Assembly (NCBI GenBank): GCA_903885595.1
Contig: CAISJJ010000068.1
Coordinates: 10,671-74,670 of the forward strand
Length of the DNA: 64,000 nt
Reading direction: 5' to 3'
From: an uncultured Bacteroidales bacterium
GTDB taxonomy: Bacteria; Bacteroidota; Bacteroidia; Bacteroidales; FEN-979
Shown: positions 1-64,000 of the stretch, piece by piece
Layout of the letters: the number at the start of each line of letters is the position of its first letter
How positions within the stretch are numbered: the first letter of the stretch is position 1
Program-made: the position numbers and the translations under genes
The notes under the pieces: model-generated
The model's input: only the letters and a program-made list of their open reading frames with translations
Databases searched by the model: none
What the model was told of the DNA's origin: nothing

Positions 1-309
1 CCGCTGGGGACTTTTCGGAATAATAATTTCGAGGATCGTTTTTTTATTCAGGTTCCACTCTTTGACACTGAATGCAACGGCAGGTTTGCAATACATTTTG
101 GCGGCAGCTTCGACCATGTAATACTCCTCTTCCGACCGCACTCCGGCCAATACCCCATTGTCTTTCACGCCAACCAGTAACCGACCGCCATCGGTATTTG
201 CAAATGCTACCAGCGTACGGGCTATTTTATGAGCATCGGCGATCTCGAACTTAAAATCGAGTCGCTGATGTTCTCCTTCGGCAATCAGTTTTGTTATATG
301 ATGTAGCAT
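1..309 (-). CDS. AlbA_2/Schlafen-like (divergent AAA, putative DNA-binding) domain protein, 5' part only; the gene continues past the window start
   Basis: The reverse-strand translation from the ATG at 309..307 reads MLHHITKLIAEGEHQRLDFKFEIADAHKIARTLVAFANTDGGRLLVGVKDNGVLAGV. This is the typical E..FK....ia..vcAfANt.GG.l.iGV.D.G N-terminus of AlbA_2 domain proteins. It is not in the ORF track because it is truncated by the window edge. Its start overlaps the pyrI stop (TAATG). Confidence 0.6.
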   Translation of the reverse strand, partial: MLHHITKLIAEGEHQRLDFKFEIADAHKIARTLVAFANTDGGRLLVGVKDNGVLAGVRSEEEYYMVEAAAKMYCKPAVAFSVKEWNLNKKTILEIIIPKSPQR

Positions 310-776
310 TACCGGAACGAAATATTGTCGCGGGCTGTAATTTTCTCACAATAATGACAACGAAGTTTCAACTCCTTTTTATCGATAACCGTGAATTTTG
401 TGGTGATCTCTTCATTGTTGGTTATACAGTTGGGGTTGAAACATTTTACGATTTTTTCAGCGTAGTCGGGAACTTCAACTTTTTTCTTCTCAATTACAGC
501 AAAGTTCTTAATGATGATCAGCGTGGCCGAAGGTGCAACAAGCGCAATTTTGTTGATTTCATCGCTCTTGAAGAATTTATTGCTGACCTTGATAATGCCT
601 TTTTTACCCATTTTCTGGCTGTCGAGATTGGTTGCGATCAACAGTTGATTCTGGTATTCGGTCAGGTTCAAAATTTTGATGACCTGGAATACGCTTTCCG
701 ATGGGATATGATCGATGACAGTACCATTTTCGATGGCCGATACCTTTAATTCTTTTCTCAAATCTTCTTTTTCCAT
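309..776 (-). CDS. pyrI: aspartate carbamoyltransferase regulatory subunit
   Basis: 155 aa. Contains LKVSAIENGTVIDHIP and the C-terminal Zn-binding pattern CFNPNCIT...RCHYC. Lies directly downstream of pyrB. Confidence 0.9.
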   Translation of the reverse strand: MEKEDLRKELKVSAIENGTVIDHIPSESVFQVIKILNLTEYQNQLLIATNLDSQKMGKKGIIKVSNKFFKSDEINKIALVAPSATLIIIKNFAVIEKKKVEVPDYAEKIVKCFNPNCITNNEEITTKFTVIDKKELKLRCHYCEKITARDNISFR

Positions 777-794
777 GATTTTTCTGTTTTTCTG

Positions 795-1706
795 TTAATC
801 AACAACACCCAGAATGGATGCAAGCAATGCCTGCCGTACGAAAACCCCGTTCAGGGCTTGTGTAAAGTAATAGGCCTTTGGGTTATCATCTACGTCGGTC
901 GTGATCTCATTGACGCGGGGCAGGGGATGCATGATCTTCAGGTTTGCTTTGGCGCTCTCGAGCATATTATTGCGCAAAACATATGCATTTTTCACTTTTT
1001 CATAATCGAGCGGATCTGAAAATCTTTCCTTCTGGATCCGGGTCATATACAGGATGTCTACTTTCGGAATAACTTCGAGCAGCTCAGTATATTGATGGTA
1101 AACCAGGTTTCGTTCCTTGATGTCAATTTTAACCGAACTGGGTAATTTCAGCTCTTGGGGAGAAACAAGATGGAAGGTAGTATTATAGTTGCAGAGAGCC
1201 TGTACCAGCGAATGCACCGTGCGGCCATATTTCAGGTCACCGACAAAGGCGATGTTCAGGTTATCGAGCGAGCCCTGGGTTTTCCTTATCGAATACATGT
1301 CCAATAAGGTTTGCGTGGGGTGCTGGTTTGCTCCATCTCCTGCATTGATTACCGGCACTTTTGATACTTCGCTGGCAAACCGGGCGCTTCCCTCCCTGGG
1401 GTGGCGCATTACAATGATATCGCAGTAGTTGGAAACAGTGAGTATCGTATCACGCAGCGACTCTCCCTTTGTCACACTTGAGCTTGATGCGTCGGTAAAT
1501 CCTATAACCCTGGCGCCCAGGCGTGTAGCTGCACTTTCAAAACTCAAACGTGTACGTGTTGAAGGTTCAAAAAACAGGGTCGCAACAACAAAATCTTCAA
1601 GAATGCGCTGCTTTGGGCGTTTTTCAAATGCACCGGCAAGTTCAAGGATGCGGACATGCTCTTCACGTGTGAAATCATTGATGGAAACTAAGCTTTTATT
1701 TTTCAT
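795..1706 (-). CDS. pyrB: aspartate carbamoyltransferase catalytic subunit
   Basis: 303 aa with the hallmark motifs FFEPSTRTRLSFE, HPTQ and HPLPR. Confidence 0.95.
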   Translation of the reverse strand: MKNKSLVSINDFTREEHVRILELAGAFEKRPKQRILEDFVVATLFFEPSTRTRLSFESAATRLGARVIGFTDASSSSVTKGESLRDTILTVSNYCDIIVMRHPREGSARFASEVSKVPVINAGDGANQHPTQTLLDMYSIRKTQGSLDNLNIAFVGDLKYGRTVHSLVQALCNYNTTFHLVSPQELKLPSSVKIDIKERNLVYHQYTELLEVIPKVDILYMTRIQKERFSDPLDYEKVKNAYVLRNNMLESAKANLKIMHPLPRVNEITTDVDDNPKAYYFTQALNGVFVRQALLASILGVVD

Positions 1707-1739
1707 TTGATCGGTCTTAACGGTTGATGTTCATCTTAA

Positions 1740-1747
1740 CAAAGTTA
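1740..1747 (-). promoter_or_regulatory. candidate Bacteroidota -7 promoter box (TAACTTTG on the minus strand) for pyrBI
   Basis: Matches the TAnnTTTG consensus and lies 34 nt upstream of the pyrB start. Confidence 0.35.
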
Positions 1748-1776
1748 AAAAAAATCCCGGCGAAGACCGGGATTTC
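1745..1776 (-). terminator. Rho-independent terminator after the 1782..3119 gene
   Basis: On the minus strand the stem AATCCCGG / CCGGGATT (1753-1760 pairs with 1767-1774) has a 6-nt loop and is followed by a T8 run (A-run 1747-1754 on plus). It begins a few nt after the stop at 1782. Confidence 0.55.
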
Positions 1777-1781
1777 AATCA

Positions 1782-3119
1782 TTATTTAATTTTGTGTTTT
1801 TTCAGAAAACCATTCAGGATATCATCCAGATCAGGTTTTCCGATTTCCTGGAGATCATAATAAACACGGGTATTTGGTTTTTTGATCTTGATCAGGCGGT
1901 TGAGGTCGATGGGAGTGGCAATGATTACTGAATCGCATTTTACCTTGTTGATCGTGGCTTCAAGATCCTGGATCTGCTGATCACCGTAACCCATTGCAGG
2001 CAAAAGTTGCCCGATGTTTGGATAAATCCGGAATGTCTCGGCTAATTTTCCGACCACATAAGGGCGGGGATCAACGAGCTCGGCAGCGCCATATTTTTGT
2101 GCAGCCACGATACCTGCGCCAATTTTCATTTCACCATGGGTGAGGGTAGGGCCATCCTCAATAACAAGAACCTTCTTGCCGCGGATGATCGATTCATCAT
2201 CAACACGGATGGGGGATGCGCCATCAACGACAACAGCCTTTGGGTTGATTTTCTGGATGTTATCGCGAACGATCTTAATGTTTTCAGGATAGGCGGAGTC
2301 GATTTTATTCAACACCACAACATCTGCAATCCGGATATTAACCTCGCCAGGATAATAATTCAATTCGGCACCAGGACGATGAGGATCGGCTACTGTTACC
2401 ATCAGGTCGGGTTTGTAAAATGGAAAGTCATTGTTGCCGCCATCCCAGAGAATGATGTCACAACCGCTGGGATCTTTTTCAGCAGCACGAAGTATTGCTT
2501 CATAGTCGACCCCGGCATAAATAACATTGCCGCGTACCACATGCGGTTCATATTCTTCCATCTCTTCGATGGTGCACTTGTGCTTTTCGAGATCCTTTAC
2601 CGTAGCAAACCGTTGAACCTTTTGTGCAACAAGGTCTCCGTAAGGCATCGGGTGGCGGATAGCTACAACCTTCAGGCCTTTTGCCATAAGGATCTCGATG
2701 ATACGTCGCGATGTCTGGCTTTTTCCACAACCTGTACGGGTGGCTCCAACTGCAATTACCGGTTTGGTGCTTTTGATCATGGTATCTTTTGGCCCCAGCA
2801 GCATGAAGTTAGAACCGGCGGCGTTGACTACTGAACTGAGATTCATTACCCTTTGATAAGGAACATCGCTGTAGGCAAAGTTGCAGATCTCAACATTGTG
2901 TTTCTTGATCAGGGCAACCAACTCTGATTCAGCATAGATGGGAATGCCCTTTGGATACAGTTTTCCCGCCAGGGCGGCAGGATATTTTCTTCCATCTATG
3001 TCCGGAATTTGCGCAGCTGTAAAAGCTACCACGTTAAATGTCGCGTTGTCGCGATAATACGTGTTGAAATTGTGGAAATCTCTTCCGGCAGCACCAATAA
3101 TAATTACATTTTTTTTCAT
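1782..3119 (-). CDS. P-loop protein of the cyclic 2,3-diphosphoglycerate synthetase-like / GTPase family
   Basis: 445 aa. Has an N-terminal Rossmann-like IIIGAAGRDFHNFN segment and the Walker A motif GATRTGCGKS. Overall it resembles proteins usually annotated as cDPG synthetase family in Bacteroidota. The biochemical function is not established. Confidence 0.55.
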   Translation of the reverse strand: MKKNVIIIGAAGRDFHNFNTYYRDNATFNVVAFTAAQIPDIDGRKYPAALAGKLYPKGIPIYAESELVALIKKHNVEICNFAYSDVPYQRVMNLSSVVNAAGSNFMLLGPKDTMIKSTKPVIAVGATRTGCGKSQTSRRIIEILMAKGLKVVAIRHPMPYGDLVAQKVQRFATVKDLEKHKCTIEEMEEYEPHVVRGNVIYAGVDYEAILRAAEKDPSGCDIILWDGGNNDFPFYKPDLMVTVADPHRPGAELNYYPGEVNIRIADVVVLNKIDSAYPENIKIVRDNIQKINPKAVVVDGASPIRVDDESIIRGKKVLVIEDGPTLTHGEMKIGAGIVAAQKYGAAELVDPRPYVVGKLAETFRIYPNIGQLLPAMGYGDQQIQDLEATINKVKCDSVIIATPIDLNRLIKIKKPNTRVYYDLQEIGKPDLDDILNGFLKKHKIK

Positions 3120-3332
3120 GCTAACCTCGCTTTTTTGTGATGTTAAATATAGTTTGGATTTTGAAATTTTTCATGAGATTGTCTGCAAACCTACTCATTT
3201 TTTGCAAAATACCCAAACAGTAAATAAAAAAATAACTAAGTGCCCGCAGAGTGTTACAGGTTTATATTTTTCATGCACTTTAACCTGCTAATCAACCAGA
3301 AAATAAATGACGATTTTTTCTAAAAATCAGCC

Positions 3333-3340
3333 TAAATTTG
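3333..3340 (+). promoter_or_regulatory. candidate -7 promoter box TAAATTTG for argS
   Basis: Matches TAnnTTTG and lies 20 nt upstream of the argS ATG. Confidence 0.45.
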
Positions 3341-3359
3341 CAACGCAATACCTTGAAAA

Positions 3360-5150
3360 ATGATTGAAACGAAAATTCGGGAACAGACTTGTGATGCAAT
3401 ACGGACTCTTTATAGACATGAGTTGAAGCCTGATTCAATTGGATTGGAAAAGACAAAAAAGGAGATTCCCGGCGATTATACGATCGTGGTATTTGCGTTG
3501 TCAAAAATATCACGGAAATTACCGGAAGCCACCGCAACTGAAATCGGGAATTTTCTTCAGCACAAAATGCCGGAGATTGCGACTTTTAATGTCATCAAAG
3601 GATTTTTAAACCTGGTATTAAACGATCATTTCTGGATAAAATTTTTATCTAAACAAAGCGTTCAGCCGGCTTTTGGATTTCATAAACCACGACACGAACG
3701 TCCGGTTGTATTGGAATATTCTTCGCCAAATACGAACAAACCACTCCATCTTGGCCATATCCGCAACAACCTCCTGGGCTTTTCACTGGCCGAAATACTG
3801 AAGGCCAACGGGCATAAGGTTGTAAAGGCTAACCTGGTAAACGATCGTGGCATCCACATCTGTAAATCGATGCTTGCCTATATGAAATGGGGGCAGCATG
3901 AAACACCTGCTTCAACAGGCATTAAGGGCGATCACCTGATCGGAAAATATTATGTGCTGTTCAACACGAATTATAAATCAGAAATTCATGACCTGATTAT
4001 AAAGGGACTTACAGAGGAGGAGGCAGAACGCCAGGCGCCCCTGATAGTCGAGGCACAGGAGATTCTGCGAAGGTGGGAAGCAAAGGACCCCGTGACAGTT
4101 GATCTGTGGAGGACCATGAACGGCTGGGCATACGAAGGATTTGATGTGACCTACCAGCGCCTCGGGGTTGATTTTGATAAAATTTATCATGAAAGCGAGA
4201 CCTATCTTTTAGGAAAGAAACTGGTGATGGAAGGCCTTCACAATGGGATATTGGTTCAAAAGGATGATGGCAGTATATGGGCCGATCTCAGGAGTGAAGG
4301 ACTGGATGAAAAGCTTTTACTTCGGTCCGATGGAACTTCCGTCTACATGACCCAGGATTTGGGCACCGCACAGTTGAGATACGATGATTACCTTCCTTCC
4401 AACATGATCTATGTTGTGGGAAACGAACAGAATTATCATTTCGATGTGCTGAAAAAAGTGTTGGTAAAACTGGGAAAGAATTACGCTGCTCATATCAATC
4501 ATCTTTCCTATGGAATGGTAGAACTTCCGCAGGGAAAAATGAAGTCGCGTGAGGGGACTGTTGTCGATGCCGACGATCTGCTGGATGAAATGATTCAGAC
4601 AGCTGAAGAGACCACGCGCGAACTTGGGAAAGCAAATGAGCTTACAACAGAGGAAGCTGGTAAGTTATTCAACACCATTGGACTGGGTGCTTTGAAATAT
4701 TTTATACTCAAAGTCGACCCTAAGAAAAACATGCTGTTTGACCCTAAAGAATCGATTGATTTCAACGGCAATACTGGTCCGTTTATCCAATATACCTATG
4801 CTCGCATTCAGTCTCTGCTGGCAAGGGCCAGCGCTGCAGGTTTCTGGTGGGAGGATGCACAAATTTCTTTGAATTTATCCTTGCTGCCACTTGAAAAAGA
4901 GACGATCAAACGGCTCTACCAGTTTCAGGAGGTGGTAATACAGGCCGGCGATGAGTTAAGCCCGGCTGTTATCGCAAATTATGTATACGAACTTGCAAAG
5001 GGTTTTAATCAGATATACCAGGAACTCCCGGTGCTGAAAGAATCAGATGGTGAAAAGGTACTTCTGCGTATTTGTTTGTCAGGTTTTACCGGGAGTGTAA
5101 TTAAAAAATCAATGAAACTCCTCGGGATTGAAGTGCCTGATCGAATGTAA
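3360..5150 (+). CDS. argS: arginine--tRNA ligase
   Basis: 596 aa. Contains the class I HIGH motif region SSPNTNKPLHLGHIRNN, a KMSxxxG-like GKMKSREG segment and a C-terminal DALR anticodon-binding-like region. Confidence 0.95.
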   Translation: MIETKIREQTCDAIRTLYRHELKPDSIGLEKTKKEIPGDYTIVVFALSKISRKLPEATATEIGNFLQHKMPEIATFNVIKGFLNLVLNDHFWIKFLSKQSVQPAFGFHKPRHERPVVLEYSSPNTNKPLHLGHIRNNLLGFSLAEILKANGHKVVKANLVNDRGIHICKSMLAYMKWGQHETPASTGIKGDHLIGKYYVLFNTNYKSEIHDLIIKGLTEEEAERQAPLIVEAQEILRRWEAKDPVTVDLWRTMNGWAYEGFDVTYQRLGVDFDKIYHESETYLLGKKLVMEGLHNGILVQKDDGSIWADLRSEGLDEKLLLRSDGTSVYMTQDLGTAQLRYDDYLPSNMIYVVGNEQNYHFDVLKKVLVKLGKNYAAHINHLSYGMVELPQGKMKSREGTVVDADDLLDEMIQTAEETTRELGKANELTTEEAGKLFNTIGLGALKYFILKVDPKKNMLFDPKESIDFNGNTGPFIQYTYARIQSLLARASAAGFWWEDAQISLNLSLLPLEKETIKRLYQFQEVVIQAGDELSPAVIANYVYELAKGFNQIYQELPVLKESDGEKVLLRICLSGFTGSVIKKSMKLLGIEVPDRM

Positions 5151-5211
5151 AACCTTAACTGCAATTTTCAAAACCCGATTATCTCTGATATTCAGTGTCG
5201 ATATAAATTGT

Positions 5212-5219
5212 TATTTTTG
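5212..5219 (+). promoter_or_regulatory. candidate -7 promoter box TATTTTTG upstream of ffh
   Basis: Matches TAnnTTTG, but it is about 140 nt upstream of the ffh ATG, which would imply a long leader containing the heptamer repeat. Confidence 0.3.
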
Positions 5220-5272
5220 CAACTGCAAATGACAGACAAACGCTTTTTATGTAACCTTTTACCCGATGACAC

Positions 5273-5314
5273 TGTCCCGTGTCCCGTGTCCCGTGTCTGG
5301 TGTCCCGCGACCCG
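5273..5314. repeat. heptanucleotide tandem repeat, (TGTCCCG) x6 with two degenerate units
   Basis: Read directly as TGTCCCG TGTCCCG TGTCCCG TGTCTGG TGTCCCG CGACCCG. It is intergenic, between argS and ffh. Confidence 0.9.
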
Positions 5315-5358
5315 CATTTTGCTATTAACGATTAACCAATAAAATAAATCAATATTCA

Positions 5359-6696
5359 ATGTTCGAAGGATTAAGTGATAAATTAGACAGAGCATTTAAA
5401 GTTCTTAAAGGTCATGGTCATATTTCAGAGATCAATGTTGCCGAGACCTTAAAGGATGTCAGGAAAGCCTTGCTCGATGCCGATGTTAGTTTTAAGATTG
5501 CCAAGCAATTTACCGACCAGGTTAAGGATAAAGCACTTGGACAGAATGTGTTGACAGCTGTTTCGCCAGGGCAGCTGATGGTTAAGATCGTGCATGATGA
5601 ATTAACAGAACTCATGGGCGGTCAGAAAACAGAGCTTAACATCAAGGGAGATCCGGCCATCGTGCTTGTTGCAGGTTTGCAGGGATCAGGAAAAACCACC
5701 TTTTCGGCCAAGCTTGCAAATTATCTCAAAACGAAGAAGGGGAGAAGGGTTTTATTGGTTGCCTGCGATGTTTACCGGCCTGCCGCTATTGAGCAATTAA
5801 AGGTTCTCGGAGGACAAATCGAGGTCGAGGTATATACGGAAGATGCCTCGAACGATCCGGTTAAAATCGCAAAGCGTTCCCTCGTTCATGCCCGGGAACA
5901 TGGGTATAATGTCGTAATTGTCGATACGGCGGGCCGCCTGGCCATCGATGAGGAGATGATGGACGAAATCGCCAACATTAAATCAATCCTCAATCCCCAG
6001 GAAACCCTGTTTGTAGTCGATTCCATGACGGGCCAGGATGCAGTTAACACTGCAAAGGCATTTAACGATCGTCTCGATTATGAAGGGGTGGTATTAACGA
6101 AGCTGGATGGCGATACACGCGGCGGGGCGGCACTAAGCATTAAATCTGTTGTTAACAAACCCATCAAATTTGTGGGTCTTGGCGAAAAAATGGATGCCAT
6201 CGATATTTTCTATCCTGAACGTATGGCCGACCGGATCCTGGGGATGGGCGACATCGTTTCACTGGTAGAGAAGGCACAGGAGCAGTTCGATGAAGAAGAG
6301 GCGCAGAAACTTCAGAAAAAGATAGCAAGGAACCAGTTTGATTTCAATGATTTCCTGGCGCAGATCAAGCAGATTAAAAAGATGGGCAATGTAAAAGACC
6401 TTCTGGGTATGATTCCAGGCATGGGGAAGGCTATTAGGAATCTTGAAATTGACGACAATGCATTTAAGGGGATCGAGGCTATTATACATTCCATGACACC
6501 CGATGAACGTGTTAATCCTGCTGTCTTAAACGGCAGCCGACGGAAACGGATCGCAACCGGTTCAGGAACCACCATCCAGGATGTGAACAGGCTGATAAAA
6601 CAATTCGACGATACGCGGAAAATGATGAAAATGGTCACAGCCAACAAGGGAAAAAACATGGCCAATGTCATGCGGAACATGAAAAACATGAACTAA
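5359..6696 (+). CDS. ffh: signal recognition particle protein
   Basis: 445 aa. Contains the GTPase motifs GLQGSGKTT, DTAGR and TKLDGD, and a Met-rich M domain at the C-terminus. Confidence 0.95.
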   Translation: MFEGLSDKLDRAFKVLKGHGHISEINVAETLKDVRKALLDADVSFKIAKQFTDQVKDKALGQNVLTAVSPGQLMVKIVHDELTELMGGQKTELNIKGDPAIVLVAGLQGSGKTTFSAKLANYLKTKKGRRVLLVACDVYRPAAIEQLKVLGGQIEVEVYTEDASNDPVKIAKRSLVHAREHGYNVVIVDTAGRLAIDEEMMDEIANIKSILNPQETLFVVDSMTGQDAVNTAKAFNDRLDYEGVVLTKLDGDTRGGAALSIKSVVNKPIKFVGLGEKMDAIDIFYPERMADRILGMGDIVSLVEKAQEQFDEEEAQKLQKKIARNQFDFNDFLAQIKQIKKMGNVKDLLGMIPGMGKAIRNLEIDDNAFKGIEAIIHSMTPDERVNPAVLNGSRRKRIATGSGTTIQDVNRLIKQFDDTRKMMKMVTANKGKNMANVMRNMKNMN

Positions 6697-6707
6697 CGCA
6701 CTGATCA

Positions 6708-7589
6708 ATGAAATTGCTTGACGGTAAACTGGTAGCTGACCAGATCAAATCTGAAATTGCCAGAGATGTAAAGGAGAATTTTCTCGATAAGGGGTTCGAT
6801 GCCCCTCACATTGCTGCAGTGCTGGTGGGTGAAGACCCTGCAAGTATGACCTACGTGTCGGCAAAAGAAAAAGCCTGTCATGAAGTGGGATTTGTATCTT
6901 CGGTCTATCGCTATCCTTCAAATATTACCAGGGAAAAGCTGCTTGAAGTAGTAGATTTCCTCAATGCCGATGACGAAATTCATGGTTTTATCGTTCAGTT
7001 GCCTTTGCCGGGTCACATCGATGAACAGAAAATCATTGAAAGGATTGACCCGCTAAAAGATGTTGATGGATTTCACCCGGTAAATATCGGGAAAATGGTG
7101 CTTAACCTTCCATGCTTTTTACCGGCAACTCCACTTGGAATCATCACTTTGCTCGATCGCTGTGGAATTGAAACAGCCGGGAAGCATGTTGTGGTGCTTG
7201 GCAGAAGCCATATTGTTGGCACCCCTGTGAGTATCCTTCTTTCGCGAAAGGCAGATCCGGGTAATGCCACTGTGACGATCTGTCATAGTTTCTCAAAGGA
7301 TATACCTGCTATTGCAGCCCGGGCCGACATTCTTATTGTTGCCATGGGTAAGCTGGGATTTGTGACGCCTGAAATGGTCAAACAGGATGCAGTGGTCATT
7401 GATGTCGGTGTTCACCGGGTTCCTTCAACAGAAACAAAGTCAGGATTCCGTCTGAAAGGGGATGTCGATTTTGACCGTGTTTCACGCAAATGCAGCTATA
7501 TTACACCGGTGCCGGGTGGCGTTGGACCGATGACCATCGTATCATTGCTCCAGAATACCCTGAAAGCAGCAAAAAAAGAAGTTATCTGA
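6708..7589 (+). CDS. folD: bifunctional methylenetetrahydrofolate dehydrogenase / methenyl-THF cyclohydrolase
   Basis: 293 aa. Contains VGEDPAS..YV, VQLPLP and PVPGGVGPMT. Confidence 0.95.
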   Translation: MKLLDGKLVADQIKSEIARDVKENFLDKGFDAPHIAAVLVGEDPASMTYVSAKEKACHEVGFVSSVYRYPSNITREKLLEVVDFLNADDEIHGFIVQLPLPGHIDEQKIIERIDPLKDVDGFHPVNIGKMVLNLPCFLPATPLGIITLLDRCGIETAGKHVVVLGRSHIVGTPVSILLSRKADPGNATVTICHSFSKDIPAIAARADILIVAMGKLGFVTPEMVKQDAVVIDVGVHRVPSTETKSGFRLKGDVDFDRVSRKCSYITPVPGGVGPMTIVSLLQNTLKAAKKEVI

Positions 7590-7645
7590 ATCCCTCCGAA
7601 CAAACACTGGAAATTTTATTACAAGATGGGAAAGTCCTTCCTGTA

Positions 7646-8227
7646 ATGGAGGAATTTTATTCAATCCAGGGAGAGGGTTATAATACAGGTCAGGCAGCAT
7701 TTTTTATCAGGGTTGGAGGTTGTGATGTGGGATGTAAATGGTGCGACGTTAAAGAATCATGGAATGCCACGGCATTTCCGCCTGTATCCACCGACCTGGT
7801 TGTACAGCATGCCATATCTTACACAGCAAAGTCAATAGTGGTCACCGGGGGAGAACCCTTGCTGTATAATATGGACTACCTCTGCCATGAATTGCACAGC
7901 CATGGTATCCGGATTTTTCTTGAAACATCGGGATCGCAGCCACTGAGCGGTAAATGGGACTGGATTTGCGTTTCTCCAAAAAAAGATGCTCCTCCGCTGC
8001 AGGAACTGGCCCTGCAGGCTCATGAACTTAAGGTGATCATTCACGATCAGACTGACTTTCAATGGGGAGAAGAGCAGTCGCAATTGGTTTCCCCGTCATG
8101 TTTGTTGTATTTGCAACCGGAATGGAGCAGGCACAAAACAATGATGCCCGAAATTATCCGTTATATCCACGAAAATCCTAAATGGAGGATATCACTGCAA
8201 AGTCACAAATACATGCACATCCCATGA
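7646..8227 (+). CDS. queE: 7-carboxy-7-deazaguanine synthase (radical SAM)
   Basis: Contains EEFYSIQGEG and the CxxxCxxC cluster GGCDVGCKWCD. The track ORF starts at 7490 inside folD. The first in-frame ATG after the folD stop, at 7646, gives the usual N-terminus. Confidence 0.85.
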   Translation: MEEFYSIQGEGYNTGQAAFFIRVGGCDVGCKWCDVKESWNATAFPPVSTDLVVQHAISYTAKSIVVTGGEPLLYNMDYLCHELHSHGIRIFLETSGSQPLSGKWDWICVSPKKDAPPLQELALQAHELKVIIHDQTDFQWGEEQSQLVSPSCLLYLQPEWSRHKTMMPEIIRYIHENPKWRISLQSHKYMHIP

Positions 8228-10170
8228 TTCCCCAGCGTTTCCTTTTTGCATTTTGTATTTTGTATTTTGCATTTTGCACTTTATCCATCCAGGCTCAACA
8301 GCTCTCAACCAGGAATAAAAAAGCTGAAAAGTGTTTTTTCGCCGCTATCGATTCATACCATGCAAAAAATTATGATCAGGCTGTTTCTGAATTAAAAAAG
8401 GCGATAGAACAGGATCCGTTATTTACCGAAGCTTACATCTTGCAAGGCGACATATTTGCTGATAATCAGCAAGCCAATGAAGCCATTTCATCTTACAATG
8501 CTGCTATTAAAACCAACAAACCTTTTTCGCCTGACTTATTTGTCATTTTAGCCAGGATGCAGCTGAGCATTGGCATTTACAGAGATGCAATGTTTAATTT
8601 TCAACGGTACCTGGAATTTGAACAACTAACGGATGAAAAAAGACAACATGCAGAAATTGGAAAACGCGCATGTGAATTTGCAATTCAATGTATGGCCCAC
8701 CCGGTTTTGTTTGAACCTGTTAACCTTGGAGATAGTATTAATACCCGGTTTGATGAATATATCAATGCCATCACTGCGGATGACGAGAATCTATATTTTA
8801 CGCGTTTAAACCCAAAAGACAGCCAGGCGCCTGGCTTGCCGAATCATGGTGAAGAGGACTTCTATGTAGCGAAACGCGCTGATTCTTGCTGGTCTGGAGC
8901 GTTGAACATGGGGCCGCCCATCAACACACAGTTGAATGAAGGCGCATTAAATATTTCACCCGATGGCAAAAAACTGTTTTTCGCGGGATGTAACAGACCT
9001 GATGGGTATGGCCGGTGCGATATTTATTGGGCTAGTCGGGTAGGTGACCAATGGACTGTACCTGAAAATTTGGGTGAAATTGTCAATTCCCCCCAATGGG
9101 ATTCACAACCATCCTTTTCATCCGATGGTAAAACGCTCTATTTTGCCAGCAATCGTCCCGGCGGCAAAGGTAGTTCCGACATCTGGAAAACAGAGTTGCA
9201 GTCAGATGGCCAATGGACTTTACCAGTAAACCTGGGCGATTCTGTAAATACAAAAAATGAAGAAATGGCGCCTTTTATACATCCGGATGATCAAACGCTC
9301 TATTTTTCTTCAAAAGGACATCCGGGAATGGGCAAGCTTGATCTTTTCTATTCACGCCGGTCACCGGGAGGGGCATGGAATGGCCCGGTAAATATGGGAT
9401 ATCCGATCAATACCTTCGCTGATGAAATAACATTGGTTGTAAGTGCAAAAGGCGATGTTGCGTACATCTCCTCTGATATGTCAGGCGGTAAAGGAGGTCA
9501 GGACGTTTACAAATTCCCGCTTTACCCTGAGGCGCGTCCACTTCTTACGACCTATTTCAAAGGTGTTGTTTATGATGATAAGACCGGGGCAAAGTTAGAG
9601 GCACGGTTTGAACTGATCGATCTGGAGACCTCGGCAATTGCGGCAGAATCGCGATCGGACAGAATTACCGGCGAATTTTTACTGATTTTGCCGACCGATA
9701 AAAACTATGCATTGAATGTGTCGAAAGATGGTTACCTCTTTTTTTCAGAAAATTTTTCATTAAGGGGATCGGGGACGCAAACGAAACCATTTATAAAAAA
9801 TATTCCACTTAAGCCGATTAAGCTGGGAGAGGCAGTTGTATTGAAGAACATCTTTTTTGATACAGACAAGTTTATCCTCAGGGATGAATCGCTGGCAGAA
9901 CTGGCAAAATTACTGGAACTGCTGCAAAAGAATCCCAAATTGAAAATCGAGATAAGTGGACACACCGACAATATTGGCACCGCAGAGCATAATCTTGAAT
10001 TATCTGGCAATCGTGCACAGGCTGTGTATAGCTACCTGATACAACATGGCATTGCGGCAACCAGGCTTTCGTTTGCCGGGTATGGGTTCAGTCAGCCCAT
10101 TGATGACAATACATCTGAGGATGGCCGTGCAAATAACCGTCGCACTGAATTTAAAGTAATGGGGAATTAA
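8224..10170 (+). CDS. OmpA-family protein with a signal peptide, TPR repeats, PD40/TolB-like beta-propeller repeats and a C-terminal OmpA peptidoglycan-binding domain
   Basis: Signal peptide MIPQRFLFAFCILYFAFCTLSIQAQ. Repeated SPDGK.LYFAS/SSDGKTLYFAS PD40 motifs. C-terminal TDNIG...NL.LS..RA..V...L...GI...R.....G.G...P...N......NRRTEF. The start at 8224 overlaps the queE stop (ATGA). Confidence 0.85.
   Translation: MIPQRFLFAFCILYFAFCTLSIQAQQLSTRNKKAEKCFFAAIDSYHAKNYDQAVSELKKAIEQDPLFTEAYILQGDIFADNQQANEAISSYNAAIKTNKPFSPDLFVILARMQLSIGIYRDAMFNFQRYLEFEQLTDEKRQHAEIGKRACEFAIQCMAHPVLFEPVNLGDSINTRFDEYINAITADDENLYFTRLNPKDSQAPGLPNHGEEDFYVAKRADSCWSGALNMGPPINTQLNEGALNISPDGKKLFFAGCNRPDGYGRCDIYWASRVGDQWTVPENLGEIVNSPQWDSQPSFSSDGKTLYFASNRPGGKGSSDIWKTELQSDGQWTLPVNLGDSVNTKNEEMAPFIHPDDQTLYFSSKGHPGMGKLDLFYSRRSPGGAWNGPVNMGYPINTFADEITLVVSAKGDVAYISSDMSGGKGGQDVYKFPLYPEARPLLTTYFKGVVYDDKTGAKLEARFELIDLETSAIAAESRSDRITGEFLLILPTDKNYALNVSKDGYLFFSENFSLRGSGTQTKPFIKNIPLKPIKLGEAVVLKNIFFDTDKFILRDESLAELAKLLELLQKNPKLKIEISGHTDNIGTAEHNLELSGNRAQAVYSYLIQHGIAATRLSFAGYGFSQPIDDNTSEDGRANNRRTEFKVMGN
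8244..8278 (+). repeat. heptanucleotide tandem repeat, (TTTTGYA) x5, inside the signal-peptide coding region
   Basis: Read directly as TTTTGCA TTTTGTA TTTTGTA TTTTGCA TTTTGCA. It encodes the hydrophobic core FAFCILYFAFC. Confidence 0.9.
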
Positions 10171-10181
10171 ATTAATATTCG

Positions 10182-10189
10182 TACCTTTG
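10182..10189 (+). promoter_or_regulatory. candidate -7 promoter box TACCTTTG for thrS-infC-rpmI-rplT
   Basis: Matches TAnnTTTG and lies 27 nt upstream of the thrS ATG. Confidence 0.4.
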
Positions 10190-10215
10190 CACCCCTTAAA
10201 ATCACCCATTCTTAC

Positions 10216-12159
10216 ATGATTAATATTACACTGCCCGATAATTCGGTTCGTCAATATCCTGAAGGAGTTACAGGTGTTGATATAGCAAAAAGCATCAGCG
10301 AGGGACTTGCACGCAACGTTCTTTCAATTAAGGTTAATGATGAAATTTGGGATGCAACCCGTTCTATTTCAACCGATGCGAAGATCAGATTGTTTACCTG
10401 GAGCGACCCCGAAGGTAAGGCTACCATGTGGCATTCTTCGGCTCATTTAATGGCCGAGGCTGTTGAATTGCTTTACCCGGGTGTAAAATTCGGGATCGGC
10501 CCCGATATTGAAAACGGCTTTTACTACGATATCGATTTTGGAAATCAAACGATCTCTTCAGATGATTTTATAAAAATTGAAAAAAAAATACTGGAATTAG
10601 CCAGGGAAAAGCAGCAGTTCATTCGCAAGGATGTATCCAAATCTGAGGCGGTTGACTATTTCACAACGAAAGGAGATGAATATAAAATCGAGTTGATTCA
10701 GGGCCTCGATGATGGACAGATCACCTTTTATGAATCGGGGAAATTCACCGATTTGTGCCGCGGCCCGCATATCCCTGATACCAGCTTTATAAAGGCGATC
10801 AAACTCCTGAACATTGCCGGCGCTTACTGGCGGGGTGATGAAAAACGCAAACAATTGACCCGCATCTACGGAATCACCTTCCCGAAACAAAAAGAGCTGG
10901 ATGATTTCCTCGTATTCCTTGAAGAGGCGAAAAAACGCGACCACCGCAAGCTCGGTAAGGAACTTGAACTTTTTGCATTTTCACAAAAAGTCGGCTTAGG
11001 ACTTCCGTTATGGCTGCCCCGGGGCGCGGCACTGCGTGAAAGGCTGGAAATGTTCCTGAAAAAGGTGCAGAAAAAGGCTGGTTATGAACAGGTGATGTGC
11101 CCCCATATCGGCAATGTCGAATTGTACAAGACATCCGGACACTACCAGAAATATGGAGAAAGCTCTTTTCGTCCGATATCAACTCCGGTTGAGGGTGAAG
11201 AATTTTTCCTCAAACCCATGAATTGCCCTCACCATTGTGAGATATACAAGGTAAAACCGAGATCCTACCGCGATCTGCCGGTCAGGCTTGCCGAATTTGG
11301 CACCGTTTACAGGTATGAACAAAGTGGTGAATTGCATGGATTAACGCGCGTTCGCGGATTTACCCAGGATGATGCGCATATCTTTTGCACCCCCGAACAG
11401 GTGAAAGATGAATTCAAAGGGGTCATGGATATTGTGATGTTGATTTTTAAAGCCTTGAATTTCAAAGATTTCATTGTCCAGATTTCTTTGCGTGATCCGG
11501 AAAATAAAGACAAGTATATTGGTTCCGATGAAAACTGGGAAAAGGCTGAACGTGCCATCATGGAGGTTGCCGAAGAACGCGGATTAAACACTGTCATTGA
11601 ACTTGGCGAAGCGGCCTTCTACGGACCTAAAATGGACTTTATGGTGAAGGATGCCTTGGGCAGAAAATGGCAGCTTGGTACGATCCAGGTTGACTATAAC
11701 CTGCCGGAAAGGTTTGAACTTGAGTATATTGGAAGCGATAATCAAAAGCACCGCCCGGTTATGATCCACCGTGCACCATTTGGGTCAATGGAGCGGTTTG
11801 TGGCTGTATTGTTAGAACATACAGCGGGAAATTTTCCGCTCTGGTTAACGCCGGATCAGGCTATTGTATTGCCAATCAGTGAGAAATATCAGGAATATGC
11901 AAAAAAAGTTTTAAATTTGCTAAATAATTCCGAAATTCGCGCCCTGATTGACGACCGTAATGAAAAGGCGGGCAAGAAAATTCGTGATGCCGAATTGATG
12001 AAAGTTCCCTTTATGCTTGTGGTGGGAGAACGTGAGGAGCATGAAGGTACGGTATCAGTGCGGAAGCATGGCCAGGGTGACCTGGGACCGCAGACAATTG
12101 AGGATTTCATCAGGCTCGTTCATGAGGAAACAAAGAAAGAACTTGGAGAAATTAGCTGA
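10216..12159 (+). CDS. thrS: threonine--tRNA ligase
   Basis: 647 aa. Has an N-terminal TGS domain, an editing-domain HSSAH motif, class II core motifs (FRPISTP..., GFTQDDAH) and a C-terminal anticodon-binding domain. Confidence 0.95.
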
Positions 12160-12193
12160 TAGATAACCTGAGTATTCACTAATCATTGGAGGA

Positions 12194-12754
12194 ATTACAA
12201 TAGTAACACAATTTAGCGGCCCGAGACGATATCCAAAACCGGGAAAGAAAGAAGAACCTTATAACATCAACCAATGGATCAAGGCTCCAGTTGTACGGGT
12301 GGTTGGTGAAAATATTGAACCAGGCATCTACAACATTCGTGAAGCTATGAATATTGCCGAAGCCAAAGGTCTTGACCTTGTCGAAATTTCACCAACTGCA
12401 AATCCTCCCGTTTGCAAGGTGATTGACTACAAAAAGTTTCTTTACGAGCTTAAAAAGAAGCAGAAAGAGATGAAGGCCAAAACCGCGAAAATTATTGTTA
12501 AGGAAATTAGACTTGGACCGAATACCGATGAGCATGATTTTAATTTTAAACTCAACCATGCAATAAAATTTCTGAAAGATGGTGCGAAGGTTAAAGTTGA
12601 TGTTTTTTTCAAAGGTCGTTCAATCATCTATAAAGAACAAGGGGAGCTGATCCTGTTGAAATTTGCCCAGGCCCTGGTTGAGGTCGGAAAAATTGAACAG
12701 ATGCCACGCCTCGAAGGAAAACGCATGATCATGATCATCACGCCTAAAAAATAA
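12194..12754 (+). CDS. infC: translation initiation factor IF-3; the start is probably non-AUG (ATT 12194 or ATA 12200)
   Basis: The track ORF begins at GTG 12299 (MVGENIE). The conserved IF-3 N-terminus [16 protein letters not shown] lies in frame upstream, and the frame is open back to 12167 with no ATG. ATT at 12194 sits right after GGAGGA. The exact start is uncertain. Confidence 0.8.
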
Positions 12755-12759
12755 TGCAC

Positions 12760-12799
12760 AATTCAATAATTCAATAATTCAATAATTCAATAATTCAAC
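12760..12799. repeat. octanucleotide tandem repeat, (AATTCAAT) x4 plus AATTCAAC
   Basis: Read directly. It lies in the 56-nt infC-rpmI spacer. Confidence 0.9.
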
Positions 12800-12810
12800 A
12801 AAAAGGTAAC

Positions 12811-13005
12811 ATGCCAAAAATGAAGACCAAATCCGGCGCCAAAAAAAGATTCGCTCTTACGGGTACCGGTAAAATCAAACGGAAGCATGCTTACAAAAGC
12901 CACATCCTGACCAAAAAAACCATCAAACGGAAACGTAATCTTACGTATTCGACTACGGTTCATAAAGCAGATGAAGCCAATGTAAAAGAGATGCTCCAGG
13001 GTTAA
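12811..13005 (+). CDS. rpmI: 50S ribosomal protein L35
   Basis: 64 aa. [14 protein letters not shown]...HILTKK is canonical L35. Confidence 0.95.
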
Positions 13006-13079
13006 TTATTCATTGTTTAACTTGTGATTAGCTTCAAAAGTTCCCGGAATCGGGGCGCTAACGCAAAAAATCAGAAACT

Positions 13080-13427
13080 ATGCCAAGATCAGTAAACGCA
13101 GTCGCCTCGCGAGAGAGAAGGAAGAAAATCCTTAAACGGGCAAAAGGACAGTTCGGAAGAAGAAAAAATGTTCTTACCGTTGCGAAAAATTCAGTAGAAA
13201 AAGGGTTGGGCTATGCCTACCGCGATCGTCGTACCAAGAAACGGAATTTCCGTGGTCTCTGGATCACCCGTATCAATGCCGGTGTACGCCAGTATGGAAT
13301 GTCATATTCCGTATTTATTGGTAAACTTGCGGAGAAGAACATCACCCTCAACAGGAAAACACTTGCCGATTTAGCCATGAACCATCCGGAAGCCTTTAAA
13401 GCAGTGGTTGACGAACTCAACAGCTAG
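13080..13427 (+). CDS. rplT: 50S ribosomal protein L20
   Basis: 115 aa. MPRSVN.V.SR.RRKKILK.AKG..G and INRK.LA.LA are canonical L20. Confidence 0.95.
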
Positions 13428-13447
13428 ACCAGCTTGTCCGATAAAGA

Positions 13448-13480
13448 AAGAAAGCCGTTCCCTCTAAGGACGGCTTTCTT
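13448..13480. terminator. hairpin between the convergent rplT and thioredoxin-like genes (likely a bidirectional terminator)
   Basis: The 11-bp stem AAGAAAGCCGT (13448-13458) pairs with ACGGCTTTCTT (13470-13480) around an 11-nt loop. It is flanked by A-rich sequence on the left and T-rich sequence on the right. Confidence 0.6.
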
Positions 13481-13501
13481 CGTTATGGTCAAACACGGGG
13501 A

Positions 13502-14920
13502 TCAGTCCTCTTTATTCCGCTTTGCATAATTATCCAGGAATTCTCCGATTTTGTCGGGTGGCAATTGCTTGGCAATGATCTCTTTCTGCTCGTTCAGAAT
13601 ATAAATGACCGGAGTAGAAATAATGTCGTAGGAGTCGTGAAAATCGCCGGTTAAAGTTCGCGGACCATTTACATTGATCCAGATCATGCTGTTCTTCCTG
13701 ATTTTGGTTTTCATTTTAGCCATGGAAGTGTCAGAACTCACAGCAAAAATTTCGAGCCCGTATTTCTCTTTATTGATGTCATAAGCCGACTTGATCTTGG
13801 GCATATCCTGCTCACAATGACTGCAATCGGGATCCCAGAATAAAAGCATAAGGTATTTAGCCTTGATGGTGTGCATGGAGATAAGTTTCAAACTTGTATC
13901 CTGCATGACCATATTGGGCGCTACTTTTCCAAGGAGTAAGCTACGGGTTTTATTTGCTTTTTTAATAATCTTTTCATTGGTGGTTTTATCTACCCACGAC
14001 GCCTGGCCGGTAACGTAATACTTATCAACAATATGGACAAATATCTCATCAAATCCCATGATTTCTGAGGTTTCAAACTTGTAGGTCGTGAACCATACAA
14101 AGTATTTGAACATTTCAGGATTTGGTCTTGATTTCTCTACTATCGTATCCACTTCGCGAATTATAGAATCAGGGTCTGGAACAATAATCTGATCAAAATA
14201 TTTCTTGAGCTTAGGATAGAAAACAGGGGTTCGCAATAGCCGGTCATCCGTAAAATCAACATCGTCCCAATAATGTGCTTTATAGTATCGGTATGAAAAA
14301 GTGGAATCCTTTTTTCCGTTTGCAAGTAAAGGTGCCTCTGGAATCTCAGGCTCTTTCATCGCATTTATCATCAGGGAGATAAATGCTTCCGGATACTTTT
14401 TGACAAGGTCGAGCTTATATGAAATGAGCTCTTTGCTCAGGTCAGAGATCATGGTTGAATAAATTTCGACGGAATCTTTTTTCTCTGCTGCATTTTTCTG
14501 CTTATTCTGAATTGCCTGAATCTGGGTGTATTTTTCCCTGTTGAAGGTCAAATATTTGAAAAAAAGTTCATTGTCAGGGGAGTCTTTGATGACCATCTTT
14601 GTAACCGGATCGTTAACGTCTGTCTCCATGGAGAATTTGCGGTCATTGTTAATGACAAAATCAAAATAGTTTTTATCGGTAATTACAAAAATATAAAGTC
14701 CTTTTGGAAGATCAGACGGCGCTTTAAAAACACAACGGCCCGAACCATCAACCTTAAGCGTATCTTTAATGTAGGTTCCGTTGCTGTAATAATTGCCGAT
14801 AAAACATGTTGTATCCTTTAACCCGTTAATTTTGAATTTTATTAAATAATCCTGTCCATACGAAGGTGAAAAAAAAAGTAAGCAGATACTTACACATATT
14901 GTAATTCGTAATTTCAGCAT
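13502..14920 (-). CDS. secreted thioredoxin-fold (TlpA/AhpC-TSA-like) protein with an N-terminal DUF4369/DUF5106-like region
   Basis: 472 aa with a signal peptide. The C-terminal thioredoxin motif is FWDPDCSHCEQ (CxxC). Confidence 0.75.
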   Translation of the reverse strand: MLKLRITICVSICLLFFSPSYGQDYLIKFKINGLKDTTCFIGNYYSNGTYIKDTLKVDGSGRCVFKAPSDLPKGLYIFVITDKNYFDFVINNDRKFSMETDVNDPVTKMVIKDSPDNELFFKYLTFNREKYTQIQAIQNKQKNAAEKKDSVEIYSTMISDLSKELISYKLDLVKKYPEAFISLMINAMKEPEIPEAPLLANGKKDSTFSYRYYKAHYWDDVDFTDDRLLRTPVFYPKLKKYFDQIIVPDPDSIIREVDTIVEKSRPNPEMFKYFVWFTTYKFETSEIMGFDEIFVHIVDKYYVTGQASWVDKTTNEKIIKKANKTRSLLLGKVAPNMVMQDTSLKLISMHTIKAKYLMLLFWDPDCSHCEQDMPKIKSAYDINKEKYGLEIFAVSSDTSMAKMKTKIRKNSMIWINVNGPRTLTGDFHDSYDIISTPVIYILNEQKEIIAKQLPPDKIGEFLDNYAKRNKED

Positions 14921-14958
14921 AAGGTCATTTTTGTATTAGTAACGTAAAGTTTGTAATT

Positions 14959-15651
14959 CTATTTTCCTGATAATTCCTTTTCATAGGGACGGAAGAAGAA
15001 CCGGACATAAAAATAGCCAATAAGTTCATTTACGGTCTCCCTTACGCCTTTGCTCGATCTCCACCAATTAGCAGGGCCATAGTAAAAATTCGGGACGGAT
15101 ATGATGCCAACACTGATCGAGTCCCCTAAGGCAGCTTCGAATAACAACCAGCTGCGGCCTCCATGCACGCTCATGGTCATGAGGTTGATGGCCTTAATAT
15201 CCGGCCGGTTGGCCCTGATCCATTTTTTTAATCTGATCGCAGAATTATAGGTCCGGTCATTCCTGATTTCGTCTGTTCCGATCATGATAAGTTTCGTGGA
15301 ATCAAAACCCAGCCTGAGCAGCGACATCCCGGCCACCCTGGCAGTATTGCGGTATGGTGCAAGCAAATCTCCATATTCCAATGGTGTTCCGGTGGTTATG
15401 AGCAGTTTGTAATGGTTGTTGGTAAATTCCTTCATCGCATCCTTCAGAACATAGTCACTGATAAATCCCTCAAGAACGAGAACGTCGGTTTTCTCGCGGT
15501 GGACAGGAGCAAGGATCGAAAAAATATTTCTGAATCCGATAAACAGGGTCAATATAATTATTATTACCAAAACCAACCATCCGTAAAGAGACAAACCCCA
15601 ACGCTCTTTTTTGTTTATAAGAAAATAGTTCTTTCCAGTTTTTTCCTTCAT
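14959..15651 (-). CDS. membrane-anchored DUF218 (YdcF/ElyC/SanA-like) protein
   Basis: 230 aa with one N-terminal TM helix. The domain layout resembles DUF218. Assigned by overall resemblance only. Confidence 0.45.
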   Translation of the reverse strand: MKEKTGKNYFLINKKERWGLSLYGWLVLVIIIILTLFIGFRNIFSILAPVHREKTDVLVLEGFISDYVLKDAMKEFTNNHYKLLITTGTPLEYGDLLAPYRNTARVAGMSLLRLGFDSTKLIMIGTDEIRNDRTYNSAIRLKKWIRANRPDIKAINLMTMSVHGGRSWLLFEAALGDSISVGIISVPNFYYGPANWWRSSKGVRETVNELIGYFYVRFFFRPYEKELSGK

Positions 15652-15653
15652 AG

Positions 15654-17207
15654 CTATGCCGACAGGTGTTCCTTGCGTAAAAGATCATTGACGGTCTTCA
15701 CCGGATTAAAGGTAATGATGGGAACTTCAATAAATATGGTGATCCACTTCGCCATGGCACCGTTCCATAATCCCGGTAATTCCTGTGCTTTCAGCGTTTT
15801 ACCGCCGCTTGACTTAAATGAAATAAATCCGGTATTTTCATCAACAAACTCCTTTAGATCAAACGGATTCCCCTTGTAATCTTTGGTACTGCAAACCAAA
15901 TCAACAGGATTAAAATGAGTGGATGCAGCAACAATGGCTTTTTGGTCAGGATCGTTCATGTTTATCTGGGATGCTTCAACAATCTGGAGCGACAAACTGC
16001 CGTCATCTCCAACGACCCAGAAGGGGCCGCCTCCCGGTTCGCCTTCATTTTTCACCATACCGCAAACGCGCATCGGGCGATTCATAAGTGCAACCAGGAT
16101 ATCAGCCTGCTCTCTTAGTGTTTTTGAAAACAGATCCCCGGGGATATGTAAAAACAGTTTCTTTTTTAAAAATGAAGATATTTCCGCTAAATCTTCCTGG
16201 CTGGCCTGCTGGTTGATTATTTTCTGCAGGTAAGCCATGATCATCTGCTTCATGTTTAAAAGATAGCCTCCAAGAAGCTTCTTATACTCAAAGGTTATCT
16301 CTTTTAACCGGTCGGGGACAATATTGTCTATGTTTTTTACAAAAATCAGATCTGCATCTGCTTCATTCAGGTTCTCAAGCAATGCGCCATGTCCACCGGG
16401 ACGGAAAAGGATAGAGCCATCCTGGTTTCTCACAGGTTGATTGTTTTCGTCGACTGCGATCGTATCGGTTGATGGCTTTTGAATTGAAAAGGTAATCTCG
16501 AAATTCACCCCAAGCCTTAATTGATAGAACTCCCTGACTTGTAAAAGAAGCGCCAGGAACTTTTCCTGGTGTTCGGGGGAGATGGTAAAATGAATCCGTG
16601 CCTTGTGTGCCCTGTCTTTGGTGTATTCGGCAGCTTCGACCATGTGCTCTTCAGCGGCGGTTCGCGAACCTTCGGGATATTGGTGGAATTTCAATAGTGC
16701 CTTTGGCAGATTTGCACAACCCAATCCCTGGTCGGTGAGAATAAAATCTATGAGTGTCGCATATTCTTTGTCTGATAGGATTCGATCTATTGACTTTCCC
16801 GATTTGCCTAATTGATCGGAGAGGTCCTGGTAAAAGGCAATCTGATCAAGATGCGAGATAAAATAACTTACCGAATTAAATCCCAAATCCTGGCTGAGTA
16901 ATTCATCTCCCAGCGAACCCGGCTTAAATTTCTCCCTGAATTCAAACAAGTGCTTGAACATTCGGCTAGCAGCCCCGGACGCAGGGACAAATTTAACAAC
17001 CTTCAGGCCGGGTAGGGTTGAGATAAACTGAGATATGTAAAAGGCTTTTTCCTCATCGGTGAAAGTCAGCAATCCATCATCCGGAATGGCAGGTTTGGCC
17101 AGTTTTATGAATGGAAAACCTGTAACAAAATGATCAATTTGCTTCCTGATTACGGAAACCTGAATTCCCTTATTCAGAAATTGTTCAGAATCTTTGGAGT
17201 CAAACAT
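15654..17207 (-). CDS. DUF4301-family protein (UDP-sugar pyrophosphorylase-like nucleotidyltransferase fold suspected)
   Basis: 517 aa. The N-terminal FL.KGI....I..QI..F..G.PF..L..PA pattern and FVPASGAASRMFK are typical of Bacteroidota DUF4301 proteins. Confidence 0.55.
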   Translation of the reverse strand: MFDSKDSEQFLNKGIQVSVIRKQIDHFVTGFPFIKLAKPAIPDDGLLTFTDEEKAFYISQFISTLPGLKVVKFVPASGAASRMFKHLFEFREKFKPGSLGDELLSQDLGFNSVSYFISHLDQIAFYQDLSDQLGKSGKSIDRILSDKEYATLIDFILTDQGLGCANLPKALLKFHQYPEGSRTAAEEHMVEAAEYTKDRAHKARIHFTISPEHQEKFLALLLQVREFYQLRLGVNFEITFSIQKPSTDTIAVDENNQPVRNQDGSILFRPGGHGALLENLNEADADLIFVKNIDNIVPDRLKEITFEYKKLLGGYLLNMKQMIMAYLQKIINQQASQEDLAEISSFLKKKLFLHIPGDLFSKTLREQADILVALMNRPMRVCGMVKNEGEPGGGPFWVVGDDGSLSLQIVEASQINMNDPDQKAIVAASTHFNPVDLVCSTKDYKGNPFDLKEFVDENTGFISFKSSGGKTLKAQELPGLWNGAMAKWITIFIEVPIITFNPVKTVNDLLRKEHLSA

Positions 17208-17231
17208 AGGAGTTAATTTGTATTTTTATGA

Positions 17232-17239
17232 CAAAATTA
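17232..17239 (-). promoter_or_regulatory. candidate -7 promoter box TAATTTTG (minus strand) for the DUF4301 gene
   Basis: Matches TAnnTTTG, 25 nt upstream of the start at 17207, inside a 41-nt divergent spacer. Confidence 0.35.
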
Positions 17240-17248
17240 TTGTAAAAA

Positions 17249-18949
17249 ATGAAAAAGAGAGCGATTTTTCTCATTTCTGTCATTTCTGTGTTGTTTTCAG
17301 TTCAAATCGATGCCCAGGTGGCGCCGCAGAAATACTTTGTCGAATTTATGGATAAGGCAAATTCACCCTATTCAGTTTCCCGCCCTAACGAATTTCTATC
17401 GGACCGCGCTATTTCACGACGTCAAAAACAGGGGATAGCCATCGGGGAGGAAGATCTTCCTGTAAACCCTTCCTATGTTAACAGGGTAAGAAATTATGCC
17501 AACTCGATACTAACAAGGTCAAAATGGTTTAACGGTGTAACTATTAGTTGCCTGAATCCTGCGCTGGTTGATTCAATAAGATTGCTTCCATTTGTAAAAA
17601 AAATCGTCAAAAACTTAAATACTTTAAATGATAAAACTAGTTCTATATCAATTGATAAAATTGATATAGAAGAATCTTTACTTGAATACGATATACCTGC
17701 TTGTTTACCTGAAATCATGAGTTACAATAATAACTCAAGCTATAATTACGGACCATCATTTCGTCAGGTGCATATGTTAAATGGTGATAGTCTCCACAGC
17801 ATGGGATACAAGGGGCAGGGTTTGGTCATCGCCATATTGGACGGGGGGTTTTTCAGTGTGGACCAGCTGGTGGCATTTGATAGTTTGTGGTTTAACAACC
17901 AGATACTTGGAACAAAGGACTTTGTCGTCCCGGGTAATAATGTGTTTATCGAAAGTCCCCATGGCATGGAGGTTCTTTCATGTATGGGGGGAAACATCCC
18001 GGGATTGTTGATCGGTACCGCACCCAAAGCAAGTTATTGGTTGCTCAGATCAGAAGATGTTCGTTCTGAGAATCTTATAGAGGAATATAATTGGGTGGCA
18101 GCCGCTGAGTTCGCTGACAGCGTTGGGGCAGATATCATTAATTCATCACTGGGATATACTCAATTTGACGATGTTACAAAAAATCACACCTGTTCTGATA
18201 TGAACGGTAATACTACACCGGTAACGAGGGGAGCAAACCTTGCATTCAACAAAGGAATGATCGTTATAAACAGCGCTGGCAATTCAGGAGGAAGTTCATG
18301 GAAGTGTGTCAGTGCACCTGCAGATGGATTCAATGTGCTGGCTGTTGCCTCGGTTGATTCAAATGGGGTTCGGGCAGGGAGTAGTTCAGTGGGGGAGGCT
18401 ACGAAACGAATTAAGCCTAATGTGGCTGCAATGGGGGTATATACCGTTGTTTCCTCCCCGGTTGGGACAATAATGAGGGCAAGCGGTACTTCGTTCTCTT
18501 CACCGCTTGTTGCCGGGATGATTGCATGTTTGTGGCAGGCAGCTCCCAATTGGAGTAATGAAATAATTAAACGAGCTGTAGAACTGAGCTCCAGCAGGGT
18601 TATGAGTCCGGATTCATTGACAGGATATGGCATTCCGGACTTTGTTAAGGCTATAAAAATTGTATCCGTTTCTGAATCCAGCAATAATAAAACTTTCACT
18701 CTTTACCCGAACCCTTTCTCCAGCCGGTTAACACTGTCTGTATATTCAGCCGGTGAGCAGGAGATCGGAATATCTGTTCGTGATCAGCAGGGAAGGGTAA
18801 TCTATTCCCTACAAAAGCAACGGGTCAGGGCAGGAGAGAATGAAATCTCCCTGGCAAATTTATATGCATTCAGCAATGGCATCTACTTTATAAGCGTAAC
18901 CACAAACGATTTTACATCAACCTCGAAGGTTATAAAAATCAATAATTGA
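17249..18949 (+). CDS. S8 (subtilisin-family) serine peptidase with a T9SS type-A C-terminal sorting domain
   Basis: 566 aa with a signal peptide. The triad contexts are AILDGG, HGMEVLS and GTSFSSPLVAG. The C-terminus FTLYPNPFSSRLTL...GIYFISV is a Por/T9SS CTD. Confidence 0.85.
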   Translation: MKKRAIFLISVISVLFSVQIDAQVAPQKYFVEFMDKANSPYSVSRPNEFLSDRAISRRQKQGIAIGEEDLPVNPSYVNRVRNYANSILTRSKWFNGVTISCLNPALVDSIRLLPFVKKIVKNLNTLNDKTSSISIDKIDIEESLLEYDIPACLPEIMSYNNNSSYNYGPSFRQVHMLNGDSLHSMGYKGQGLVIAILDGGFFSVDQLVAFDSLWFNNQILGTKDFVVPGNNVFIESPHGMEVLSCMGGNIPGLLIGTAPKASYWLLRSEDVRSENLIEEYNWVAAAEFADSVGADIINSSLGYTQFDDVTKNHTCSDMNGNTTPVTRGANLAFNKGMIVINSAGNSGGSSWKCVSAPADGFNVLAVASVDSNGVRAGSSSVGEATKRIKPNVAAMGVYTVVSSPVGTIMRASGTSFSSPLVAGMIACLWQAAPNWSNEIIKRAVELSSSRVMSPDSLTGYGIPDFVKAIKIVSVSESSNNKTFTLYPNPFSSRLTLSVYSAGEQEIGISVRDQQGRVIYSLQKQRVRAGENEISLANLYAFSNGIYFISVTTNDFTSTSKVIKINN

Positions 18950-18958
18950 TAAGAGGTA

Positions 18959-18986
18959 GTTTACAAATGTAATTACAATTGTAAAC
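18959..18986. repeat. 28-nt near-perfect palindrome GTTTACAAATGTAATTACAATTGTAAAC, made of two abutting TTAC-N4-GTAA units
   Basis: 13 of 14 positions are self-complementary. It starts 10 nt after the peptidase stop codon. Confidence 0.85.
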
Positions 18987-19310
18987 AAGCTAATCAGGTC
19001 TACTACAACATTCCAACATCATATTCTAAATAAGATACTTGCGTTGCAAGTGAAAAATAATATTATTGCATTTGCTGACAATTCTCAGCCAATATTATTT
19101 CATTTAAGGAGATGGGTTGATCAATTATTGATTAATAAATACTATTATTGTCGCCATATACAAATGTAAATTACAAAAGTAAACAAATATTATATTATAC
19201 ATTAATTAATTTCAAATAATTTAATATCAATTAATTATTAAGCTTAGTTAAATATTTACTTAATACACAAGACTAATTACATTTGTTTTGTATACATGTG
19301 ATGCTTTTAT

Positions 19311-19318
19311 TACTTTTG
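19311..19318 (+). promoter_or_regulatory. candidate -7 promoter box TACTTTTG for the HTH regulator gene, overlapped by a TTAC-N4-GTAA palindrome (19310-19321)
   Basis: Matches TAnnTTTG and lies 18 nt upstream of ATG 19336. Confidence 0.45.
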
Positions 19319-19335
19319 TAAAAAAGATATAAGTG

Positions 19336-19737
19336 ATGTTAGAGCGAATTTTGGAATTGCTAAGGCAAAGAAATTTAACTCCTTCCCAGTTTGCTGACGA
19401 GATCGGGATTCAGCGTTCCGGAATGTCACATTTAATTTCTGGTCGGAATAAACCAAGTCTGGAATTTGTGATGAAAGTCATGCAGCGTTTTCCTGACGTT
19501 AAAGCCGACTGGTTACTTTATGGCGCTAAAGATCCGGTTACTGATTCGGAGGAGGAGATTGTCATGATGCCTAAAGCGGCAACTGCTACTTTATTTGATG
19601 ATCCTGTACTTCAGGAAAGCAGTCCTGTGAATAAAGCGCCGCGGATTGTCAGAAAAGAAAAACCGGAACGCCGGATAGAAAAAATAGTTGTTTTTTACGA
19701 TGATCGGACATTCAGGGAATATGAACCAGAAAGATGA
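19336..19737 (+). CDS. XRE-family helix-turn-helix transcriptional regulator
   Basis: The N-terminal 65 aa, LERILELLRQRNLTPSQFADEIGIQRSGMSHLISGRNKPSLEFVMKVMQRFPDV..DWLLYG, form a classic HTH_3-like domain. The C-terminal half is low-complexity. The track starts at GTG 19333, and ATG 19336 is equally possible. Confidence 0.8.
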   Translation: MLERILELLRQRNLTPSQFADEIGIQRSGMSHLISGRNKPSLEFVMKVMQRFPDVKADWLLYGAKDPVTDSEEEIVMMPKAATATLFDDPVLQESSPVNKAPRIVRKEKPERRIEKIVVFYDDRTFREYEPER

Positions 19738-20157
19738 TCAAACGCGTTCGGTAAATGAGAAGAAGAAGGATGCTTCACGTTCAGCGCTCTCATCGCTGTC
19801 TGACCCATGTACGGCATTCTCACCAAGGTTTTTCCCATATAAGTTACGGATAGTGCCCTTTTCTGCTTTTGCAGGATCTGTGGCGCCAATAAACTTCCGG
19901 AAGGATTCTACTGCATTTTCCTTTTCAAGAATTGCTGCAACGATTGGACCTGAGGACATAAAGGTGGTAAGTTCCTCATAAAATGGCTTCCCAACGTGCA
20001 TTTCATAAAAATGACCTGCCATGGTTTTGCTTAACCATATTTTCCTGATGGCTTTAATCTTATAACCGCCCTCTTCGATCATTGCAAGGATTTTTCCGGT
20101 ATATCCAGCCTCAAATGCAGATGGCTTGATCATGGTGAAGGTAATGTTGCCTGTCAT
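19738..20157 (-). CDS. ndk: nucleoside-diphosphate kinase
   Basis: 139 aa. Contains TFTMIKP, the active-site NAVHGSDS and GTIR. Its stop abuts the HTH gene stop (convergent, no spacer). Confidence 0.95.
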   Translation of the reverse strand: MTGNITFTMIKPSAFEAGYTGKILAMIEEGGYKIKAIRKIWLSKTMAGHFYEMHVGKPFYEELTTFMSSGPIVAAILEKENAVESFRKFIGATDPAKAEKGTIRNLYGKNLGENAVHGSDSDESAEREASFFFSFTERV

Positions 20158-20180
20158 TTTTCGTGTGTTTAATGAGTGAA

Positions 20181-20188
20181 CAAAATTA
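20181..20188 (-). promoter_or_regulatory. candidate -7 promoter box TAATTTTG (minus strand) for ndk
   Basis: Matches TAnnTTTG and lies 24 nt upstream of the ndk start. Confidence 0.4.
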
Positions 20189-20209
20189 CAATTATATTTT
20201 AAATATCCT

Positions 20210-20217
20210 TAGTTTTG
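20210..20217 (+). promoter_or_regulatory. candidate -7 promoter box TAGTTTTG for nrnA
   Basis: Matches TAnnTTTG and lies 23 nt upstream of the TTG start at 20240. Confidence 0.4.
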
Positions 20218-20239
20218 CAGTTCATAAACGTCATACTAT

Positions 20240-21259
20240 TTGGAAAATACTGATTTTGCAGTCATATCTGAAAAGCTCTCCGTCCCTTTACGGATATTGA
20301 TCACCACGCATACGAATCCCGATGGGGATGCCATCGGATCGAGCCTGGCACTCTCATTTTACCTGAAAAAGAAAAGCCATTCCGTGCAGGTTATGGTACC
20401 GGATCCCTATCCTGATTTTCTTGCCTGGATGCCAGGCCATGAACAAATCCTGGTATTTGCTTCTGACCGTGATGCATGTATTACGGCTATCGAAAATGCT
20501 GATCTCATCATTTCGTCAGATTATAACAATCTGAGTCGCCTCAATGAAGCCGGCCCCCTTGTTCGGAAATCAAAAGCCATTAAGGTGCTAATCGACCATC
20601 ATCTGAATCCTTCCGATGAGTTTGATTATAAAATTTCAATCTCCCGCATCTCCTCCACTTCCGAAATCGTGTACAACTTTATCGCGGCGCATGGAGATGT
20701 TCATTTACTGGACAGGGATATAGCAGAATGTATTTATACAGGGATCATAACCGATACAGGTTCGTTGAGCTACTCATGCAATTACGTTAACACTTATGTG
20801 ATCATTGCAGCGCTGTTTCGTCTGGGTATTGATGGAGAGCACTTGCACAGGCTGATTTATGATACATATTCTGAAAGCAGGTTGAGACTATTGGGATATT
20901 CTATAAGTGATCAGCTGGTTGTTCTCCAGGAATTTCATACAGCCTATATTACGCTCACAAAGGAAGATCTGCAGCGCTTTGATCACCAGATTGGAGATAC
21001 TGAGGGCGTTGTTAATTACGCACTTTCTATAAAGGATATCAATCTTGCTGCATTATTTATGGAAAGGGATGGAATTGTCAAGGTTTCATTTCGTTCAAAA
21101 GGCAATTTCTCTGTTGATACCCTGGCACGGGATTATTTCGGCGGTGGTGGTCACAGGAATGCCGCAGGGGCCAATTGCACCACCACGCTTGCTGAAACTG
21201 TATCCAAATTTGAACAGTTGCTCTCAGACTATCAGGCAAAGCTTAAATCTGTATATTGA
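20240..21259 (+). CDS. nrnA: DHH/DHHA1 phosphoesterase (bifunctional oligoribonuclease / pAp phosphatase NrnA-like)
   Basis: 339 aa. Contains HTNPDGDAIGS, IDHH and the C-terminal GGGGHRNAAG (DHHA1). Confidence 0.85.
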   Translation: MENTDFAVISEKLSVPLRILITTHTNPDGDAIGSSLALSFYLKKKSHSVQVMVPDPYPDFLAWMPGHEQILVFASDRDACITAIENADLIISSDYNNLSRLNEAGPLVRKSKAIKVLIDHHLNPSDEFDYKISISRISSTSEIVYNFIAAHGDVHLLDRDIAECIYTGIITDTGSLSYSCNYVNTYVIIAALFRLGIDGEHLHRLIYDTYSESRLRLLGYSISDQLVVLQEFHTAYITLTKEDLQRFDHQIGDTEGVVNYALSIKDINLAALFMERDGIVKVSFRSKGNFSVDTLARDYFGGGGHRNAAGANCTTTLAETVSKFEQLLSDYQAKLKSVY

Positions 21260-21260
21260 T

Positions 21261-21806
21261 TTGGAAGCAAAAAAAGGTTTTCTTTTACGAACTATCTTCC
21301 TGACGATCATTTCATTGGGATTTTTTTGTATTAATTCCTGTGGTGATCGTCCTGATAAACCTGCTGCAGTCAGTTCTATCACTGTGCTGTATGATACTTT
21401 GATAAACTTTAATCAGCAGGTTGTTCAGCAAGAAAGCCAGGAAATCGATGATTTCATCCGGAGGTACCAATGGAAGATGAAGACGACCCAAACGGGTCTC
21501 AGGTATATGATCTATCAACATGGTGCCGGAAAGCCGGCCAGGAAAGGTGATCTGGTAAGCATCCATTACAGCCTGAGCTTGTTAAATGGAGCTCTGATTT
21601 ACAAGACAGACTCGCTGGTCCCGTTCAGATTTGACATCGGCAAACGAAAAGTTACGCGTGGACTGGAGGAGGGCGTGTTGTTGATGAAACCCGGAGACCG
21701 GGCCAAACTGGTGGTTCCCTCACACCTGGGTTATGGACTGATCGGCGATCAGGCAATGGTTCCGGAGAGGGCAATTTTAGTATATGATGTAATTTTTGTC
21801 AGATAA
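21261..21806 (+). CDS. FKBP-type peptidyl-prolyl cis-trans isomerase lipoprotein
   Basis: The C-terminal FKBP domain contains GD.V..HY.....G......S......F..G...V..G.EEG...M..G......VP..LGYG. A lipobox-like FFCINSCG is present. The track ORF (21045) begins inside nrnA, and TTG 21261 directly after the nrnA stop is the likely start. The start is uncertain. Confidence 0.75.
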   Translation: MEAKKGFLLRTIFLTIISLGFFCINSCGDRPDKPAAVSSITVLYDTLINFNQQVVQQESQEIDDFIRRYQWKMKTTQTGLRYMIYQHGAGKPARKGDLVSIHYSLSLLNGALIYKTDSLVPFRFDIGKRKVTRGLEEGVLLMKPGDRAKLVVPSHLGYGLIGDQAMVPERAILVYDVIFVR

Positions 21807-22047
21807 ATCATCCGAATTAGTAAATTTACATCCGCAACAACAAGGATTATTAATTGTTCAAAAAAAAGTGAAAAAATAAATATTTACGCTGTGAAGACCA
21901 AGGCTGGACTTTATTATCTTGAGCAGGTCAAAAGGATGGACGGTAAAATATGGTTCTATCGAATTTAAAGGTATTGCAATGCTTTGTTAATGCAGGTATT
22001 GTAACATTTATGTTGTTTATTCAATTATTATTAATTAAAAGTTTAAA

Positions 22048-23355
22048 ATGCAAAGTATGAAAAAAGTGTTTGTGAATCCGTTGGTCATTGTGATGCTGGT
22101 TGCTTTGACTATGTTGGCTTGTTCATCAAAGTATGCCGGTTATGATAAAACAGAATCGGGATTATATTACAAGTTATTTGAAGTTAGTAAAGATACTGTG
22201 AAAGCAAGAGTTGGAGATTGGGTTTCGATGACCATGCGTTATGCATATAAAGATTCCATTCTTTTTGACAGCAAAGCAGCGATGGGAAATCCCGTGCGCT
22301 TCCAGTTGCCCCCCTCTGAGTTTAAAGGTGATATTTATGAAGGAATTCAAATGCTGCACCCGGGCGATAGTGCTGATTTTATTGTGAATGCTGATTCACT
22401 TTTTATCAAAACTTTCCGCCAGCCTACCCGTCCTGCGTTCATTGACAGCAACAGTGTGATCCATTTTTACATAACATTACTTACTGTTGATTCTCCAATA
22501 TCGATGATGAAGAAAGAGGAAGATGCACTGAAGAAATATATTGAAGAAAAGAAAATCACTATTGAGCCTTCCCCAACAGGTTTGTATTTTCTTGAAACCG
22601 TTGTGGGCAAAGGGGCGAAGATCGATTCCGGATCCTGGGTAAAAGCCAATTTCAAAGTATCACTCATTGATGGAAAACAGATCTTTTCAACCCTGGATCG
22701 TGGAGAACCCATGTCGTTTGAATATGGGAAGCGCTTTGATACGCCTGGATTTGAAGAAGGTGTTGGAAAAATGTTGAAAGGTGGCAAAGCCACGCTTATT
22801 GTTCCGTCAAAAATTGCTTTTGGTGAGATGGGCAGGGGAGCCATGGTACCGCCCTATTCAACTGTCATTTATGATCTGGAGGTGGTTGATGTTCAAACAA
22901 AAGCAGAACATGATAAACAGGTGGCAGAAGATAAAAAAAAAGAACAGTTGAAAGTCGAAACAAATAAGAAACAAGAAGGAGCCCTTATGCAGAAGTATCT
23001 GAAGGAAAAAAACATCAACGCCAAACCGACGGCAAGTGGTTTAATTTATGTTGAGAATGTCAAGGGAACAGGCGCAAAGGCAGCAGCCGGCAAAAAAGTA
23101 AAAGTTCATTACACCGGAACCCTGCTCAATGGAACTAAATTTGACTCTTCGCGCGACCGCAATGAGCCATTTGAATTTACCCTTGGCCAGGGCCAGGTCA
23201 TCAAAGGCTGGGATGAAGGTATCGCATTGATGAACGTTGGTGGAAAAGCGACACTTGTTATTCCTTCGACCATTGCGTATGGTGACCGTGATATGGGAAC
23301 GATTCCCCCATTTTCAACCCTCGTTTTCGATGTTGAATTACTCGATGTGAAATAA
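22048..23355 (+). CDS. multi-domain FKBP-type peptidyl-prolyl isomerase lipoprotein
   Basis: 435 aa with the signal/lipobox LTMLACSS. It has three FKBP-like modules. The last is canonical: VKVHYTGTLLNGTKFDSS...PFEFTLGQGQVIKGWDEG...M..GGKA.LVIPS..AYG. Confidence 0.85.
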   Translation: MQSMKKVFVNPLVIVMLVALTMLACSSKYAGYDKTESGLYYKLFEVSKDTVKARVGDWVSMTMRYAYKDSILFDSKAAMGNPVRFQLPPSEFKGDIYEGIQMLHPGDSADFIVNADSLFIKTFRQPTRPAFIDSNSVIHFYITLLTVDSPISMMKKEEDALKKYIEEKKITIEPSPTGLYFLETVVGKGAKIDSGSWVKANFKVSLIDGKQIFSTLDRGEPMSFEYGKRFDTPGFEEGVGKMLKGGKATLIVPSKIAFGEMGRGAMVPPYSTVIYDLEVVDVQTKAEHDKQVAEDKKKEQLKVETNKKQEGALMQKYLKEKNINAKPTASGLIYVENVKGTGAKAAAGKKVKVHYTGTLLNGTKFDSSRDRNEPFEFTLGQGQVIKGWDEGIALMNVGGKATLVIPSTIAYGDRDMGTIPPFSTLVFDVELLDVK

Positions 23356-23373
23356 ATCTAAAACTCTGAACAA

Positions 23374-24432
23374 TTGAAAAGCCTGATTTCATTTGTTGTC
23401 ATATGTATTTTAACTGCTTCATCCCCTGTGGTTGCGCTGATCATTGACTTTTCTGCAACACGGGTCTGCTACGGGAACATAACAACCTTAATTGACAGAT
23501 CTGTTTTGTCGACGGGTGATTCTGTGCAGTTCCGTACATGGGACCTTAATGGTGACGGATATTTCGGTGATGAAGGATTTACCAACGACACCGTTTTCAA
23601 GGAATTCCTGAGCCCTGGCTTACATCAGGTTGGTTTGAGAATTATCACATACAATGGGGAGGCAAAAGCAATTTATAAAACCGTCTATGTCGATTATATA
23701 AACGTTGCCTTTTCATTCCTGAATGGATGTGTAAACAAACCCATTCAGTTTACCGATCAATCAACCATTGTCGGCGATGAAACTGAGTATTCCTACCTCT
23801 GGGATTTCGGTGATGGAAGCCAGTTGGTTTCGGGACGTAAACCGATTCATACGTATACAATATCAGGTAGTTACAGTGTGATATTACAGGTTATCTCTCC
23901 CGGACAATGTATCAGTTCGTTGCCAAAGACCATTAACATCGGCGATGAGGTTACTGTTGACCTGCGGTTCAACGGCGATACTATTTTTGTCCAGGGAGGA
24001 AGCGTGACTGCTTACGTTCCTCCGGGAATTTATGACAGGGTTCTTTGGTCAACAGGTGAAACAACTGAATCTATTATCGTTTCAAAAGCCGGAACTTACT
24101 GGGTGAGAGTTTTTGTCGGGGATTGTTTCTCCGACAAAAGCTTTCATATCCAGGTCGATAAATATGGTTCAACGCCTGTTATTATGACGCTCTTCACCCC
24201 TAATGGAGACGGAATGAATGATAAATGGGAGATTCTGAACCTTGCAAAAGTCGGTCCGTGCGATGTGAATGTTTACAGCCGGGGGGGGGAACTGGTGTTG
24301 TCAAATCCGGTTTATGATAATGGATGGGATGGCACTTACAAAGGGAAGGAATTGGCAAATGATACCTATTATTATTTTGTCCGTTGTTTCGATAATATCT
24401 TATTACAGGGAACAGTAAACATTCTGAAATGA
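23374..24432 (+). CDS. PKD-domain surface protein with a T9SS type-B (gliding-motility-associated) C-terminal sorting domain
   Basis: 352 aa with a signal peptide. The PKD-like segment is YLWDFGDGS....KPIHTY...G.Y.V.L.V. The C-terminus FTPNGDGMNDKWEI......V.VYSR.G..V......WDG.YKG..L...TYYY is the type-B CTD signature. The start codon is TTG. Confidence 0.8.
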   Translation: MKSLISFVVICILTASSPVVALIIDFSATRVCYGNITTLIDRSVLSTGDSVQFRTWDLNGDGYFGDEGFTNDTVFKEFLSPGLHQVGLRIITYNGEAKAIYKTVYVDYINVAFSFLNGCVNKPIQFTDQSTIVGDETEYSYLWDFGDGSQLVSGRKPIHTYTISGSYSVILQVISPGQCISSLPKTINIGDEVTVDLRFNGDTIFVQGGSVTAYVPPGIYDRVLWSTGETTESIIVSKAGTYWVRVFVGDCFSDKSFHIQVDKYGSTPVIMTLFTPNGDGMNDKWEILNLAKVGPCDVNVYSRGGELVLSNPVYDNGWDGTYKGKELANDTYYYFVRCFDNILLQGTVNILK

Positions 24433-25364
24433 GAAATACCATATTCAGTTTATTCATCTTAATTGTTTTTAGCACGGTAATTCAGGCTCAGCAACTTCCT
24501 ATCTTTGATAATTACCTCCTGAACCCCGTATCAATTTCTCCTGCTTTTTCAGGAAAAAATTATGCTTTACAGGCATTGTTAACACATCGGAATGAAGCAC
24601 TTAAGATCGATGGTTCACCTGTTATTGGAAATATTAATGTCGATGCCCGGATTTTAAAAACCATGGGTGTTGGTGGGAGCATCATGCTCAATAAAGCAGG
24701 AATTTACAGAAATTTTTCAGCCAATCTGAACTATGCATACCACCTGCAATTAGCCAAGCTGCATTTTCTCAGCTTTGGCATCAGCGCTGCCATATATCAA
24801 AATTCGATCGATTTAACTTCTGTTGTAGTAAATGATCCGAATGATCCCATGCTGGTTAATCACGATAAAATATCTGAATCTTATTTCAATGTGGGAGCAA
24901 GTCTGCTTTATAATTATGAGGATTTTAACATCAGCATCTCCATTCCCCTTCTGTTCAACAACAGGTCATTTTATGAGAACTCACCCTATCAGTATGTGCT
25001 TACCATGAACCGCAATTTTCTTCTGTACTCAAACTACACACTTGGATTAGGGGAAGACTGGAAATTAAAATTCGATCTGTTGTTCAGATATGCGCAGCAG
25101 ATTCCCTGGACTATTGATGTTAGCACGATGGTTAAGTTCCAGGACTCTTACTGGCTTGGGGTATTTTACAGGAAACCCAATATTATTGGTATTACTGCCG
25201 GTGTAGCAATCATCAACAGCATTATAATAAATTTCAATTATGAATTCTTAGGTTCTTCAATGATGGGGAAAAGTGGCGGAAGCTTTGAAGTGACAGCGGG
25301 TTACCGGCTTGGAGGACCATCTAAACCTAAAAAGCCCTTGCTAATAAAAGACTATGCAAGATAA
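24429..25364 (+). CDS. PorP/SprF-family T9SS outer-membrane protein
   Basis: 311 aa with a signal peptide ending VIQAQQ. The N-terminus QQLPIFDNYLLNPVSISPAFSG and the overall beta-barrel-like composition are typical of PorP/SprF. It overlaps the upstream gene by ATGA. Confidence 0.8.
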   Translation: MRNTIFSLFILIVFSTVIQAQQLPIFDNYLLNPVSISPAFSGKNYALQALLTHRNEALKIDGSPVIGNINVDARILKTMGVGGSIMLNKAGIYRNFSANLNYAYHLQLAKLHFLSFGISAAIYQNSIDLTSVVVNDPNDPMLVNHDKISESYFNVGASLLYNYEDFNISISIPLLFNNRSFYENSPYQYVLTMNRNFLLYSNYTLGLGEDWKLKFDLLFRYAQQIPWTIDVSTMVKFQDSYWLGVFYRKPNIIGITAGVAIINSIIINFNYEFLGSSMMGKSGGSFEVTAGYRLGGPSKPKKPLLIKDYAR

Positions 25365-28300
25365 AAAAAATAGCCATTTCCGGAAACCTCTGATATACAG
25401 GGCGGGAAGGATATCCAGGCTCACCCTCCTGATTGTTATATTTTTTCACCTTGCAACGGTGAGTCAGAATATCAGTAAAACCGGGGGCGTATGTTTCAGG
25501 GTTGACAATAACCCTTCATTGGTTCAATTGAACCAGTTTGATTCAATTTTTCAAAAATACCAGCAGAAGTTTTGCCTTGCCATAACCTCATGGGCGCTGC
25601 CGGCTTCTCCCACTTATGTGGCTAGACTTAAAGATTACATCACTTACGGACATGAATTAATGGATAATACCCCGACACATCAGACCCATTATTTCAAACT
25701 ACTCAATATTCAGGATACCCTGCTGTATAAGAACAGTTGGGGGGTGGATCACTTTTGGGGAGACCAGGTTTGTTTAAAATATACTACAATCGACACAACG
25801 ATAGGTCATAATGAAGGACCTGTAAATGTTTTCGGCAATCTGGTGATCAGCGCATATAACGGTGAATTCGCCAATCTGAATGGCAATCCCTATTATCTGG
25901 GTTTATACTTCACTTATAACAACAAATTGTGTATTTGGTATGATCTGAAAAATGTTGATCCTTCAAATCCCGACACCCTTAAACTGAAATCATTCTGGGG
26001 CGAGCCCATCGATATGGGAACCCATTGGTGGACGAGTTATCATAAAATGGCCCAGCGGGAGATATATATGCATCCATCTGCAATTCAGCTGCTTGGTATG
26101 AGATCCATGAAAATATTCGATGACCTCAATATTTCAAGGCCGGTTACCTGGATCCATCCTGCCGGCCAGATGCCATGGATCAATGCGTATAATGTTAAGT
26201 CAAACCTTGGCGATTCGTTGGGTTACACGAGCGGATCGAACTTTGTAAATTCTGCCTACTTCTGCTATAATGAGTTCAATAACTATAACATAAAGCAATT
26301 CTCCTTACAATCGGGCGATATTTCCATTGAGAATCATGATTTTCAATGGAATAAAACACAAATAGCCAATTCCTTTGCCAAGCATTATGTTAAAGTCGAC
26401 GTTTCCTATTTTAACCTTGTACAGAGCGACTGGACGGCTTACCTGAAGCGGGTCGACAGTTTGCTTGCCTGGTGCATAACCAGTAATATCCCGGTAAAGA
26501 CCTATCGTGAATGGAGCAGTTTATTATATGACAGCCTGCCAGCGAGGTTTATCAATATGTTTCCCAAACTCAATGCTGATCTGGATGGAAATAATTTCCC
26601 CGATGGATATGATCAGGATCCTGCATTTGGAGGGATATTTCAGACAACCGGCGGTGTTTCTGAAAGTGGAGGCCGATGCTTTAAAATAGGAGGGGCAGGC
26701 ATTATAAGTCAGATCACAGCGCTGGGCGGCCTTGAGAAGGGGAGCAATATGTTTTCCATCTGGGTACGACGTACTGGTGAAGAATCAAGCAATATCATCG
26801 TCGATTTCATCTTCCCCGAGACAGGAACGAGGCAAACAGTAGAGTTCCCTGTTGACACCACGATTTGGGTGAAAAAAGATACAGTTATCAACGTACCTGA
26901 ATCAGCTTCATTGGTGACTATCCTTATAAAAAATGCTGGCCAAAACCAGGATACCATTAAGGTGAGTGGAATGGATATGCGTTCTGCAGGTTTTTTAAAG
27001 CTGACCAAATATCCTGAACAAAATATTAATGCGAATGAACCATTTGCATCTGTCGACTTGAATGCCCTGGTTGCTGAATCAATTTATCCACCTTCGGTGA
27101 TAACCTGGACTATACAAAGTCATGACACGCTGAATTTGACCATTCTTCCGGGAAAGATTTTGCAAGTGATGAAACCGGTGTCATTCTGGACTGGCAGGGA
27201 CAGTACTTATCTCATTGCCCACAGCCCCGATGGATTAAAAGACAGTTGTTTCATGAATTTTGTATCGAAGCCTCTCACCAGCGGATGCAGTGGCATCCCT
27301 GTTAGGATATCCTTACTTGACACCCTCAGAAACGGGGTGTATGATATAATTCAATGGAAATCTGATCCGTTTGATTCTACTATGTCCGATACAACGATAT
27401 ACAATCCCGTTGTGACCCCTGATACCACCACTACCTATACTGTTACATGTATTAATACGGTCAGTGGTAATATCAACAGGGATACCATCACATTCGAACG
27501 GCACCCGTTTCCGAAGCCCGGACTGCCTGCAGATACAGCCATGTGCAAAGGAGACAGTATCAGGCTGACGGCCAAAGACGGATTTCAATATTTATGGAAC
27601 ACAGGCGACACGCTGGCTTCCATCATGGTAAAGGATACAATTACAACGCAGTACTCGGTTATTGTGACAAGCTCCTATAAATGTTCAACAATTGACAGTA
27701 TTCTGGTTACGGTTTCTGAAAAACCAACGGCTCAGTTAAACGGGTTACTGGAATCGTATTGCCCCAATGACTGGGCCGCGACTTTATATGGGTTGCCTCA
27801 GGGAGGTACCATGAGTTCTACCTCTTCTGGATTTATTGCCGATACGATACAATCAGACCATGCTATATTTTCACCGAAGCTGGCCGATACAGGCATTAAC
27901 GTGGTTTGGTATACTGTAAAACAAAATGGTTGTGCAGATACCGATACTGTTAAGGTTTGGGTTCATTCAGTGCCTAACCCCGATCTGCCTCCTGATACAG
28001 CTATCTGTAAAGGTGATACTATCAGGCTCACAGCCAAAGAGGGACTTCACTTTTTATGGAACACGGGCAACCCGGCCGATACACTGGCCTCCATTTTGCT
28101 TACGCCTGCTGCTACGCGCGATTATACGGTGCAGGCTACCAATTCCTTTGGCTGTTCGGCAACTGACACCACCCATATCACGGTTTCCGACCGATCACTG
28201 GTTGGAGGATTGGTGCCAGCCTATTGCATGAATGACTGGCCTGCATCATTATATGGTTTACCTCCCGGTGGCACGATGAGTTCTAACTCCTCGGGATTTA

Positions 28301-28929
28301 AAGGAGATCCGCTTTTACCTGATAAGGGGCAATTCTATCCGGCCCAGGCCGATCCGGGAGTCAATCTGGTGTGGTATACGGTGCCATTTCCTCTAGGTTG
28401 CGGTGACACCGACACTGTCAAGGTCAGGGTTTATGCAGTGCCTGAAGTATTACCGCTTCCTGACACCATGCTGTGTGGTGGCCGAACGATCACCCTTGAT
28501 GCCGGCACTGGTTTTGATAATTATCTGTGGACAAATGGATCGATGGGACAAACAACAACCGTTGATTCCGCTGGTTATGGCCTAGGTCTTTATGAAATCT
28601 GGGTATATGTCACAAAGGACGGCTGTGTTGCAAAGGAAAATGCCCGGATTACGTTTATCGTATGCCCCGGCTTTCAGGATAAGGAGCTGATAAACGAATT
28701 TTCCCTCTACCCAAATCCAGCGTCCGACGAAATTATAATTAAGGTAAAATCCAATATCCCTGAATTGTTACACATGCAAATTATGGATCTTAAGGGGTTA
28801 ATTGTCAAGCAGATGATCCTTGAAAATATATCCAATAACATACCTGTTGCTGATTTACCGAGGGGTACCTATATCCTCAGGATATTCAAGGGTGTTAAAA
28901 AGGTTGACTATAAATTTATTAAAATCTGA
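25354..28929 (+). CDS. large T9SS-secreted surface protein (type-A CTD) with a unique N-terminal half and tandem Cys-containing Ig-like modules
   Basis: 1191 aa with an N-terminal signal anchor. The C-terminus FSLYPNPASDEIIIKV...GTYILRI is a type-A CTD. It overlaps the PorP/SprF gene by 11 nt. Confidence 0.75.
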   Translation: MQDKKNSHFRKPLIYRAGRISRLTLLIVIFFHLATVSQNISKTGGVCFRVDNNPSLVQLNQFDSIFQKYQQKFCLAITSWALPASPTYVARLKDYITYGHELMDNTPTHQTHYFKLLNIQDTLLYKNSWGVDHFWGDQVCLKYTTIDTTIGHNEGPVNVFGNLVISAYNGEFANLNGNPYYLGLYFTYNNKLCIWYDLKNVDPSNPDTLKLKSFWGEPIDMGTHWWTSYHKMAQREIYMHPSAIQLLGMRSMKIFDDLNISRPVTWIHPAGQMPWINAYNVKSNLGDSLGYTSGSNFVNSAYFCYNEFNNYNIKQFSLQSGDISIENHDFQWNKTQIANSFAKHYVKVDVSYFNLVQSDWTAYLKRVDSLLAWCITSNIPVKTYREWSSLLYDSLPARFINMFPKLNADLDGNNFPDGYDQDPAFGGIFQTTGGVSESGGRCFKIGGAGIISQITALGGLEKGSNMFSIWVRRTGEESSNIIVDFIFPETGTRQTVEFPVDTTIWVKKDTVINVPESASLVTILIKNAGQNQDTIKVSGMDMRSAGFLKLTKYPEQNINANEPFASVDLNALVAESIYPPSVITWTIQSHDTLNLTILPGKILQVMKPVSFWTGRDSTYLIAHSPDGLKDSCFMNFVSKPLTSGCSGIPVRISLLDTLRNGVYDIIQWKSDPFDSTMSDTTIYNPVVTPDTTTTYTVTCINTVSGNINRDTITFERHPFPKPGLPADTAMCKGDSIRLTAKDGFQYLWNTGDTLASIMVKDTITTQYSVIVTSSYKCSTIDSILVTVSEKPTAQLNGLLESYCPNDWAATLYGLPQGGTMSSTSSGFIADTIQSDHAIFSPKLADTGINVVWYTVKQNGCADTDTVKVWVHSVPNPDLPPDTAICKGDTIRLTAKEGLHFLWNTGNPADTLASILLTPAATRDYTVQATNSFGCSATDTTHITVSDRSLVGGLVPAYCMNDWPASLYGLPPGGTMSSNSSGFKGDPLLPDKGQFYPAQADPGVNLVWYTVPFPLGCGDTDTVKVRVYAVPEVLPLPDTMLCGGRTITLDAGTGFDNYLWTNGSMGQTTTVDSAGYGLGLYEIWVYVTKDGCVAKENARITFIVCPGFQDKELINEFSLYPNPASDEIIIKVKSNIPELLHMQIMDLKGLIVKQMILENISNNIPVADLPRGTYILRIFKGVKKVDYKFIKI
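27502..28680 (+). repeat. intragenic tandem repeat: about 2.5 copies of a 154-156-aa module (462/468 nt)
   Basis: Module starts at 27502, 27964 and 28432 align by eye: H.(F/V)P.P.LP.DTA.CKGD.IRLTAK.G...LWNTG...DTLASI...; later ...YC.NDW.A.LYGLP.GGTMSS.SSGF......ADpG.N.VWYTV...GC.DTDTVKV.V. Confidence 0.8.
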
Positions 28930-28953
28930 TTGACTTTCTGATTTCATATTTTT

Positions 28954-30171
28954 ATGGACATTGTCATTACTGGTTTGCAATCTTATGATAATGATATAGG
29001 TTGTAATAGTATCAACCTTGCCCATGAATTTGCGAAGAACCATCGTGTACTATATGTAAATTATGCGCTTGACCGGCTTACCCTTTACCGCGAGCCAAAA
29101 AATCCGAAGGTTCTGTTCCGAAAAAAGATTATCAGGGGGGAAGCCGAGAACCTCATAAAAGTTGCCGATAATCTCTGGACGCTCTATCCAAAAACAGTAC
29201 TGGAATCGATAGGCCAGCTGCCAGTGAACTTCCTGTTTGACTTCCTGAATAAAATAAATAATAAACGCTTTGCAAGGCAGATTTCCATTGCCATGCAAAC
29301 GCTTGGGTTTTCTGATATCATCCTGTTTACCGACAATGATATGTTCAGGAGCTTCTACCTGAAAGAGTTACTGAAGCCCAACCTGTTCATCTATTATTCA
29401 CGCGACTACATGATAGGTGCCGACTGGTGGAAACGGCATGGAATCCGCATTGAAGCGGAGTTGATCAGAAAAGCCGATCTGGCGGTAGCCAACTCTGTGT
29501 ACCTGACCAATTACCTGAAAAAATTTAATTCTTGTTCCTATTATATCGGACAAGGCTGTGATGTCAGTGCATTTGATAGAAAACTGATTACCTCTGTTCC
29601 CGACGATATCCGAAACATGCCTAAACCTATCATCGGATATATCGGTGCATTGTTTACTTCGCGTCTCGACATTGACATTATTCACCTTTTAGCGACAAAG
29701 CACCCCGAATGGTCTGTTGTGCTTGTCGGACCCGAAGATGACGGGTTCAAAGGAAGTAAGCTGCATCAGGTAAAAAATATCCATTTTCTTGGAAGCAGGA
29801 ATCCCTCAGCCTTGCCTTCTTACTTATATGCCTTCGACGTTGCGATAAACCCTCAGATACTGAATGAGGTTACAATTGGGAATTATCCCCGGAAAATTGA
29901 TGAATACCTTGCCATGGGTAAACCGATAGTAGCCACAAAAACCGAAGCCATGGAGGTTTTTGAAGGATATACCTACCTTGCATCAACGGCCGGGGAATAC
30001 CTGAAATTGACCGAACTGGCCCTGGTGGAGGACAATGAGGATTTGGCCAGTCAGCGGGAAAATTTTGCAAGGAGTCATACCTGGGAGGCCAATGTAAAAG
30101 CTATCTTTGAAGCCATTGAATGTATGAAGAGAGATAAATCCCCAAAAACAGGTAACAATGACAATCGATAA
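28954..30171 (+). CDS. GT-B fold glycosyltransferase (GT1/GT4-type, TuaH-like)
   Basis: 405 aa. The C-terminal segment NPQILNEVTIGNYPRKIDEYLAMGKPIVATKTEAM is the GT-B nucleotide-sugar binding region. It is a close paralogue of the N-terminal about 395 aa of the 41423..43252 protein. Confidence 0.75.
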   Translation: MDIVITGLQSYDNDIGCNSINLAHEFAKNHRVLYVNYALDRLTLYREPKNPKVLFRKKIIRGEAENLIKVADNLWTLYPKTVLESIGQLPVNFLFDFLNKINNKRFARQISIAMQTLGFSDIILFTDNDMFRSFYLKELLKPNLFIYYSRDYMIGADWWKRHGIRIEAELIRKADLAVANSVYLTNYLKKFNSCSYYIGQGCDVSAFDRKLITSVPDDIRNMPKPIIGYIGALFTSRLDIDIIHLLATKHPEWSVVLVGPEDDGFKGSKLHQVKNIHFLGSRNPSALPSYLYAFDVAINPQILNEVTIGNYPRKIDEYLAMGKPIVATKTEAMEVFEGYTYLASTAGEYLKLTELALVEDNEDLASQRENFARSHTWEANVKAIFEAIECMKRDKSPKTGNNDNR

Positions 30172-31348
30172 AATTCATATTGGTGATAAGGCTTCCATTA
30201 AACACAAAATCACAGATAAAGACATTGAGCAGTTTGTCGATTTGACCGGAGATAATAATAAGCTCCATGTGAATGAGGAATATGCACGCAAAACGGAGTT
30301 TAAGCATCCGGTCGTTCACGGGATGCTGGGCGCTTCATTTATTTCAACCGTGATTGGGACCAAGCTTCCGGGCGATGGTGCGCTCTGGTACGCCCAAACC
30401 CTCGAATTTTTGAGACCAGCAAGGGTAGGAGATACCATAACCGTTACCGGTGAGGTAATCGGAAAAAATGATTCAACCAAAACCGTTGAAATTAAAACGG
30501 AAATTCTCAATCAGCACAAACAAGTAATAACTACCGGCGTTGCCAGGGTCAAATTGGTTGAGTTGCAAAAAGCACCGGAAATCATTCAGACCGGTACGGA
30601 TGAGAAATCAGAAAGGGTCGTAATTATCCTGGGAGCAACCGGAGGTATTGGACAGGCTGCTGCGCTAAAACTGGCTTCTGAAGGCTACCATCTCGTCCTC
30701 CATTATAATACCAACAAAAAACTTGCAGTGTCAATCAGGGAAGCTGTTCAGAAAACCGGCAGAAAAGCAATTGCAGTGCAGGCCGATCTACTTGACCCGT
30801 CTGCGGTTGGTTCCTTTATGGAGGCCGTGAACAGGGAGTTCACTTCGATATATGGTTTCGTAAATTGTTCCAGTGTTAAAATTCCCTCGGTTAAATTCAC
30901 CGACCTTGAATGGAGTTATCTTCAGGATCACCTGGACATAAATATTAAATGTTCTTTTCACATTCTTAAAGAGATCCTGCCGAAAATGGAGGTTCAGAAG
31001 TTTGGAAAAATTGTGTTTATTACAACCCAGGCCATCGAAACTCCAAATTCTGAGTGGCTTCATTATATCACGGCAAAATCGGCACTGCATGGCTTTGCAA
31101 AAGCGCTCGCCATTGAATACGCACCTAAAGGAATACAGGTTAACATGGTTTCGCCCGGTATGACTGATACCGATCTGCTTTCGGAGGTCCCGCAGAAAAT
31201 CAAATTGCTGTCAGCCGCCAAAACACCACTCCGGAGATTATGCACTCCCGGAGATGTGGCAAACAGTATCGCTTTTTTACTTTCCGACAGCGCAAATTTT
31301 ATAACCGGTGAAACAATCAGGGTAAATGGAGGACAAGTAATGATATGA
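30158..31348 (+). CDS. fusion protein: N-terminal MaoC-like (R)-hydratase/dehydratase hot-dog domain plus C-terminal short-chain dehydrogenase/reductase (FabG-like)
   Basis: 396 aa. The N-terminus LTGDNNKLHVNEEYARKTEFKHPVVHGML is the MaoC motif. From about aa 160, ILGATGGIGQAAALKLA (TGxxxGxG), YITAKSAL (YxxxK) and NMVSPG mark the SDR. Confidence 0.8.
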   Translation: MTIDKIHIGDKASIKHKITDKDIEQFVDLTGDNNKLHVNEEYARKTEFKHPVVHGMLGASFISTVIGTKLPGDGALWYAQTLEFLRPARVGDTITVTGEVIGKNDSTKTVEIKTEILNQHKQVITTGVARVKLVELQKAPEIIQTGTDEKSERVVIILGATGGIGQAAALKLASEGYHLVLHYNTNKKLAVSIREAVQKTGRKAIAVQADLLDPSAVGSFMEAVNREFTSIYGFVNCSSVKIPSVKFTDLEWSYLQDHLDINIKCSFHILKEILPKMEVQKFGKIVFITTQAIETPNSEWLHYITAKSALHGFAKALAIEYAPKGIQVNMVSPGMTDTDLLSEVPQKIKLLSAAKTPLRRLCTPGDVANSIAFLLSDSANFITGETIRVNGGQVMI

Positions 31349-33081
31349 ATGCACTTACTTTTTCTGAGTTGTTCCGGCTGAATGAAGAATTAGGTGAGTT
31401 GTTGCGTGAAAAAGAGGCAATTTCTCTCAAGATTTTGTCGAATGTTACCATGAATCAGCTTAAGCCCATTTTGGAGTATGCTCTTCGCAGCGAATCCCTG
31501 AATGCGGTCGCTGAAATGACCTCCTATGATAATATACTGCAGGAGAGCATGCATATACAAGGGAAAGCGATTCCTGTCGTTTTCTGGGAATTATGCAATC
31601 TTAAATCAAGTTTCGCCTTTGAAATAGAATATTATACGCCAGAGGAAATTTCCAGGTATGCAGAAAAAACGACGAAAGAACTTGAGCTGCTCTTTGATAA
31701 TCTTAGGCAGTCTCCATTGGTAATATTTAACCGGTTTTCGCACATCTTATTCACGAATCATACGATTACAGGAAATAATTTTGAACGGTTTGTTAAACAA
31801 CTGAATGATTTTTTAATTCAACATGCTCCGCCGAATTTCCTGCTGATCGATCTTGACCGTATTTTTAGTGCAATTTCCCTTGATGCTTCCGTAGATCTTA
31901 GAAATTACTATAGTTCAAAAGTATTGTATACCGTAAATTTTCTTAAATCATATACATCACAAATAGTCCCCGTGATCCTGTCAACCTATGCAAAGTCGCG
32001 GAAAGTGATCATTCTTGATTGCGATAATACCCTTTGGAAAGGCATTGTTGGAGAGGATGGATGGGAACACCTTGCGATTTCTGATAAAGACAAGGATGGG
32101 ATTTATTTTAAAGAGGTACAATGTATTTTAAAATCGCTGATAAAAAAGGGAATTGTGCTTTGCCTTTGCAGCAAGAATAATGCAGAGGATGTTGAGGAGG
32201 TCTTTCAACACCGGCACGACATGGTGCTGAAATCGGATGATTTTGTCATTAAAAAAATCAACTGGAATGACAAGGCAAGCAACATCAGGGAGATTGCCGG
32301 GGAACTCAATCTTGGAACCGACAGTTTTATCTTTGTTGATGATTCAGAATTTGAAATAAACCTTGTGAAGGAACAGTTGCCGGAAGTAAAAACAATCCAG
32401 GTTCCTGTTAAGCTTTTTCATTATCCCAGGATGATTCTTGATCATTTGCCGCTTTGTTTTTCCTTAAGCTTCACAAATGAAGACCTTGCCAGGGTGCAGA
32501 TGTACCAGCAGGAATTACGCAGAACCACCGAAAAAAGCAGGTTCCAGGATATGGATGATTATCTGGCATCGCTCGGAATTAAAGTGGTCATTTCTGAAAA
32601 AAATCCGGAGGAGATGGAGCGGCTGACCCAGTTAACGCAGAAGACAAATCAATTCAACCTCACAACAAAACGATATTTGCCCGGTGAGATGCAGCAGTTT
32701 TATCAGTCATCTCACACCGATGTTCTCAGTTTAAGTGTAAGCGATAAATTCGGGAATTTTGGAATTACCGGGCTTTGTATCATCAAATACTCGAAAAACA
32801 TTGCCGTCATTGATACGTTGCTGTTGAGTTGCAGAATCCTGGGACGAAATATAGAGTCAGTTTTTCTGATGGAGATCGTTAAGCGGGTGTACATGAAGAG
32901 ATATGACCTGATTCAGGCAACATATAAAAAAACTTTAAAAAATGGAATTGTTGAATCATTTTATGACAAGAGTGGATTTGCCCTTCTTGGAAGCGATAAT
33001 GATGAACGGCGCTATGAAACAACATGCCGGAAATTCCTGGGTAATGCAAGGCCTGTAAAATATATAAAGGTGATTTCCTAA
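31345..33081 (+). CDS. FkbH-like HAD-IIIC family protein
   Basis: 578 aa. The central HAD motif is VIILDCDNTLWKGIVGEDG, followed by CSKN and VDDS motifs. The C-terminal GNAT-like fold contains LLLSCRILGRNIE. This architecture is characteristic of the FkbH / HAD-IIIC family. Confidence 0.8.
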   Translation: MNALTFSELFRLNEELGELLREKEAISLKILSNVTMNQLKPILEYALRSESLNAVAEMTSYDNILQESMHIQGKAIPVVFWELCNLKSSFAFEIEYYTPEEISRYAEKTTKELELLFDNLRQSPLVIFNRFSHILFTNHTITGNNFERFVKQLNDFLIQHAPPNFLLIDLDRIFSAISLDASVDLRNYYSSKVLYTVNFLKSYTSQIVPVILSTYAKSRKVIILDCDNTLWKGIVGEDGWEHLAISDKDKDGIYFKEVQCILKSLIKKGIVLCLCSKNNAEDVEEVFQHRHDMVLKSDDFVIKKINWNDKASNIREIAGELNLGTDSFIFVDDSEFEINLVKEQLPEVKTIQVPVKLFHYPRMILDHLPLCFSLSFTNEDLARVQMYQQELRRTTEKSRFQDMDDYLASLGIKVVISEKNPEEMERLTQLTQKTNQFNLTTKRYLPGEMQQFYQSSHTDVLSLSVSDKFGNFGITGLCIIKYSKNIAVIDTLLLSCRILGRNIESVFLMEIVKRVYMKRYDLIQATYKKTLKNGIVESFYDKSGFALLGSDNDERRYETTCRKFLGNARPVKYIKVIS

Positions 33082-33125
33082 AGGTCTATCTTTGCAAAAA
33101 TCAGTCATAAACTCATTTTGTCAGC

Positions 33126-33362
33126 ATGGAAGAAAAAGTAAGGCGAATTATGTCCAGTGTATTTCTGGTAGATATTGAAAAAATTGATGAAAATGCTTCA
33201 CCTGAAACACTTCCCAAATGGGATTCGCTGGGGCATTTGAACCTGATAACATCCATTGAAGAAGAATTTGGAATCACACTGGATGATGAACAAATCATTG
33301 AGATGCTCAATTATAAACTGGTTTTAGAGGTTATCAGGGAGTGTTTGAAGGCTTCTTCCTGA
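33126..33362 (+). CDS. acyl carrier protein
   Basis: 78 aa. Contains the phosphopantetheine attachment motif WDSLGHLNLI (Ser codon 33225-33227). It is acidic and of four-helix size. Confidence 0.8.
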   Translation: MEEKVRRIMSSVFLVDIEKIDENASPETLPKWDSLGHLNLITSIEEEFGITLDDEQIIEMLNYKLVLEVIRECLKASS

Positions 33363-33974
33363 TCAGGGGCGCCAGGCTTTGGCTTCGTGGTTATATTGTC
33401 GTAACAAACGGGCAGGATTTCCGCTTACCACCGAATAGGGAGGAACGTCTTTAGTTACCACGCTGCCTGCCGAAACCACACTATGTTTTCCAATGACAAT
33501 CCCTGGAAAAATCACGCAATTGGCGCCAACCCAAACATCATCTTCAATGATAATGGGCGATCGCGTAAATCCCTGCTCAAGGATGGTTCTGGTAACATCT
33601 TCGTAATTATGACTCATTCCGGTCAGCAGGATTCCCTGGGCCAATCCGACATCATTTCCAATGGTGATAGGGCCGATGAGTGTGCAACCAAGGCCAACAA
33701 TACTGCGGTCGCCAATAATGATGTCTCCAACGCAATTGTTAATGGCCGTGAAATCTTCAACTGTTGAATAATTCCCGACGCTGAATTTGTTAAAAGGTAA
33801 AACATCAAGTCGGGTTCGCTTCCTGATTACTGCGCCCTTTCCTTTATGATGGATAAAAGGATTTATGAACCAGGCTACAAATTTCCGGGGCCTGGCCTGA
33901 TTCTTTGGCATCAAAATCCTTAAGGTCAATAATTTAAGTTGTGGATTCGATTTTATTTTTGCCGCTATGCCCAT
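33363..33974 (-). CDS. left-handed beta-helix (hexapeptide-repeat) acyl/acetyltransferase
   Basis: 203 aa. Hexapeptide repeats IGD.S.VG.G..L.G...IGN.V and VWVGANCVIFPGIVIGKHSVVSAGSVV, ending PPYSVVSGNPARL. It is a paralogue of the C-terminal domain of the 41423..43252 protein. Its stop abuts the ACP stop. Confidence 0.8.
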   Translation of the reverse strand: MGIAAKIKSNPQLKLLTLRILMPKNQARPRKFVAWFINPFIHHKGKGAVIRKRTRLDVLPFNKFSVGNYSTVEDFTAINNCVGDIIIGDRSIVGLGCTLIGPITIGNDVGLAQGILLTGMSHNYEDVTRTILEQGFTRSPIIIEDDVWVGANCVIFPGIVIGKHSVVSAGSVVTKDVPPYSVVSGNPARLLRQYNHEAKAWRP

Positions 33975-34028
33975 ATTTCACTTTTTATTATCAATGGATT
34001 TTCTTCCTGCCATAAAATGAACCTTTAT

Positions 34029-34970
34029 TTACACTGAAAGGTTTGAAAGTTTACCGGAATCAGATTTTACCAGTGCACAATAATTTATAGTGACTTTGAG
34101 CCTGATAATTTCATCCATGGGTAAATCTTCAACGGGGAGCACCAGCTCCTGTTCAATCTTTAGTTCGTTGCCGCCAATCAGGTTCCTGATCTCGTCAATT
34201 TGTTTAAAATGATAAACATGATCTATTGCGGGGCAATTCACACAGGTTGAGATAAATGCAACACCATCTGGTGTAAGCAACCTGCTTATTTTCAACAGTA
34301 ATTCTCCTGGATTTTCAACATGTTCCAGAACTTCACCCATCGTAATAAAATCAAATTTTCCGATGGGATCATATTCCAGGACATCTTTTACAATGTATTC
34401 AATATGAGATGAACCACCTGTAAAATAATTGATGAATGACCTGGATACCTCCATTGACATTTTACTGATATCGATCGTCGTATAATGGATGTCGGGACCA
34501 AGTATGTGAAAAGCGTCATTCAAAAATAAACCATGCCCTGGCCCAATCTCGAAATAGTGTTTTATTCTCCCCTTTTCGCTGTTAAGAGCGTTCAGCAGGA
34601 ACTGATACATCCTGTAGTGACTTCCCCAAAGAAATTGAGAGATAGCCAACCCGGTCATGTATGCTTTCATGCGAATATCGGCATTATATACCGCTTCTAT
34701 GGTTTGAGAGGTTTTCTCAGCTGGGTATCTCCCTGTTTTCATAAAATAACGCTGGCTGATCATCATGTCATTACACAACGTCAGGTATGAATCTACAGCA
34801 TAATCCAGTGGAATTTGCTGTGCATCCAGGTAACCCTGGTAATCATTTATAAACTGTTCTGCTTGGACAAAAAATGCCGGATCCTGTTTATTCAGATATT
34901 TCTCCAGTTTCATTTTTTGCAGTGGAGAACGTTTATAAACCAGTTGTAACAGTTGATCGAGATAACCCAT
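34029..34970 (-). CDS. class I SAM-dependent methyltransferase
   Basis: 313 aa. Motif I is YFEIGPGHGLF and the post-I/II region is FDFITMGEVLEHVENP. Confidence 0.75.
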   Translation of the reverse strand: MGYLDQLLQLVYKRSPLQKMKLEKYLNKQDPAFFVQAEQFINDYQGYLDAQQIPLDYAVDSYLTLCNDMMISQRYFMKTGRYPAEKTSQTIEAVYNADIRMKAYMTGLAISQFLWGSHYRMYQFLLNALNSEKGRIKHYFEIGPGHGLFLNDAFHILGPDIHYTTIDISKMSMEVSRSFINYFTGGSSHIEYIVKDVLEYDPIGKFDFITMGEVLEHVENPGELLLKISRLLTPDGVAFISTCVNCPAIDHVYHFKQIDEIRNLIGGNELKIEQELVLPVEDLPMDEIIRLKVTINYCALVKSDSGKLSNLSV

Positions 34971-35003
34971 AATCGGTTTAGTTATAAATGAACCTGTTTC
35001 CTG

Positions 35004-36299
35004 TTAATCCCAATCCAGACTTTCAAGGATGGCAATTAATTCGTGCGGACGGTATGGTTTAGAGATGTACTCGTCCATTCCTGCTGCCAGGCATTTTTCA
35101 CGATCGGTAACCATTACATGGGCGGTTACTGCAACAATCTTGATTCGTTTTGTTTCTTTTTCCAATGCCCTGATCACACGGGTTGCCTCAATCCCATCCA
35201 TAATAGGCATGGCGATATCCATCAGGATCAGATCGTACTGAGAATTTTTAAATTTTTCAACGGCTATTTTCCCATTCTCGGCAAGCTCAACATGATGTCC
35301 CGAACGTTCGAGACTGGTCATTGCAAATTTCTGATTTAATATGTTGTCTTCAACAAGTAGTATAGAAAGCGGCCTCAGTGCTTTTTTTTGAGAAATAACG
35401 CCTAGTCTTTGATTTGTAAGTAGTTCGTCATCTCCTTTGTCGACGACCAATGTGAACCAAAAGGTGGATCCATCTCCTTTTTTACTGCGAACCCCAATTT
35501 TACCATTCATCAAACGTGTGAGGTTTTTTGATATGGAGAGCCCCAAACCTGTCCCTTCAAACTGTTTGATCAGTGGATTTTCCAATTGGGCAAAATCATT
35601 AAACAGGCTTTGCTGTTCTTCGTCAGAGATCCCAATACCGGTATCGGTCACTTCAAATTTTAATAATACTTCACTATCAGGATTCAGTGAGGATGGACCG
35701 GTGATCCAGTCTGGAATAAATTCGACGTTTTGATCGAATCCGCCGTGTTTCAGATCGATGGTTTCAACCGCGACAACAACATGTCCTTCATTGGTGAATT
35801 TGATAGCATTGTTTGTGAGGTTGATGAGGATTTGCTTCACCCTGACGGGATCACCAATAACGCAGGTAGGCACGGTTGACTGGATTTTGGAAAAAAGATC
35901 AATGCCTTTTCCCTTGGCTTTTATTGATAAAAGCCTGATAACCTGGTGGATTTCGTCCTGGAGGAAGAATGGTTTCTGATCCAGTTTCAACTGACCGGCT
36001 TCAATCTTTGATAAATCGAGAATATCATTGATGATTGTAAGCAGGTTGACACTTGAAATGTTGATGATCTCCAGAAATTCCCGCTGCTCGCTGGTTAGCT
36101 CGGTTTGACTTAAAACATTATAAATCCCAATAATACTGTTCATGGGAGTTCTGATCTCATGGCTCATATTGGCCAGGAACATGGTTTTTGACCTGTTGGC
36201 ATTTTCAGCCTCCTGTTTTGCTTTTATAAGGGCACTGCGAACCTTTTCATGTTCCTCTTTTGTGACAAACCCTTCATTATTAGCCTTCAATTCGTCCAT
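35004..36299 (-). CDS. cytoplasmic hybrid sensor histidine kinase (HisKA-HATPase_c-REC) without a recognisable input domain or TM segment
   Basis: 431 aa. The H-box is [14 protein letters not shown], with an N box [10 protein letters not shown] and G boxes DTGIGI and GTGLGLSI. The receiver contains ILLVEDN...[10 protein letters not shown]...KPY. Confidence 0.85.
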
Positions 36300-36300
36300 T

Positions 36301-37713
36301 TTATAATTTATTCAATTGATTTTTAATGATTGAGTAAAGTTCCTGCTGATTGATAGGTTTGGAGATATAGTCATCGAATCCCGCTTCTAAAAGCTTTTCT
36401 TTATCCCCGGCCATTGCATAAGCTGTTTGTGCAACGAAAGGAATAGATTTGTACTCCTTCCATTTTTTTCTTATTTCCTGCATTAACCTGATTCCATCCC
36501 AGGGCGGAGGAAGATTAATATCAAAAAGCATGATGTCGAAAATTTTTCCCTCTTTGTATGTCTGCTCCATAATCCTCATTGTTTCATCACCATTGACCGA
36601 TGTGATCACATTGCCGAGTGATTTTGTCATTTCGTACAACACAATTTTATTCATCAGGTCATCTTCGATTATGAAGATCTCTAAACCTTGCAGCGTTTTG
36701 AATTTCTGCTTGCGCGTTGGTTCCTTGGTAATATGGTCGGTTTTGTTTGTTTTTTCAGGAGGGAAAAAGATGGTAACTGTAGTTCCGATCCCTTTGGCCG
36801 ATTCGATTTCGATGTGTCCCCTCATTAATTCAACGAGACTTTTTGCCAGGGGTAACCCCAGGCCTGCACCTTGTGCCTCGTTGGAATATCCAAGGGTTTC
36901 CTGTCTGAACGGATCAAAGATAACCGGCAGGTAGGAGGGGTCAATACCTGAACCTGTGTCTTTTACCCGTATACAGATTTCATCCTTGTCACCGATAAAC
37001 TCTGTCGAAACATTAATAAACCCGTTTTGCGTATATTTTATTGCATTTTCAACAATTGCGCTGATCACTTTTGTCAACCCTTTTTCATCAACACAAGCCT
37101 GGGGCAACTCGTTGGTCTTTAAATTCAATTTCAGTTTTTGCTCATTGGCTTTGAAGATATACAATTGGGTTGCATTGGCAACGATGGTGTTTAAATCGCA
37201 TGGCTTGAGCACAATCTGCATATCATTTGCTTCAAGTTTGCTGATATCGATGATATTGTTCAACAAATGCAGCAACCGGTCACCACTGTCGGAGATAGCT
37301 CTTGCATAATCATACAATTCCTTATTCTCAAGCAGTGATATTTCCGCTTCCAGTAAACTGGAAAAACCAATGATGTTATTTAACGGGGTACGAATCTCAT
37401 GGCTGATATTGGATAAAAATGCATTCTTCATGAAATTTGATTCCTCAGAACGCTTTAATGCACGTTTCAGAGTGAAATCAGTTTTTTCACCCTCTTCGTA
37501 TTCCTCTTTCATCGATTGAATTCTCTCCTGTATTTTTGTTTCAACCGAATCTTTAAGTTCTTCATTAAGGGCATTGGCTTTACCAAGTTCTGCGGTTTTA
37601 TCTGAAACTGATTCAGCAAGTTGTTTGTTCTTTTTTAGCAGCGTGTACACAAAAGCCAGACAAATGAGTAGCGCAAGAAATAAGAGAATGGGGATAAATA
37701 TTGTATTTTGCAT
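36301..37713 (-). CDS. membrane-anchored hybrid sensor histidine kinase (1 TM, coiled coil, HisKA-HATPase_c-REC)
   Basis: 470 aa. The N-terminal TM is [22 protein letters not shown]. The H-box is [14 protein letters not shown], with DTGSGI and GAGLGLPLA. The receiver contains IFIIEDD...[10 protein letters not shown]...SKPI. It is separated from the next kinase gene by 1 nt. Confidence 0.85.
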
Positions 37714-37721
37714 CTGATCAG

Positions 37722-38528
37722 TTATTTGTAGGCAACATATAAATCTTCTTCGGGATTTATTGCATATTGATTAATATTTTCAATCCATTTTTCTTTGGTA
37801 GGATTGTATGTTTTTACCACAAAGCCTCCCTTTTCAAGCCTGTTCTTATAATCCTGACCATAAATCCGCACATGATCAAACTGGCCAAAAACACGTTCAC
37901 GTGTTTCCGGATCAATTGCCAAAGGATCTTCGAAGGTTTTTTCCAATAATTTGGAAATTGGTACCTGCAGGATAGCCCAACCTCCGGGCTTCAGTACCCG
38001 GTAAAGTTCTTTGATCGCCAATTCATCGTCTGGTATGTGTTCAAGAACGTGATTACATATGATGACATCAAATGCTTCGTCATCATAAGGAATGCTGGTG
38101 ATATCCAACAGGTTGGTTTGCCGTGCATAATAATACCCTTCAAGATATTTAACACCTGGGATATAAGTTATATTGGTCATTGAATCAAGTATAACGCGCA
38201 GACAACCTTCAGGAGCTACGTGAAACACAGTGACCGGTGATGAGAAAATGGTCGATTTTTCATGCAGGAAAAGATAAACAAGCCGGTCCCTGTCTAAGGA
38301 GTAGCAACGGGGGCAAACATTGTTCTGCCGGTATCCGGCTCCAACAATCTGTTTTTCAAATAGTACAGGAAGATCCGATCCGCCAGGTAAAAATTTGCGA
38401 AATGATTTCTTGCAGTATGGACAGTAGTAGGAATCACCGGTATAAAATAATCCGTTTACCTTCTGGTAGCCTCCTCTGAGTTTCCTGCCAAGCCAGTAGG
38501 GAACCAATTTTTTTAATGCACTTTTCAT
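37722..38528 (-). CDS. SAM-dependent methyltransferase with an N-terminal Cys4 zinc-ribbon
   Basis: 268 aa. The zinc-ribbon cysteines are CPYC...(29 aa)...CPRC. The Methyltransf_11-like core is FDVIICNHVLEHIPDD...LKPGG. Confidence 0.7.
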   Translation of the reverse strand: MKSALKKLVPYWLGRKLRGGYQKVNGLFYTGDSYYCPYCKKSFRKFLPGGSDLPVLFEKQIVGAGYRQNNVCPRCYSLDRDRLVYLFLHEKSTIFSSPVTVFHVAPEGCLRVILDSMTNITYIPGVKYLEGYYYARQTNLLDITSIPYDDEAFDVIICNHVLEHIPDDELAIKELYRVLKPGGWAILQVPISKLLEKTFEDPLAIDPETRERVFGQFDHVRIYGQDYKNRLEKGGFVVKTYNPTKEKWIENINQYAINPEEDLYVAYK

Positions 38529-38539
38529 AGCCGAAATTT

Positions 38540-40261
38540 TTAGTTATTCAATATTATTAATTTCCTTGTAACTGCTGAGTAATCAGTTTGAAAAATCAAG
38601 GAATAAACCCCCGGTTTCAACGATTCCCTGTAAATGATGAATTGGTATTTACCTGGTGGTTGAAGCGCTGATCTCCTAAGCATAACCATACGTCCCTGGT
38701 CATCAAGCAGCCGTATGGTAATATCGGTTGAATGTATAAGCTGGTATGCGACATCGCATTGATCTGTGAATGGATTTGGAGAAATGACAAGTTTCAGATC
38801 GGTTAGGTTTCCATGTTCTGGCGTGTCAAGGAGCGAAGAATCGCTACACTCATAGGCTCCTATGTCGTATGAAACGGCAAATGGGCGTGGCCGGTTTATG
38901 TGGTCATAGGAAAGATCGAATCCTGCCACAGGTAAAGCATTATTAACGGCAGGGGAAGTAGATTTCAGGTCAAAAATTTTCAGACCCGGATCCAAAAAAC
39001 CGGGGTAATTGATATCACGGGTGGTGAGGTTTTTAAAAAGAGTCACATCAATTGTAGCCGGACTAAGGTTAATATAAGCTTGTTCCTGGAGTGTTTGATA
39101 GGATCCCGGATCAACGATTATATTATTTGCTATAACATTGCCTGTACTCTGATTATCCGTAAACCGAACACCATAGCTTTTCGGGGAGATGATTGTATTG
39201 AAAACGATCATACAGGAATTGCCAGGAGATGTATATTCAGGGCCGACATAGATCCCGTGTTTTAACCAGGGAGTATAATTCTGGGTTGGTTTATAGGCTT
39301 TTCCCGGGTTTATGATAAGGTTGTTATATATATATTGTTTTCCGAAGGAGATTACGTCGATCCCATCGCCCAGCCCGTCTGTGATTCTGTTGTTGAAAAC
39401 ACTGGCATTCGTGCCCCCGCCAATAAGTATCCCCGACATCTGATACGTGATTGCGAGTTTGCTGTCATTAAGAATCACATTGTCGTGTATGGTGCATGCT
39501 GAATCGGTGGAGCTGACCTGGATACCATCCCATCCTGCTTCCTGGACCAGGTTTCGGTAAACTTTCACCCCTTTCAGCAAATGAGGCAACACAGTAGTAT
39601 CCCTTCCTCCACAGGTAATTACCTGGCCGGCATACTTGGAACTTCCGATATACATACCTTCCATCCCGGTATGGTGGATGTAATTATCATGGATGCTGAG
39701 ATTCCGCAGTGTGTACTTATCCCTGGTTGAGGTGAAAGAACAATTTGGATCAGTTTTGGCAAAAATACCTGCAAGTCCGACATTGCCAATTTCCAGACCC
39801 TCAATCTCAATATCCGTACTCAACCCATCAACAGACAAACCGGCGCCAATAAACTGGTCAATTTTAATTCCATGCTGCAGCGCTGATATTCCAGTGCCTG
39901 ATAATTTTATATAGGAGCAGGAGTCGAATTTAACCCCGTAATTTGATCCGCCGGTAATGGTTACAAGGCCATCAGCGTTTTGGATGATTATAGGGTCAGT
40001 TTTCGTACCATGCATGTATGAAAGAAGTAAAAATGTTTTGATCCCCTTCTTTAAGCAAATGGTATCACCTCCCCTGACCATCGCAGCGTTACTATGGCCG
40101 TTGATCAGGGTTACCGAAGAGTCGACCAGGAGTTTACAGTGCTTGTACTGAGCCTGCCCGATAAATGTAAATGTCAGCATACAAAATGTAAGCAGAAAAA
40201 ACCACGATTTCCTGTAAGCTGCTAAACCTGACATCGTTGAATTATTATCCACGTTTTGCAC
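38540..40261 (-). CDS. right-handed parallel beta-helix repeat protein with a T9SS type-A C-terminal sorting domain (candidate secreted glycan-modifying or degrading enzyme)
   Basis: 573 aa with a signal peptide. Repeated G..I....N..I.NN/HDN turns are typical of PbH1 repeats. The C-terminus LVISPNPFTDQCDV...GVYSLIF is a type-A CTD. Confidence 0.65.
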   Translation of the reverse strand: MQNVDNNSTMSGLAAYRKSWFFLLTFCMLTFTFIGQAQYKHCKLLVDSSVTLINGHSNAAMVRGGDTICLKKGIKTFLLLSYMHGTKTDPIIIQNADGLVTITGGSNYGVKFDSCSYIKLSGTGISALQHGIKIDQFIGAGLSVDGLSTDIEIEGLEIGNVGLAGIFAKTDPNCSFTSTRDKYTLRNLSIHDNYIHHTGMEGMYIGSSKYAGQVITCGGRDTTVLPHLLKGVKVYRNLVQEAGWDGIQVSSTDSACTIHDNVILNDSKLAITYQMSGILIGGGTNASVFNNRITDGLGDGIDVISFGKQYIYNNLIINPGKAYKPTQNYTPWLKHGIYVGPEYTSPGNSCMIVFNTIISPKSYGVRFTDNQSTGNVIANNIIVDPGSYQTLQEQAYINLSPATIDVTLFKNLTTRDINYPGFLDPGLKIFDLKSTSPAVNNALPVAGFDLSYDHINRPRPFAVSYDIGAYECSDSSLLDTPEHGNLTDLKLVISPNPFTDQCDVAYQLIHSTDITIRLLDDQGRMVMLRRSALQPPGKYQFIIYRESLKPGVYSLIFQTDYSAVTRKLIILNN

Positions 40262-41444
40262 GTTCCCAATTAACCGATTGTTGTTTTTTTAAATATCTGA
40301 AAAAGCCCAGATACACAGCCAGATTCATGATAAAAAAATAGTACGGAACAAACAAAATCTTGATTTTTATCTTTTGTCCTTCCAGGTACCAGCCCAGCAA
40401 TGCCATTAAATAAAAGATAAATTGTCCGGCAAGCAGCCACATATAAATGCTTGAGAAATCGAAGCGCTCACCAATAAAAACAATCGCCAGGTTACAGCAC
40501 ATAATTATCAGTAAGCCAAGTGGCGCAAGGGTCCACCGCAAAACCCTGTGAGAAATATACTGAAATGAAAGAATTCCATATTTGAATGGGTTTAATAATT
40601 CCTTTAGTCGTACAATGGATTGAATTCCACCTGCTGATATCCTGATTTTTCGCTTTAGTTCTTCCCTCACATTGGCAGAAGGGTTTTCAATGGCAAATGC
40701 ATCCGGATCATATTGAATGGTATACCCTTGCATGGCAATTCTCAGGGAAATGATAAAATCATCGAGCAGGGTGTCTTTTTCAATCGGACGAAACAGGGAG
40801 GTTCTGAGTGCAAACAATTCCCCGGCAGCGCCAACAACTGAATGAAGACGGGCATCCCATTGTTTGAGTTTTGATTCATATTTCCAGTATATACCCTCTG
40901 TGGCCGCAGCAGTGTCTTTTGAAAACAGCCTTTTTTCTCCAGAAACACAACCGACATTTGGATTTTTAAAAAGGTTAACGATTCGGCGAATGGACTCTTT
41001 TCCAAGCATGGTATTTCCATCGGAAAAGATAACGATCGGGGTTTTTACGAATTGCATTCCGCGGTTCATTGCTGCAATCTTACCGGCACGTTCCGGCTGA
41101 TGATAAACCTCAACTCCTTCGTACTTTTGCAGTAATTCAGGGGTCCCGTCATCTGATCCGTCTGTAACCCAAACATGCCTTACTTTTTCCCTCGGATAAT
41201 CCAATGAAAAGGAGTTTTGAAGCTTCATGTCGATAAAATCCTTTTCATTAAATGCAGCAACAAACAATGTAACTTCTGGTTCATAAACTTCACCACCTTT
41301 ATCACCTTCCCTTTTTGCAAACATTTCTTTGATCCTGACGAGCAAAAAAAGCAAAATGCCATACCCGATATAGGCATAAAAAATCAGGAACAGAAAAATC
41401 CAAAAAATAATTTTCAATGTGATCATTGTTTCATCCTTTCCCAT
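40245..41444 (-). CDS. multi-TM family-2 glycosyltransferase of the PgaC/IcaA/NodC/cellulose-synthase-like type
   Basis: 399 aa. It has an N-terminal TM, a GT-A core (FVAAFNE, TDGSDDGT, FSDGNT, LLDDFIISLR) and three or more C-terminal TM helices. RKIRISAGG replaces the usual QxxRW. An alternative start at 41426 would give an ATGA overlap with the upstream gene. Confidence 0.8.
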   Translation of the reverse strand: MGKDETMITLKIIFWIFLFLIFYAYIGYGILLFLLVRIKEMFAKREGDKGGEVYEPEVTLFVAAFNEKDFIDMKLQNSFSLDYPREKVRHVWVTDGSDDGTPELLQKYEGVEVYHQPERAGKIAAMNRGMQFVKTPIVIFSDGNTMLGKESIRRIVNLFKNPNVGCVSGEKRLFSKDTAAATEGIYWKYESKLKQWDARLHSVVGAAGELFALRTSLFRPIEKDTLLDDFIISLRIAMQGYTIQYDPDAFAIENPSANVREELKRKIRISAGGIQSIVRLKELLNPFKYGILSFQYISHRVLRWTLAPLGLLIIMCCNLAIVFIGERFDFSSIYMWLLAGQFIFYLMALLGWYLEGQKIKIKILFVPYYFFIMNLAVYLGFFRYLKKQQSVNWERAKRG

Positions 41445-43252
41445 GTTTTTGTTTCACTACTATATTGTTTGAGCAACTTGGCCGGATTGCCTCCCACAAT
41501 GGAATAGGGGGGGACGTTTTTTGTGACAATGCTTCCGGCAGCTATCACCGCATGTTTGCCTATCGTTACACCGGCAACAACAACGGCATTGGCGCCGATC
41601 CACACCTGGTCTTCAACCACGATGTTGGAAAATGTACTTTTCTGTTTACTGGGGGGAGTGTTAATATCTTCATAACCATGATTTAATCCAGATAGCACAA
41701 TGTTTTGGGCAAACATAATATCGTTCCCTATGGTTACTGGTCCAATGATCACATTGCTCATTCCAATCCGGGTACGGTCGCCGATAATCACCGACCCAAC
41801 TCCGTTATTTATAGTCGAAAAGTCTTCAATGGTTGAATCATTTCCCAGTTTGAAATCATTCCAGGGGAACACATCAATTCGTGTCCGCCGACGGATTGTC
41901 GACCGCTTTCCCCGCTTATGTATGAACGGGTTGATGAAAAGTTTCACCCATGTCCTGGGGCGCGCCTGGTTATTGGGAATAAGCGACCATAGCATAAATT
42001 TCTTGATCCTGGGGTTCGATTTGAACCTGGACAGCCATGATGTTGACTTTTGAATTTTGGGTGGAGGTTGATCATTTTTAACGAGTGCTATCGCTTTATA
42101 AATCTCGTTTACATTGGCTTCCCAGGTATGACTGCGGGCAAATTCTTCACGGGCTTTGGCTAAATCAGGGGTGTTCTCTTTCAGTGCACGTTCGACCAGG
42201 GATAAATACTCTTCTTTTGAGCTGGCGAGGTAGGTGAAGGTTTCGAACACCTTCATTGCTTCTGTCCTCGTTGCGACTACTGGTTTTCCCATCGAAAGGT
42301 ATTCATCAATTTTTCGGGGATAATTTCCGATCGTTACTTCATTAAGTATTTGCGGATTGATCGCAACATCGAAGGTTGCCAGGTACATAGGCAACTCGGC
42401 AGGATTTTTACTGCCAAGAAAATGGACATTATTCAACCGGTGAAGTTCACTTGCTTTAAATGCCTCATCTTCAGGTCCAACGAGAACGATTGACCAATCA
42501 GGACGTTGTTTTGCAAGGTGGGTTATTATTTCCATGTCGAGCCGCAGGGTGAACAAGGCGCCAATATAGCCAATAATTGGATGATTTATCTTCTGAATAT
42601 CATCAGGGACAGTCTTGATCAGTTGCAAATCAAATGCACTTACATCACAACCCTGGCCAACATAATAGGCGTGGGGGTTGAATTTTTTCAGATAACCGGC
42701 CAGGTAGACTGAGTTTGCAACTGCAAGATCCGATTTCCGAATGAGGGCTGCTTCAATGCGGATTCCCTGTGTTTTCCACCAATCGACGGCAATCATGTTA
42801 TCGCGCGAATAATAGATATACAATGATGGCTTCAAATATTCTTTCAGGTAAAAACTTCTGAACATATCACTATCATTGAATAGCACAAAGTCTTTGAAGC
42901 CGAGTTTGTTTACCGCCCATGAAATCTGTTTTGCAAACCGTTTATTGTTTATTTTATTCAGGAAATCAAAAATGGCATCATATGGAACCTGGCTGATTGA
43001 TTCCAACATGGTACGGGGATAAAAACTCCATAAATTATCCTGGATTTTAATAAGGTTTTCAAGTTCACCCCTGAGCATTTTTTTCCGTTTTCCGATCTTC
43101 GGGTTATGGCGCTCCCGGTAAGCCGTCAGCCTGTCGAGTGGGTAGTTTACATAAAGTACCCGATGCTGTTTCGCAAATTCAATCGCAAGATTGATGCAAT
43201 TACTTCCAATATCGCTATCAAAAGCCTGTAAACCGGTTATAACAATATCCAT
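41423..43252 (-). CDS. bifunctional fusion: GT-B glycosyltransferase (TuaH-like, aa 1 to about 395) plus hexapeptide-repeat acyltransferase (aa about 410-609)
   Basis: 609 aa. The N-terminal part aligns end to end with the 28954..30171 product (MDIVITGLQ...SHTWEANV). The C-terminal part aligns with the 33363..33974 product (NQARPR...FINPFIH..GK...IGD...VWIGANAVV..GV.IGKH.V..AGS.VTK.VPPYS...GNPA.LL.QY). Confidence 0.8.
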   Translation of the reverse strand: MDIVITGLQAFDSDIGSNCINLAIEFAKQHRVLYVNYPLDRLTAYRERHNPKIGKRKKMLRGELENLIKIQDNLWSFYPRTMLESISQVPYDAIFDFLNKINNKRFAKQISWAVNKLGFKDFVLFNDSDMFRSFYLKEYLKPSLYIYYSRDNMIAVDWWKTQGIRIEAALIRKSDLAVANSVYLAGYLKKFNPHAYYVGQGCDVSAFDLQLIKTVPDDIQKINHPIIGYIGALFTLRLDMEIITHLAKQRPDWSIVLVGPEDEAFKASELHRLNNVHFLGSKNPAELPMYLATFDVAINPQILNEVTIGNYPRKIDEYLSMGKPVVATRTEAMKVFETFTYLASSKEEYLSLVERALKENTPDLAKAREEFARSHTWEANVNEIYKAIALVKNDQPPPKIQKSTSWLSRFKSNPRIKKFMLWSLIPNNQARPRTWVKLFINPFIHKRGKRSTIRRRTRIDVFPWNDFKLGNDSTIEDFSTINNGVGSVIIGDRTRIGMSNVIIGPVTIGNDIMFAQNIVLSGLNHGYEDINTPPSKQKSTFSNIVVEDQVWIGANAVVVAGVTIGKHAVIAAGSIVTKNVPPYSIVGGNPAKLLKQYSSETKTWERMKQ

Positions 43253-43274
43253 ATGTCTTCCTTTTCGGTTTATC

Positions 43275-44411
43275 TCATTTTACTGCAAGTTCCATGTAAA
43301 GGTTGAGTACTTGTTCGGCCATCGCTTTCCATGAAAACTTTCGTGCATTATCAAATCCCTTAAGGATAAGGGATTCGCATAGCGATGGGTCAGATAATAG
43401 TTTCTTCATGGCCCCGGTAATCTCTTCGGGGTTAAAAGGATTGATGAATAATGCGGCATTTCCACCAACTTCGGGCATTGAACTGGTATTGGAGGTTATG
43501 ACTGGTATACCGCAAGCCATGGCCTCCAGCATAGGAATTCCAAAACTTTCGCGAAGGGAAGGATAAAGAAAAATCGTGCTGAGTGCATATAAAGCAGGCA
43601 ACTCAGTATTGGGCACATATCCGGTAAGATGAATGTACTCATGAAGTGTGGGATCACCTATATCATTGATGATCCTGGTTAACTCAGTCCTGTCAAAATC
43701 AAGCATGACCAGGGGAATTTTTTCTTCTGATGAATTGAGAAAAAGTGAAAGCGCTTTCAGAACGCCCGGTGTGTTCTTTTTCGGATCGGTATTCCCGAAG
43801 AAAAAGAAGAATTTGTCAGGTAGCCTATATTTGGCCTTGATCAGGTTTAAATAGTCCTTATCTGAGACCGGCTTGAAATGGTCACTGACACCATTATAGA
43901 TAGCTTTGAGTTTATGGTCGTTCACATGAAAAAATTCACCGATCCGTTTTTTTTCAAATTCAGATACGGTGATGATCCTGGCACTGCTGCGCACAACTTG
44001 CGGTACAACGAAACGCCGGTAAAGGTTCCCGAATTTCTGATAGGAAGTGAATCCCTTTTTCAGAATACTCAGACTTTCCATGTAAATGATATCATGCAAG
44101 GTGATGATAAGTGGCACTGATGTAACGACAGGCGCGGTATTGCTCGTACAATGCAGGATATCGCAGTGAGCTTTTTTCGCTGCAGCAGGCAGGTTGACCT
44201 GCTCCCAAATTGGATAGGGGGCCGGGGCTACCTCAACGATTTTAAAATTTGCCCTTTCGTCAAGGCAGTGGTCGACATCATTTTTTACAAAAATGAAATA
44301 CTCATTTTTGCTGTCTATATCCTGGAGATTCCTGATCAACTCCAGGGCTACCATATCCATTCCGTGCTTTTTCTGCCGGAACAGGCGCTGCCCTTCAATC
44401 CCAATCTTCAT
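43275..44411 (-). CDS. family-4 (GT-B, RfaG-like) glycosyltransferase
   Basis: 378 aa. The C-terminal segment YPSLRESFGIPMLEAMACGIPVITSNTSSMPEV is the EX7E region. Confidence 0.85.
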   Translation of the reverse strand: MKIGIEGQRLFRQKKHGMDMVALELIRNLQDIDSKNEYFIFVKNDVDHCLDERANFKIVEVAPAPYPIWEQVNLPAAAKKAHCDILHCTSNTAPVVTSVPLIITLHDIIYMESLSILKKGFTSYQKFGNLYRRFVVPQVVRSSARIITVSEFEKKRIGEFFHVNDHKLKAIYNGVSDHFKPVSDKDYLNLIKAKYRLPDKFFFFFGNTDPKKNTPGVLKALSLFLNSSEEKIPLVMLDFDRTELTRIINDIGDPTLHEYIHLTGYVPNTELPALYALSTIFLYPSLRESFGIPMLEAMACGIPVITSNTSSMPEVGGNAALFINPFNPEEITGAMKKLLSDPSLCESLILKGFDNARKFSWKAMAEQVLNLYMELAVK

Positions 44412-45598
44412 TTTTCATCATTTTTATAACTGTGTTCCGTATGGATGAATTCTTTATTACTTCCCCGTATTTTAAAAATGATCATAACCATCAGAAAGAA
44501 CACTTTTGGAAGGGAAATCAATGCCATAAGTGTTTTTTTGCTCCAGAATTTTTGGGGAACTGAAATTACCAGGGTGGTTAAGATCATGATTAACAAACCC
44601 AACCAGCAATATTGAAAGCGTGGATTTGGAATGAACAGGTTCAATAAATTCACAAGAACGAGTATGCCCAACAGCATCACACGGGGAGGAAGGGAGAATT
44701 GCAGGGTCTTATCAAAATAGTCAAAATTACGATGGGCGATTAAGTGCCAGACAGACACGATAAAATCTCTGCCGAAAAAGTAAAACTGTGCATAAATCCA
44801 GCGTTTGCGTTGTTTGTAAAACACGCTTGCATTCTGAACTTTCTCGTCCAGGACATAAGCATCCTGAAGATATTCAATTTTAACCTTTTCGCGTAAGATC
44901 AACAATTCAAGTTCTTTGTCAAAACCACCTATGGCGCTTAACTGCGGGATGTATCGCCTGAACAGCTGGGCGTCGAAAACCATGGCGGAGCCGATCAATG
45001 CAGATGAAATGCCGAAAAGACGATGTCCTGCCCTGAAAATGTTATTATTGATCTCTTCACTGATCGCATCCAGCAGGGCAAAGGATGTATTGGTGTTTTT
45101 GGCAATACGATGGCATTGAATGACTTTATAACGAGACTCGCTTGCCATGTTGATTTTGTCGAGAAAATGATCTTCCATAATATTATCTGCATCGAGCACC
45201 AGTATCAGGTCGGTATCAGCACGGAGATGATTCAATGCAATCTGCAGCGATTTAGCTTTTGTACTGTATTCAAAATGTGCTTCAACAAGGGTAATGGGTA
45301 AAATTCTGAGCAATTCAAGTGTTTCGGTTTTAAATGAGTCGGCTATCAGAATTATGCTGAAGGAAGAAGTGGGATAATCCTGGTTCAGCGCCGATTTGAT
45401 CACTTCAATAATCACCGGATCTTCCATAAAAGCCGGAATGACTATACTGATATGTCTTTTTTTAGATACCGGATATTTTTTGTCTTTCCCTCTCAGGAGA
45501 CCTGCAACTGCGAAGACCAGTAAATAAAGAGATGCCCCACCTAAATAGGCCAGAACAATGAGCTGCAGGATATGTAGGATTGATCTGATATGTTCCAT
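44408..45598 (-). CDS. multi-TM family-2 glycosyltransferase, processive-synthase-like (QRKRW motif)
   Basis: 396 aa. It has an N-terminal TM and a GT-A core (IVIPAFMED, LDADNIM, FDKELEL), then KQRKRW followed by four predicted TM helices. It is a paralogue of the next gene. Confidence 0.8.
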   Translation of the reverse strand: MEHIRSILHILQLIVLAYLGGASLYLLVFAVAGLLRGKDKKYPVSKKRHISIVIPAFMEDPVIIEVIKSALNQDYPTSSFSIILIADSFKTETLELLRILPITLVEAHFEYSTKAKSLQIALNHLRADTDLILVLDADNIMEDHFLDKINMASESRYKVIQCHRIAKNTNTSFALLDAISEEINNNIFRAGHRLFGISSALIGSAMVFDAQLFRRYIPQLSAIGGFDKELELLILREKVKIEYLQDAYVLDEKVQNASVFYKQRKRWIYAQFYFFGRDFIVSVWHLIAHRNFDYFDKTLQFSLPPRVMLLGILVLVNLLNLFIPNPRFQYCWLGLLIMILTTLVISVPQKFWSKKTLMALISLPKVFFLMVMIIFKIRGSNKEFIHTEHSYKNDEK

Positions 45599-45607
45599 AC
45601 GTATCTG

Positions 45608-46810
45608 TTATTTAGGTGTACTGATATCTTTTTGTACAGTATGTGTCGTATGACCAAAACCCCGTTTGGCTTTGAAGATCCGGAAGAGTGAACCAAGCAT
45701 GAAGATGAACCCTTGAGGAAGGACAAGTACCGCTTTTAAGGTCTCGATGTTAAAGTAGGGACCTGGGATTGAGATTAGCAGCATGAAGGTACACAAAGCC
45801 GTAAGTGCAATCCAGCCAATGGCTATTGGCAATGGGTTAAATAAAAACGAGAGAAGTGAGATAATGACAAGGAAACCCATCAGGAAGATCCTGGGAGGCA
45901 AAAACTGTTGAAATACTTTGTCGAAATAATCAACATTTCCTCTGACAAATAACTCTTTTAAACTTGAAATAAAGTATTGTCGTGCATAAATGAATTGGTT
46001 TGCCAACCACCTGGTTCGCTGAACCATAAATACCTGTGATTTTTGAACTTTTTCGTCGTAAACATATGCATTTTCACAATACTCGATACGTTTCCTGTCT
46101 CTTAAAAGTTTAATTTCCAATTCTTTGTCTTCTCCAAATGAGTCAATGGTTGACATATAATCTTTAAACATTTTATAATCGAAAGCCATGCCGCTGCCGA
46201 TCAGGGCTGATGATAGCCCGATTACGCGATGACCTTTGCGAAAAATGTGGTTGTTGATCTCTTCACTTACTGAATCAAGCACAGCGAAGGATGTATTTCT
46301 GTTTTTGGCTTTGCGGTGTCCCTGAATAGCAACAAATCCACTGGAAAGTGCAGCATTCATTTTTGTTATAAAGTCCTGTGCCATTATATTATCGGCATCA
46401 AGAATGATAACGGCATCATAAATGTCGGGCAGGATGCTCATGGTTTTATTTAATGCCCTTGATTTGGAGCTTTTTTCAAATGACACTTCAATCACCTTGA
46501 CAGGTAACTTGCGAAGTTCGTCAATGGTCGTTTGCTGAAATGAATCGGCAATGATGATCACATCAAATTGGGAAGGTGGATAGTCCTGGTGCAGAGCCTG
46601 TTTTGCAACTTCGATAATCACGGCATCTTCCTTGTATCCCGGGATCAGGACTGCGAACTTGCGGGTCACTTTATCCTTAACAGGTTTCAGAGTATATCGG
46701 AAAAGCCCTGAAATAGAGAAAATGGAAAAATAAAGTGCGGCAATAAAGAAATAAAAAAACACGATTGCTTCAAGAGCCAGGAGTGCAAAACAGAGGTAAT
46801 CTTTTGCCAT
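45608..46810 (-). CDS. multi-TM family-2 glycosyltransferase, processive-synthase-like (QRTRW motif)
   Basis: 400 aa with the same architecture as 44408..45598 (VLIPGYKED, LDADNIM, GEDKELE, VQRTRW, C-terminal TM bundle). Confidence 0.8.
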   Translation of the reverse strand: MAKDYLCFALLALEAIVFFYFFIAALYFSIFSISGLFRYTLKPVKDKVTRKFAVLIPGYKEDAVIIEVAKQALHQDYPPSQFDVIIIADSFQQTTIDELRKLPVKVIEVSFEKSSKSRALNKTMSILPDIYDAVIILDADNIMAQDFITKMNAALSSGFVAIQGHRKAKNRNTSFAVLDSVSEEINNHIFRKGHRVIGLSSALIGSGMAFDYKMFKDYMSTIDSFGEDKELEIKLLRDRKRIEYCENAYVYDEKVQKSQVFMVQRTRWLANQFIYARQYFISSLKELFVRGNVDYFDKVFQQFLPPRIFLMGFLVIISLLSFLFNPLPIAIGWIALTALCTFMLLISIPGPYFNIETLKAVLVLPQGFIFMLGSLFRIFKAKRGFGHTTHTVQKDISTPK

Positions 46811-46890
46811 AAGATGGTTGTTTATGAAAAAATCAGATGAGCTGCTGAAGCAAAGTTAAATATAAATCAAACCGAATACAATATCACCAT

Positions 46891-47814
46891 TTATAAATAA
46901 GGATTGTCATGTATTTCAGAACTGATTGATCTTTTCAGATGCCAACCGATAGCCCTGACATATGCATAAAACAATGAAAATTTGCCCTTAATCAGAAATT
47001 TCAGTGCATTCCTTGGAATTGCAACCATTAGCTGATACAGTATTCCTATTAAAAAATCAATCCCAAAAACATTTCTCCGCATAAATACGATGCGGTTGCG
47101 GTTCAGATAATATATTTTCATGGGGCTTAATTTCCCCACCGAGATTGACTCTTTATGATAAACCAGCGAATTATGGACATAGAATATTTTATAACCGGCC
47201 CTTTTGATTCGGTAACTCCAATCGGCTTCTTCATAATAAAGAAAAAAAATGTACGACATCAGCCCAACCTCTTTAATAACCCGCATGGGCACCATCATAG
47301 AAGCGCCATGTGCATAGGGGGTTTCATGATCGCGGTCATGCTGTCCCTTATCTTTTTCTTTATGACCAATGGCGAAATTACGCATGGTCCGGTGGTTGAT
47401 CGGGGTATAGCCAGCGTATTGTATTAAATTACGATCGTAATAGTAACGGAGTTTTGAACTGACAGCGCCAATGGTTTTATCCCTCTCCAATTTATCTACC
47501 AGCGGTTCAAGAAATCCCTTATCAACAATAGTATCATTATTCAACAGCAGCACATATTCACCCCGGGCACGCATGATACCCTGGTTATTGCCACCTGCAA
47601 ATCCATAATTGATGATACTCTCGTAAAGGATTATCGAAGGGAAACGCTGTTTAATAATCTTGGGGTTATCAGAAGGAGAGGCATTGTCGATGATGATGAT
47701 TTCAATATTTGGATAGGATATTTTAGTCAGTGATTCAATAAACTCGCACGTATCCTCTGACCCGTTGTAATTAACCGAAACAATAGAAACAAGCGGATAG
47801 TTTTTTTGTGCCAT
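46891..47814 (-). CDS. family-2 glycosyltransferase (soluble type, WcaA/rhamnosyltransferase-like)
   Basis: 307 aa. Contains VSIVSVNYNG, LLNNDT and YYEEADW. It is a paralogue of the next gene. Confidence 0.85.
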   Translation of the reverse strand: MAQKNYPLVSIVSVNYNGSEDTCEFIESLTKISYPNIEIIIIDNASPSDNPKIIKQRFPSIILYESIINYGFAGGNNQGIMRARGEYVLLLNNDTIVDKGFLEPLVDKLERDKTIGAVSSKLRYYYDRNLIQYAGYTPINHRTMRNFAIGHKEKDKGQHDRDHETPYAHGASMMVPMRVIKEVGLMSYIFFLYYEEADWSYRIKRAGYKIFYVHNSLVYHKESISVGKLSPMKIYYLNRNRIVFMRRNVFGIDFLIGILYQLMVAIPRNALKFLIKGKFSLFYAYVRAIGWHLKRSISSEIHDNPYL

Positions 47815-47847
47815 GTTTACAGGTTCTATGTGTTTCAGTATTCATTT

Positions 47848-48795
47848 TCAGTTAAGACGCGGACTTTGATAAAGTTCAGGGTTATGTAAATTCTTTATGT
47901 GCCAGATGATAGCCCTGGCATAGGCGATAAAAAGTCTGAATTTGCCTTTTAGCAGAAAAACAGCCAGGTTTTTGGGAATGGCAATAAATACCTGATAAAA
48001 CAGTGACGCGATAGCTATCATTCCATGAACATTCCGACGCATATAGAGCAATCGGTTCCTGTTTAGGTAGAAGATTTTCAATGGACTCATTGTTCCTGTT
48101 GTGATAGAGTCCTTATGAAATACCAGGGAGCTGTGAACGTAAAAGATTTTATATTTTGCATCCTTGATCCGCTGCATCCAGTCCATCTCTTCATAATAAA
48201 GGAAAAAAATGTCGGCCATTAAGCCAACCTCCTTCATGACTTTCATTGGTATAACCATAGCAGCTCCGAATGCATAATTTGTCTGCGCATCTGAATCATA
48301 CTGTCCATGGTCGATTTCATTAAAACCAATCCCGTTGTTACGGATTGTGATCGGATTTATGGGGGTGAACCCTGCGTACTGAATGGTATCGGGAGTGAAA
48401 AAATATCTGATTTTCGGGCTTACAACACCAATTTCAGGATTGTTTTCCAATTTAGCAATCAAAGGCTCAAGGAACCCGGAATCAACTTCCGTATCATTGT
48501 TTATCAACAAGGCGTATTTTCCTTTTGCGACCCGGATCCCCAGGTTGTTTCCTCCGGCAAATCCAAGGTTCAGATCACTTTTAATTAAAGTGATATAAGG
48601 GTACTTTTCAAGGATTATGTCAGGATTTTTTGAAGGGGAGGCGTTATCTACAACGATAATTTCGATTGACGGATAGGTTATGTGCGTAAGTGATTCAAGA
48701 AGATCGCAGGTTATTTCCGGCTGATTGTAATTGACCGTAATTATAGAAACCAAAGGAAAATTTAAAAGTGGTTTCTCAATCATAATTTCTGACAA
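47848..48795 (-). CDS. family-2 glycosyltransferase (soluble type), tandem paralogue
   Basis: 315 aa. Contains VSIITVNYNQ, LINNDT and YYEEMDW. It is collinear with the 46891..47814 product. Confidence 0.85.
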   Translation of the reverse strand: MSEIMIEKPLLNFPLVSIITVNYNQPEITCDLLESLTHITYPSIEIIVVDNASPSKNPDIILEKYPYITLIKSDLNLGFAGGNNLGIRVAKGKYALLINNDTEVDSGFLEPLIAKLENNPEIGVVSPKIRYFFTPDTIQYAGFTPINPITIRNNGIGFNEIDHGQYDSDAQTNYAFGAAMVIPMKVMKEVGLMADIFFLYYEEMDWMQRIKDAKYKIFYVHSSLVFHKDSITTGTMSPLKIFYLNRNRLLYMRRNVHGMIAIASLFYQVFIAIPKNLAVFLLKGKFRLFIAYARAIIWHIKNLHNPELYQSPRLN

Positions 48796-48838
48796 TTAAT
48801 TGTGTAAATATTTATAGTTAACGTCTTAAGAAAAGTGA

Positions 48839-48979
48839 CTATTTTTCCATCATGTGACGGAGATGTTCCTCCTCCTTGGCTTTTTCTATTTTTTTTCTGT
48901 ATTGATACATTGCGGTTATATATCCGATTGGGGCGGCAATGAGCAGGCCAATGACCATATGTACAACAACACCTTCCAT
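48839..48979 (-). CDS. possible 46-aa small membrane protein (below the ORF-track threshold)
   Basis: My own translation is MEGVVVHMVIGLLIAAPIGYITAMYQYRKKIEKAKEEEHLRHMMEK. It has one hydrophobic helix and a charged tail. The ATG lies 3 nt after the upstream Wzy-like stop and fills an otherwise unexplained 187-nt gap in a tightly packed operon. Confidence 0.3.
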   Translation of the reverse strand: MEGVVVHMVIGLLIAAPIGYITAMYQYRKKIEKAKEEEHLRHMMEK

Positions 48980-48982
48980 TTT

Positions 48983-50470
48983 TTAAACTGATAATTGAGG
49001 TTGATTTTCCAAGGAACTTTCTGCCAGTTGCTCGTCAAGGTCAGGCGCAATAAATACGTATGCCATACTTGCATATATCAGCAATCCCGTAGGAAACTGT
49101 CCAAGAACTGCATTCCCGTAACTCGCTATAATAATACCGAATATACCAGCCAAAAGGGCTCCTGTTTTAACAAATAAATCCTGGTTTTTAATCTCGAACA
49201 TACAGATAAAGGTTCCCTTGCCAATGATAAACCCGATGATGAACAGGTGAATATACAATCCGACAATTCCGGTTTCGGCCCATATCAGCACAAACCAGCT
49301 GTCGGTAGCAACATTTGCCAGGAAAGCGTCAGGTGTATATTGCAATGCCCTGTTTCCTGCGTGCCCGATACCTCCTCCGAAGGGCCTGGTCTTCAGATAT
49401 TGTTCAAAAAGCCGCTGATTTGCCAGACGAACCTGGTAAGAGGCATCTTCTTCAGGAACGAAGGCGGTTCGCATACGGTAAATCTGGTAGTTGGAATTGC
49501 CTATATAGGTAAAACGGAAGAATGAATAAAAAAGCAAAAAGAGGATGCTTCCAATAAAAATAACCTTAATGTTTTTCCGGAGAATCATGTATAGGAATAA
49601 TCCGGCCATAGGAACAAAAATGGCGCCGCGTGTACCCGAGCTTGACATTCCGTAGTACCCGGCGATCATGACCACAATCCAAAAAAAACGCTTTTTTGTA
49701 TCTTTTTCGTTAAACATCAGTATCGTTGCGATCAAACCGATTTGTGCCTGGGCAGCTCCAAACTGGCCTGCATCGGTATAGAAAGAAAATGCACGCAGAT
49801 TCCCGAGCAGGATATGGGTGACAGCACCACCTCCTTCATAAAGCCAGCGTTCTTCCCACGCATCGGGTCCTATGTTTATTTGTATCCATGCTTTAACGGA
49901 AGCAAGAATCGAGAAAATTCCCCAAATTATCAGAAATTTATCAAGGTGGCGGGGCGAGTTATACAGCATGAATACCAGCGGGATGGTCAGAAGCATGTAT
50001 AACCCGATCCCGCGAAATGAAGCAAACCATGCAGCTTTACTGATGGCTTCCGGATTAAACAACTCCATGCAAATGTAAATAAACCAGATGGCTGCCAGGA
50101 TGACAAGATCAAGTTTTAAGGACTTTATTGGCCATCTTCTGTCAAAATAATGAAAGAAAATAGAAATATAAATTACTACAAGGGTGATATCCATTACATA
50201 ACCAAGTTTAATGGGCAGATAACGCGTAAGTCCCATTAAAATGAAATTAATAATGAAGGCAAAGGTGAGCCCAAGTTCAGGCTTTGCAATTAACCGGTTC
50301 AGGGCATAAGCAAGAAATGGTAAAACCATCAATACAGATGCTACCGTAAATCCACCTCTGGCAATTACAAAACCGATCCCGACTGACATAACGAGTACTG
50401 AGCCAATCAGAAATGGATCTTTCAGACGGTCGGAGCCTGTTCTGTAATAAAATGGATTAATCTGATTCAC
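48983..50470 (-). CDS. O-antigen ligase/polymerase (Wzy-like) family membrane protein
   Basis: 495 aa with about 11-12 predicted TM helices and a large loop. The composition is typical of the Wzy_C family. The start codon is GTG. Confidence 0.7.
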   Translation of the reverse strand: MNQINPFYYRTGSDRLKDPFLIGSVLVMSVGIGFVIARGGFTVASVLMVLPFLAYALNRLIAKPELGLTFAFIINFILMGLTRYLPIKLGYVMDITLVVIYISIFFHYFDRRWPIKSLKLDLVILAAIWFIYICMELFNPEAISKAAWFASFRGIGLYMLLTIPLVFMLYNSPRHLDKFLIIWGIFSILASVKAWIQINIGPDAWEERWLYEGGGAVTHILLGNLRAFSFYTDAGQFGAAQAQIGLIATILMFNEKDTKKRFFWIVVMIAGYYGMSSSGTRGAIFVPMAGLFLYMILRKNIKVIFIGSILFLLFYSFFRFTYIGNSNYQIYRMRTAFVPEEDASYQVRLANQRLFEQYLKTRPFGGGIGHAGNRALQYTPDAFLANVATDSWFVLIWAETGIVGLYIHLFIIGFIIGKGTFICMFEIKNQDLFVKTGALLAGIFGIIIASYGNAVLGQFPTGLLIYASMAYVFIAPDLDEQLAESSLENQPQLSV

Positions 50471-50491
50471 AATTAAAATTACAAAAAATAA

Positions 50492-51298
50492 TCATTTGAA
50501 TGAATTAATTTTTTTAACTGCCATATTCATGTTATCGACCAGCACAAATTCAAACTCGTTCCGTGGATTAAAATAGGTTTTGATCTCATCCAGCCCACTC
50601 AGTTTCCACTCGATGATGAACAGCAGATCAGGATGCCCGCTTATGAAATTCATCGCTCCAGCAAGCACTTCCGGTTCCATACCCTCTGTGTCGATTTTGA
50701 TCATGATCTTGTCAGTTTTGTTTAATTTCAGCTGGTCTGTTACTGAATCAAACGTTCTGATTTCAACTTTTTCTATTTTTTTCAGTCCCACGATGGAATG
50801 ATCGTAATGCGTTGAAGCGGCCAAGTGGGAAGCTCCGGTGTTTATTGTTTCGAAAATGAAGTCCTCTTCACTGTTACTTGATCCAAGTCCAAAATTAAAC
50901 GGTGTGATTTTATGTCCGAGGTCATTTAACAGGATATTGATTTTTAAAGCAGAATAATTTTCTTTCGCTGGTTCAAATGCAAAGCATTGCAAACCCATTT
51001 TTGCCATGAGGACACTATAGGTGCCAATGTTTGCGCCAATGTCGATAAATACGTTGTACTCCTTGTAATGTTTGAAGAAAAACTGTTTTACATTCCATTC
51101 GTAGGCATAATTAGCAAACTGAAAGTCCAGAGTTCCCTTGCGTGAAAAAAAAAGTCCGATGCTGCTTTTGTATAGCCGGTTTCTACTGGTGGTCCTTTTG
51201 AATATGATGTATTTAATGGAGGTCAGGAGAAACAGGTATTCGCCATGCTTCATGTAATCAATTAAATAGCGATAAAAAGTTACCAGTTTTACAATCAT
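50492..51298 (-). CDS. FkbM-family methyltransferase
   Basis: 268 aa. Contains FIDIGANIGTYSV and CFAFEP. The C-terminal IKIDTEG.E..VL.G is the FkbM family signature. Confidence 0.8.
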   Translation of the reverse strand: MIVKLVTFYRYLIDYMKHGEYLFLLTSIKYIIFKRTTSRNRLYKSSIGLFFSRKGTLDFQFANYAYEWNVKQFFFKHYKEYNVFIDIGANIGTYSVLMAKMGLQCFAFEPAKENYSALKINILLNDLGHKITPFNFGLGSSNSEEDFIFETINTGASHLAASTHYDHSIVGLKKIEKVEIRTFDSVTDQLKLNKTDKIMIKIDTEGMEPEVLAGAMNFISGHPDLLFIIEWKLSGLDEIKTYFNPRNEFEFVLVDNMNMAVKKINSFK

Positions 51299-52677
51299 TT
51301 GATTCTTTTTGCAAGAAGCCGTATAGCATTTTCTTTGTAAAAAGCATATCCTTTTCTGAATATTTCAAAGAAGGAGATATCTATTTCCTGTTTCAAAAAT
51401 TTATAGCCGATAAAAATTCCGATGAGTGCAAAAACTATTGATGCAAGAGCTACAAATAACAACAGGGTTGTTACAGGGAGTTCAGGGAACAGGTAATGCA
51501 TTCCGAATACCGCAAATATATCACCCAGGATATTGGCAGATGTCATAAAGAGAACTTTCTGAAAATTTCGCTGTGGTTTATTGAGGCTATCCAGGGCGAC
51601 ACCGGTAAAACGGTCCAAAGGTAGCAGGGTACAATATACAACGAACACGATCATGATGTAGGATATCTCAGTAAGCGATGCCATGTATTGGGTTCCACCG
51701 ATAATAATGATAAACAACTTATTAAAGAAGAGACCAAGGATTGCTATAGCAATAAAAAGGAAAACAACGATTCCCGTGTACGAATAAAAGATTTCACGGA
51801 ATTTGTTCTGGTCATTATCAAGACTTGCTTTTGATAATTTGGGAAAAGCGGTAGTGGCAAAACTGATGAGTGGAATTTCAATGAGCTCAACATACTTGAG
51901 AGGGATTGCATATAAGGCAACGCCAATCGGACCGCAATAGGCGCTGAAGGAGATAATAAAACTATCGGCTCCTTTAAGCAGGCTGCTACCAACTTTGGTT
52001 CCCATTGAAAACTGGCCATACCTGAGAACCTCCTTCATCTTAATCCAAGAGATGTGTCTGAAAAATTCAATCCCTGTCCATTTTTTTATAAGGCAGAAAG
52101 CTGAAGTTGCAAAATTAGTCAGCAGATAAATCATCACAACTACAGTGATGTTTATTTTGATCAGGAAGTAGGCAGCGAAAATTATAATAAGAAAGGAGCA
52201 CAGGTTAAAAAAACGGATCCAGAATATTCTTTTGAAATTCAATTCAGCCTGGAAGATTGTCCAGGCGTAATTCCAGGGAAGGTTAATGAGCGCAAGGACC
52301 GGATACCAGTAACAAAAAACATCATAACCACTGCTATTCAGTGCATCGGGAATGAGGAATGTCAGACTCCACAGGATAATAGTGATTGGAATCAGGATTA
52401 AAAAACCGATGGCCCAACTGGAACCCAGGTAATACTTCCGGTCCGTTTCGGTAGGTGAGGATAAAAACCTTACCAGTGCTTCTTTACTGAGTCCAAACCG
52501 CATCATATCAATCAGGGAGGCAGGAGCGGTGAACAACACCCATTTACCGAAATCAGGGATGGAGAGCATGCGCATCAGGATCATAAAAGATAAAAGACCC
52601 ATGACAGCGGTGGAAAAATTTGCCGCTAAAGATAGAAAGTTTAGATCATTGACTAATTTAGATAGTGTCTTTTTCAA
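51295..52677 (-). CDS. oligosaccharide flippase (Wzx / polysaccharide biosynthesis protein family)
   Basis: 460 aa with about 12 TM helices of MOP-superfamily composition. It overlaps the FkbM gene by ATGA. Confidence 0.8.
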   Translation of the reverse strand: MKKTLSKLVNDLNFLSLAANFSTAVMGLLSFMILMRMLSIPDFGKWVLFTAPASLIDMMRFGLSKEALVRFLSSPTETDRKYYLGSSWAIGFLILIPITIILWSLTFLIPDALNSSGYDVFCYWYPVLALINLPWNYAWTIFQAELNFKRIFWIRFFNLCSFLIIIFAAYFLIKINITVVVMIYLLTNFATSAFCLIKKWTGIEFFRHISWIKMKEVLRYGQFSMGTKVGSSLLKGADSFIISFSAYCGPIGVALYAIPLKYVELIEIPLISFATTAFPKLSKASLDNDQNKFREIFYSYTGIVVFLFIAIAILGLFFNKLFIIIIGGTQYMASLTEISYIMIVFVVYCTLLPLDRFTGVALDSLNKPQRNFQKVLFMTSANILGDIFAVFGMHYLFPELPVTTLLLFVALASIVFALIGIFIGYKFLKQEIDISFFEIFRKGYAFYKENAIRLLAKRIK

Positions 52678-52678
52678 C

Positions 52679-55339
52679 CTAGATTATGTTCTTTTCATGA
52701 AACCGGAAAGTCAAAATCTGTTTCATCGTTCTTCTGAATTTAGACCTATGGCGCGGAAGTTCACCAAAGATGGCATCAAGGTATATCAATTCTACCCCAT
52801 TGAGAACGATTTGCGTATTTTGCTTGAAGAGTGGAATGAAGGCATTCAATGCCGTACTATCGGCAGTGGTCCATGAACGGTTTGCCCTTGTGACAAGTAA
52901 GGAGAAATCGAATTGCCGGATGAATTCCAGTGGGTATGGATTATTAATCAGGGAAGGTATTTCGACAAAAATATAATCAAAACTCTCCAAATCAATATGT
53001 TCATATCCGACCATCAAGGTTGCGAGGTCCTTTGCATCAAAGAAATTTTCTTTTATCGAATACTGGATCTCATCTTCGGCTGGAGGGATCAGTTCCCCAC
53101 CGGCAATATAGCTTGGATTTCCGCCTGTCTCCTTGACATAATTCAAGAACAGCACATTTTCACCAAATGATTTGAGTTTTCTGCTGAGTTCTCTACCGAT
53201 ACTGGTCTTGCCTTCTGAGTCGCGTGTACTGAAAAGAAGGATCATCACCGGCTTTTTATACTGTGTAATATTGGCTCTGACCAGGGCCAATTTAACATTT
53301 TGAGCCAATATTTCAACCAATCTTGGAATGATGAATCCGATGTCAACCGCATAAATTTGTTTTGCAATCTGGGGATAGACCCCGGCGACTTTGAGTTTAA
53401 TAAAGCGTTCAGCTCTTTCAGGTGTTTTGATCGTTGTATCAAACAATTCCATTGCAAGCAGCAAGGCTACAACCAGAATGAACCCGACGAAAGCGGCAAG
53501 GAGAACAAGTAACAGCATTTTTGACCTGATAGGGTTCAATGGGTAATAAGGAGGGTCGACTACCTTTATATTGGTTCTCAATTCATCATCCTGTTGTCGT
53601 AGTTTTGCCAGGTTCAGATCATGAAGCAGTTGTAAAAACTCACTTTCCGTAACGGCGATCAATCGTTCGATACGTTTCATTTCAGCTCCAAGGGGCGCAA
53701 ACACTTCATAAACATGCTGGAAATATTTTTTCCGTTCGGCTAAAACCCTGAATGCAGCTCTGCTTTCTTCATATGCGATGACATTTTTAAGCCATGCATC
53801 CAGTAATTCCTTGGTTGGTAATCCTTCAACACTGTTGACTACAAGGTACAAGCGGTCGATATTATCCTTTATAGCTTGTTTAATATTTTCTACCCTCGCT
53901 TTCAAACCCTCCACCTGGAGGATTGTTGCGGAATCGTTGCCAAGATCGATCTCAATGTTAGCTATCTGCATGGTAGTCTCCGACAATTCGTTTCGTAATC
54001 GGAGTATTGCGCTGGTGTTCAGCGAAAGTTTGGCATGGGCTTCCAGCTTTTTTTCAATGATTTTGATTGCAGCATCCGAAGAGGCGAAGGCAATTTGTTT
54101 GTTTTGAAGCGCAACGTCAAGTTCTTCCTTGGTTATGGCGATGATTTTTGTTTGCTCGTAATAGTTGATGATGTTGTTGCGCTCATTGAAAATCAACAGG
54201 TCGTTTTCGGCCTTTTTAAGCCTGCGTGCAGCATCCTCCAGCTGTCGCTTAAAATACTGGATTACTGCATCTGTTTGATTTTGCTTAAGCAATTTATAAT
54301 TTGCAATAAAAACGCGTGTTAAAAAGATGAGGGTTTGCTGGCAAATTCCCGGATCAGGGTTGGTGTAGGTCAATTTGACCAGGTCACTGCTCTGGATCCT
54401 GTATATGCCTATTGTTGAAAGAACCTTAATGCTGTAAAACCGGTCTTCCTCTGAACTCCATAATTTATAGATGAAATTATAATTATTCTGATGCCCGTAA
54501 GCCAGCAGCCTTTTAACGATTCTATCAAAAGCAGATGAATCCTGGGTTCCTCTTGTAACAGTGACCAGGGTATCGCTGCTGATAAAATAGTCATTTACTG
54601 AAGAGGATGAATCTCCTGCGGGTGAAGGCTCCGGTTCATATTCCTCTTCAGGTGCGGGAGAGGCCTCCGGTAAATTTTCAATACTGCTGACCAGGAGTTT
54701 TTGTCCGACCGAAATACTGTTGCCCCTTAAATCATTGTACGACATCAATTCGTCCACATTCAATCCATTTGCTTTGGCAATTGAGTACATCGTTTCGCCT
54801 CGCCTGACCACATGATATTTTTTATTTTCATTTGAACGGGAGCGTGACTGGGAATATTCTCCGTTTTGTTCGTTCAGATCATTCTGGTACAGCGACGTGT
54901 CAATTCTGGAGGTTTGCTTTGAAGGAGGGCGGTAATAACGTTTATCATTTCGTTTTGCTTTTTTTACGATATCAACAACATCGGCCGGAACTTTTGCAAG
55001 CAGTTCGTCGTAGTTTTCTTTTGAAATATAACGTGGATCAGCATGATCCAGCAAAAGATGTTGTGCAAGCAGACAAACCGAAACTTCCTCGAGTGTTTGT
55101 CTTGATTTAATAAGGTTGATGAGATTGTCAAACGAAGCAGCCGTTGCCATATAATCGACGGTAGCTTGCTGCTGAACAGAGTAGCCCGATGTAACCCCGG
55201 TATATATTGTCGTTTCGGATACATACGACCATTGACTTTTCCTGGTTAGAATAAAAACAACCGCGGCTATGATCAGAGGGACCAGAATCAGCAAAAGAAT
55301 ATGCCTCTGAAGTAACTTTAGGAAATAAATAATTTTCAT
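52679..55339 (-). CDS. polysaccharide co-polymerase / chain-length determinant (Wzc/GumC-like) with an inserted LysM domain and a degenerate C-terminal P-loop domain
   Basis: 886 aa. It has an N-terminal TM, a Wzz-like start (SYVSETTIY), LysM at aa 175-217 (YHVVRRGETMYSIAKANGLNVDELMSYNDLRGNSISVGQKLLV, nt 54689-54817), a long coiled-coil region and a second TM (LLLVLLAAFVGFILVVALLLA). The C-terminal Walker-A-like motif is FSTRDSEGKTS, and there is no Tyr-rich tail. Confidence 0.75.
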   Translation of the reverse strand: MKIIYFLKLLQRHILLLILVPLIIAAVVFILTRKSQWSYVSETTIYTGVTSGYSVQQQATVDYMATAASFDNLINLIKSRQTLEEVSVCLLAQHLLLDHADPRYISKENYDELLAKVPADVVDIVKKAKRNDKRYYRPPSKQTSRIDTSLYQNDLNEQNGEYSQSRSRSNENKKYHVVRRGETMYSIAKANGLNVDELMSYNDLRGNSISVGQKLLVSSIENLPEASPAPEEEYEPEPSPAGDSSSSVNDYFISSDTLVTVTRGTQDSSAFDRIVKRLLAYGHQNNYNFIYKLWSSEEDRFYSIKVLSTIGIYRIQSSDLVKLTYTNPDPGICQQTLIFLTRVFIANYKLLKQNQTDAVIQYFKRQLEDAARRLKKAENDLLIFNERNNIINYYEQTKIIAITKEELDVALQNKQIAFASSDAAIKIIEKKLEAHAKLSLNTSAILRLRNELSETTMQIANIEIDLGNDSATILQVEGLKARVENIKQAIKDNIDRLYLVVNSVEGLPTKELLDAWLKNVIAYEESRAAFRVLAERKKYFQHVYEVFAPLGAEMKRIERLIAVTESEFLQLLHDLNLAKLRQQDDELRTNIKVVDPPYYPLNPIRSKMLLLVLLAAFVGFILVVALLLAMELFDTTIKTPERAERFIKLKVAGVYPQIAKQIYAVDIGFIIPRLVEILAQNVKLALVRANITQYKKPVMILLFSTRDSEGKTSIGRELSRKLKSFGENVLFLNYVKETGGNPSYIAGGELIPPAEDEIQYSIKENFFDAKDLATLMVGYEHIDLESFDYIFVEIPSLINNPYPLEFIRQFDFSLLVTRANRSWTTADSTALNAFIPLFKQNTQIVLNGVELIYLDAIFGELPRHRSKFRRTMKQILTFRFHEKNII

Positions 55340-56148
55340 TAATCAATTTTATTTATTACGTTAAATTTTATGCCGGCAAACTCCTGCAGGAGCATGTAGG
55401 CATTATAGAAATTAAACCGCGATTCTTCATAGTCGGTAACTGCCTTACGATACATTTCATTGATGTAAGCCAATTCATATAGCGTGATCTGACCGTTGAG
55501 AAATTCTTTATCACCCATCTCTTTTTGAAGCGCCTGGGCATAAATATTTTCATTGGCAATTTTAAGAATACGTTGATTAACGATAAGCTGGTTATATTGA
55601 ACGATAATTAATTTCCGTAATTCAATTATTTGGTTGTCTTTGATTGCCATTGATTTTTCGACCTCTTTTGTTGCGGTTTTTATCCTGTTTTTACGATCCC
55701 AGAAGTCATCCATCGGCAAACGCACACTTACGCTGACAAGCGCCCGGTTATTGTCCTGGTACGATTGAAAGGTATTGCTGATTATCACCGGATTGGATAC
55801 ATCAAAATTCTGTGTATATGAATCCCAATAGTCTGTTTGTAACAATCCATCAATAAATAAATTCTGCATCCATTCCCTTTTGGCAGTTTTGATTTTATAT
55901 TTCCAGATAGCAATGTCTGCATCCTGCGACCGCAGTAAAGGAGAATTTACGATAGCGCTGTCAATAAGGTCTTCCAGCGGAGGAATGCGTAAGGTTATGT
56001 CATCCACAAACGGGTTGAATGTCGCGGCTGAATCCTGGTTGTTGCTGGAACCCTGAAAGAATCCTTGTCCAAAGAATAAAAGTGGAGAACAAAATAGAAT
56101 TAGGACCAATAAAAATGTATGTCTTGTTTTCATATCCACTTGTTGCAT
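55339..56148 (-). CDS. secreted half-size TolC/OEP-like protein (single outer-membrane-efflux-protein repeat)
   Basis: 269 aa with a signal peptide. The pattern LEDLIDSAIVNSPLLRSQDADIAIWKYKIKTAKREW....L, then RLPM.D...R...I..A..E.......... and ...F..G.IT..EL........A...Y......F....LLQEFAGI, follows one OEP repeat. That is about half the length of canonical TolC-family proteins. Confidence 0.5.
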   Translation of the reverse strand: MQQVDMKTRHTFLLVLILFCSPLLFFGQGFFQGSSNNQDSAATFNPFVDDITLRIPPLEDLIDSAIVNSPLLRSQDADIAIWKYKIKTAKREWMQNLFIDGLLQTDYWDSYTQNFDVSNPVIISNTFQSYQDNNRALVSVSVRLPMDDFWDRKNRIKTATKEVEKSMAIKDNQIIELRKLIIVQYNQLIVNQRILKIANENIYAQALQKEMGDKEFLNGQITLYELAYINEMYRKAVTDYEESRFNFYNAYMLLQEFAGIKFNVINKID

Positions 56149-56160
56149 TTTACGGTGTCG

Positions 56161-57393
56161 CTAGACATTTTCTTTTTGAATGAATACTGCGAATGTTCTG
56201 ATAATTAACTTTATATCTGTCCAAAATGAACTGTGTTCTGCATAATAATTATCAAGGGCAAATCTTTCCTCTTCCGACATTGTCCCTTTTGTACCGCGTT
56301 TTTCCACTTGCCAGAGTCCGGTAAGTCCGGCGGCAGCCCTGAAGCGTCGGCTCCATTTCTTTTTTGTCAGGGCCTCGGCTTCATTTAGTGGCAGGGGGCG
56401 GTTCCCGACAATTGACATATCTCCTTTCAGAATGTTGAATAATTGGGGCAATTCATCAATACTGGTCATTCGTATGAATTTTCCGACTTTCGTAATCCTC
56501 GGATCGTCCTTGATTTTCAGGAACGCCTTTTTTGCACTGCGTCGTTTGTTGGCCAGGCGTTCGCAAATTTCTTCCCCGTCATAATAAACAATTGGCGAAC
56601 AAGTGTTACCAGCAGGCAATTTGGCACATTCTGTACAGGATACCTCAACCGATTCACTGATATATTGATTCAGATGGGCGACATCTTTAATCCGTGCATC
56701 GGCATCGGGATACATCGAGCGGAACTTATAAAAATCAAAAATTTTATAGTTGGATCCGACACGTTTGGCAATATAATAAACTTTTCCCCTTGATTCAATC
56801 ATAATCGCAATGACGGCAAGCAACATGATGGGCGACAGGATAAGAAGTGCGAAAAGTGCAATGATTATATCGAAAATGCGCTTCGGTAAAGGTGTTTTAT
56901 ATGGCGTCATATCTTCATCCTGCAACGACATTGGCTTTGGAACATATTCTGTCTTGAATTTGTTCAGGAAAAGAATTCTGCTATGCAAATTATCAACATC
57001 TAATTTTTTATAATAAAAATCGTCAACGCCCATGTTGAAGGCCTCTTGTTTGATAACATCATCCCTGAAAAAGGATATAATGATAAAAGGGGTTTTGGGA
57101 TAGACCTTATTCAGTTTCAGTTTACGGAAAAACAATAACGCATTGATGCCGGGCAGTACAAATTCAGTAACAATGGCATCAATTTTTTGTTTTTCCTGAT
57201 AGACCTTTTCGAAACGGGTATCCTGGTCAAGGTCAAAAAGGTTAAACTGGTTATCTGTTAACCAATGGAGCGCAGCCAGCCCATTCGGTAGGTGTGTGAC
57301 GCTAAATAAATCGCTTTTTTCGAAAAGATCAATGGATTGCTGATCGTTTCCAATATAAAGGATTTTCAAACATCTGGCGGCATCTTCATCCAT
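56161..57393 (-). CDS. priming sugar-phosphate transferase (bacterial sugar transferase / WbaP-EpsE type) fused to an N-terminal atypical receiver-like domain
   Basis: 410 aa. The C-terminal part is KRIFDIIIALFALLILSPIMLLAVIAIMIESRGKVYY...RVG.....F..YKFRSM......DELPQLFNILKGDMSIVGNRP. The N-terminal about 150 aa aligns by eye to a CheY-like fold, with the acidic pair reading ND and the phospho-acceptor position reading Glu (VTEFVLPG, Glu77 codon 57163-57165). Confidence 0.85.
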   Translation of the reverse strand: MDEDAARCLKILYIGNDQQSIDLFEKSDLFSVTHLPNGLAALHWLTDNQFNLFDLDQDTRFEKVYQEKQKIDAIVTEFVLPGINALLFFRKLKLNKVYPKTPFIIISFFRDDVIKQEAFNMGVDDFYYKKLDVDNLHSRILFLNKFKTEYVPKPMSLQDEDMTPYKTPLPKRIFDIIIALFALLILSPIMLLAVIAIMIESRGKVYYIAKRVGSNYKIFDFYKFRSMYPDADARIKDVAHLNQYISESVEVSCTECAKLPAGNTCSPIVYYDGEEICERLANKRRSAKKAFLKIKDDPRITKVGKFIRMTSIDELPQLFNILKGDMSIVGNRPLPLNEAEALTKKKWSRRFRAAAGLTGLWQVEKRGTKGTMSEEERFALDNYYAEHSSFWTDIKLIIRTFAVFIQKENV

Positions 57394-57399
57394 AAAATA

Positions 57400-57798
57400 C
57401 TAGTTCCCCCTGCGTTGCGAGTATAAGTCCTTAAATTCCAGTCGCCGTTTTATTCTGGCAATCAATTCTTTGGGATTAAATGGTTTAAGCACATAATCGT
57501 CAGCTCCCATTTCAAAGCACTTAATTTTATCTGCGCTCTCTTCCTTCCCTGAAAGCATTATCAGCGGAATTTCATCAAAGAAGCCGCTTTCCCTGATCCT
57601 TCGAATAAACTCAAAACCATTTAAAACGGGCATTTCGACATCACAAATAATAACATCAGGAAGGTTCCCGGTCTGCAAATAGAAAAGGGCATCCATTCCA
57701 TTACTTATCGAAGTGACTTCGAAGTCCTTGTTAAAGGTATTTTCGATGATAAACCGGATACTCTTTTCATCATCAATCGCGAGTATCTTTTTCTTCAT
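57400..57798 (-). CDS. single-domain response regulator (CheY-like receiver)
   Basis: 132 aa with canonical residues: ILAIDDE, DVIICDVEMPVLNG, LIMLSG, VLKPF. Confidence 0.9.
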   Translation of the reverse strand: MKKKILAIDDEKSIRFIIENTFNKDFEVTSISNGMDALFYLQTGNLPDVIICDVEMPVLNGFEFIRRIRESGFFDEIPLIMLSGKEESADKIKCFEMGADDYVLKPFNPKELIARIKRRLEFKDLYSQRRGN

Positions 57799-57817
57799 GA
57801 AATCTTATTTTGGTAAG

Positions 57818-57825
57818 CAAATATA
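57818..57825 (-). promoter_or_regulatory. candidate -7 promoter box TATATTTG (minus strand) heading the glycan super-operon
   Basis: Matches TAnnTTTG and lies 20 nt upstream of the receiver gene ATG at 57798. It is the only sizeable upstream spacer (94 nt) of the block. Confidence 0.4.
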
Positions 57826-57892
57826 TTCAAATATGTATAAAACGCAGAAAATAGATATTAACAAAAAAAAAAAGTTATTTACTAAAATGCTT

Positions 57893-59932
57893 TCACGGAC
57901 TATCCTGAATGGTCAGTTTTTCCAGTCTTTCATTCAGAATCTTCAGTTGATCCCGCAACCGGGCTGCTTCAAGGAAATCAAGGCCCTTAACTGCATCCTC
58001 CATTGCCTTGCGGTTTTTACCGATATATTTCTGAAGTTTTTCCCTTGATAAATACTGAATTAAAGGGTCTGCAGCGATATCGGAATAGTCTTTTTCAATG
58101 TATGCTGCGGGGGAATGTGATTTTCCATTTGCAACCGCTGTCTGACCGAGAATTTCATGTGTGCTTTTCATGATCTGGGTAGGGGAAATGTTATTTATTT
58201 CATTGTACCTTATCTGCTTTTCCCTCCTGCGGTTCGTTTCATTCATCATCCGTTTCATCGATTCGGTGATCTTGTCGGCATACATGATCACCTTGCTGTT
58301 AATGTTGCGTGCAGCGCGTCCTGCTGTCTGGGTCAGGGACCGTTCCGATCGCAGGAAGCCTTCTTTATCTGCATCGAGTATAGCCACCAGCGAAACTTCG
58401 GGGAGGTCAAGCCCTTCGCGCAGAAGGTTCACCCCCACCAGTACGTCGAACGCTCCGAGCCGTAAATTTCTTAAAATTTCCACCCTTTCGAGCGTATCAA
58501 CATCAGCATGAATGTAGCGGCATCGGATGCCTACTTTTGTCATATAATTAGTAAGTTCTTCTGCCATCCGTTTTGTAAGGGTTGTGACCAGGGTTCGCTC
58601 ATTTTTTTTCAAACGCTGATCAATCTCTTCCAAAAGGTCGTCAATCTGGCGTAAACTAGGTCTGACCTCAACGAAGGGGTCAAGTAATCCGGTTGGACGG
58701 ATGAGTTGCTCCACCATGACACCTTCACACTGCTGCAGTTCAAAATCGGCAGGGGTGGCACTTACATAGATGGTCTGATTTACCATGGTCTCAAATTCGT
58801 CAAATTTTAATGGTCTGTTGTCCATCGCCGAAGGGAGCCTGAACCCATACTCCACCAGGGTTTGTTTGCGTGACCGGTCCCCCCCGTACATGGCCCTGAT
58901 TTGCGGAATCGTCACGTGACTTTCATCAATCACCATCAGGAAATCGTCGGGAAAAAAATCAAGCAGGCAGAAAGGGCGGGAACCGGAAGCCCGGCCGTCG
59001 AAATATCTCGAATAGTTTTCAATTCCGGAACAATAACCAAGTTCTCGCATCATTTCAATATCATAACTGACCCGGTCTTCAAGTCTTTTTGCCTCCAGCT
59101 CTTTGCCGTTTTCCCTGAAAAAGGCGCATTGCCTGATCAGGTCATCCTGTATTTCAACCAATGCTTCGCGCATCTTATCCTGTGAAGTAACGAAAATATT
59201 GGCCGGGTAGAGTGTCATCAATTCCATTGACTCAATTTTGCGTCCGGTCAACGGATCGAACGACTCCATTGTCTCCACTTCATTTCCAAAGAAAATAACC
59301 CGGTATGCTACATCGAGATAGGCCGGGAATATATCGACAGAATCACCCTTAACCCTGAACCTTCCCCGTGTGAAATCTCCTTCTGTCCGGGAATACAGGC
59401 TGTTGACCAGCGATTGCAGGAGTTTTTTACGCCCAACCTGATCCCCGGTTTTAATACGGATTACATTCTGATTGAAATCATCCGGGTTCCCAATGCCATA
59501 AATGCAGGAAACAGAAGATACGACGATGATATCACGTCTGCCCGACAACAGGGCGGAAGATGCGCTCAACCTTAGTTTTTCAATCTCTTCATTGATCGAA
59601 AGATCTTTTTCGATATACGTATTTGTAACAGGAATAAATGCTTCGGGCTGGTAATAATCATAGTAGGAAACAAAAAATTCCACCGAGTTCTCAGGAAAAA
59701 ACTGTTTGAATTCCCCATACAGTTGTGCCGCAAGCGTCTTGTTATGGCTGAAAACCAGGGTAGGCTTCTGAACCTGCTGGATCACATTGGCAATGGTAAA
59801 TGTCTTGCCGGAACCCGTTACCCCATTTAAAACCTGTGAAGGATCGCCCCTGTGAATGCCTTCCACAAGTTGCCTGATCGCCTCTGGCTGATCTCCGGTT
59901 GGTATGAATTCGGAGGTGAGTTTGAAATCCAA
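57893..59932 (-). CDS. uvrB: excinuclease ABC subunit B
   Basis: 679 aa. Contains GVTGSGKT, DESH and helicase motifs, and a C-terminal UVR domain (LEAARLRDQL). Confidence 0.95.
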   Translation of the reverse strand: MDFKLTSEFIPTGDQPEAIRQLVEGIHRGDPSQVLNGVTGSGKTFTIANVIQQVQKPTLVFSHNKTLAAQLYGEFKQFFPENSVEFFVSYYDYYQPEAFIPVTNTYIEKDLSINEEIEKLRLSASSALLSGRRDIIVVSSVSCIYGIGNPDDFNQNVIRIKTGDQVGRKKLLQSLVNSLYSRTEGDFTRGRFRVKGDSVDIFPAYLDVAYRVIFFGNEVETMESFDPLTGRKIESMELMTLYPANIFVTSQDKMREALVEIQDDLIRQCAFFRENGKELEAKRLEDRVSYDIEMMRELGYCSGIENYSRYFDGRASGSRPFCLLDFFPDDFLMVIDESHVTIPQIRAMYGGDRSRKQTLVEYGFRLPSAMDNRPLKFDEFETMVNQTIYVSATPADFELQQCEGVMVEQLIRPTGLLDPFVEVRPSLRQIDDLLEEIDQRLKKNERTLVTTLTKRMAEELTNYMTKVGIRCRYIHADVDTLERVEILRNLRLGAFDVLVGVNLLREGLDLPEVSLVAILDADKEGFLRSERSLTQTAGRAARNINSKVIMYADKITESMKRMMNETNRRREKQIRYNEINNISPTQIMKSTHEILGQTAVANGKSHSPAAYIEKDYSDIAADPLIQYLSREKLQKYIGKNRKAMEDAVKGLDFLEAARLRDQLKILNERLEKLTIQDSP

Positions 59933-59943
59933 CTTTATTCGTT

Positions 59944-61059
59944 TTAATGGTTAAAAAACATGGTTGTGGTAACCGGAAAATGATCTGATAAATCCACATC
60001 AATTTTTTTATAGGTTAAAGCCTGAAATTCCCTGGAATGAAGAATGTAGTCAATCCTGAAGGATGGCAGTTTTCCTGCATAGGTTCCGTCGAAAAATCCA
60101 TGGCCGGCCTCCCTGTATGAATCTGTCAAACGGTCGGTTAATTGCTGATAGGTATAGGAAGAGGGCACATCATTAAAATCTCCTGAAAGGATTACCGGGT
60201 ATGGACACGACGCAATATGATCAGCAAGGATTCTAACTTGTTTTGATCTCGTTATGAAGGCTTTCCTGATTTTCCACATCATGCGCTTTGACCCGGCTTT
60301 AAGGGGGGTTGCCTCTTTATCAGGATCGGTCAGCTGTGCATAGAAGGAATAATCGTCATTACCAAAACGGATTGATTCAAGATGCAGGTTGTAAACCCTG
60401 ACTGTATCTCCCCGCAGAACGATATCGGAAAAAAGCGCAAATAAAAGATGGTCCTGCAACTGAAAATAACCGGTATTGACAATAGGGTGATGCGAAAATG
60501 TTGCAATTGCAACTATTTTCTTTTTATTATAGAAATCCTTGTAATTCTTAAACGCAAAATAATCCATTTTTATGGCTCTGGAAAATTTTTCAAGAGTTTT
60601 GGTAAAGTCATCCCCGATGGCAAAAAATTCCTGAACGGAAATAATATCAGCTGATTGTTCTGTCAGAAACTCCATGATTTTGCTCCTTGTCTCGGGTATA
60701 CTTTCAGCACGTTGATTGCCATAAAAGTGGTGAACATTGAAGCTGACCAGCTTTATCGGCGGCCCTGCCAGAGATTTCCGGACTGCAAAATGCACCGGAT
60801 AGATGGTAAGGAGATTATTCCATCCGATAAGGATTGAGATCAATGAAATAAAGATGAATTTGTTCCAAAGCACGAGCCATAAAATGACAAATAACAAATT
60901 TAGTATCAGAAAAACCGGATAGGCCAGGCCGAAAAAAGCAAAAAACCAAAACTTGTCCGGACTAATATATCCTGCGGCATAGGAGGAAAACAATCCGATC
61001 ACGGCCAATAAGTTTATGAATAATAGAAACTTAAAGAAAAATGATCGTTTCATTTTCAT
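59944..61059 (-). CDS. membrane-anchored endonuclease/exonuclease/phosphatase (EEP) family protein
   Basis: 371 aa with three N-terminal TM helices. The EEP motifs are SFNV, SVQE, GDFN and the C-terminal SDHFPV. Confidence 0.8.
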   Translation of the reverse strand: MKMKRSFFFKFLLFINLLAVIGLFSSYAAGYISPDKFWFFAFFGLAYPVFLILNLLFVILWLVLWNKFIFISLISILIGWNNLLTIYPVHFAVRKSLAGPPIKLVSFNVHHFYGNQRAESIPETRSKIMEFLTEQSADIISVQEFFAIGDDFTKTLEKFSRAIKMDYFAFKNYKDFYNKKKIVAIATFSHHPIVNTGYFQLQDHLLFALFSDIVLRGDTVRVYNLHLESIRFGNDDYSFYAQLTDPDKEATPLKAGSKRMMWKIRKAFITRSKQVRILADHIASCPYPVILSGDFNDVPSSYTYQQLTDRLTDSYREAGHGFFDGTYAGKLPSFRIDYILHSREFQALTYKKIDVDLSDHFPVTTTMFFNH

Positions 61060-61075
61060 ATAAACTCCAGTTTGA

Positions 61076-62011
61076 TCAGCGTTTATTCGATGTTTTAAAT
61101 AAAAACTCTTTTTCCTCCTTCGTCAGGCTATCATAGCCACCCTTGGAGATTTTTTCAAGTATATCATCGACTTTTTTCTGTTTTTCCCTTTTTTTCCGGT
61201 TGTATTCTTCATCTGATACAGGCTTTGAATAGTCGGGAGGCGTTTGCCAGGGCTGTTGTTTTTTTTGAAATTTGTCTTTTAAATTACTAAAAAATGCAGA
61301 AGAGTTACCTGTATCATATGAATTTTTTTTCAGATGAAAAACCTGACTAAGGATTACGCCAAGCAATGCTCCTCCAATATGGGCAAGGTGTCCGCCTGCA
61401 TTGCCCGATGGAATCATAAAGAAGTCAAATACAAACAAAATGATGGCGAGGTAAAGAATTTTTATCTTCCCAAAAAGGAAAAGCTGTATTGTATAATTGG
61501 GAACATAAAATGAAATGGCCGTAACGATGGCCATAACGGATGCAGATGCGCCCAGGGCATATGAAACCGGAACAACTTCGGTGAAAACAGGAAACACATT
61601 GAAGGCAAATACATATACCAGGGCCCCGGCCAGTCCACCCAGGATATAAACAAAAACCAATTGTTTTGATGACAAAAATTCAAGGAAAATTCTTCCAAAC
61701 CAATAGAGCCATATCATATTGAACAACAGGTGCCAGATATCGATATGAAGAAACATGTATGTGAAAAGAGTCCATGGCGAGGAAACCAATGCCGGAATGA
61801 ATGCCGGAATGGCCAACACATGCAACACGATGGTGTTGGCAGCAGTTCCGTCGGGATTATTATAAATAAACAGGACCACCTTTAGTGACTGGATTAATAT
61901 CCATACGATAATATTAATCAGGATCAGCATTGACAGGCTGGATCCCTGTTTGAAAAATCTCCTGAACTCATCAAGAGGATTTGATGGTTGTTGATAGGCG
62001 TAGTTCATCAT
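61076..62011 (-). CDS. rhomboid-family intramembrane serine protease with a Lys/Glu-rich C-terminal tail
   Basis: 311 aa. Contains HLLFNM, the GASASVMA (GxSx) catalytic Ser context and the AHIGGALLG catalytic His context. Confidence 0.8.
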   Translation of the reverse strand: MMNYAYQQPSNPLDEFRRFFKQGSSLSMLILINIIVWILIQSLKVVLFIYNNPDGTAANTIVLHVLAIPAFIPALVSSPWTLFTYMFLHIDIWHLLFNMIWLYWFGRIFLEFLSSKQLVFVYILGGLAGALVYVFAFNVFPVFTEVVPVSYALGASASVMAIVTAISFYVPNYTIQLFLFGKIKILYLAIILFVFDFFMIPSGNAGGHLAHIGGALLGVILSQVFHLKKNSYDTGNSSAFFSNLKDKFQKKQQPWQTPPDYSKPVSDEEYNRKKREKQKKVDDILEKISKGGYDSLTKEEKEFLFKTSNKR

Positions 62012-62844
62012 GATGAATAGAATCCGGATTTTTTCTTCCAGTAAATTATTAAAAAGAAACCAAAGATCATGCCTCCCAGATGGGCAAAATGGGCGACGTT
62101 ATCGCTTGGATTGTTTGATATTCCGGAGAATAGTTCAATGGCGCCGTAAAGGATTACGATCCATTTGGCTTTAATCGGGAAAAGAAAATATATGTAAACC
62201 AGCATATTAGGGAACATCATTCCGAAGGCAAGCAGGATCCCGTATACTGCTCCGGAAGCGCCGACTGTTGGGATATCCATTTGTAATTTTATCAGCTGGC
62301 TGGCATATTCAAGTGACTGGGGGATATATTCCGGGCTGTTCCGGGCAAGAGACCACTCGTTTATAAAGTTCCTGATTGTGCCTTCAGCCTCATAGTGGCG
62401 CGGAAAATTATGCCTTACAAATGCAACAAAGCCATCCAATGTCGGATTGGCTGCATAGGTTTGGGCGGCAGCCTGGATTGATGAAAAATCCAGCCAATGT
62501 ACAAAGGTTTGCACGATTGCAGCGCCAATTCCGGTAATCATATAGTATGTAAGAAAGCGTTTCGGTCCCCAGACATTCTCAAGTAAATATCCGAACATCC
62601 AGAGTGCAAACATGTTAAAAAGTACATGCGAGAAATTCGCATGTACAAACATGTAGGTGACAAACTGGTAAGGGCGGAACAGGTCAGACTGAAAATAATG
62701 GAGACCCAAAATATTATCCAGTTCAATCCCAAAAGCTGAGTTTAACGAAAGTGTTGCCAGAAAGAATAATCCGTTGATTATCAATAGATTTTTTACAACT
62801 GGAGGAAGCAGGCTGAAACCGGCCGGGCTATATTGCTGAGACAT
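62008..62844 (-). CDS. rhomboid-family intramembrane serine protease
   Basis: 278 aa. Contains HVLFNM, GASGAVYG and AHLGGMIFG. It overlaps the downstream rhomboid by ATGA. Confidence 0.85.
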   Translation of the reverse strand: MSQQYSPAGFSLLPPVVKNLLIINGLFFLATLSLNSAFGIELDNILGLHYFQSDLFRPYQFVTYMFVHANFSHVLFNMFALWMFGYLLENVWGPKRFLTYYMITGIGAAIVQTFVHWLDFSSIQAAAQTYAANPTLDGFVAFVRHNFPRHYEAEGTIRNFINEWSLARNSPEYIPQSLEYASQLIKLQMDIPTVGASGAVYGILLAFGMMFPNMLVYIYFLFPIKAKWIVILYGAIELFSGISNNPSDNVAHFAHLGGMIFGFFLIIYWKKKSGFYSS

Positions 62845-62859
62845 ATTGTGGATTGGTCA

Positions 62860-64000
62860 TTAAATTTTAAATTTCCTGTTAAGTTCTTCAAATGTAAGCA
62901 TTACCATGGTAGGTTTTCCGTCGGGTGAGATTTCGGGCATATTACAGGCGAAAAGATCTTTAATGATGGTCTCTAACTCCTCTTTGTGCAGCCGTTTTCC
63001 TCTTTTAACAGACAGTTTTTTTGCCATTGCTTTGGCAAGCAATTGACCTTGCGCCAATTTACTATCCCTTCCGGGTGATTTTAGTGATTCCAGCACCGAC
63101 TCGATAAAGGAGCCTATATTTGCAGTATCAATGTTTCCGGGAATAGCTTGTATTACGAAGGATCCTTTACCGAAATCATTTATTTCAAATCCGAGTTCAG
63201 TGAAATATTCCTTCCATTCCATAAAAAACTGGGCATTGTCGGGACTCAATGTTATGGTTTGCGGAATCAGCTGGCGCTGGCCTGACTTGTCATACTGGCT
63301 ATCCTGGTAGAGTATCCGTTCATAGAGGATACGTTCGTGTGCCAGTTGCTGATCGATGATGGTAATACCGGCTTTTGTATGAGTCGTTATGAAGGAATTG
63401 TTTACCTGGAAACTACCTTGCCGGTCGGCAAAGGCCTCGTCGGCAAGCAGGTCATGAGAAACTACCTGAGTCTCCAGTGGAGGATCAGATTCACCTTTTT
63501 CGGAGAACGGTGGGATAATGGCATACAGATCGTTCCATCCCCGGACAGATTGGGATTGACTTGGAGAAAATGTGAACCTGGACTGTGGTTCGGTTCGTTT
63601 TTCAAAAGGATTGTAATGTGGGTTGATCGTGATGGTTGGTTGTTTGACAGGTTGATTTTCATTAAAGGGTGGAAAGGTCATGCTTTGTTCCACCTCAAAA
63701 TCGAGGGTGGGGGAGATATTGAATTTTCCGATTGATTGTTTGACGGCTGCATGCAGAATGGCGTAAATGCTTTTAATGTCCTGGAAGTTTATCTCTGTTT
63801 TTGTCGGATGAATATTAACATCTATCGTTTGAGGGTCCACTTCCATATAAATAAAATAGGAGGGTATTGAATCATCAGGAATCAGTTCTTTGAAAGCGTT
63901 TTCAACTGCATGGTGCAGGTATGGACTTTTCATGAACCTTCCGTTCGTAAAGAAATACTGTTCTCCCCTGGTTTTTTTTGCAAATTCCGGTTTCCCGAGG
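62860..64000 (-). CDS. mutL: DNA mismatch repair protein MutL, C-terminal about 380 aa; the gene continues past the window end
   Basis: IDVNIHPTKTEINF is the MutL transducer motif, and the C-terminal dimerisation domain contains QLAHERILYE and CNMP...PDGKPT. The reading frame stays open upstream of the track ATG (…FFTNGRFMKSPY…) to position 64000. Confidence 0.9.
   Translation of the reverse strand, partial: LGKPEFAKKTRGEQYFFTNGRFMKSPYLHHAVENAFKELIPDDSIPSYFIYMEVDPQTIDVNIHPTKTEINFQDIKSIYAILHAAVKQSIGKFNISPTLDFEVEQSMTFPPFNENQPVKQPTITINPHYNPFEKRTEPQSRFTFSPSQSQSVRGWNDLYAIIPPFSEKGESDPPLETQVVSHDLLADEAFADRQGSFQVNNSFITTHTKAGITIIDQQLAHERILYERILYQDSQYDKSGQRQLIPQTITLSPDNAQFFMEWKEYFTELGFEINDFGKGSFVIQAIPGNIDTANIGSFIESVLESLKSPGRDSKLAQGQLLAKAMAKKLSVKRGKRLHKEELETIIKDLFACNMPEISPDGKPTMVMLTFEELNRKFKI

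Follow-up and report, generated by a model that had tools for sequence, protein, structure and literature searches.

A predicted TolC-type exit and a putative receiver switch on chain initiation in a Wzx/Wzy-type exopolysaccharide locus of uncultured Bacteroidales

Results

Organisation of the gene cluster

The stretch of DNA analysed (the window) comprises 64,000 nucleotides, i.e. 64 kb of a 109-kb contig from an uncultured Bacteroidales bacterium. ORF listing and gap calculation revealed 21 co-directional ORFs on the minus strand, from 57798 down to 33363, with intergenic gaps of -22 to +80 nt, the majority below 35 nt and several being overlaps. The block meets plus-strand genes stop-to-stop, the ACP gene ending at 33362 and the LbH gene at 33363. 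At the other end, uvrB (57893-59932) is the upstream neighbour on the same strand, 94 nt away from the first gene. This layout had been described in a first-pass annotation and was confirmed, as were all its domain assignments in a Pfam/NCBIfam check: a Wzx, a Wzy_C protein, a weak PCP, a Bac_transf PGT, three multi-TM GT2 enzymes of ~400 aa and five further GTs; three methyltransferases (FkbM-type and two class-I), two LbH domains and an FkbH, ACP and MaoC-SDR set; a beta-helix protein with a Por_Secre_tail; and, on the signalling side, one REC standing alone, one fused to the PGT, and a pair of hybrid histidine kinases. A long surface-glycan locus that combines Wzx/Wzy/PCP components with embedded two-component proteins is supported. 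The conserved part holds the following features.

57798→35004, minus: conserved gene block (ORF listing, alignment to relatives)
57799..57892, minus: 94-nt spacer between uvrB and the first gene, containing a Bacteroidetes-type -7 box, TATATTTG
57400..57798, minus: stand-alone receiver, CheY-like single-domain response regulator, 132 aa (Pfam Response_reg, E 1.9e-28)
56161..57393, minus: priming phosphoglycosyl transferase (PGT), 410 aa (Pfam Bac_transf, E 1.9e-59; Response_reg, E 1e-9)
55339..56148, minus: half-size (single OEP repeat) TolC-like protein, 269 aa, signal peptide (Pfam OEP, E 3.3e-14)
52679..55339, minus: LysM-bearing PCP-2-like co-polymerase, 886 aa (Pfam LysM, E 1.5e-12; Wzz/GNVR weak)
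51295..52677, minus: Wzx-type flippase, 460 aa, multi-TM (Pfam Polysacc_synt, E 5e-11; hydropathy)
50492..51298, minus: FkbM-family methyltransferase, variable gene (TIGR01444, E 3.2e-24)
48983..50470, minus: Wzy_C-family polymerase (or ligase), 495 aa (Pfam Wzy_C, E 4.2e-9)
48839..48979, minus: single-TM ORF of 46 aa, the 21st ORF (ORF listing, hydropathy; conserved in close relatives)
46891..48795, minus: two soluble-type GT2 glycosyltransferases, 315 and 307 aa (Pfam Glycos_transf_2, E 4.7e-22 and 1.8e-24)
44408..46810, minus: two paralogous multi-TM GT2 enzymes with QxxRW, 400 and 396 aa, 44% identical to each other
43275..44411, minus: GT4 glycosyltransferase (Pfam Glycos_transf_1, E 5.2e-30)
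41423..43252, minus: TuaH-like GT fused to an LbH O-acyltransferase, 609 aa (domain matches)
40245..41444, minus: PgaC-like multi-TM GT2 without QxxRW, 399 aa (TIGR03937, E 2.8e-24; the match spans the whole model but scores below the cut-off)
38540..40261, minus: right-handed beta-helix protein with a T9SS type-A C-terminal sorting domain (Pfam Beta_helix, E 2.6e-14)
37722..38528, minus: class-I SAM methyltransferase, 268 aa (domain match; kept in the tail block)
35004..37713, minus: two hybrid histidine kinases, 470 aa (one TM) and 431 aa (soluble) (Pfam HisKA/HATPase_c/Response_reg)

The box TATATTTG occupies minus-strand positions 57818-57825, 19 nt upstream of the ATG. Since TANNTTTG occurs at chance frequency across the window (61 observed versus 61.6 expected), this box is a candidate promoter only. 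A second copy (TAnnTTTG) is found at 46851-46858, inside the 80-nt gap, and terminator-like sites are not above chance (17 versus 18.4 expected). A single 24-kb transcript over the block, as proposed at first, appears doubtful because relatives carry opposite-strand genes within the cluster, both where the 80-nt gap lies here and at Wzy. As the GC content of the block (0.38-0.43) equals that of its flanks, the term 'island' is purely descriptive.

Conservation among relatives

The core order REC, REC-PGT, half-TolC, LysM-PCP, Wzx, Wzy recurs in related loci, all of them from Bacteroidota MAGs, any one component occurring in 62–66 of 66 loci (Wzx in 62, Wzy_C in 65, REC-PGT in 64). All members of the protein families stem from MAGs or metagenomes. 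The core module is also present in L106 and L107/L108, the most distant half-TolC relatives looked up. A tail consisting of the PgaC-like GT2, beta-helix, methyltransferase and two kinase genes is conserved in 17 relatives and moves together, being inverted in L055. Relatives spanning 59 to 97% kinase identity preserve the collinearity of core, GT block and tail block, and kinase genes recur in or beside the core in distant loci. The 46-aa ORF has matches at the same position in 11 loci, and the FkbM-family methyltransferase gene is missing from most relatives. Within a clade of uncultured Bacteroidales (Prolixibacteraceae-like and relatives), the pathway has been conserved and passed on vertically. 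In line with the earlier suggestion of an undescribed system, we found no publication describing the module in the searchable literature.

A strain-specific accessory cassette

The two convergent blocks had been regarded as one unit. This view holds for the genes from 57798 to 35004, but not for positions 28946–34996, which are absent from all eight relatives aligned to the window for the indel (64–92% nucleotide identity). In L087, the closest relative (92%), and in the seven others, blastn joins window position 34997 directly to 28945. The insertion lies in the spacer that separates the last kinase gene from the convergent T9SS cargo gene, and the cassette spans the plus-strand block together with the last two minus-strand genes. 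All gene assignments below are domain matches.

28946..34996, both strands: accessory decoration cassette, ~6.05 kb, strain-specific (blastn against relatives)
34029-34970, minus: class-I methyltransferase MT313
33363-33974, minus: LbH203
33126-33362, plus: ACP
31345-33081, plus: FkbH
30158-31348, plus: MaoC-SDR
28954-30171, plus: TuaH-like GT (TuaH405)

The N-terminal part of the 609-aa fusion protein shares 71% identity with TuaH405, and its C-terminal part 56% with LbH203. FkbH, ACP and MaoC-SDR would make a glycerate-derived acyl-ACP, from which LbH may transfer the acyl unit, while the cassette would also contribute an extra TuaH-like GT and a methyltransferase. Such swappable decoration genes could be a source of strain-level diversity.

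A half-size TolC-like protein between PGT and PCP

The first-pass annotation had seen no Wza/Poly_export-type protein. Indeed, the Pfam/NCBIfam scan detected no Poly_export domain in ~54 larger ORFs of the window, nor is one listed in the Pfam tables for the ±10-kb surroundings of L001, L002, L004, L006 and L106. What had been overlooked, however, is the half-TolC encoded at 55339-56148. Its OEP match is a single stretch covering positions 1-185 of the 187-position repeat model. The 110 homologues mostly measure 235-275 aa, with a few shorter fragments, and many are named 'TolC family protein' by their sources. An AF2 model corresponds to one TolC repeat, the beta-strand part being of modest confidence (pLDDT 51-68), and the 39 PDB matches with E values up to 0.07 are without exception channels of the TolC/OprM/CusC/CmeC type. 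The gene is present in 66 of 66 loci, every time between PGT and PCP. The distance from its stop to the PCP start is -14 to +17 nt in the 74 loci with a placeable PCP start, with a 1-nt overlap in 35 of them and also here, and the two proteins may be co-translated. We propose that a homo-oligomer of this single-repeat protein takes the place of Wza/OPX and that the polymer would leave through it.

In a rather unlikely alternative, we are dealing with an ordinary CPS/EPS locus and its Wza/OPX, perhaps paired with a beta-barrel protein, is encoded at another site; the half-TolC would then not be the polymer conduit but an accessory protein of the periplasm or outer membrane, for example a scaffold, an efflux part or a modulator of chain length. 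In many bacteria, OPX genes lie apart from some of the pathways that they serve, the genome view is confined to the window, the barrel model is of modest confidence, and every catalogued outer-membrane export route uses a Poly_export protein (PMC9603273). Yet the invariant position of the gene at the PCP start, the fold matches to outer-membrane channels only, and the lack of both Poly_export and any MFP, RND or ABC partner in the gene tables examined speak against this alternative.

Flipping, polymerisation and the fate of the glycan

The PCP consists of TM1, a periplasmic part with a LysM domain (176-217) and a long helical portion, TM2 (~611-633) and a cytoplasmic P-loop domain. Its GNVR and Wzz matches are under the Pfam gathering scores, and a profile comparison with the PDB retrieved Wzc (7nhr, E 6.6e-4), PslE (9v6l) and MinD (4v02, E 2e-5). 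The C-terminal domain resembles P-loop proteins at the profile level only; G710 and K711 are invariant and T712 nearly so. A Tyr cluster is missing, the last 40 aa holding 0-2 Tyr in 76 of 83 orthologues, and the protein may behave like a pseudokinase. BY pseudokinase scaffolds exist among PCP-2 proteins (PMC12004946). The LysM domain would bind peptidoglycan, Wzx would flip repeat units, and Wzy together with the PCP-2-like protein would polymerise them.

The Pfam family Wzy_C also takes in WaaL and PglL ligases, and Porphyromonas attaches T9SS cargo to A-LPS, which is made via a Wzx/Wzy route. Moreover, a T9SS-sorted protein is encoded inside the cluster, and T9SS cargo genes and a PorP/SprF gene adjoin it. 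One could thus imagine that the glycan is not a free polymer but an O-antigen- or A-LPS-like anchor or a protein O-glycan, tethering T9SS cargo by means of a WaaL/PglL-type ligase. We consider this improbable, as the Wzy_C gene is the only one in the cluster and a ligase role would leave no polymerase, and as a PCP with a cytoplasmic P-loop and a dedicated outer-membrane-channel-like partner is typical of CPS/EPS export rather than O-antigen ligation. The proximity of the cargo operon, pointed out earlier, is real, but in relatives the operon is simply the next convergent gene. The best reading of the product is a secreted or capsular polysaccharide.

Glycosyltransferases and the beta-helix protein

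The suggested admixture of a synthase-type assembly logic is weak. QxxRW is kept in 51 of 57 and 22 of 22 orthologues of the two paralogous multi-TM GT2 enzymes, but their best named match (weak) is EpsU from a Wzx/Wzy pathway, and no PilZ domain, porin or synthase co-polymerase was found in the locus. The sorting domain of the beta-helix protein scores 27.9 bits with Por_Secre_tail (cut-off 27) and 26.9 bits with TIGR04183 (cut-off 23), and in five distant loci the gene sits between Wzx and Wzy. The protein is probably a surface glycanase, lyase or epimerase, which, once exported by the T9SS, would trim or modify the polymer at the cell surface.

Receiver domains at the initiation step

The stand-alone REC gene is directly upstream of the PGT gene in 64 of 66 related loci; its product is a fully canonical receiver, with the residues DD, D53, S83 and K105 retained in 63-65 of 65 distinct orthologues. 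In the PGT, an N-terminal pseudo-receiver (residues ~9-149) is followed by a re-entrant helix (169-200) and by a small monoPGT domain of the PglC type that contains a four-Cys insertion; D313 and E314 do not vary among orthologues. Foldseek searches with AF2 models matched the PGT to PglC (8e37, E 1.6e-11, TMt 0.77) and the pseudo-receiver to receiver domains (TMt ~0.8). At the acceptor position, 59 of 72 orthologues have Glu and 4 Asp. Judged by this Asp-to-Glu exchange, the receiver-fold domain cannot be phosphorylated. In one lineage the PGT lacks the fused REC, while the adjacent stand-alone REC is retained.

We propose that the stand-alone REC, once phosphorylated, binds the pseudo-receiver to form a receiver-receiver pair and thereby turns the PGT on; control would be post-translational and act on the first committed step, the start of the sugar chain. 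Input could come from the two hybrid kinases at the cluster end, both of which carry the H-box and the REC Asp. Because neither has a recognisable sensor domain and no Hpt was found, the phosphorelay to the stand-alone REC is incomplete on paper.

Discussion

The analysis establishes the gene content, the folds of the domains, the conserved residues, the synteny and the indel. These are best read as an exopolysaccharide pathway of the Wzx/Wzy type in which a TolC-type duct would form the exit and a response regulator would control initiation, a reading to which we assign a probability of roughly 0.6; every interaction, the direction of regulation, the oligomeric state and the chemistry are inferred. 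It is very improbable that the region is a patchwork of separately transcribed, functionally separate loci (core; GT block; synthase-like GT2, beta-helix and kinases; FkbH cassette), as could be read from the separate insertion of the 6-kb cassette, the second TAnnTTTG box, the opposite-strand genes in relatives and the mobility of the tail, since GT and tail blocks remain collinear with the core, gaps are mostly short, kinase genes accompany the core even in distant loci and terminator-like sites do not exceed chance.

The Wzx/Wzy-type locus with its predicted duct and switch is conserved yet unstudied, and appears to have a half-TolC in place of the usual outer-membrane exporter and a switch on the chain-starting enzyme. 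It would depart from the textbook route at three points: initiation; export, where the predicted exit is the half-TolC and not Wza/OPX; and the processing and decoration of the polymer. Post-translational control at the priming step, as suggested by the first-pass annotation, has a direct experimental precedent: receiver domains are known on small monoPGTs, and in Myxococcus EpsW~P activates the PGT EpsZ (PMC12802240). The EpsW–EpsZ pair is the nearest analogue for the response-regulator control of initiation proposed here.

Gene content and layout of the locus

The ORF map and recalculated gaps agree with the layout given in the first-pass annotation, and Pfam and NCBIfam scans confirmed every domain identity that it had named. 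From 57798 down to 33363 there are 21 co-directional minus-strand ORFs with gaps of -22 to +80 nt, most of them short. The first gene is preceded by a 94-nt spacer, upstream of which uvrB lies on the same strand. At the other end the block meets a plus-strand block stop to stop, with 33362 as the last position of the ACP gene and 33363 as that of the LbH gene on the minus strand. The contig to which the window belongs comes from a metagenome and is 109 kb long.

Features of the window discussed in the text
17249-18949, plus: S8 peptidase with Por_Secre_tail, a T9SS cargo beside the locus
23374-28929, plus: T9SS cargo operon (PKD/CHU_C protein, PorP/SprF-family protein and a 1191-aa Por_Secre_tail protein without other recognised domain)
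28946-34996: 6-kb segment with MT313, LbH203, ACP, FkbH, MaoC-SDR and TuaH-like GT405
35004-37713, minus: two hybrid histidine kinases, neither with a recognisable sensor domain
48839-48979, minus: 46-aa ORF with a single TM helix and a charged tail, located between Wzy and the first GT2
52679-55339, minus: 886-aa LysM-PCP
55339-56148, minus: 269-aa half-TolC
56161-57393, minus: PGT with fused receiver (Bac_transf, E 1.9e-59)
57400-57798, minus: canonical single-domain response regulator (acidic pair, D53, S83 and K105 kept in 63-65 of 65 distinct orthologues)
57893-59932, minus: uvrB

Domain families of the locus according to Pfam and NCBIfam
Export and initiation: Wzx (Polysacc_synt), Wzy_C, Wzz/GNVR-type PCP, Bac_transf PGT
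Transferases: three multi-TM GT2s of about 400 aa, two soluble GT2s, one GT4, two TuaH-like GTs
Modification: one FkbM-type and two class-I methyltransferases, two LbH acyltransferase domains, FkbH, ACP and a MaoC-SDR fusion
Other: right-handed beta-helix protein with a T9SS Por_Secre_tail, stand-alone receiver, PGT-borne receiver, two hybrid histidine kinases

With homologues at the corresponding position of 11 related loci, the 46-aa ORF, which is the 21st of the count, probably encodes a genuine small membrane protein belonging to the system.

A conserved six-gene core

A scan with the PCP profile over one genome per GTDB species yielded at least 559 matching stretches. The best 80 of these are all MAGs, labelled Bacteroidales, Prolixibacteraceae, Draconibacterium, Mariniphaga, Lentimicrobiaceae and similar. 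When the window proteins were searched against all ORFs of these loci, the combination of stand-alone REC, REC-PGT, half-TolC, PCP, Wzx and Wzy proved to be conserved, and in the 66 loci with enough upstream sequence the core gene order is always the same.

Occurrence of core components next to the PCP gene (66 loci)
Stand-alone REC: 64/66
REC-PGT: 64/66
Half-TolC: 66/66
Wzx: 62/66
Wzy: 65/66

Even L106, one of the most distant loci among the half-TolC relatives looked up, has REC, REC-PGT, half-TolC, LysM-PCP, Wzx and Wzy. The half-TolC and PCP genes are tightly linked. Their junction measures -14 to +17 nt in the 74 loci with a placeable PCP start, and in 35 of these, as in the window, the PCP start overlaps the half-TolC stop by 1 nt.

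At least 740 proteins of the collection searched belong to the PCP family. The named ones are called only 'LysM peptidoglycan-binding domain-containing protein' or carry generic exopolysaccharide terms, and all of them belong to Bacteroidota/Bacteroidales MAGs, except one member of a 90%-identity cluster that was binned as an alphaproteobacterium. A cluster look-up found no cultured organism among the PCP cluster members; the family members of the PCP/half-TolC module are all from uncultured organisms. Judged from sample names, the module resides in uncultured Bacteroidales of lake and other environmental metagenomes.

The notion of a horizontally acquired genomic island can be rejected, because the GC content of the block is the same as that of its flanks and uvrB-rhomboid-mutL adjoins the locus in 41 of the 66 relatives. 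As uvrB remains the neighbour down to 36-38% PCP identity, vertical inheritance is indicated rather than a mobile island.

A separate family of single-repeat TolC-like proteins

The first-pass annotation had seen no Wza/Poly_export-type protein, and this observation stands: the Poly_export/Wza domain is absent from the approximately 54 larger ORFs scanned in the 64-kb window, as well as from the gene tables of the related loci examined. The claim that the locus has no exporter, however, needs correction, as a half-size TolC-like gene had been overlooked. The encoded 269-aa protein consists of a signal peptide and a single Pfam OEP match (E 3.3e-14, model positions 1-185 of 187). This one stretch spans the whole mature protein; two tandem repeats per protomer are not present. 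The AlphaFold2 model, built with 44 homologues, has a mean pLDDT of 78 (helices >90, strands 51-68) and its chain runs from a half-length helix through a beta-hairpin region and a 71-residue helix to another half-length helix. According to this model, the protein corresponds to exactly one TolC structural repeat. A Foldseek search of the PDB gave 39 matches up to E 0.07, all of them to TolC, OprM, CusC, CmeC, VceC, MtrE and similar channels, with TM-scores of about 0.53 when normalised to the query and about 0.33 when normalised to the twice-longer targets.

It would be conceivable that such proteins are merely a collection of truncated TolCs. This was rejected on the evidence of the profile search and the protein lengths. 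The 110 half-TolC homologues are mostly 235-275 aa long, with few shorter fragments, and the named ones are called 'TolC family protein'. Among 1.84 billion representative proteins the family profile matched only 738 at E<=1e-3, of which 443 reach E<=1e-10; the top 150 are nearly all about 220-295 aa in length, again with few fragments, and canonical TolCs barely score. Given the small number of matches and their lengths, half-TolC represents a separate single-repeat family, which comprises hundreds of 50%-identity clusters. Neither a cognate membrane-fusion protein nor an inner-membrane pump is encoded in the window or the related loci; the constant neighbour is the PCP.

Full-text literature searches for TolC together with Wzy, PCP or OPX, and for half-size or single-repeat TolC, gave no description of such a module, nor did those for LysM with PCP or Wzc in Bacteroidetes. 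The first-pass view of the locus as unusual, self-regulated and undescribed is supported.

The LysM-PCP carries a kinase-like domain without tyrosine cluster

The PCP starts with an N-terminal TM helix, followed by a LysM domain (residues 176-217, E 1.5e-12) that is predicted to be periplasmic, a helical region, TM2 at about 611-633 and a cytoplasmic domain of about 250 aa. Hydropathy and profile analyses agree on two TM helices that flank a periplasmic domain of helical character, in which a GNVR-type segment lies ahead of TM2; the Wzz and GNVR matches in the long helical region are weak and below Pfam gathering. With a profile of 21 members, residues 526-739 align to residues 351-584 of E. 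coli Wzc (7nhr, E 6.6e-4) and also to PslE (9v6l), and the C-terminal domain aligns to MinD (4v02, E 2e-5); a single-sequence PDB search with the C-terminal domain gave no informative match. In the Walker A P-loop G710 and K711 are invariant and T712 nearly so. For Walker A', no invariant DxD is found among the orthologues; E793 is invariant at a Walker-B-like position.

The C-terminal Tyr cluster is missing: in 76 of 83 orthologues the last 40 residues contain 0-2 Tyr, and the tail of the window protein has none. A Wzb phosphatase is not encoded in the locus either. Since the P-loop is kept and both Tyr cluster and Wzb are absent, the domain resembles the BY pseudokinases of Myxococcus EpsV/EcpK (PMC12004946). 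Four PCP homologues of about 780 aa (P0073 and P0077-P0079), which share 63-66% identity across the ~70% of the query that aligns, are devoid of LysM, so LysM is not obligatory for the family.

A pseudo-receiver is fused to the priming PGT

In the AlphaFold2 model of the PGT, residues 9-149 adopt a (beta-alpha)5 receiver fold (pLDDT 86-94), followed by a re-entrant helix and a PglC-like domain. A Foldseek search with the model matched the catalytic domain to PglC (8e37, E 1.6e-11, TMt 0.77) and the N-terminal part to many receiver domains (TMt about 0.8). The catalytic Asp-Glu pair D313/E314 is invariant. The protein has a small PglC-type core plus receiver and no four-TM bundle; it is not a large WbaP-type monoPGT. 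In an alignment to the HMM of the stand-alone receiver, 59 of 72 orthologues have Glu at the acceptor position and only 4 have Asp, and neither the acidic pocket nor the conserved Lys is kept. On these grounds the PGT-fused domain is a pseudo-receiver. It is encoded together with a single-domain response regulator whose acceptor is intact.

A further peculiarity of the catalytic domain is an insertion at about residues 250-280 with four invariant cysteines (C253, C256, C265 and C277), which is absent from PglC; this part has low confidence in the model and may be a metal-binding element. Two tandem REC plus PGT pairs lie upstream of the half-TolC/PCP genes in four loci (L006, L028, L031 and L050). 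In two loci of metagenome SUTE22-1 (L107/L108, 6728-9638), REC is followed by a 277-aa PGT without fused receiver and then a 239-aa half-TolC; further upstream are two PAS hybrid kinases, another receiver and a sigma-54 activator. As this PGT without fusion is nevertheless adjacent to REC, the REC-PGT pairing is older than the fusion.

A Wzx/Wzy locus rather than a synthase hybrid

Judged from sequence, the locus is of the Wzx/Wzy kind, as polyprenyl-phosphate PGT, Wzx flippase and PCP are all present. Wzx matches Polysacc_synt above gathering (E 5e-11) and has about 10-12 hydrophobic segments. The Wzy_C match is likewise above gathering (E 4.2e-9); this Pfam family also holds WaaL/PglL ligases, and sequence cannot tell polymerase from ligase for this protein.

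The first-pass annotation had described a mixture of Wzx/Wzy and synthase-like components and had listed three PgaC/NodC-sized multi-TM GT2s. Two of these (400 and 396 aa, 44% identical paralogues) indeed contain QRTRW and QRKRW, respectively, and QxxRW recurs in 51/57 and 22/22 of their orthologues; the motif is absent from the PgaC-like 399-aa GT2. A true Wzx/Wzy-synthase hybrid was nonetheless rejected because the pathway partners are missing: there are no Pfam matches in the locus to a PilZ/c-di-GMP receptor, a TPR-porin or a synthase co-polymerase. As the best named, albeit weak, relative of the QxxRW enzymes is EpsU from the Wzx/Wzy-dependent Myxococcus EPS pathway, we treat them as membrane-embedded GTs of the Wzx/Wzy pathway.

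A strain-specific insertion and the tail block

In the closest relative (L087, 92% nucleotide identity), blastn joins window position 34997 directly to 28945, and the same join occurs in seven further relatives. The segment 28946-34996 is therefore a strain-specific insertion of about 6.05 kb. Its site is the spacer of ~23 nt that separates the last kinase gene from the convergent gene for the 1191-aa T9SS cargo protein, and GAAA is present at both junctions. Accordingly, the two convergent blocks do not form one conserved unit, as had been supposed, since the plus-strand block lies within this insertion, which eight relatives lack.

Paralogy nonetheless links the inserted segment functionally to the locus. 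GT405 shares 71% identity with the first 397 residues of the 609-aa GT-LbH fusion, and LbH203 shares 56% with its C-terminal part; many relatives have two tandem copies of the fusion instead. On the DNA level, 28953-29981 (TuaH-like GT gene) and 42225-43253 (GT part of the fusion) form an inverted paralogy with 71-75% identity, which could be a substrate for inversion or recombination. In polyketide pathways FkbH loads a glycerate-derived unit on ACP. By analogy, the cassette may supply an unusual acyl-ACP donor to LbH203. A literature search for FkbH in polysaccharide loci returned polyketide papers only, so the identity of the acyl group is a guess.

The tail block (PgaC-like GT2, beta-helix protein, methyltransferase and two kinases) is collinear in 17 relatives with 59-97% identity in a metagenome scan with the 470-aa kinase, and in five distant loci the beta-helix gene is located between Wzx and Wzy. 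The beta-helix protein has a hydrophobic N-terminus, read as a signal peptide, and a C-terminal T9SS type-A sorting domain (PF18962, 27.9 bits at a cut-off of 27; TIGR04183, 26.9 bits at a cut-off of 23); a single-sequence PDB search gave no informative match. Genes for hybrid kinases also turn up within the core or next to it; the one located after Wzy in L006 encodes a 1044-aa protein with CHASE4 and GAF sensor domains. As the kinases of the window lack recognisable sensor domains and the locus encodes no Hpt domain, the phosphorelay as written is incomplete.

Transcription

The proposed promoter box TATATTTG is present at 57818-57825, 19 nt ahead of the first ATG of the minus-strand block, but TAnnTTTG occurs in the window at chance frequency (61 found versus 61.6 expected), which makes the box a candidate promoter and no more. 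Intrinsic-terminator and sigma-70 scans of the window gave nothing above shuffled expectation, and an Rfam scan of the whole window gave zero matches. The single long transcript from near 57810 that had been envisaged is doubtful. In three relatives (L002, L003 and L018), the place of the window's 80-nt gap (46811-46890) is taken by an LbH acetyltransferase gene on the opposite strand, and in five others (L004, L005, L020, L021 and L024) Wzy is on the opposite strand. Some genomes thus have more than one transcription unit in the cluster, which renders a single obligatory 24-kb transcript unlikely. A second copy of TAnnTTTG lies inside the 80-nt gap (46851-46858), and an internal promoter near 46850 is plausible.

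Proposed mechanism and implications

Catalogued outer-membrane routes of the Wzx/Wzy and ABC pathways all involve Poly_export (OPX) proteins, of which there are three classes (PMC9603273). The locus described here has no OPX protein within 64 kb, no BY-kinase Tyr cluster and no second TolC repeat. The most far-reaching reading would be a fourth, OPX-independent route for Wzx/Wzy polysaccharides, in which a six- or eight-fold duct of single-repeat TolC proteins would stand tip to tip on the helical domain of the LysM-anchored PCP, with gating at the priming PGT by a phospho-receiver binding the pseudo-receiver, and in which half-TolC would be a living form of the pre-duplication TolC ancestor. 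We put the probability of this reading as a whole at roughly 40%.

The data show the domains, folds, residue patterns, synteny, translational coupling and indel; beyond these, we infer the following steps. The hybrid kinases would control phosphorylation of the stand-alone receiver, which in its phosphorylated state would pair with the pseudo-receiver of the PGT and switch priming on, in analogy to EpsW~P/EpsZ (PMC12802240). Wzx, Wzy and PCP would build the polymer, with LysM tethering the PCP to peptidoglycan. A half-TolC homo-oligomer would serve as exit duct in place of an OPX protein. As each chain contributes one repeat, a TolC-like 12-strand barrel would need six chains, not three; eight would match a PCP octamer. 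Outside the cell, the T9SS-exported beta-helix enzyme may process the polymer, and the variable genes (FkbM, methyltransferases and the 6-kb cassette) may diversify its decoration.

If this is true, a TolC-type duct combined with a PCP would be a new export solution beyond the OPX routes, and polysaccharide export would be mechanistically linked to tripartite efflux and type I systems. A pre-duplication, single-repeat form of TolC has long been assumed; a natural single-repeat family would give direct access to it. Likewise, the pairing of a canonical receiver with a pseudo-receiver-PGT would generalise what was very recently found for EpsW-EpsZ to a different phylum and a different class of PGT, and would offer a compact two-protein system to test receiver control of the first committed step of glycan synthesis. 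Being so widespread in uncultured Bacteroidales, the module probably makes a major uncharacterised matrix polymer.

Comparison with known systems

TolC and other outer-membrane factors share with half-TolC the OEP domain and the helix-strand-strand-long-helix-helix repeat, and they account for all its significant Foldseek matches. They have two repeats in about 430-500 aa, whereas half-TolC has one repeat per chain of 235-275 aa; their partners are an MFP and an RND, ABC or MFS pump, while the presumed partner of half-TolC is the PCP.

The Wza-Wzc systems of E. coli group 1 capsule and colanic acid and the PslE/PslD system of P. aeruginosa Psl resemble the locus in their two-TM PCP, whose periplasmic domain is long and helical and whose cytoplasmic domain has a P-loop, and in that the PCP gene adjoins the gene of the outer-membrane partner, which is presumed here. 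They employ the Poly_export proteins Wza and PslD, in contrast to the TolC fold found here, where 64 kb contain no such protein. Also unlike these systems, the PCP has a LysM insertion and neither C-terminal Tyr cluster nor Wzb phosphatase.

Receiver domains on small monoPGTs have been mentioned in a discussion (PMC12802240); the text of an SmPGT survey preprint does not mention receiver fusions (PMC11257628). Small monotopic PGTs with fused receiver, as noted in sequence-similarity-network surveys, have the same Bac_transf core plus receiver, with no function or mechanism reported. The PGT described here differs in its degenerate receiver (Asp to Glu), its invariable pairing with a canonical stand-alone receiver and the conserved four-Cys insertion.

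The closest parallel in regulation is M. xanthus EPS, where EpsW~P stimulates the PGT EpsZ (PMC12802240). This pathway is also Wzx/Wzy-dependent, the multi-TM GT2s of the locus have weak EpsU-type matches, and the EpsV PCP and EcpK form a system with a kinase-like domain without phosphorylated Tyr residues, a BY pseudokinase (PMC12004946). Yet EpsZ is of the large WbaP-type monoPGT kind that lacks the dimerisation beta-hairpin, as opposed to a small PglC-like enzyme with fused pseudo-receiver; EcpK accompanies EpsV, whereas here the P-loop domain is fused to the PCP and LysM is added; and WzaX with a beta-barrel takes the place that the single-repeat TolC-like protein would occupy here. Finally, the input comes from the Dif chemosensory system in M. 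xanthus, and presumably from the hybrid histidine kinases within the locus in the Bacteroidales.

Follow-up and report, generated by a model that had tools for sequence, protein, structure and literature searches.

The 64-kb window (a stretch of 64,000 nt from an uncultured Bacteroidales bacterium) encodes a glycosyltransferase (GT) domain and an LbH acyltransferase (AT) domain exactly twice each, once joined in a 609-aa protein and once as two separate genes, termed GT405 and AT203. In the split copy the halves are on opposite strands with 3.2 kb between them (positions 30158–33362, comprising the MaoC-SDR, FkbH and ACP genes), as the original prediction had described. This raises the question of whether the split pair is a rearranged copy of the fused one. 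The reading favored here, with a probability of about 0.6, is that it is not: the fusion occupies a coupled GT-AT core slot (GT4–X–GT2) of a conserved Wzx/Wzy exopolysaccharide (EPS) operon of Bacteroidales, and the second pair is an accessory block and no copy. Coordinates are listed in Table 1.

Table 1. Features of the window, with positions, strand and basis of assignment.
Feature	Positions	Strand	Basis
Accessory block, 6,051 bp	28946–34996		Present in window lineage, missing in close relatives
GT405, standalone paralogue of the fusion GT domain, 405 aa	28954–30171	+	BLASTP; Pfam Glyco_trans_1_4
MaoC dehydratase fused to SDR reductase	30158–31348	+	Pfam MaoC_dehydratas and adh_short_C2
FkbH-family HAD-IIIC loader, predicted glyceryl-ACP-forming enzyme	31345–33081	+	NCBIfam TIGR01686, 284 bits vs cut-off 146.65
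Acyl carrier protein (ACP), 78 aa, WDSLG phosphopantetheine site	33126–33362	+	Pfam PP-binding, 21.4 vs 20.8
AT203, standalone LbH acyltransferase, ACP-linked clade, 203 aa	33363–33974	-	BLASTP; tree; convergent AT/ACP junction
SAM methyltransferase of the FkbH module, 313 aa	34029–34970	-	Pfam Methyltransf_12 and Methyltransf_23
Core Wzx/Wzy-type EPS operon holding the fusion gene	35004–57393	-	Pfam; collinear in relatives
GT-LbH fusion gene, 609 aa	41423–43252	-	ORF; core position of EPS operon, GT4 on one side, GT2 on the other
LbH acyltransferase domain of fusion, aa 406–609, MAT/GAT/WcaF class	41426–42037	-	56% identity to AT203; PDB matches
Inter-domain linker, flexible, aa 396–405	42038–42067	-	AF2 pLDDT; variable alignment stretch
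GT domain of fusion, aa 1–395, GT-B fold, TuaH-like/GT4-like	42068–43252	-	71% identity to GT405; Foldseek

BLASTP aligns aa positions 1–397 of the fusion with positions 1–397 of GT405 without gaps (280/397 identical, 71%; 83% positives; E = 0). The AT halves, positions 408–605 of the fusion and 5–202 of AT203, also align without gaps (110/198 identical, 56%; 76% positives; E = 4e-83). A gapless GT alignment of about two-thirds identity and an AT identity of more than half had been read by eye; the formal alignments bear these out and rule out a similarity confined to generic family motifs. The likeness goes far beyond such motifs, since the NCBIfam models of the WcaF family and WbbJ give both AT copies only 70–88 bits. 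Each pair, GT and AT alike, consists of true paralogues. Neighboring genes of similar length (396 vs 399 aa and 578 vs 573 aa) were compared and are not paralogous, and no decayed remnants of either domain were found in the window.

At the DNA level, codon alignments show 69% identity in the GT pair and 60% in the AT pair. Of the third codon positions, 56% and 61% differ, respectively, and dN is 0.21 and 0.37. The dS value is ~1.6 for the GT paralogues and is saturated for the AT pair, as against 0.23–0.29 for orthologs of the window and the relative L171.

The joining of GT and LbH domains in the 609-aa protein is genuine. This protein displays Pfam Glyco_trans_1_4 and Hexapep domains, and an AF2 model (mean pLDDT = 89.5) is confident over both domains. 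The sole segment with a pLDDT below 50 is the 10-residue linker, a stretch that is variable across a 42-sequence alignment. The linker position is also the site of the single stop codon in a split form, that of L007, where the GT and AT open reading frames are in frame with one TAG codon between them and readthrough would give ~609 aa. Since one in-frame stop alone separates the L007 genes, an apparent fusion could result from an error in just one base, and a missed stop or frameshift at ~42.0 kb, arising in sequencing or assembly, might have joined two neighboring genes. This concern had been raised with the original prediction and is refuted for practical purposes. The identical protein is found on five contigs (NCBI, ENA and Logan sources), three further samples have orthologs that are also 609 aa long with 96% identity, and the fused architecture is present across Bacteroidota in ~50 clusters (90% identity) of the tree set, with full coverage down to 48% identity. 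Together with the AF2 model, these leave an artefact at the junction with a negligible probability.

Foldseek searches with the GT domain of the fusion give MshA, BshA, archaeal glycogen synthase, HepE and PimA as best matches (TM-score on target 0.45–0.72, identity 13–17%); a PDB sequence search with this domain yielded no match. The PDB sequence matches of the AT domain include 3ect, 1ocx and 1kqa. His525 of this domain is invariant in the alignment, and the catalytic His is kept in both ATs.

The transcription order of the EPS operon is REC-Bac_transf, OEP-like protein, Wzz/LysM, Wzx, FkbM methyltransferase, Wzy, four GT2, GT4, the fusion, GT2, T9SS beta-helix protein, methyltransferase and two hybrid HK-RR. 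The operon is collinear in seven relatives (L001, L003, L007, L008, L169, L171 and L174). The orthologous slot holds a fused gene in L001 and L171, a GT only in L003 and L004, and split, adjacent genes in L007, L088 and L091. GT and AT genes are adjacent on the same strand in the last three and also in L169 and L174; these neighbors and the ~50 fused clusters support the earlier proposal that glycosyl transfer and acylation are coupled. The coupled pair may be fused or split depending on the presence of one stop codon. GlmU, a nucleotidyltransferase fused to an LbH acetyltransferase, is a Rosetta-stone fusion of sequential enzymes. In such fusions, enzymes of the same sugar pathway are fused in some genomes and encoded by neighboring genes in others, and the window family behaves likewise. 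In contrast to GlmU, the LbH domain is here joined to a GT-B glycosyltransferase, and one family switches repeatedly between the fused and split states via a single stop codon.

Fitch parsimony on the GT tree gives at least nine fused/split changes and a fused ancestor for a 41-member clade (bootstrap 93) that includes GT405. The clade of the window probably began with the fused form. That GT405 itself came from a fused ancestor is a tentative suggestion, since the trees (203–395 columns) were built by neighbor joining and branches within the 41-member GT clade are poorly supported (30–68).

GT405, which overlaps the start of MaoC-SDR by 14 nt, nests among the core-operon GTs (clade bootstrap 93); its position is inside the core-GT clade and outside the 12-member clade (bootstrap 93) of the window's fusion. 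No ortholog was found among 5.8 billion proteins, and the best non-self matches are the fusions of the window lineage, at 71% identity. GT405 is an old, divergent offshoot of the core-operon GT, without an AT domain and with a dS of ~1.6, as against 0.23–0.29 for orthologs.

The block that carries GT405 is a clean indel relative to L171. This relative aligns with window positions 25368–28945 at 90.8% DNA identity and with positions 34997–43861 at 91.9%, with nothing between, and both junctions show TTTC microhomology. The block is also missing from L001–L004. Either the window lineage gained the block or L171 lost it by a TTTC-mediated deletion. The GC content of the block (41.3%) is that of the flanks, and no mobile-element genes or long flanking repeats were found there.

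These properties bear on another possible origin, in which an unsampled related Bacteroidales lineage put the whole block together, GT405 included, and the window lineage acquired it by recent horizontal transfer or homologous replacement, GT405 being a xenologue. One gain is more parsimonious than three losses, as the block is missing in L171 (with flanks at ~91% DNA identity), L001 and L003. A transfer would also fit the paralogue dS, which far exceeds the ortholog dS, and the evident portability of the cassette and AT. It is opposed by the lack of a donor among the 5.8 billion proteins, where relatives of GT405 reach 71% at most, by the unremarkable GC content and flanks, and by the block-linked GTs of L008, L009 and L168, which show just 46%–52% identity to GT405. 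Transfer is the less likely reading.

AT203 groups differently. It falls within a 13-member clade (bootstrap 83) that includes the ATs of L008 and L009, and 95 of 100 bootstraps place it with cassette-linked ATs of other genomes, the fusion AT being excluded; the opposite grouping appears in 1 of 100. AT203 is nearer to standalone ATs elsewhere (64%–67% identity) than to the fusion AT (56%), which in turn is ~70%–72% identical to other standalone ATs. Gly114, eight residues before the catalytic His, is a clade-specific change, present throughout the 13-member AT203 clade; Asn occupies this position in 88% of other ATs. The ACP stop codon abuts that of AT203 with a gap of zero, and five of the six clade members examined lie stop-to-stop against an ACP/FkbH/MaoC-SDR cassette. 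Beyond the window, this convergent AT/ACP junction occurs in L008, L009, L168 and L170, with the cassette at varying locations within the EPS locus. L169, a member of the clade, has no FkbH cassette within 10 kb, and the sister-clade ATs of L174 and L175 are without a cassette. P0121 is 97% identical to AT203, which shows that a near-identical copy is present in a second, slightly diverged genome.

The original prediction had treated the two arrangements as the outcome of one event, a duplication with fusion or fission and inversion. The paralogy and the fusion stand; the single event is not supported, since the histories of the halves are discordant, GT405 nesting with core-operon GTs and AT203 with cassette-linked ATs. 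A single in-locus duplication of a GT-AT pair, after which one copy was split (or the other fused), one half was inverted and the cassette was inserted between the halves, would account for two clearly paralogous halves each present exactly twice, for the fusions of its own lineage being the best database matches of GT405, and for an alignment of GT405 that extends a few residues into the linker. It would not readily account for the bootstrap and identity values of the two ATs, for the unequal dN (0.21 in the GT pair vs 0.37 in the AT pair), for the inheritance of the AT/ACP junction as a unit in other genomes, or for the location of the entire split copy within a block missing from L171. Such a duplication is disfavored and appears very unlikely. 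The second GT/AT pair is assembled from parts of differing history in a strain-variable block, which combines GT405, a predicted acyl-ACP-making module (FkbH, ACP, MaoC-SDR and SAM methyltransferase) and AT203. The locus is an instructive yet fairly ordinary example of polysaccharide-locus evolution.

The motifs of the ACP, FkbH, MaoC and SDR are all intact. The MaoC-SDR translation has GDxNxxH, TGxxxGxG and YxxxK, and FkbH has DCDNT. Synteny of MaoC-SDR and FkbH is found in many phyla, and the order MTase-MaoC/SDR-FkbH-ACP is conserved across phyla. Homologs of the 313-aa methyltransferase (45%–52%) lie directly upstream of MaoC-SDR in L012, L013, L015, L020, L024, L030, L031, L035, L038, L040 and L041. 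The gene after the FkbH-linked ACP encodes an AMP-binding enzyme in 15 of 68 loci (the commonest ACP neighbor), an LbH transferase in 11 of 68 loci from many phyla, and in 3 of 68 a DUF2172/DUF4910 protein, which we take to be possibly of the Cj1295 aminopeptidase-like type.

In the proposed mechanism, the fused enzyme would add a sugar and acetylate that sugar or a neighboring residue from acetyl-CoA, and GT405 would add a related sugar. FkbH would form glyceryl-ACP, which dehydration and reduction would convert to a lactyl-type group, with O-methylation optional. AT203 would move the glycerate-derived three-carbon acyl group from the ACP to the polysaccharide unit. The proposed use of an ACP-borne group by AT203 and of acetyl-CoA by the fused copy has good comparative support; the acyl group may be lactyl, glyceroyl or a methylated form, as suggested by domain content only. 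If true, block-carrying strains would have an extra, unusually acylated residue.

By sequence, both ATs belong to the CoA-dependent maltose/galactoside/WcaF class and not to the LpxA/LpxD acyl-ACP class. They score best with CoA-dependent acetyltransferase families and have the same catalytic His. AT203 might then be a second acetyl-CoA-dependent O-acetyltransferase, with the FkbH/ACP genes serving another enzyme or product and their adjacency incidental. The AT203 clade shows no excess of basic charge over its relatives (a surface for ACP docking might be expected to have one), and both the L169 member without a cassette and the prevalence of AMP-binding enzymes next to the ACP would agree with this. 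It seems unlikely, however, in view of the stop-to-stop junction in five of six clade members despite differing cassette locations, the 11 of 68 loci, from various phyla, in which an LbH gene directly follows the FkbH-linked ACP, the clade-specific Gly114 and a block without any other candidate acyltransferase.

Both ATs share hexapeptide repeats and the catalytic His with the maltose/galactoside/WcaF/WbbJ hexapeptide O-acetyltransferases, which are their best PDB and NCBIfam matches (3ect, 1ocx, 1kqa; WcaF subfamily, WbbJ). They are not WcaF or WbbJ orthologs, since their 70–88 bits compare with curated cut-offs of 192 or 243. Unlike this class, both have an ~80-residue N-terminal extension, and one is fused to a GT while the other is tied to an ACP cassette. 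The window GTs have the GT-B fold common to MshA, BshA, PimA and HepE (AF2 and Foldseek) and match Pfam Glyco_trans_1_4 above threshold, but they are 13%–17% identical to solved structures, with no PDB sequence match. Their best NCBIfam match is B. subtilis TuaH, of which they are not orthologs (82–86 bits vs a cut-off of 550).

LpxA and LpxD, LbH acyltransferases with ACP-bound donors, set a precedent for the use of an acyl-ACP on a sugar substrate by an LbH trimer. Unlike them, AT203 lies far nearer to the CoA-dependent class, and its use of ACP is suggested by gene context only; its matches with LpxA are weak (E about 1e-7 to 1e-10), and an LpxA-type C-terminal helical domain was not detected in it.

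The BryA DH-KR-FkbH-ACP module has been proposed to make a lactate starter. OocJ has a DH-MT-FkbH-ACP loading module in a polyketide pathway (PMC4552970). As in polyketide FkbH loading (methoxymalonyl-ACP, tetronate, OocJ), the window has an above-cut-off FkbH and a dedicated ACP, and the same set of dehydratase, reductase, methyltransferase, FkbH and ACP, here as separate genes. Unlike the polyketide systems, there is no ketosynthase or PKS near the window module, and the acyl group would end on a sugar and not prime a polyketide, since the module occurs in glycan loci beside an LbH transferase. In the literature searched, no paper contained both “FkbH” and “O-antigen”. The 2,3-di-O-methylglyceroyl locus of Campylobacter jejuni uses HAD-IIIC/ACP genes. 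Its product, found on pseudaminic acid of C. jejuni flagellin (PMC3068675), provides a precedent for a bacterial sugar bearing an acyl group that derives from glycerate and is O-methylated; it is an N-acyl group on the nonulosonic acid of a glycoprotein, whereas the window case concerns an EPS.

Two separate genes in the window, encoding a 405-aa glycosyltransferase (GT405) and a 203-aa LbH acyltransferase (AT203), match the two halves of a 609-aa GT-LbH fusion protein. Residues 1-397 of the fusion align with GT405 with 280 identities (71%), and residues 408-605 align with AT203 with 110 identities (56%), both with zero gaps. The open reading frames and their pairing are thus as the original prediction described them; its interpretation, that one duplication of a glycosyltransferase-acyltransferase (GT-AT) unit was followed by fusion or fission and an inversion inside the locus, is only partly supported. 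The DNA identity is 69% for the GT pair (56% of third codon positions differ) and 60% for the AT pair (61% differ). Each domain is present exactly twice in the window. No third copy of either was found there, nor any decayed remnant, whether of an AT downstream of GT405 or elsewhere. The two pairs are old paralogues under purifying selection, and not a recent repeat. A larger inverted duplication that would span neighboring genes (396 vs 399 aa, 578 vs 573 aa) is ruled out, as similarity is absent.

The minus strand of the window displays a Wzx/Wzy-type exopolysaccharide (EPS) operon by Pfam and NCBIfam, and the fusion occupies a core slot in it. The coordinates of the locus are listed in the table.

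Coordinates of the EPS operon and of the genes that converge on it (window positions; operon genes in transcription order)
Feature	Position	Strand	Location and source
REC-fused initiating sugar transferase (Bac_transf)	56161-57393	-	operon start; Pfam/NCBIfam
OEP-like, Wzz/LysM, Wzx, FkbM-type methyltransferase, Wzy		-	next in operon; Pfam/NCBIfam
Four GT2, GT4		-	operon middle; Pfam/NCBIfam
GT-LbH fusion (609 aa)	41423-43252	-	operon middle; Pfam/NCBIfam
GT2		-	operon middle; Pfam/NCBIfam
Beta-helix protein with T9SS sorting domain	38540-40261	-	operon end
Methyltransferase		-	operon end
Two hybrid histidine kinases	35004-37713	-	operon end (35004)
Accessory block (6,051 bp)	28946-34996		between T9SS set and operon
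MTase/MaoC-SDR/FkbH/ACP module	30158-34970		in accessory block
313-aa methyltransferase		-	in accessory block
AT203	33363-33974	-	in accessory block
MaoC-SDR, FkbH, ACP		+	in accessory block
GT405	28954-30171	+	in accessory block
1191-aa T9SS cargo protein	25354-28929	+	T9SS set, converging on operon
Internal repeats of cargo protein	about 27511-28443	+	T9SS set
PKD/CHU_C protein, PorP/SprF		+	T9SS set, converging on operon

The Bac_transf transferase has a response-regulator receiver at its N-terminal end, and the two proteins that close the operon are hybrid histidine kinase/receiver proteins. The operon therefore seems to have its own phosphorelay, which is kept in relatives. The right-handed beta-helix protein with its T9SS C-terminal sorting domain is likewise kept in all collinear relatives examined, and may be a secreted enzyme that modifies or degrades polysaccharide. 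The internal repeats of the T9SS cargo protein show 66-78% identity in off-diagonal blastn matches. This protein has 1191 aa also in L171, a locus of a relative, and 992-1029 aa in loci L001, L003, L004, L174 and L175.

The fusion is a genuine protein. An assembly artefact at the domain junction (about 42.0 kb), which the original prediction had named as a possible source of error, was checked and is rejected on three grounds: the identical 609-aa protein is found on 5 contigs that come from three sources, three other samples contain proteins of equal length with 96% identity, and an AlphaFold2 model built with 42 homologues is confident (mean pLDDT 89.5). The sole low-confidence segment of the model is at residues 396-405, where the two paralogue alignments meet. 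Fused proteins make up about 50 clusters (90% identity), the most distant with 48% identity at full coverage, and their named carriers are nearly all Bacteroidota or Bacteroidales MAGs; at the 50%-identity cluster level few representatives look fused. Source annotations already name these proteins GT/acetyltransferase fusions.

The GT domain of the fusion is modeled as a GT-B fold with two Rossmann domains, and residue blocks within positions 1-390 have a pLDDT of about 78-97. Foldseek gives a probability of 1.00 for its similarity to MshA, BshA, an archaeal glycogen synthase, PimA and HepE at 13%-17% identity; a sequence search of the PDB yielded no relative. Pfam Glyco_trans_1_4 and Glycos_transf_1 (gathering cut-offs 27 and 26.4 bits) score 45.0 and 33.1 bits in the fusion and 42.6 and 30.8 bits in GT405, and by these profiles both are GT4-like members of the "Glycosyl transferases group 1" clan. 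The hexapeptide profiles (gathering cut-off 27) similarly assign both acyltransferases to the LbH superfamily (AT203: Hexapep_2 53.8, Hexapep 39.1 bits; fusion: Hexapep 47.1, Hexapep_2 30.2 bits), and the AT domain of the fusion falls in the maltose/galactoside/WcaF class of LbH acetyltransferases. AT203 (MSHNYED, His122) and the fusion (LNHGYED, His525) both have the catalytic histidine that this class carries in the loop following the coil. This residue is unchanged throughout the 42 fused homologues, and it lines up with the SH motif of 3ect. Scores fall below the cut-offs of the TuaH equivalog NF047676 (82.4 and 86 bits, C-terminal half only, cut-off 550), the WcaF subfamily NF007797 (AT203 87.8, fusion 70, cut-off 192), the WcaF equivalog TIGR04008 (63.5 and 41.7, cut-off 326.3) and WbbJ NF007240 (about 80, cut-off 243). 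Thus the names TuaH, WcaF and WbbJ denote resemblance and not membership.

The operon is collinear in related loci, and the slot between the GT4 and GT2 genes varies. It holds the fusion in L001, L002 and L171-L173, and a bare 395-aa GT in L003 and L004, with no LbH gene in the examined part of these loci. In L007, L088 and L091 a GT is followed by a separate LbH gene (GT4-GT-AT-GT2), and in L008, L009, L169 and L174 the LbH gene follows two GTs or an 803-aa GT-GT fusion. The GT and LbH sequences are thus a Rosetta-stone (fusion/fission) gene pair, with separate adjacent genes at the orthologous slot in L007, L088 and L091. The two open reading frames of L007 are in the same frame with one TAG codon between them, and readthrough would give about 609 residues; a single point mutation thus switches between the fused and split states. 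Parsimony on the GT tree requires at least nine fused/split changes. It points, through weakly supported inner nodes, to a tentative fused ancestor for the 41-member clade that includes both window GTs (bootstrap 93).

Recurrent fusion and adjacency of the two genes support the proposal that glycosyl transfer and acylation are coupled, and indicate that GT and AT act on the same repeat-unit assembly step. The AT probably acylates the sugar added by its GT, or a neighboring sugar.

Tandem-GT proteins of about 803 aa were also seen among the homologs (P0029, P0032-P0039, P0071, P0085; L174 positions 7580-9991; L008 positions 12623-15066), and L168 and L169 have two adjacent GT genes; an LbH acyltransferase comes after the tandem or adjacent GTs in each case. 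The slot thus has GT-GT fusion as a further recurrent state. The site beside the core acyltransferase is itself variable among genomes (L169 10652-12792; L174 1-1670; L175 8136-9974) and is occupied by the FkbH cassette in inverted orientation, by a GT2-WbqC-PIG-L trio or, between GT and AT, by an asparagine-synthase-like gene of 612 aa.

The second GT-AT pair is part of the accessory block. The fusion in L171 is 96% identical to that of the window, and the L171 DNA aligns with window positions 25368-28945 (90.8%) and 34997-43861 (91.9%) with nothing between them, which identifies the 6,051-bp block as a clean indel. The sole feature of the junctions is a 4-bp microhomology, TTTC, present at both. 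The GC content of the block equals that of its flanks. No mobile-element genes or long repeats were found at the block, where repeats are short and at chance level. A promoter and terminator scan of the block gave counts near those of shuffled sequence (26 and 7 hits against 18.1 (sd 4.2) and 6.5), the sigma-70 model being ill-suited to Bacteroidota. The block is absent from L001-L004 as well. It is present in L005 and L006, which are independent assemblies of the window's own genome, and a 97% identical copy of AT203 (P0121) is found on a short contig from another sample.

If the block pair had arisen with the fusion in one segmental duplication of a GT-AT unit, the two halves should share a sister relationship and a comparable divergence. 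Neither was found. In neighbor-joining trees with 100 bootstraps, GT405 lies inside the clade of core-operon GTs (bootstrap 93) and outside the 12-member clade that contains the window fusion (bootstrap 93). A direct search of 5.8 billion proteins yielded no GT405 ortholog or donor lineage closer than 71%; the best non-self matches are the fusions of the window's own lineage at 71%, barely above other core GTs. AT203, on the other hand, shares a clade of 13 members (bootstrap 83) with the L008 and L009 acyltransferases. It groups with these to the exclusion of the fusion AT in 95 of 100 replicates, and the opposite grouping is found in 1 of 100. AT203 is 64%-67% identical to standalone ATs elsewhere compared with 56% to the fusion AT, which is itself about 70%-72% identical to other standalone ATs. 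For the GT pair, dN is 0.21 and dS about 1.6; for the AT pair, dN is 0.37 and dS is saturated (dS of window-L171 orthologs, 0.23-0.29). The single duplication-fission-inversion event that had been proposed is therefore not supported. From tree position and divergence, the block pair is a mosaic in which an old offshoot of the core GTs is combined with an AT of another subclade.

AT203 is found next to an FkbH/ACP cassette. The window FkbH is assigned by profile to the FkbH family, HAD-IIIC (TIGR01686, 284 bits, cut-off 146.65; TIGR01681, 72.9 bits, cut-off 35.75), and is predicted to load a dedicated ACP with a glyceryl unit taken from 1,3-bisphosphoglycerate. The HAD DxDxT motif is present as DCDNT, the adjacent ACP at 33126-33362 has the WDSLG serine site, and the MaoC-SDR protein shows GDxNxxH in its MaoC part and the glycine motif and YxxxK in its SDR part. 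The genes are tightly packed: GT405 and MaoC-SDR overlap by 14 nt, MaoC-SDR and FkbH by ATGA, and the stop codons of ACP and AT203 abut. From these motifs and gene junctions the module looks functional.

FkbH relatives span many phyla, with at least 427 stretches of species-representative genomes carrying one, and MTase, MaoC-SDR, FkbH and ACP make up a conserved module. The order of these genes is conserved across Bacteroidota, Cyanobacteria, Omnitrophota, Nitrospirota, Campylobacterota and other phyla (e.g. L012, L015, L024, L030, L040 and many of L008-L087), often with an LbH transferase of about 171 aa as fifth gene. The product and role of the module appear to be uncharacterized. In 68 FkbH loci the gene directly after the ACP encodes an AMP-binding enzyme (15), an LbH transferase (11), another N-acyltransferase type (7) or a DUF2172/DUF4910 protein (3, among L008-L087). 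The DUF2172/DUF4910 proteins may be of the aminopeptidase-like domain type of Campylobacter jejuni Cj1295, the gene associated with decoration of pseudaminic acid by di-O-methylglyceroyl; if so, this would hint at a pathway shared with the FkbH-linked loci. A typical LbH partner has about 171 aa, runs in the same direction as the module, belongs to the WbbJ/MAT class and shares about 30% identity with AT203. In the BLASTP alignment, one partner from a cyanobacterium (L024 11985-12497) has Gly at the position of the AT203 catalytic His, which may reflect either the use of another catalytic residue or an unreliable local alignment.

Among the FkbH loci, the GT/AT family of the window is found also in L008 and L009 only. 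Both have the convergent AT/ACP junction of the window, as do L168 and L170 of the AT203 clade; altogether 5 of the 6 clade members examined display this junction. The L168 cassette lies between the Wzy and GT2 genes. In L170 (1725-3471) FkbH is in two pieces of 373 and 171 aa (a frameshift or pseudogene), and MaoC-SDR, ACP and AT are intact. No cassette was found near the AT203-clade member in L169 or near the sister-clade ATs in L174 and L175. A metagenome scan with AT203 yielded no further cassette-linked copies; its hits were mainly distant LbH genes and core GT4-GT-AT-GT2 loci with at most 60% identity.

All 13 members of the AT203 clade have Gly at position 114, 8 residues ahead of the catalytic His by sequence. 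Asn is found here in 88% of the other ATs, including the fusion (Asn517). The AT203 clade is no more basic than other ATs, and thus shows no charge signature for ACP docking.

A more speculative reading, with a probability of roughly 0.4, is that the block encodes an undescribed EPS decoration. FkbH, ACP, dehydratase-reductase and methyltransferase would build a glycerate-derived C3 acyl group of the lactyl or O-methyl-glyceroyl type on the ACP. A WcaF-like LbH transferase whose lineage used acetyl-CoA, and which bears the Asn-to-Gly change as its mark, would have been recruited to move this group onto the sugar from a dedicated GT paralogue. Glyceryl loading onto ACP is established chemistry of the FkbH family, and would be the first step. 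MaoC-SDR would then dehydrate and reduce the glyceryl unit to a lactyl-type group, by analogy with polyketide synthase loading modules that hold the same activities. BryA is one such module. Another is OocJ, with the order DH-MT-FkbH-ACP (PMC4552970). The 313-aa methyltransferase could optionally O-methylate the product, and AT203 would transfer the acyl group to the residue that GT405 adds. C. jejuni flagellin offers a known case of a bacterial sugar with a methylated acyl group derived from glycerate (PMC3068675). The donor of the fusion AT would by family resemblance be acetyl-CoA by default. AT203 is by sequence also nearer to CoA-dependent enzymes; its gene context points to a putative acyl-ACP donor, as used by LpxA and LpxD.

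Fusion and fission of genes for consecutive glycan enzymes are already known. New are the documented switching of fused and split forms by a single codon, the mosaic second pair, the portable 6-kb block, and the link of a WcaF-like LbH clade to an FkbH/ACP module. Literature searches on FkbH in glycan loci and on GT-acetyltransferase fusions found nothing direct, and in the library searched no paper combining FkbH with O-antigen, or HAD-IIIC, acyl carrier protein and glycosyltransferase. The locus gives an unusually clean comparative picture of polysaccharide-locus diversification, in which GT/AT partners toggle between states by one stop codon and a portable block can give a conserved operon a second sugar-plus-acyl decoration. 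It also cautions annotators that two similar gene pairs in one locus need not represent a single duplication. Its main value is as a lead to an uncharacterized glycan-acylation cassette. Were the donor proposal correct, the MTase-MaoC/SDR-FkbH-ACP(-LbH) module of many phyla would be a general cassette of this kind, by which non-acetyl acyl groups derived from glycerate are widely built on an ACP for bacterial glycans, and the two LbH enzymes would be a related pair for the study of acyl-donor choice (acetyl-CoA vs acyl-ACP, Asn517 vs Gly114).

The C-terminal half of the GT domain is also found, in one or more copies at 30%-36% identity, in proteins of 1,000-2,277 aa (P0352, P0357-P0361, P0376-P0379, P0402 and others).

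Follow-up and report, generated by a model that had tools for sequence, protein, structure and literature searches.

Two conserved, adjacently encoded hybrid histidine kinases that lack sensor domains in a Wzx/Wzy-type exopolysaccharide operon of Bacteroidales, with a possible non-transcriptional output

We analyzed a 64-kb stretch of DNA from an uncultured Bacteroidales bacterium (the whole stretch is called the window here), in which two adjacent minus-strand genes encode the hybrid histidine kinases HK1 and HK2. The junction between the genes reads TAA-A-ATG, which confirms the 1-nt spacer given in a preliminary description of this DNA, and the spacer is 2-21 nt long in three relatives with called genes (L001, L003, and L004). 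HK1 was delimited by Pfam, AlphaFold2, hydropathy, and residue mapping, and HK2 by Pfam, AlphaFold2, and its lack of a hydrophobic segment, giving the following features.

36301..37713 (-): HK1, membrane-anchored hybrid histidine kinase, 470 aa
37630-37710 (-): HK1 TM helix, aa 2-28
37438-37629 (-): HK1 coiled coil, aa 29-92
37228-37437 (-): HK1 DHp domain, aa 93-162, with H105 at 37399-37401 and the ExxT motif E106/T109
36754-37089 (-): HK1 CA domain, aa 209-320
36325-36678 (-): HK1 receiver, aa 346-463, with D398 at 36520-36522
35004..36299 (-): HK2, soluble hybrid histidine kinase, 431 aa
HK2 aa 1-37 (-): N-terminal coiled-coil extension
35994-36188 (-): HK2 DHp domain, aa 38-102, with H47 at 36159-36161
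35445-35855 (-): HK2 CA domain, aa 149-285, with a variable insertion at about aa 180-215
35025-35363 (-): HK2 receiver, aa 313-425, with D361 at 35217-35219

Both genes had been described as HisKA-HATPase_c-REC hybrids with intact H, N, and G boxes and an acceptor Asp, and Pfam and residue mapping bear this out. In HK1, Pfam places HisKA at 95-162 (4.7e-18), HATPase_c at 209-320 (1e-26), and Response_reg at 346-463 (1.9e-16); in HK2, the same domains lie at 38-102 (3.6e-20), 149-285 (6.9e-23), and 313-425 (1.8e-27). The H-box reads SHEIRTP in both proteins and holds the phospho-His expected of a hybrid-kinase DHp domain, H105 in HK1, together with E106 and T109, and H47 in HK2. All boxes of the ATP site are present in HK1 (N223, D252-x-G254-x-G256, F269, and G282-x-G284-x-G286) and in HK2 (N164, D219-x-G221-x-G223, F236, and G249-x-G251-x-G253), and the receiver residues are complete in both (D351, D352, D398, T430, and K452 in HK1; D318, D361, T392, and K414 in HK2).

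The AlphaFold2 model and the hydropathy profile of HK1 agree on one N-terminal TM helix only, followed by about 60 aa of coiled coil, as had been read from the sequence. In the model, an unbroken helix of residues 2-128 takes in the TM segment, the coiled coil, and the first DHp helix; there is no HAMP-like helix-loop-helix, and a PAS domain would not fit. HK2 has no hydrophobic segment by hydropathy, and its helix 14-63 likewise continues directly into the DHp domain. A Pfam search at E<=0.1 found no PAS, GAF, HAMP, or Hpt domain in either kinase, and together with NCBIfam it returned the kinase core and receiver only. With plain helices before the DHp domain in both models, we dismissed cryptic PAS, HAMP, GAF, or Hpt domains, and the earlier view that neither kinase has a sensor domain holds.

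Intramembrane-sensing histidine kinases of the BceS/LiaS kind have two TM helices with only a very short extracellular loop between them and no other input domain, and they are functionally linked to an ABC transporter or another membrane partner. We rejected this class for HK1, which has a single TM helix of 0.30 identity among orthologs and no ABC transporter in its operon. The proposal that the TM-anchored kinase might sense a component of the assembly machinery or a lipid-linked intermediate found no support either: at 30% identity the TM segment varies more than any other part of HK1, followed by the coiled coil (0.41), a pattern that is compatible with a role of the TM helix as a specific sensor but does not favor it.

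The remaining features of the operon that bear on the kinases are these.

57400..57798 (-): RR132, single-domain response regulator, 132 aa, first gene of the operon (Pfam Response_reg 1.9e-28)
56161..57393 (-): REC-PGT, pseudo-receiver fused to a small monotopic phosphoglycosyl transferase, 410 aa (Pfam Bac_transf 1.9e-59, Response_reg 1e-9); receiver-like part at about aa 9-140, re-entrant hydrophobic segment at about 168-202, Bac_transf catalytic domain at 171-405
40245..56148 (-): polysaccharide assembly genes of the Wzx/Wzy type, between the operon head and the 3' cassette (Pfam)
37722..40261 (-): 3' cassette partners of the kinase pair (Pfam and synteny)
38540-40261 (-): beta-helix protein with a T9SS C-terminal sorting domain (CTD)
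37722-38528 (-): SAM methyltransferase, 268 aa
33363..34970 (-): strain-specific genes 3' of HK2, absent downstream of HK2 in L001-L019 and L022 (Pfam)
34029-34970 (-): methyltransferase, 313 aa
33363-33974 (-): hexapeptide acyltransferase, 203 aa

The assembly genes encode an OEP-like outer-membrane protein, a Wzz/GNVR+LysM protein of 886 aa, a Wzx flippase, an FkbM methyltransferase, a Wzy-like polymerase, five GT2 enzymes, a GT4 enzyme, and a fusion of GT1 with a hexapeptide acyltransferase. This gene order is kept in 19 related loci (L001-L019), whose proteins are down to about 55% identical to those of the window. The order beta-helix-CTD protein, methyltransferase, HK1, HK2 is kept in 17 of the 19, and the other two retain HK1-HK2; of these, L015 is truncated upstream and shows the methyltransferase only, and L018 comes without its upstream flank. 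The pair had been placed in the middle of its operon, which holds here, where two strain-specific genes follow and a terminator-like hairpin lies at 33189-33214 after the last gene, but not in the 20 related loci (L001-L019 and L022), in all of which HK2 is the operon's last gene. In Prolixibacteraceae-like Bacteroidales, HK1-HK2 normally stand at the end of a Wzx/Wzy-type exopolysaccharide operon that is conserved and about 23 kb long; a literature search on this operon in Prolixibacteraceae or Draconibacterium found nothing relevant. Internal promoters and terminators around the pair were also considered and set aside: a consensus scan gave 22 promoter-like sites against 20.5 in shuffled sequence and 7 terminator-like sites against 7.4, with a sigma-70 consensus that is a poor model for Bacteroidota. 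In most loci, a convergent T9SS cluster (CHU_C, PorP/SprF, and a CTD protein) adjoins the kinase pair.

At the other end of the operon, RR132 carries an intact receiver set (D9, D10, D53, S83, and K105) and no output domain. Its gene adjoins that of REC-PGT on the upstream side in all six contexts seen, from five distinct assemblies. The regulator is highly conserved, and its helix 1, the part of a receiver that serves as the kinase-docking surface, is invariant even where the identity of the PGT is only 55%. RR132 is probably the phospho-acceptor of HK1 and HK2. In REC-PGT, Glu77 (57163-57165) falls at the alignment position that holds the acceptor Asp in the three true receivers (D53, D398, and D361), and the residue there is E in nine, D in two, and N in one of 12 family members. 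Judged by these residues, the domain is a pseudo-receiver, with a receiver fold and a replaced acceptor, and cannot accept phosphate because position 77 is Glu. The enzyme has the architecture of a small monoPGT, with one re-entrant hydrophobic segment, a catalytic domain carrying a conserved 4-Cys insertion, and no four-helix TM bundle. The only other receivers in the window had been named as a single-domain regulator and a PGT-fused pseudo-receiver, an assignment that fits both proteins.

The head of the operon and the kinase pair travel together. Two records hold the RR-RECPGT head upstream of the pair, at a distance of 22 kb (ctg45429l) and 27 kb (contig_17). Moreover, at least 14 HK1/REC-PGT and about 17 HK2/REC-PGT match pairs lie on contigs of equal size, with RR132 homologs likewise co-located, a lower bound that excludes the distant REC-PGT operons L020 and L021, in which 10-kb flanks stop short of the 3' ends. 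The co-occurrence of the kinases with REC-PGT, which the preliminary description had put forward as a check on its proposal, is therefore seen on the same contigs, and it supports a genetic link between the pair and the polysaccharide locus.

Synteny also bears on a different assignment, in which the kinases would serve the upstream beta-helix protein and the 268-aa methyltransferase, acting in extracellular glycan modification or degradation or on T9SS cargo rather than in initiation by the PGT. The four-gene cassette that is intact in 17 of the 19 loci would suit such a role, as would the neighboring T9SS cluster. In L022, moreover, a beta-helix, methyltransferase, HK1-like, HK2-like cassette sits at the same chromosomal position with no adjacent GT or PGT genes, and the HK1-like genes there carry periplasmic TPR domains. 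However, L022 is known from a single 42-kb contig, and this assignment provides neither a receiver nor an output, whereas RR132, inherited together with the pair, is the one stand-alone receiver that is intact. We consider it improbable.

Hybrid kinases usually signal through an Hpt domain, and orphan hybrid kinases with unlinked partners are common. The window had been said to lack both an Hpt domain and an HTH output regulator. Our Pfam scan, which covered the large ORFs of the window apart from the end-truncated ORF 309-776 and three genes at 61076-63933, found no Hpt domain outside the kinases either, and the sole HTH protein among the scanned ORFs, of 134 aa at 19333-19737, is of the Xre type and not a response regulator. 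A small hidden Hpt gene was dismissed as well, with intergenic gaps of at most 383 nt and ORFs in them of at most 48 aa, and Hpt is absent from the Pfam lists of about 15 related contexts. Within the window, a terminal response regulator with an output domain is also missing, RR132 having none. A His-Asp-His-Asp relay within the locus is therefore impossible, and the "self-contained phosphorelay" proposed earlier gives way to a branched one-step scheme, which fits better.

A conventional multistep phosphorelay could still run through partners elsewhere: the receiver of one or both kinases would pass phosphoryl groups to an unlinked Hpt protein and on to a DNA-binding response regulator controlling transcription of this operon or others, with RR132 as a side branch or sink. 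Such genes may lie elsewhere in the genome, of which 64 kb is visible; the best matches of both kinases are the Hpt-relay hybrid kinases TorS, BarA, ArcB, LuxQ, and RcsC, and unlinked partners would be nothing out of the ordinary for orphan hybrid kinases. Against this scheme stand the failure to find Hpt in the scanned window or the related contexts and the presence of an intact, very conserved, output-less RR132 that is co-inherited with the pair and adjoins a receiver-fused PGT. Repeated loss of the phospho-His in the HK1 family, described below, is also hard to square with an ordinary relay kinase. We regard the scheme as possible, though on the unlikely side.

HK1 and HK2 share the same architecture and 32% identity. 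Among 18 orthologs from L001-L019, the DHp domain and the receiver are the most conserved regions of both (0.85 and 0.84 in HK1; 0.88 and 0.77 in HK2), and the N-termini are the least conserved (0.30-0.41). HK1 is membrane-anchored and HK2 soluble in every ortholog with a recovered N-terminus (17/18). In HK2, all 16 catalytic and receiver positions are invariant across 109 homolog representatives. In HK1, position 105 is H in 58, S in 48, Q in four, and A in three of 113 representatives; the phospho-His is thus lost in 55 of the 113, through at least six changes on an NJ tree, and His-less forms occur in loci L004, L010, L014, L019, and L022. These 55 qualify as histidine pseudokinases, which the HK1 of the window, retaining H105, does not. 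Even so, E106, T109, N223, D252, G254, G256, and G286, along with the receiver residues D351, D352, D398, T430, and K452, are invariant throughout the family, His-less forms included.

HK1 and HK2 are old paralogs, retained as a pair in every locus examined. By the pattern of their residues they are not equivalent kinases, the phospho-His being dispensable in about half of the HK1 homologs and invariant in HK2, and we infer that HK2 would be the kinase, with HK1 as a modulator or phosphatase anchored in the membrane. The alternative is that they are redundant paralogous kinases with no division of labor, receiving input from unlinked kinases through their C-terminal receivers. Their common architecture, their 32% identity, and the intact motifs of both in this genome are compatible with redundancy, but old paralogs that stay paired under very different constraint on the phospho-His, one anchored in the membrane and the other soluble in all 17 cases that could be judged, make it very improbable. 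Phosphotransfer partners could not be assigned by receiver similarity, and this approach was dropped: RR132 is 29-32% identical to the receivers of the kinases, which are 37% identical to each other, values that do not discriminate.

The observed anatomy, synteny, co-occurrence, and residue conservation lead us to favor, tentatively and a little short of an even chance, a reading in which the asymmetric pair sets the phosphorylation of RR132, and RR132~P gates REC-PGT rather than binding DNA. HK1 and HK2 would act as a translationally coupled, functionally asymmetric pair without sensor domains. HK2, soluble and catalytically invariant, would be the ATP-dependent phosphodonor, and HK1, tethered to the inner membrane by an N-terminal helix that runs unbroken into the DHp domain, would be its modulatory partner, in this genome possibly as a bifunctional kinase/phosphatase. 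HK1 could act as a phosphatase through its conserved E-x-x-T motif, accept phosphoryl groups from HK2 on its receiver, or form a DHp heterodimer with HK2, alone or in combination. Jointly the two would set the phosphorylation level of RR132, which would then act post-translationally on the product of the next gene, REC-PGT, likely through receiver-receiver contact with the Glu77 pseudo-receiver. Such control would gate the first committed step, which consumes undecaprenyl-phosphate. The C-terminal receivers of the kinases may serve as intramolecular sinks or autoinhibitory modules, with no need for a His-Asp-His-Asp relay. In this scheme, who phosphorylates whom is suggested by gene linkage alone, the contact between regulator and PGT is a prediction, and an input signal is presumed.

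Several observations weigh against control of REC-PGT by the pair. The HK1 of the window keeps its His and is perhaps simply a second kinase; an Hpt protein, the usual route for hybrid kinases, may be encoded outside the 64 kb; and the L022 cassette, with no GT or PGT neighbors, raises the prospect that the kinases belong with the beta-helix and methyltransferase genes instead. In addition, small monoPGTs reportedly function as monomers (PMC12802240), so the dimerization mechanism known for EpsW is not transferable unchanged. Of the original proposal, non-transcriptional action on the assembly machinery gains from the lack of a nearby Hpt or DNA-binding output, the linkage of the locus, and the precedent of EpsW and EpsZ, and its relay form is given up.

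In a more specific and rather unlikely version, the exopolysaccharide operon would hold a self-contained, non-transcriptional module built on an obligate HK2-HK1 complex, with HK1 as a receiver-bearing pseudokinase or phosphatase. HK1 would read or reset the state of the system, its own phospho-His being evolutionarily dispensable and its ATP site, phosphatase motif, and receiver not. RR132 would dock receiver-to-receiver on the phosphomimetic Asp->Glu pseudo-receiver of the small monotopic PGT and thereby switch on glycan initiation. If true, this would be a switch for glycan initiation not yet described for monomeric PGTs.

Control of the undecaprenyl phosphate-consuming first step is largely unknown for Wzx/Wzy pathways, and the first mechanistic case of initiation control, that of EpsW~P and EpsZ, dates from as recently as late 2025. 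The locus described here would be a compact counterpart from another phylum that is self-contained genetically, with a kinase, a modulator, a regulator, and a target with a docking domain in one operon. If confirmed, control of the PGT by the pair through RR132 would extend RR-to-PGT control to small monomeric PGTs and give both multikinase networks and histidine pseudokinases an example from Bacteroidota. The His-less HK1 series offers a natural experiment on the role of a hybrid "kinase" unable to autophosphorylate. If an unlinked Hpt and regulator exist, the locus becomes an ordinary pair of orphan hybrid kinases.

A close functional parallel is found in Myxococcus xanthus, where EpsW~P exerts post-translational control on the PGT EpsZ, which it binds and activates (PMC12802240). 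RR132, like EpsW, is an intact single-domain response regulator linked to a Wzx/Wzy exopolysaccharide system, with the initiating monotopic PGT as the (here predicted) target and no DNA-binding output. The Myxococcus kinase is the CheA-like, chemosensory DifE, whereas the candidates here are two operon-encoded hybrid HisKA kinases. EpsZ is a large dimeric monoPGT without the dimerizing beta-hairpin, a type to which REC-PGT does not belong, being a small monoPGT with its own Glu-substituted pseudo-receiver and an interaction that is only predicted; the existence of receiver-fused small monoPGTs has been noted (PMC12802240).

Modulation of one hybrid kinase by another, as proposed here, has a precedent in RetS and GacS of Pseudomonas aeruginosa, which also govern a polysaccharide/biofilm lifestyle (PMC5992135, PMC8498467). 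RetS attenuates GacS in three ways, in that it draws phosphoryl groups from GacS, has a transmitter with phosphatase activity, and inhibits autophosphorylation (PMC5992135); modulation also includes DHp-level interference. RetS and GacS have periplasmic sensor domains and non-adjacent genes, and GacS signals from its Hpt domain to the DNA-binding GacA, whereas the pair described here has no Hpt, no sensor domain, and translationally coupled genes.

The nearest solved relatives of HK2 include RetS and a 484-aa "Hybrid kinase" (6qrj, 1.9e-57), which is ShkA of Caulobacter. ShkA resembles HK2 as a soluble DHp-CA-receiver kinase without an N-terminal sensor, controlled in its C-terminal receiver region. 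It differs in having an extra c-di-GMP-binding pseudo-receiver and in relaying its signal to TacA by way of ShpA (Hpt); HK2 has one receiver, of canonical type, and no identified c-di-GMP site.

DivL and PsmA are histidine pseudokinases. The DivL-CckA-DivK system of Caulobacter likewise brings together in one circuit a hybrid kinase, a single-domain response regulator, and a membrane-anchored (pseudo)kinase that lacks a functional phospho-His and reads the phosphorylation state of the regulator (PMC4211667, PMC9430884). DivL has Tyr in place of His, PAS domains, and no receiver, and the signal from CckA reaches CtrA by way of the Hpt protein ChpT. Unlike DivL, the HK1 of the window keeps its His, and only its homologs are His-less. 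Close relatives in sequence are TPR-TM-HisKA-HATPase-REC sensor kinases of Bacteroidota (such as P0090, P0092, and P0104), which share 55-58% identity with HK1 over the region that begins at the coiled coil and ends at the C-terminus and which occupy the place of HK1 in the L022 cassette. In these kinases, a signal peptide and some 300 aa of periplasmic TPR domain precede the TM helix, whereas HK1 starts at the TM helix itself.

The window is a segment of a Bacteroidota chromosome (GC ~0.41) in which T9SS sorting domains, PorP/SprF, uvrB and mutL are present. A long, tightly packed minus-strand operon runs from ~57798 to 33363. Its gene order, as assigned by Pfam, begins with a single-domain response regulator (RR132) and a receiver-fused phosphoglycosyl transferase (REC-PGT), and includes the hybrid histidine kinases HK1 (membrane-anchored) and HK2 (soluble):

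57400-57798, minus strand: RR132, single-domain response regulator, 132 aa
56161-57393, minus strand: REC-PGT, receiver-fused Bac_transf phosphoglycosyl transferase, 410 aa
third in the operon, after REC-PGT, minus strand: OEP-like protein
52679-55339, minus strand: Wzz/GNVR protein with LysM domain, 886 aa, after the OEP-like gene
3' of the Wzz/GNVR gene, minus strand: Wzx-type flippase, then FkbM methyltransferase
3' of the FkbM methyltransferase, minus strand: Wzy_C polymerase or ligase
3' of the Wzy_C gene, minus strand: seven glycosyltransferases, one fused to a hexapeptide acyltransferase
38540-40261, minus strand: beta-helix protein with T9SS C-terminal sorting domain (beta-helix-CTD)
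37722-38528, minus strand: MT268, methyltransferase, 268 aa
36301-37713, minus strand: HK1
35004-36299, minus strand: HK2
34029-34970, minus strand: methyltransferase, 313 aa, 3' of HK2
33363-33974, minus strand: hexapeptide acyltransferase, 203 aa, 3' of HK2

The LysM domain of the 886-aa Wzz/GNVR chain-length protein spans aa 176-217. Its C-terminal ~250 aa carry only a Walker-A-like 'STRDSEGKTS' and lack a C-terminal Tyr cluster; Pfam matched no kinase domain in this protein, and the region may be a degenerate BY-kinase domain. The 609-aa protein (41423-43252) is a fusion of GT1 and hexapeptide acyltransferase, which are separate genes in several relatives (L001, L003, L016). Because it shares the N-terminal motif 'NQARPR...FINPFIH' with the C-terminal half of this fusion, the 203-aa acyltransferase looks like a paralogue of that half. 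In MT268, the SAM-binding domain is preceded by a Zn-ribbon-like motif of four cysteines, CPYC...CPRC, at the N-terminus.

As the preliminary description had stated, the HK1 and HK2 genes are 1 nt apart (junction TAA-A-ATG), and both encode intact HisKA-HATPase_c-Response_reg hybrids, with strong Pfam scores and a complete set of catalytic and receiver residues. Pfam found no further domain in either protein at E<=0.1, and the NCBIfam matches were only to the cores of TorS, BarA, ArcB and LuxQ-type hybrid kinases, far under the family cut-offs. HK1 has one hydrophobic segment (residues 1-28) and HK2 has none. In AlphaFold2 models built with 66-sequence alignments, residues 2-128 of HK1 form one unbroken helix that joins the TM segment, via the coiled coil, to DHp helix 1 (mean pLDDT 79), while the initial helix of HK2 (14-63) enters the DHp directly (mean pLDDT 83). 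The uninterrupted HK1 helix excludes a HAMP or PAS module there. The view that both kinases lack a sensor domain is borne out. The N-terminal extension of HK2 varies in length among orthologues, and its nearest solved relatives include RetS and 6qrj, a 484-aa 'Hybrid kinase' that we take to be ShkA. A ~30-aa, poorly conserved insertion lies between the N box and G1 box of the HK2 CA domain (aa 180-215; window 35655-35762), with 0.33 identity among orthologues.

No sensor domain, Hpt or DNA-binding output was found near the kinase pair. Pfam detected no Hpt domain in the window's other large ORFs, a search that took in all of them except the genes at 61076-63933 and an end-truncated ORF (309-776), and no unannotated gap is long enough to conceal an Hpt gene. 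The sole HTH protein in the window is of Xre type (134 aa), 15 kb away, so that the reported lack of an HTH output regulator also stands. The lack of an Hpt in the scanned ORFs speaks against the true phosphorelay that had been proposed. Since only 64 kb of the genome is in view, the kinases could instead act through an unlinked Hpt and DNA-binding regulator encoded elsewhere, which we regard as rather unlikely.

Unexpectedly, the two kinases are not equivalent, which corrects the earlier interpretation. In 109 homologue representatives of HK2 (54-100% identity), 16/16 catalytic and receiver positions are invariant, bar F/Y at the F box. The phospho-acceptor His of HK1 (H105; 37399-37401) is replaced in 55 of 113 representatives (H 58, S 48, Q 4, A 3), while the neighbouring HK2 keeps its His throughout; His-less HK1 adjoins His-bearing HK2 in L004, L010, L014 and L019. 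At least six changes are required at the HK1 site (NJ tree, Fitch parsimony). Even in His-less forms of HK1, the E (H+1) and T (H+4) that make up the HisKA phosphatase motif are invariant, as are the N and G1 boxes, the G2 box for the most part, and receiver residues D351, D352, D398, T430 and K452. Regional conservation over 18 orthologues from L001-L019 was 0.85 for HK1 and 0.88 for HK2 in the DHp, 0.84 and 0.77 in the receiver, 0.30 (TM) and 0.41 at the N-terminus, and 0.41 in the coiled coil of HK1, a region not applicable to HK2. HK2 is shown to be under full catalytic constraint and HK1 to be constrained everywhere but at its own His. Simple redundancy of the two kinases is very improbable, as they differ in both constraint and localisation. 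Sensing by the TM helix, suggested earlier, found no supporting evidence, with conservation of the HK1 TM region at 0.30.

HK1 belongs to a large family with members of ~470 aa. We fetched 25 loci from Prolixibacteraceae, Draconibacterium and unclassified Bacteroidales MAGs. The order GT2, beta-helix-CTD, MT268, HK1, HK2 recurs, at identities down to ~55%, in 17 of 19 HK-centred loci, that is, in all with an upstream flank (L015 begins at MT268 and L018 within HK1). HK1-HK2 spacing is 2-21 nt in three relatives with called genes. In HK-centred loci the operon stops after HK2, against a convergent gene cluster, and none has the 313-aa methyltransferase or 203-aa acyltransferase 3' of HK2. Therefore, the mid-operon place of the pair in the preliminary description is strain-specific and due to accessory insertion. 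Besides these two genes, the strain-specific accessory block (28954-34970), flanked by HK2 on one side and the convergent T9SS cluster on the other, holds:

28954-30171, plus strand: GT1
30158-31348, plus strand: MaoC-dehydratase/SDR fusion
31345-33081, plus strand: 578-aa protein without Pfam match

The block is missing from this position in 17 of the 19 loci L001-L019, namely those reaching past HK2; the MaoC-SDR and 578-aa genes occur elsewhere in the L014 operon. L011 (SACF01000050.1), labelled 'MAG: Alphaproteobacteria bacterium', is a Bacteroidales-type locus with gene coordinates identical to those of L009, a Bacteroidales MAG, and near-identical identity values; a mistake in binning or taxonomy probably explains its public label.

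Kinases closely related to HK1 (55-58% core identity) have a signal peptide and a ~300-aa periplasmic TPR domain before the TM helix. In one variant (L022, 4522-13637; GCA_030622635.1, JAUXFX010000004.1), beta-helix-CTD and methyltransferase genes are joined by two TPR-HK1-like kinases, the first of 875 aa with His replaced by Gln and the second of 796 aa with His retained, and a 410-aa HK2-like protein, at a syntenic chromosomal position (FKBP, DHH, NDK, HTH_3, S8 peptidase). This variant suggests an independent four-gene 3' cassette and the loss of a periplasmic TPR sensor from HK1. Neither glycosyltransferase nor PGT genes adjoin the L022 cassette. On this view the kinases could serve the beta-helix and methyltransferase genes rather than the PGT, which we consider improbable.

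Linkage of the kinases to the operon head was recovered: the longest contigs of REC-PGT homologue clusters are identical in length to those of HK1 clusters in at least 14 pairs and to those of HK2 clusters in ~17. Same-record linkage of the operon head with HK1 was verified in two cases, ctg45429l (RR and REC-PGT at ~394.9-396.5 kb, HK1 at 417.6 kb) and contig_17 (REC-PGT at 95.05 kb, HK1 at 122.2 kb). RR132 lies directly 5' of REC-PGT in 6/6 contexts from five distinct assemblies, some with PGTs merely 55-56% identical. RR132, REC(E77)-PGT, beta-helix-CTD, MT268, HK1 and HK2 make up a conserved group of at least five genes that are inherited together. Conservation of RR132 is striking: its helix 1, the face that docks on kinase DHp domains, is invariant. 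The best matches of RR132 are PhoB/OmpR-type receivers. The PGT-fused receiver is a pseudo-receiver, whose Glu77 aligns at the acceptor Asp position of the RR132, HK1 and HK2 receivers (E 9, D 2, N 1 in 12 family members). The Bac_transf domain of REC-PGT has a ~55-aa insertion (aa 253-277 region) in which C253, C256, C265 and C277 are invariant in 12/12 aligned members, and which could be a Zn-ribbon or redox-sensitive element.

Together, the observation is confirmed and its earlier interpretation is partly supported. We infer every functional step of the kinase-RR132-PGT system as follows. HK2 would be the phosphodonor and HK1 a membrane-tethered modulator. At least in His-less lineages, the HK1 receiver would have to be phosphorylated by another kinase, HK2 being the sole co-inherited candidate. 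The ExxT motif and nucleotide site of HK1 suggest a phosphatase acting on RR132~P, the receivers or both, and HK1:HK2 heterodimerisation through the DHp may occur. With its TPR domain lost relative to sister kinases, HK1 may have become an anchor that is either constitutive or governed by a partner. Control of the PGT would then be post-translational and set by how far RR132 is phosphorylated; the simplest route would be contact between the RR132 receiver and the Glu77 pseudo-receiver. This scheme draws in part on general background: Asp-to-Glu at the acceptor position is partially activating in several receivers, and PhoB/OmpR-type receivers dimerise via the alpha4-beta5-alpha5 face. The locus is an attractive, testable system.

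The proposed HK1/HK2 logic resembles that of EspA/EspC in Myxococcus, where one hybrid kinase phosphorylates both receivers. Similar kinase-kinase logic is found in RetS/GacS, where phosphoryl groups are siphoned off, the transmitter acts as a phosphatase and autophosphorylation is inhibited (PMC5992135), and in DivL/CckA/DivK (PMC4211667); hybrid histidine pseudokinases such as PsmA have already been described (PMC12963549). The proposed control of the PGT by RR132 has the same output logic as EpsW~P/EpsZ of Myxococcus, in work that also noted receiver fusions to small monoPGTs (PMC12802240). Unlike EpsZ, the PGT in the window is small, receiver-fused and presumably monomeric, to judge from other small monoPGTs, and its kinases are hybrid HisKA proteins, whereas the Myxococcus kinase is a CheA. 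Every component belongs to a known kind, and the novelty lies in how they are combined, in wiring internal to the operon and in the recurrent loss of His from one partner.
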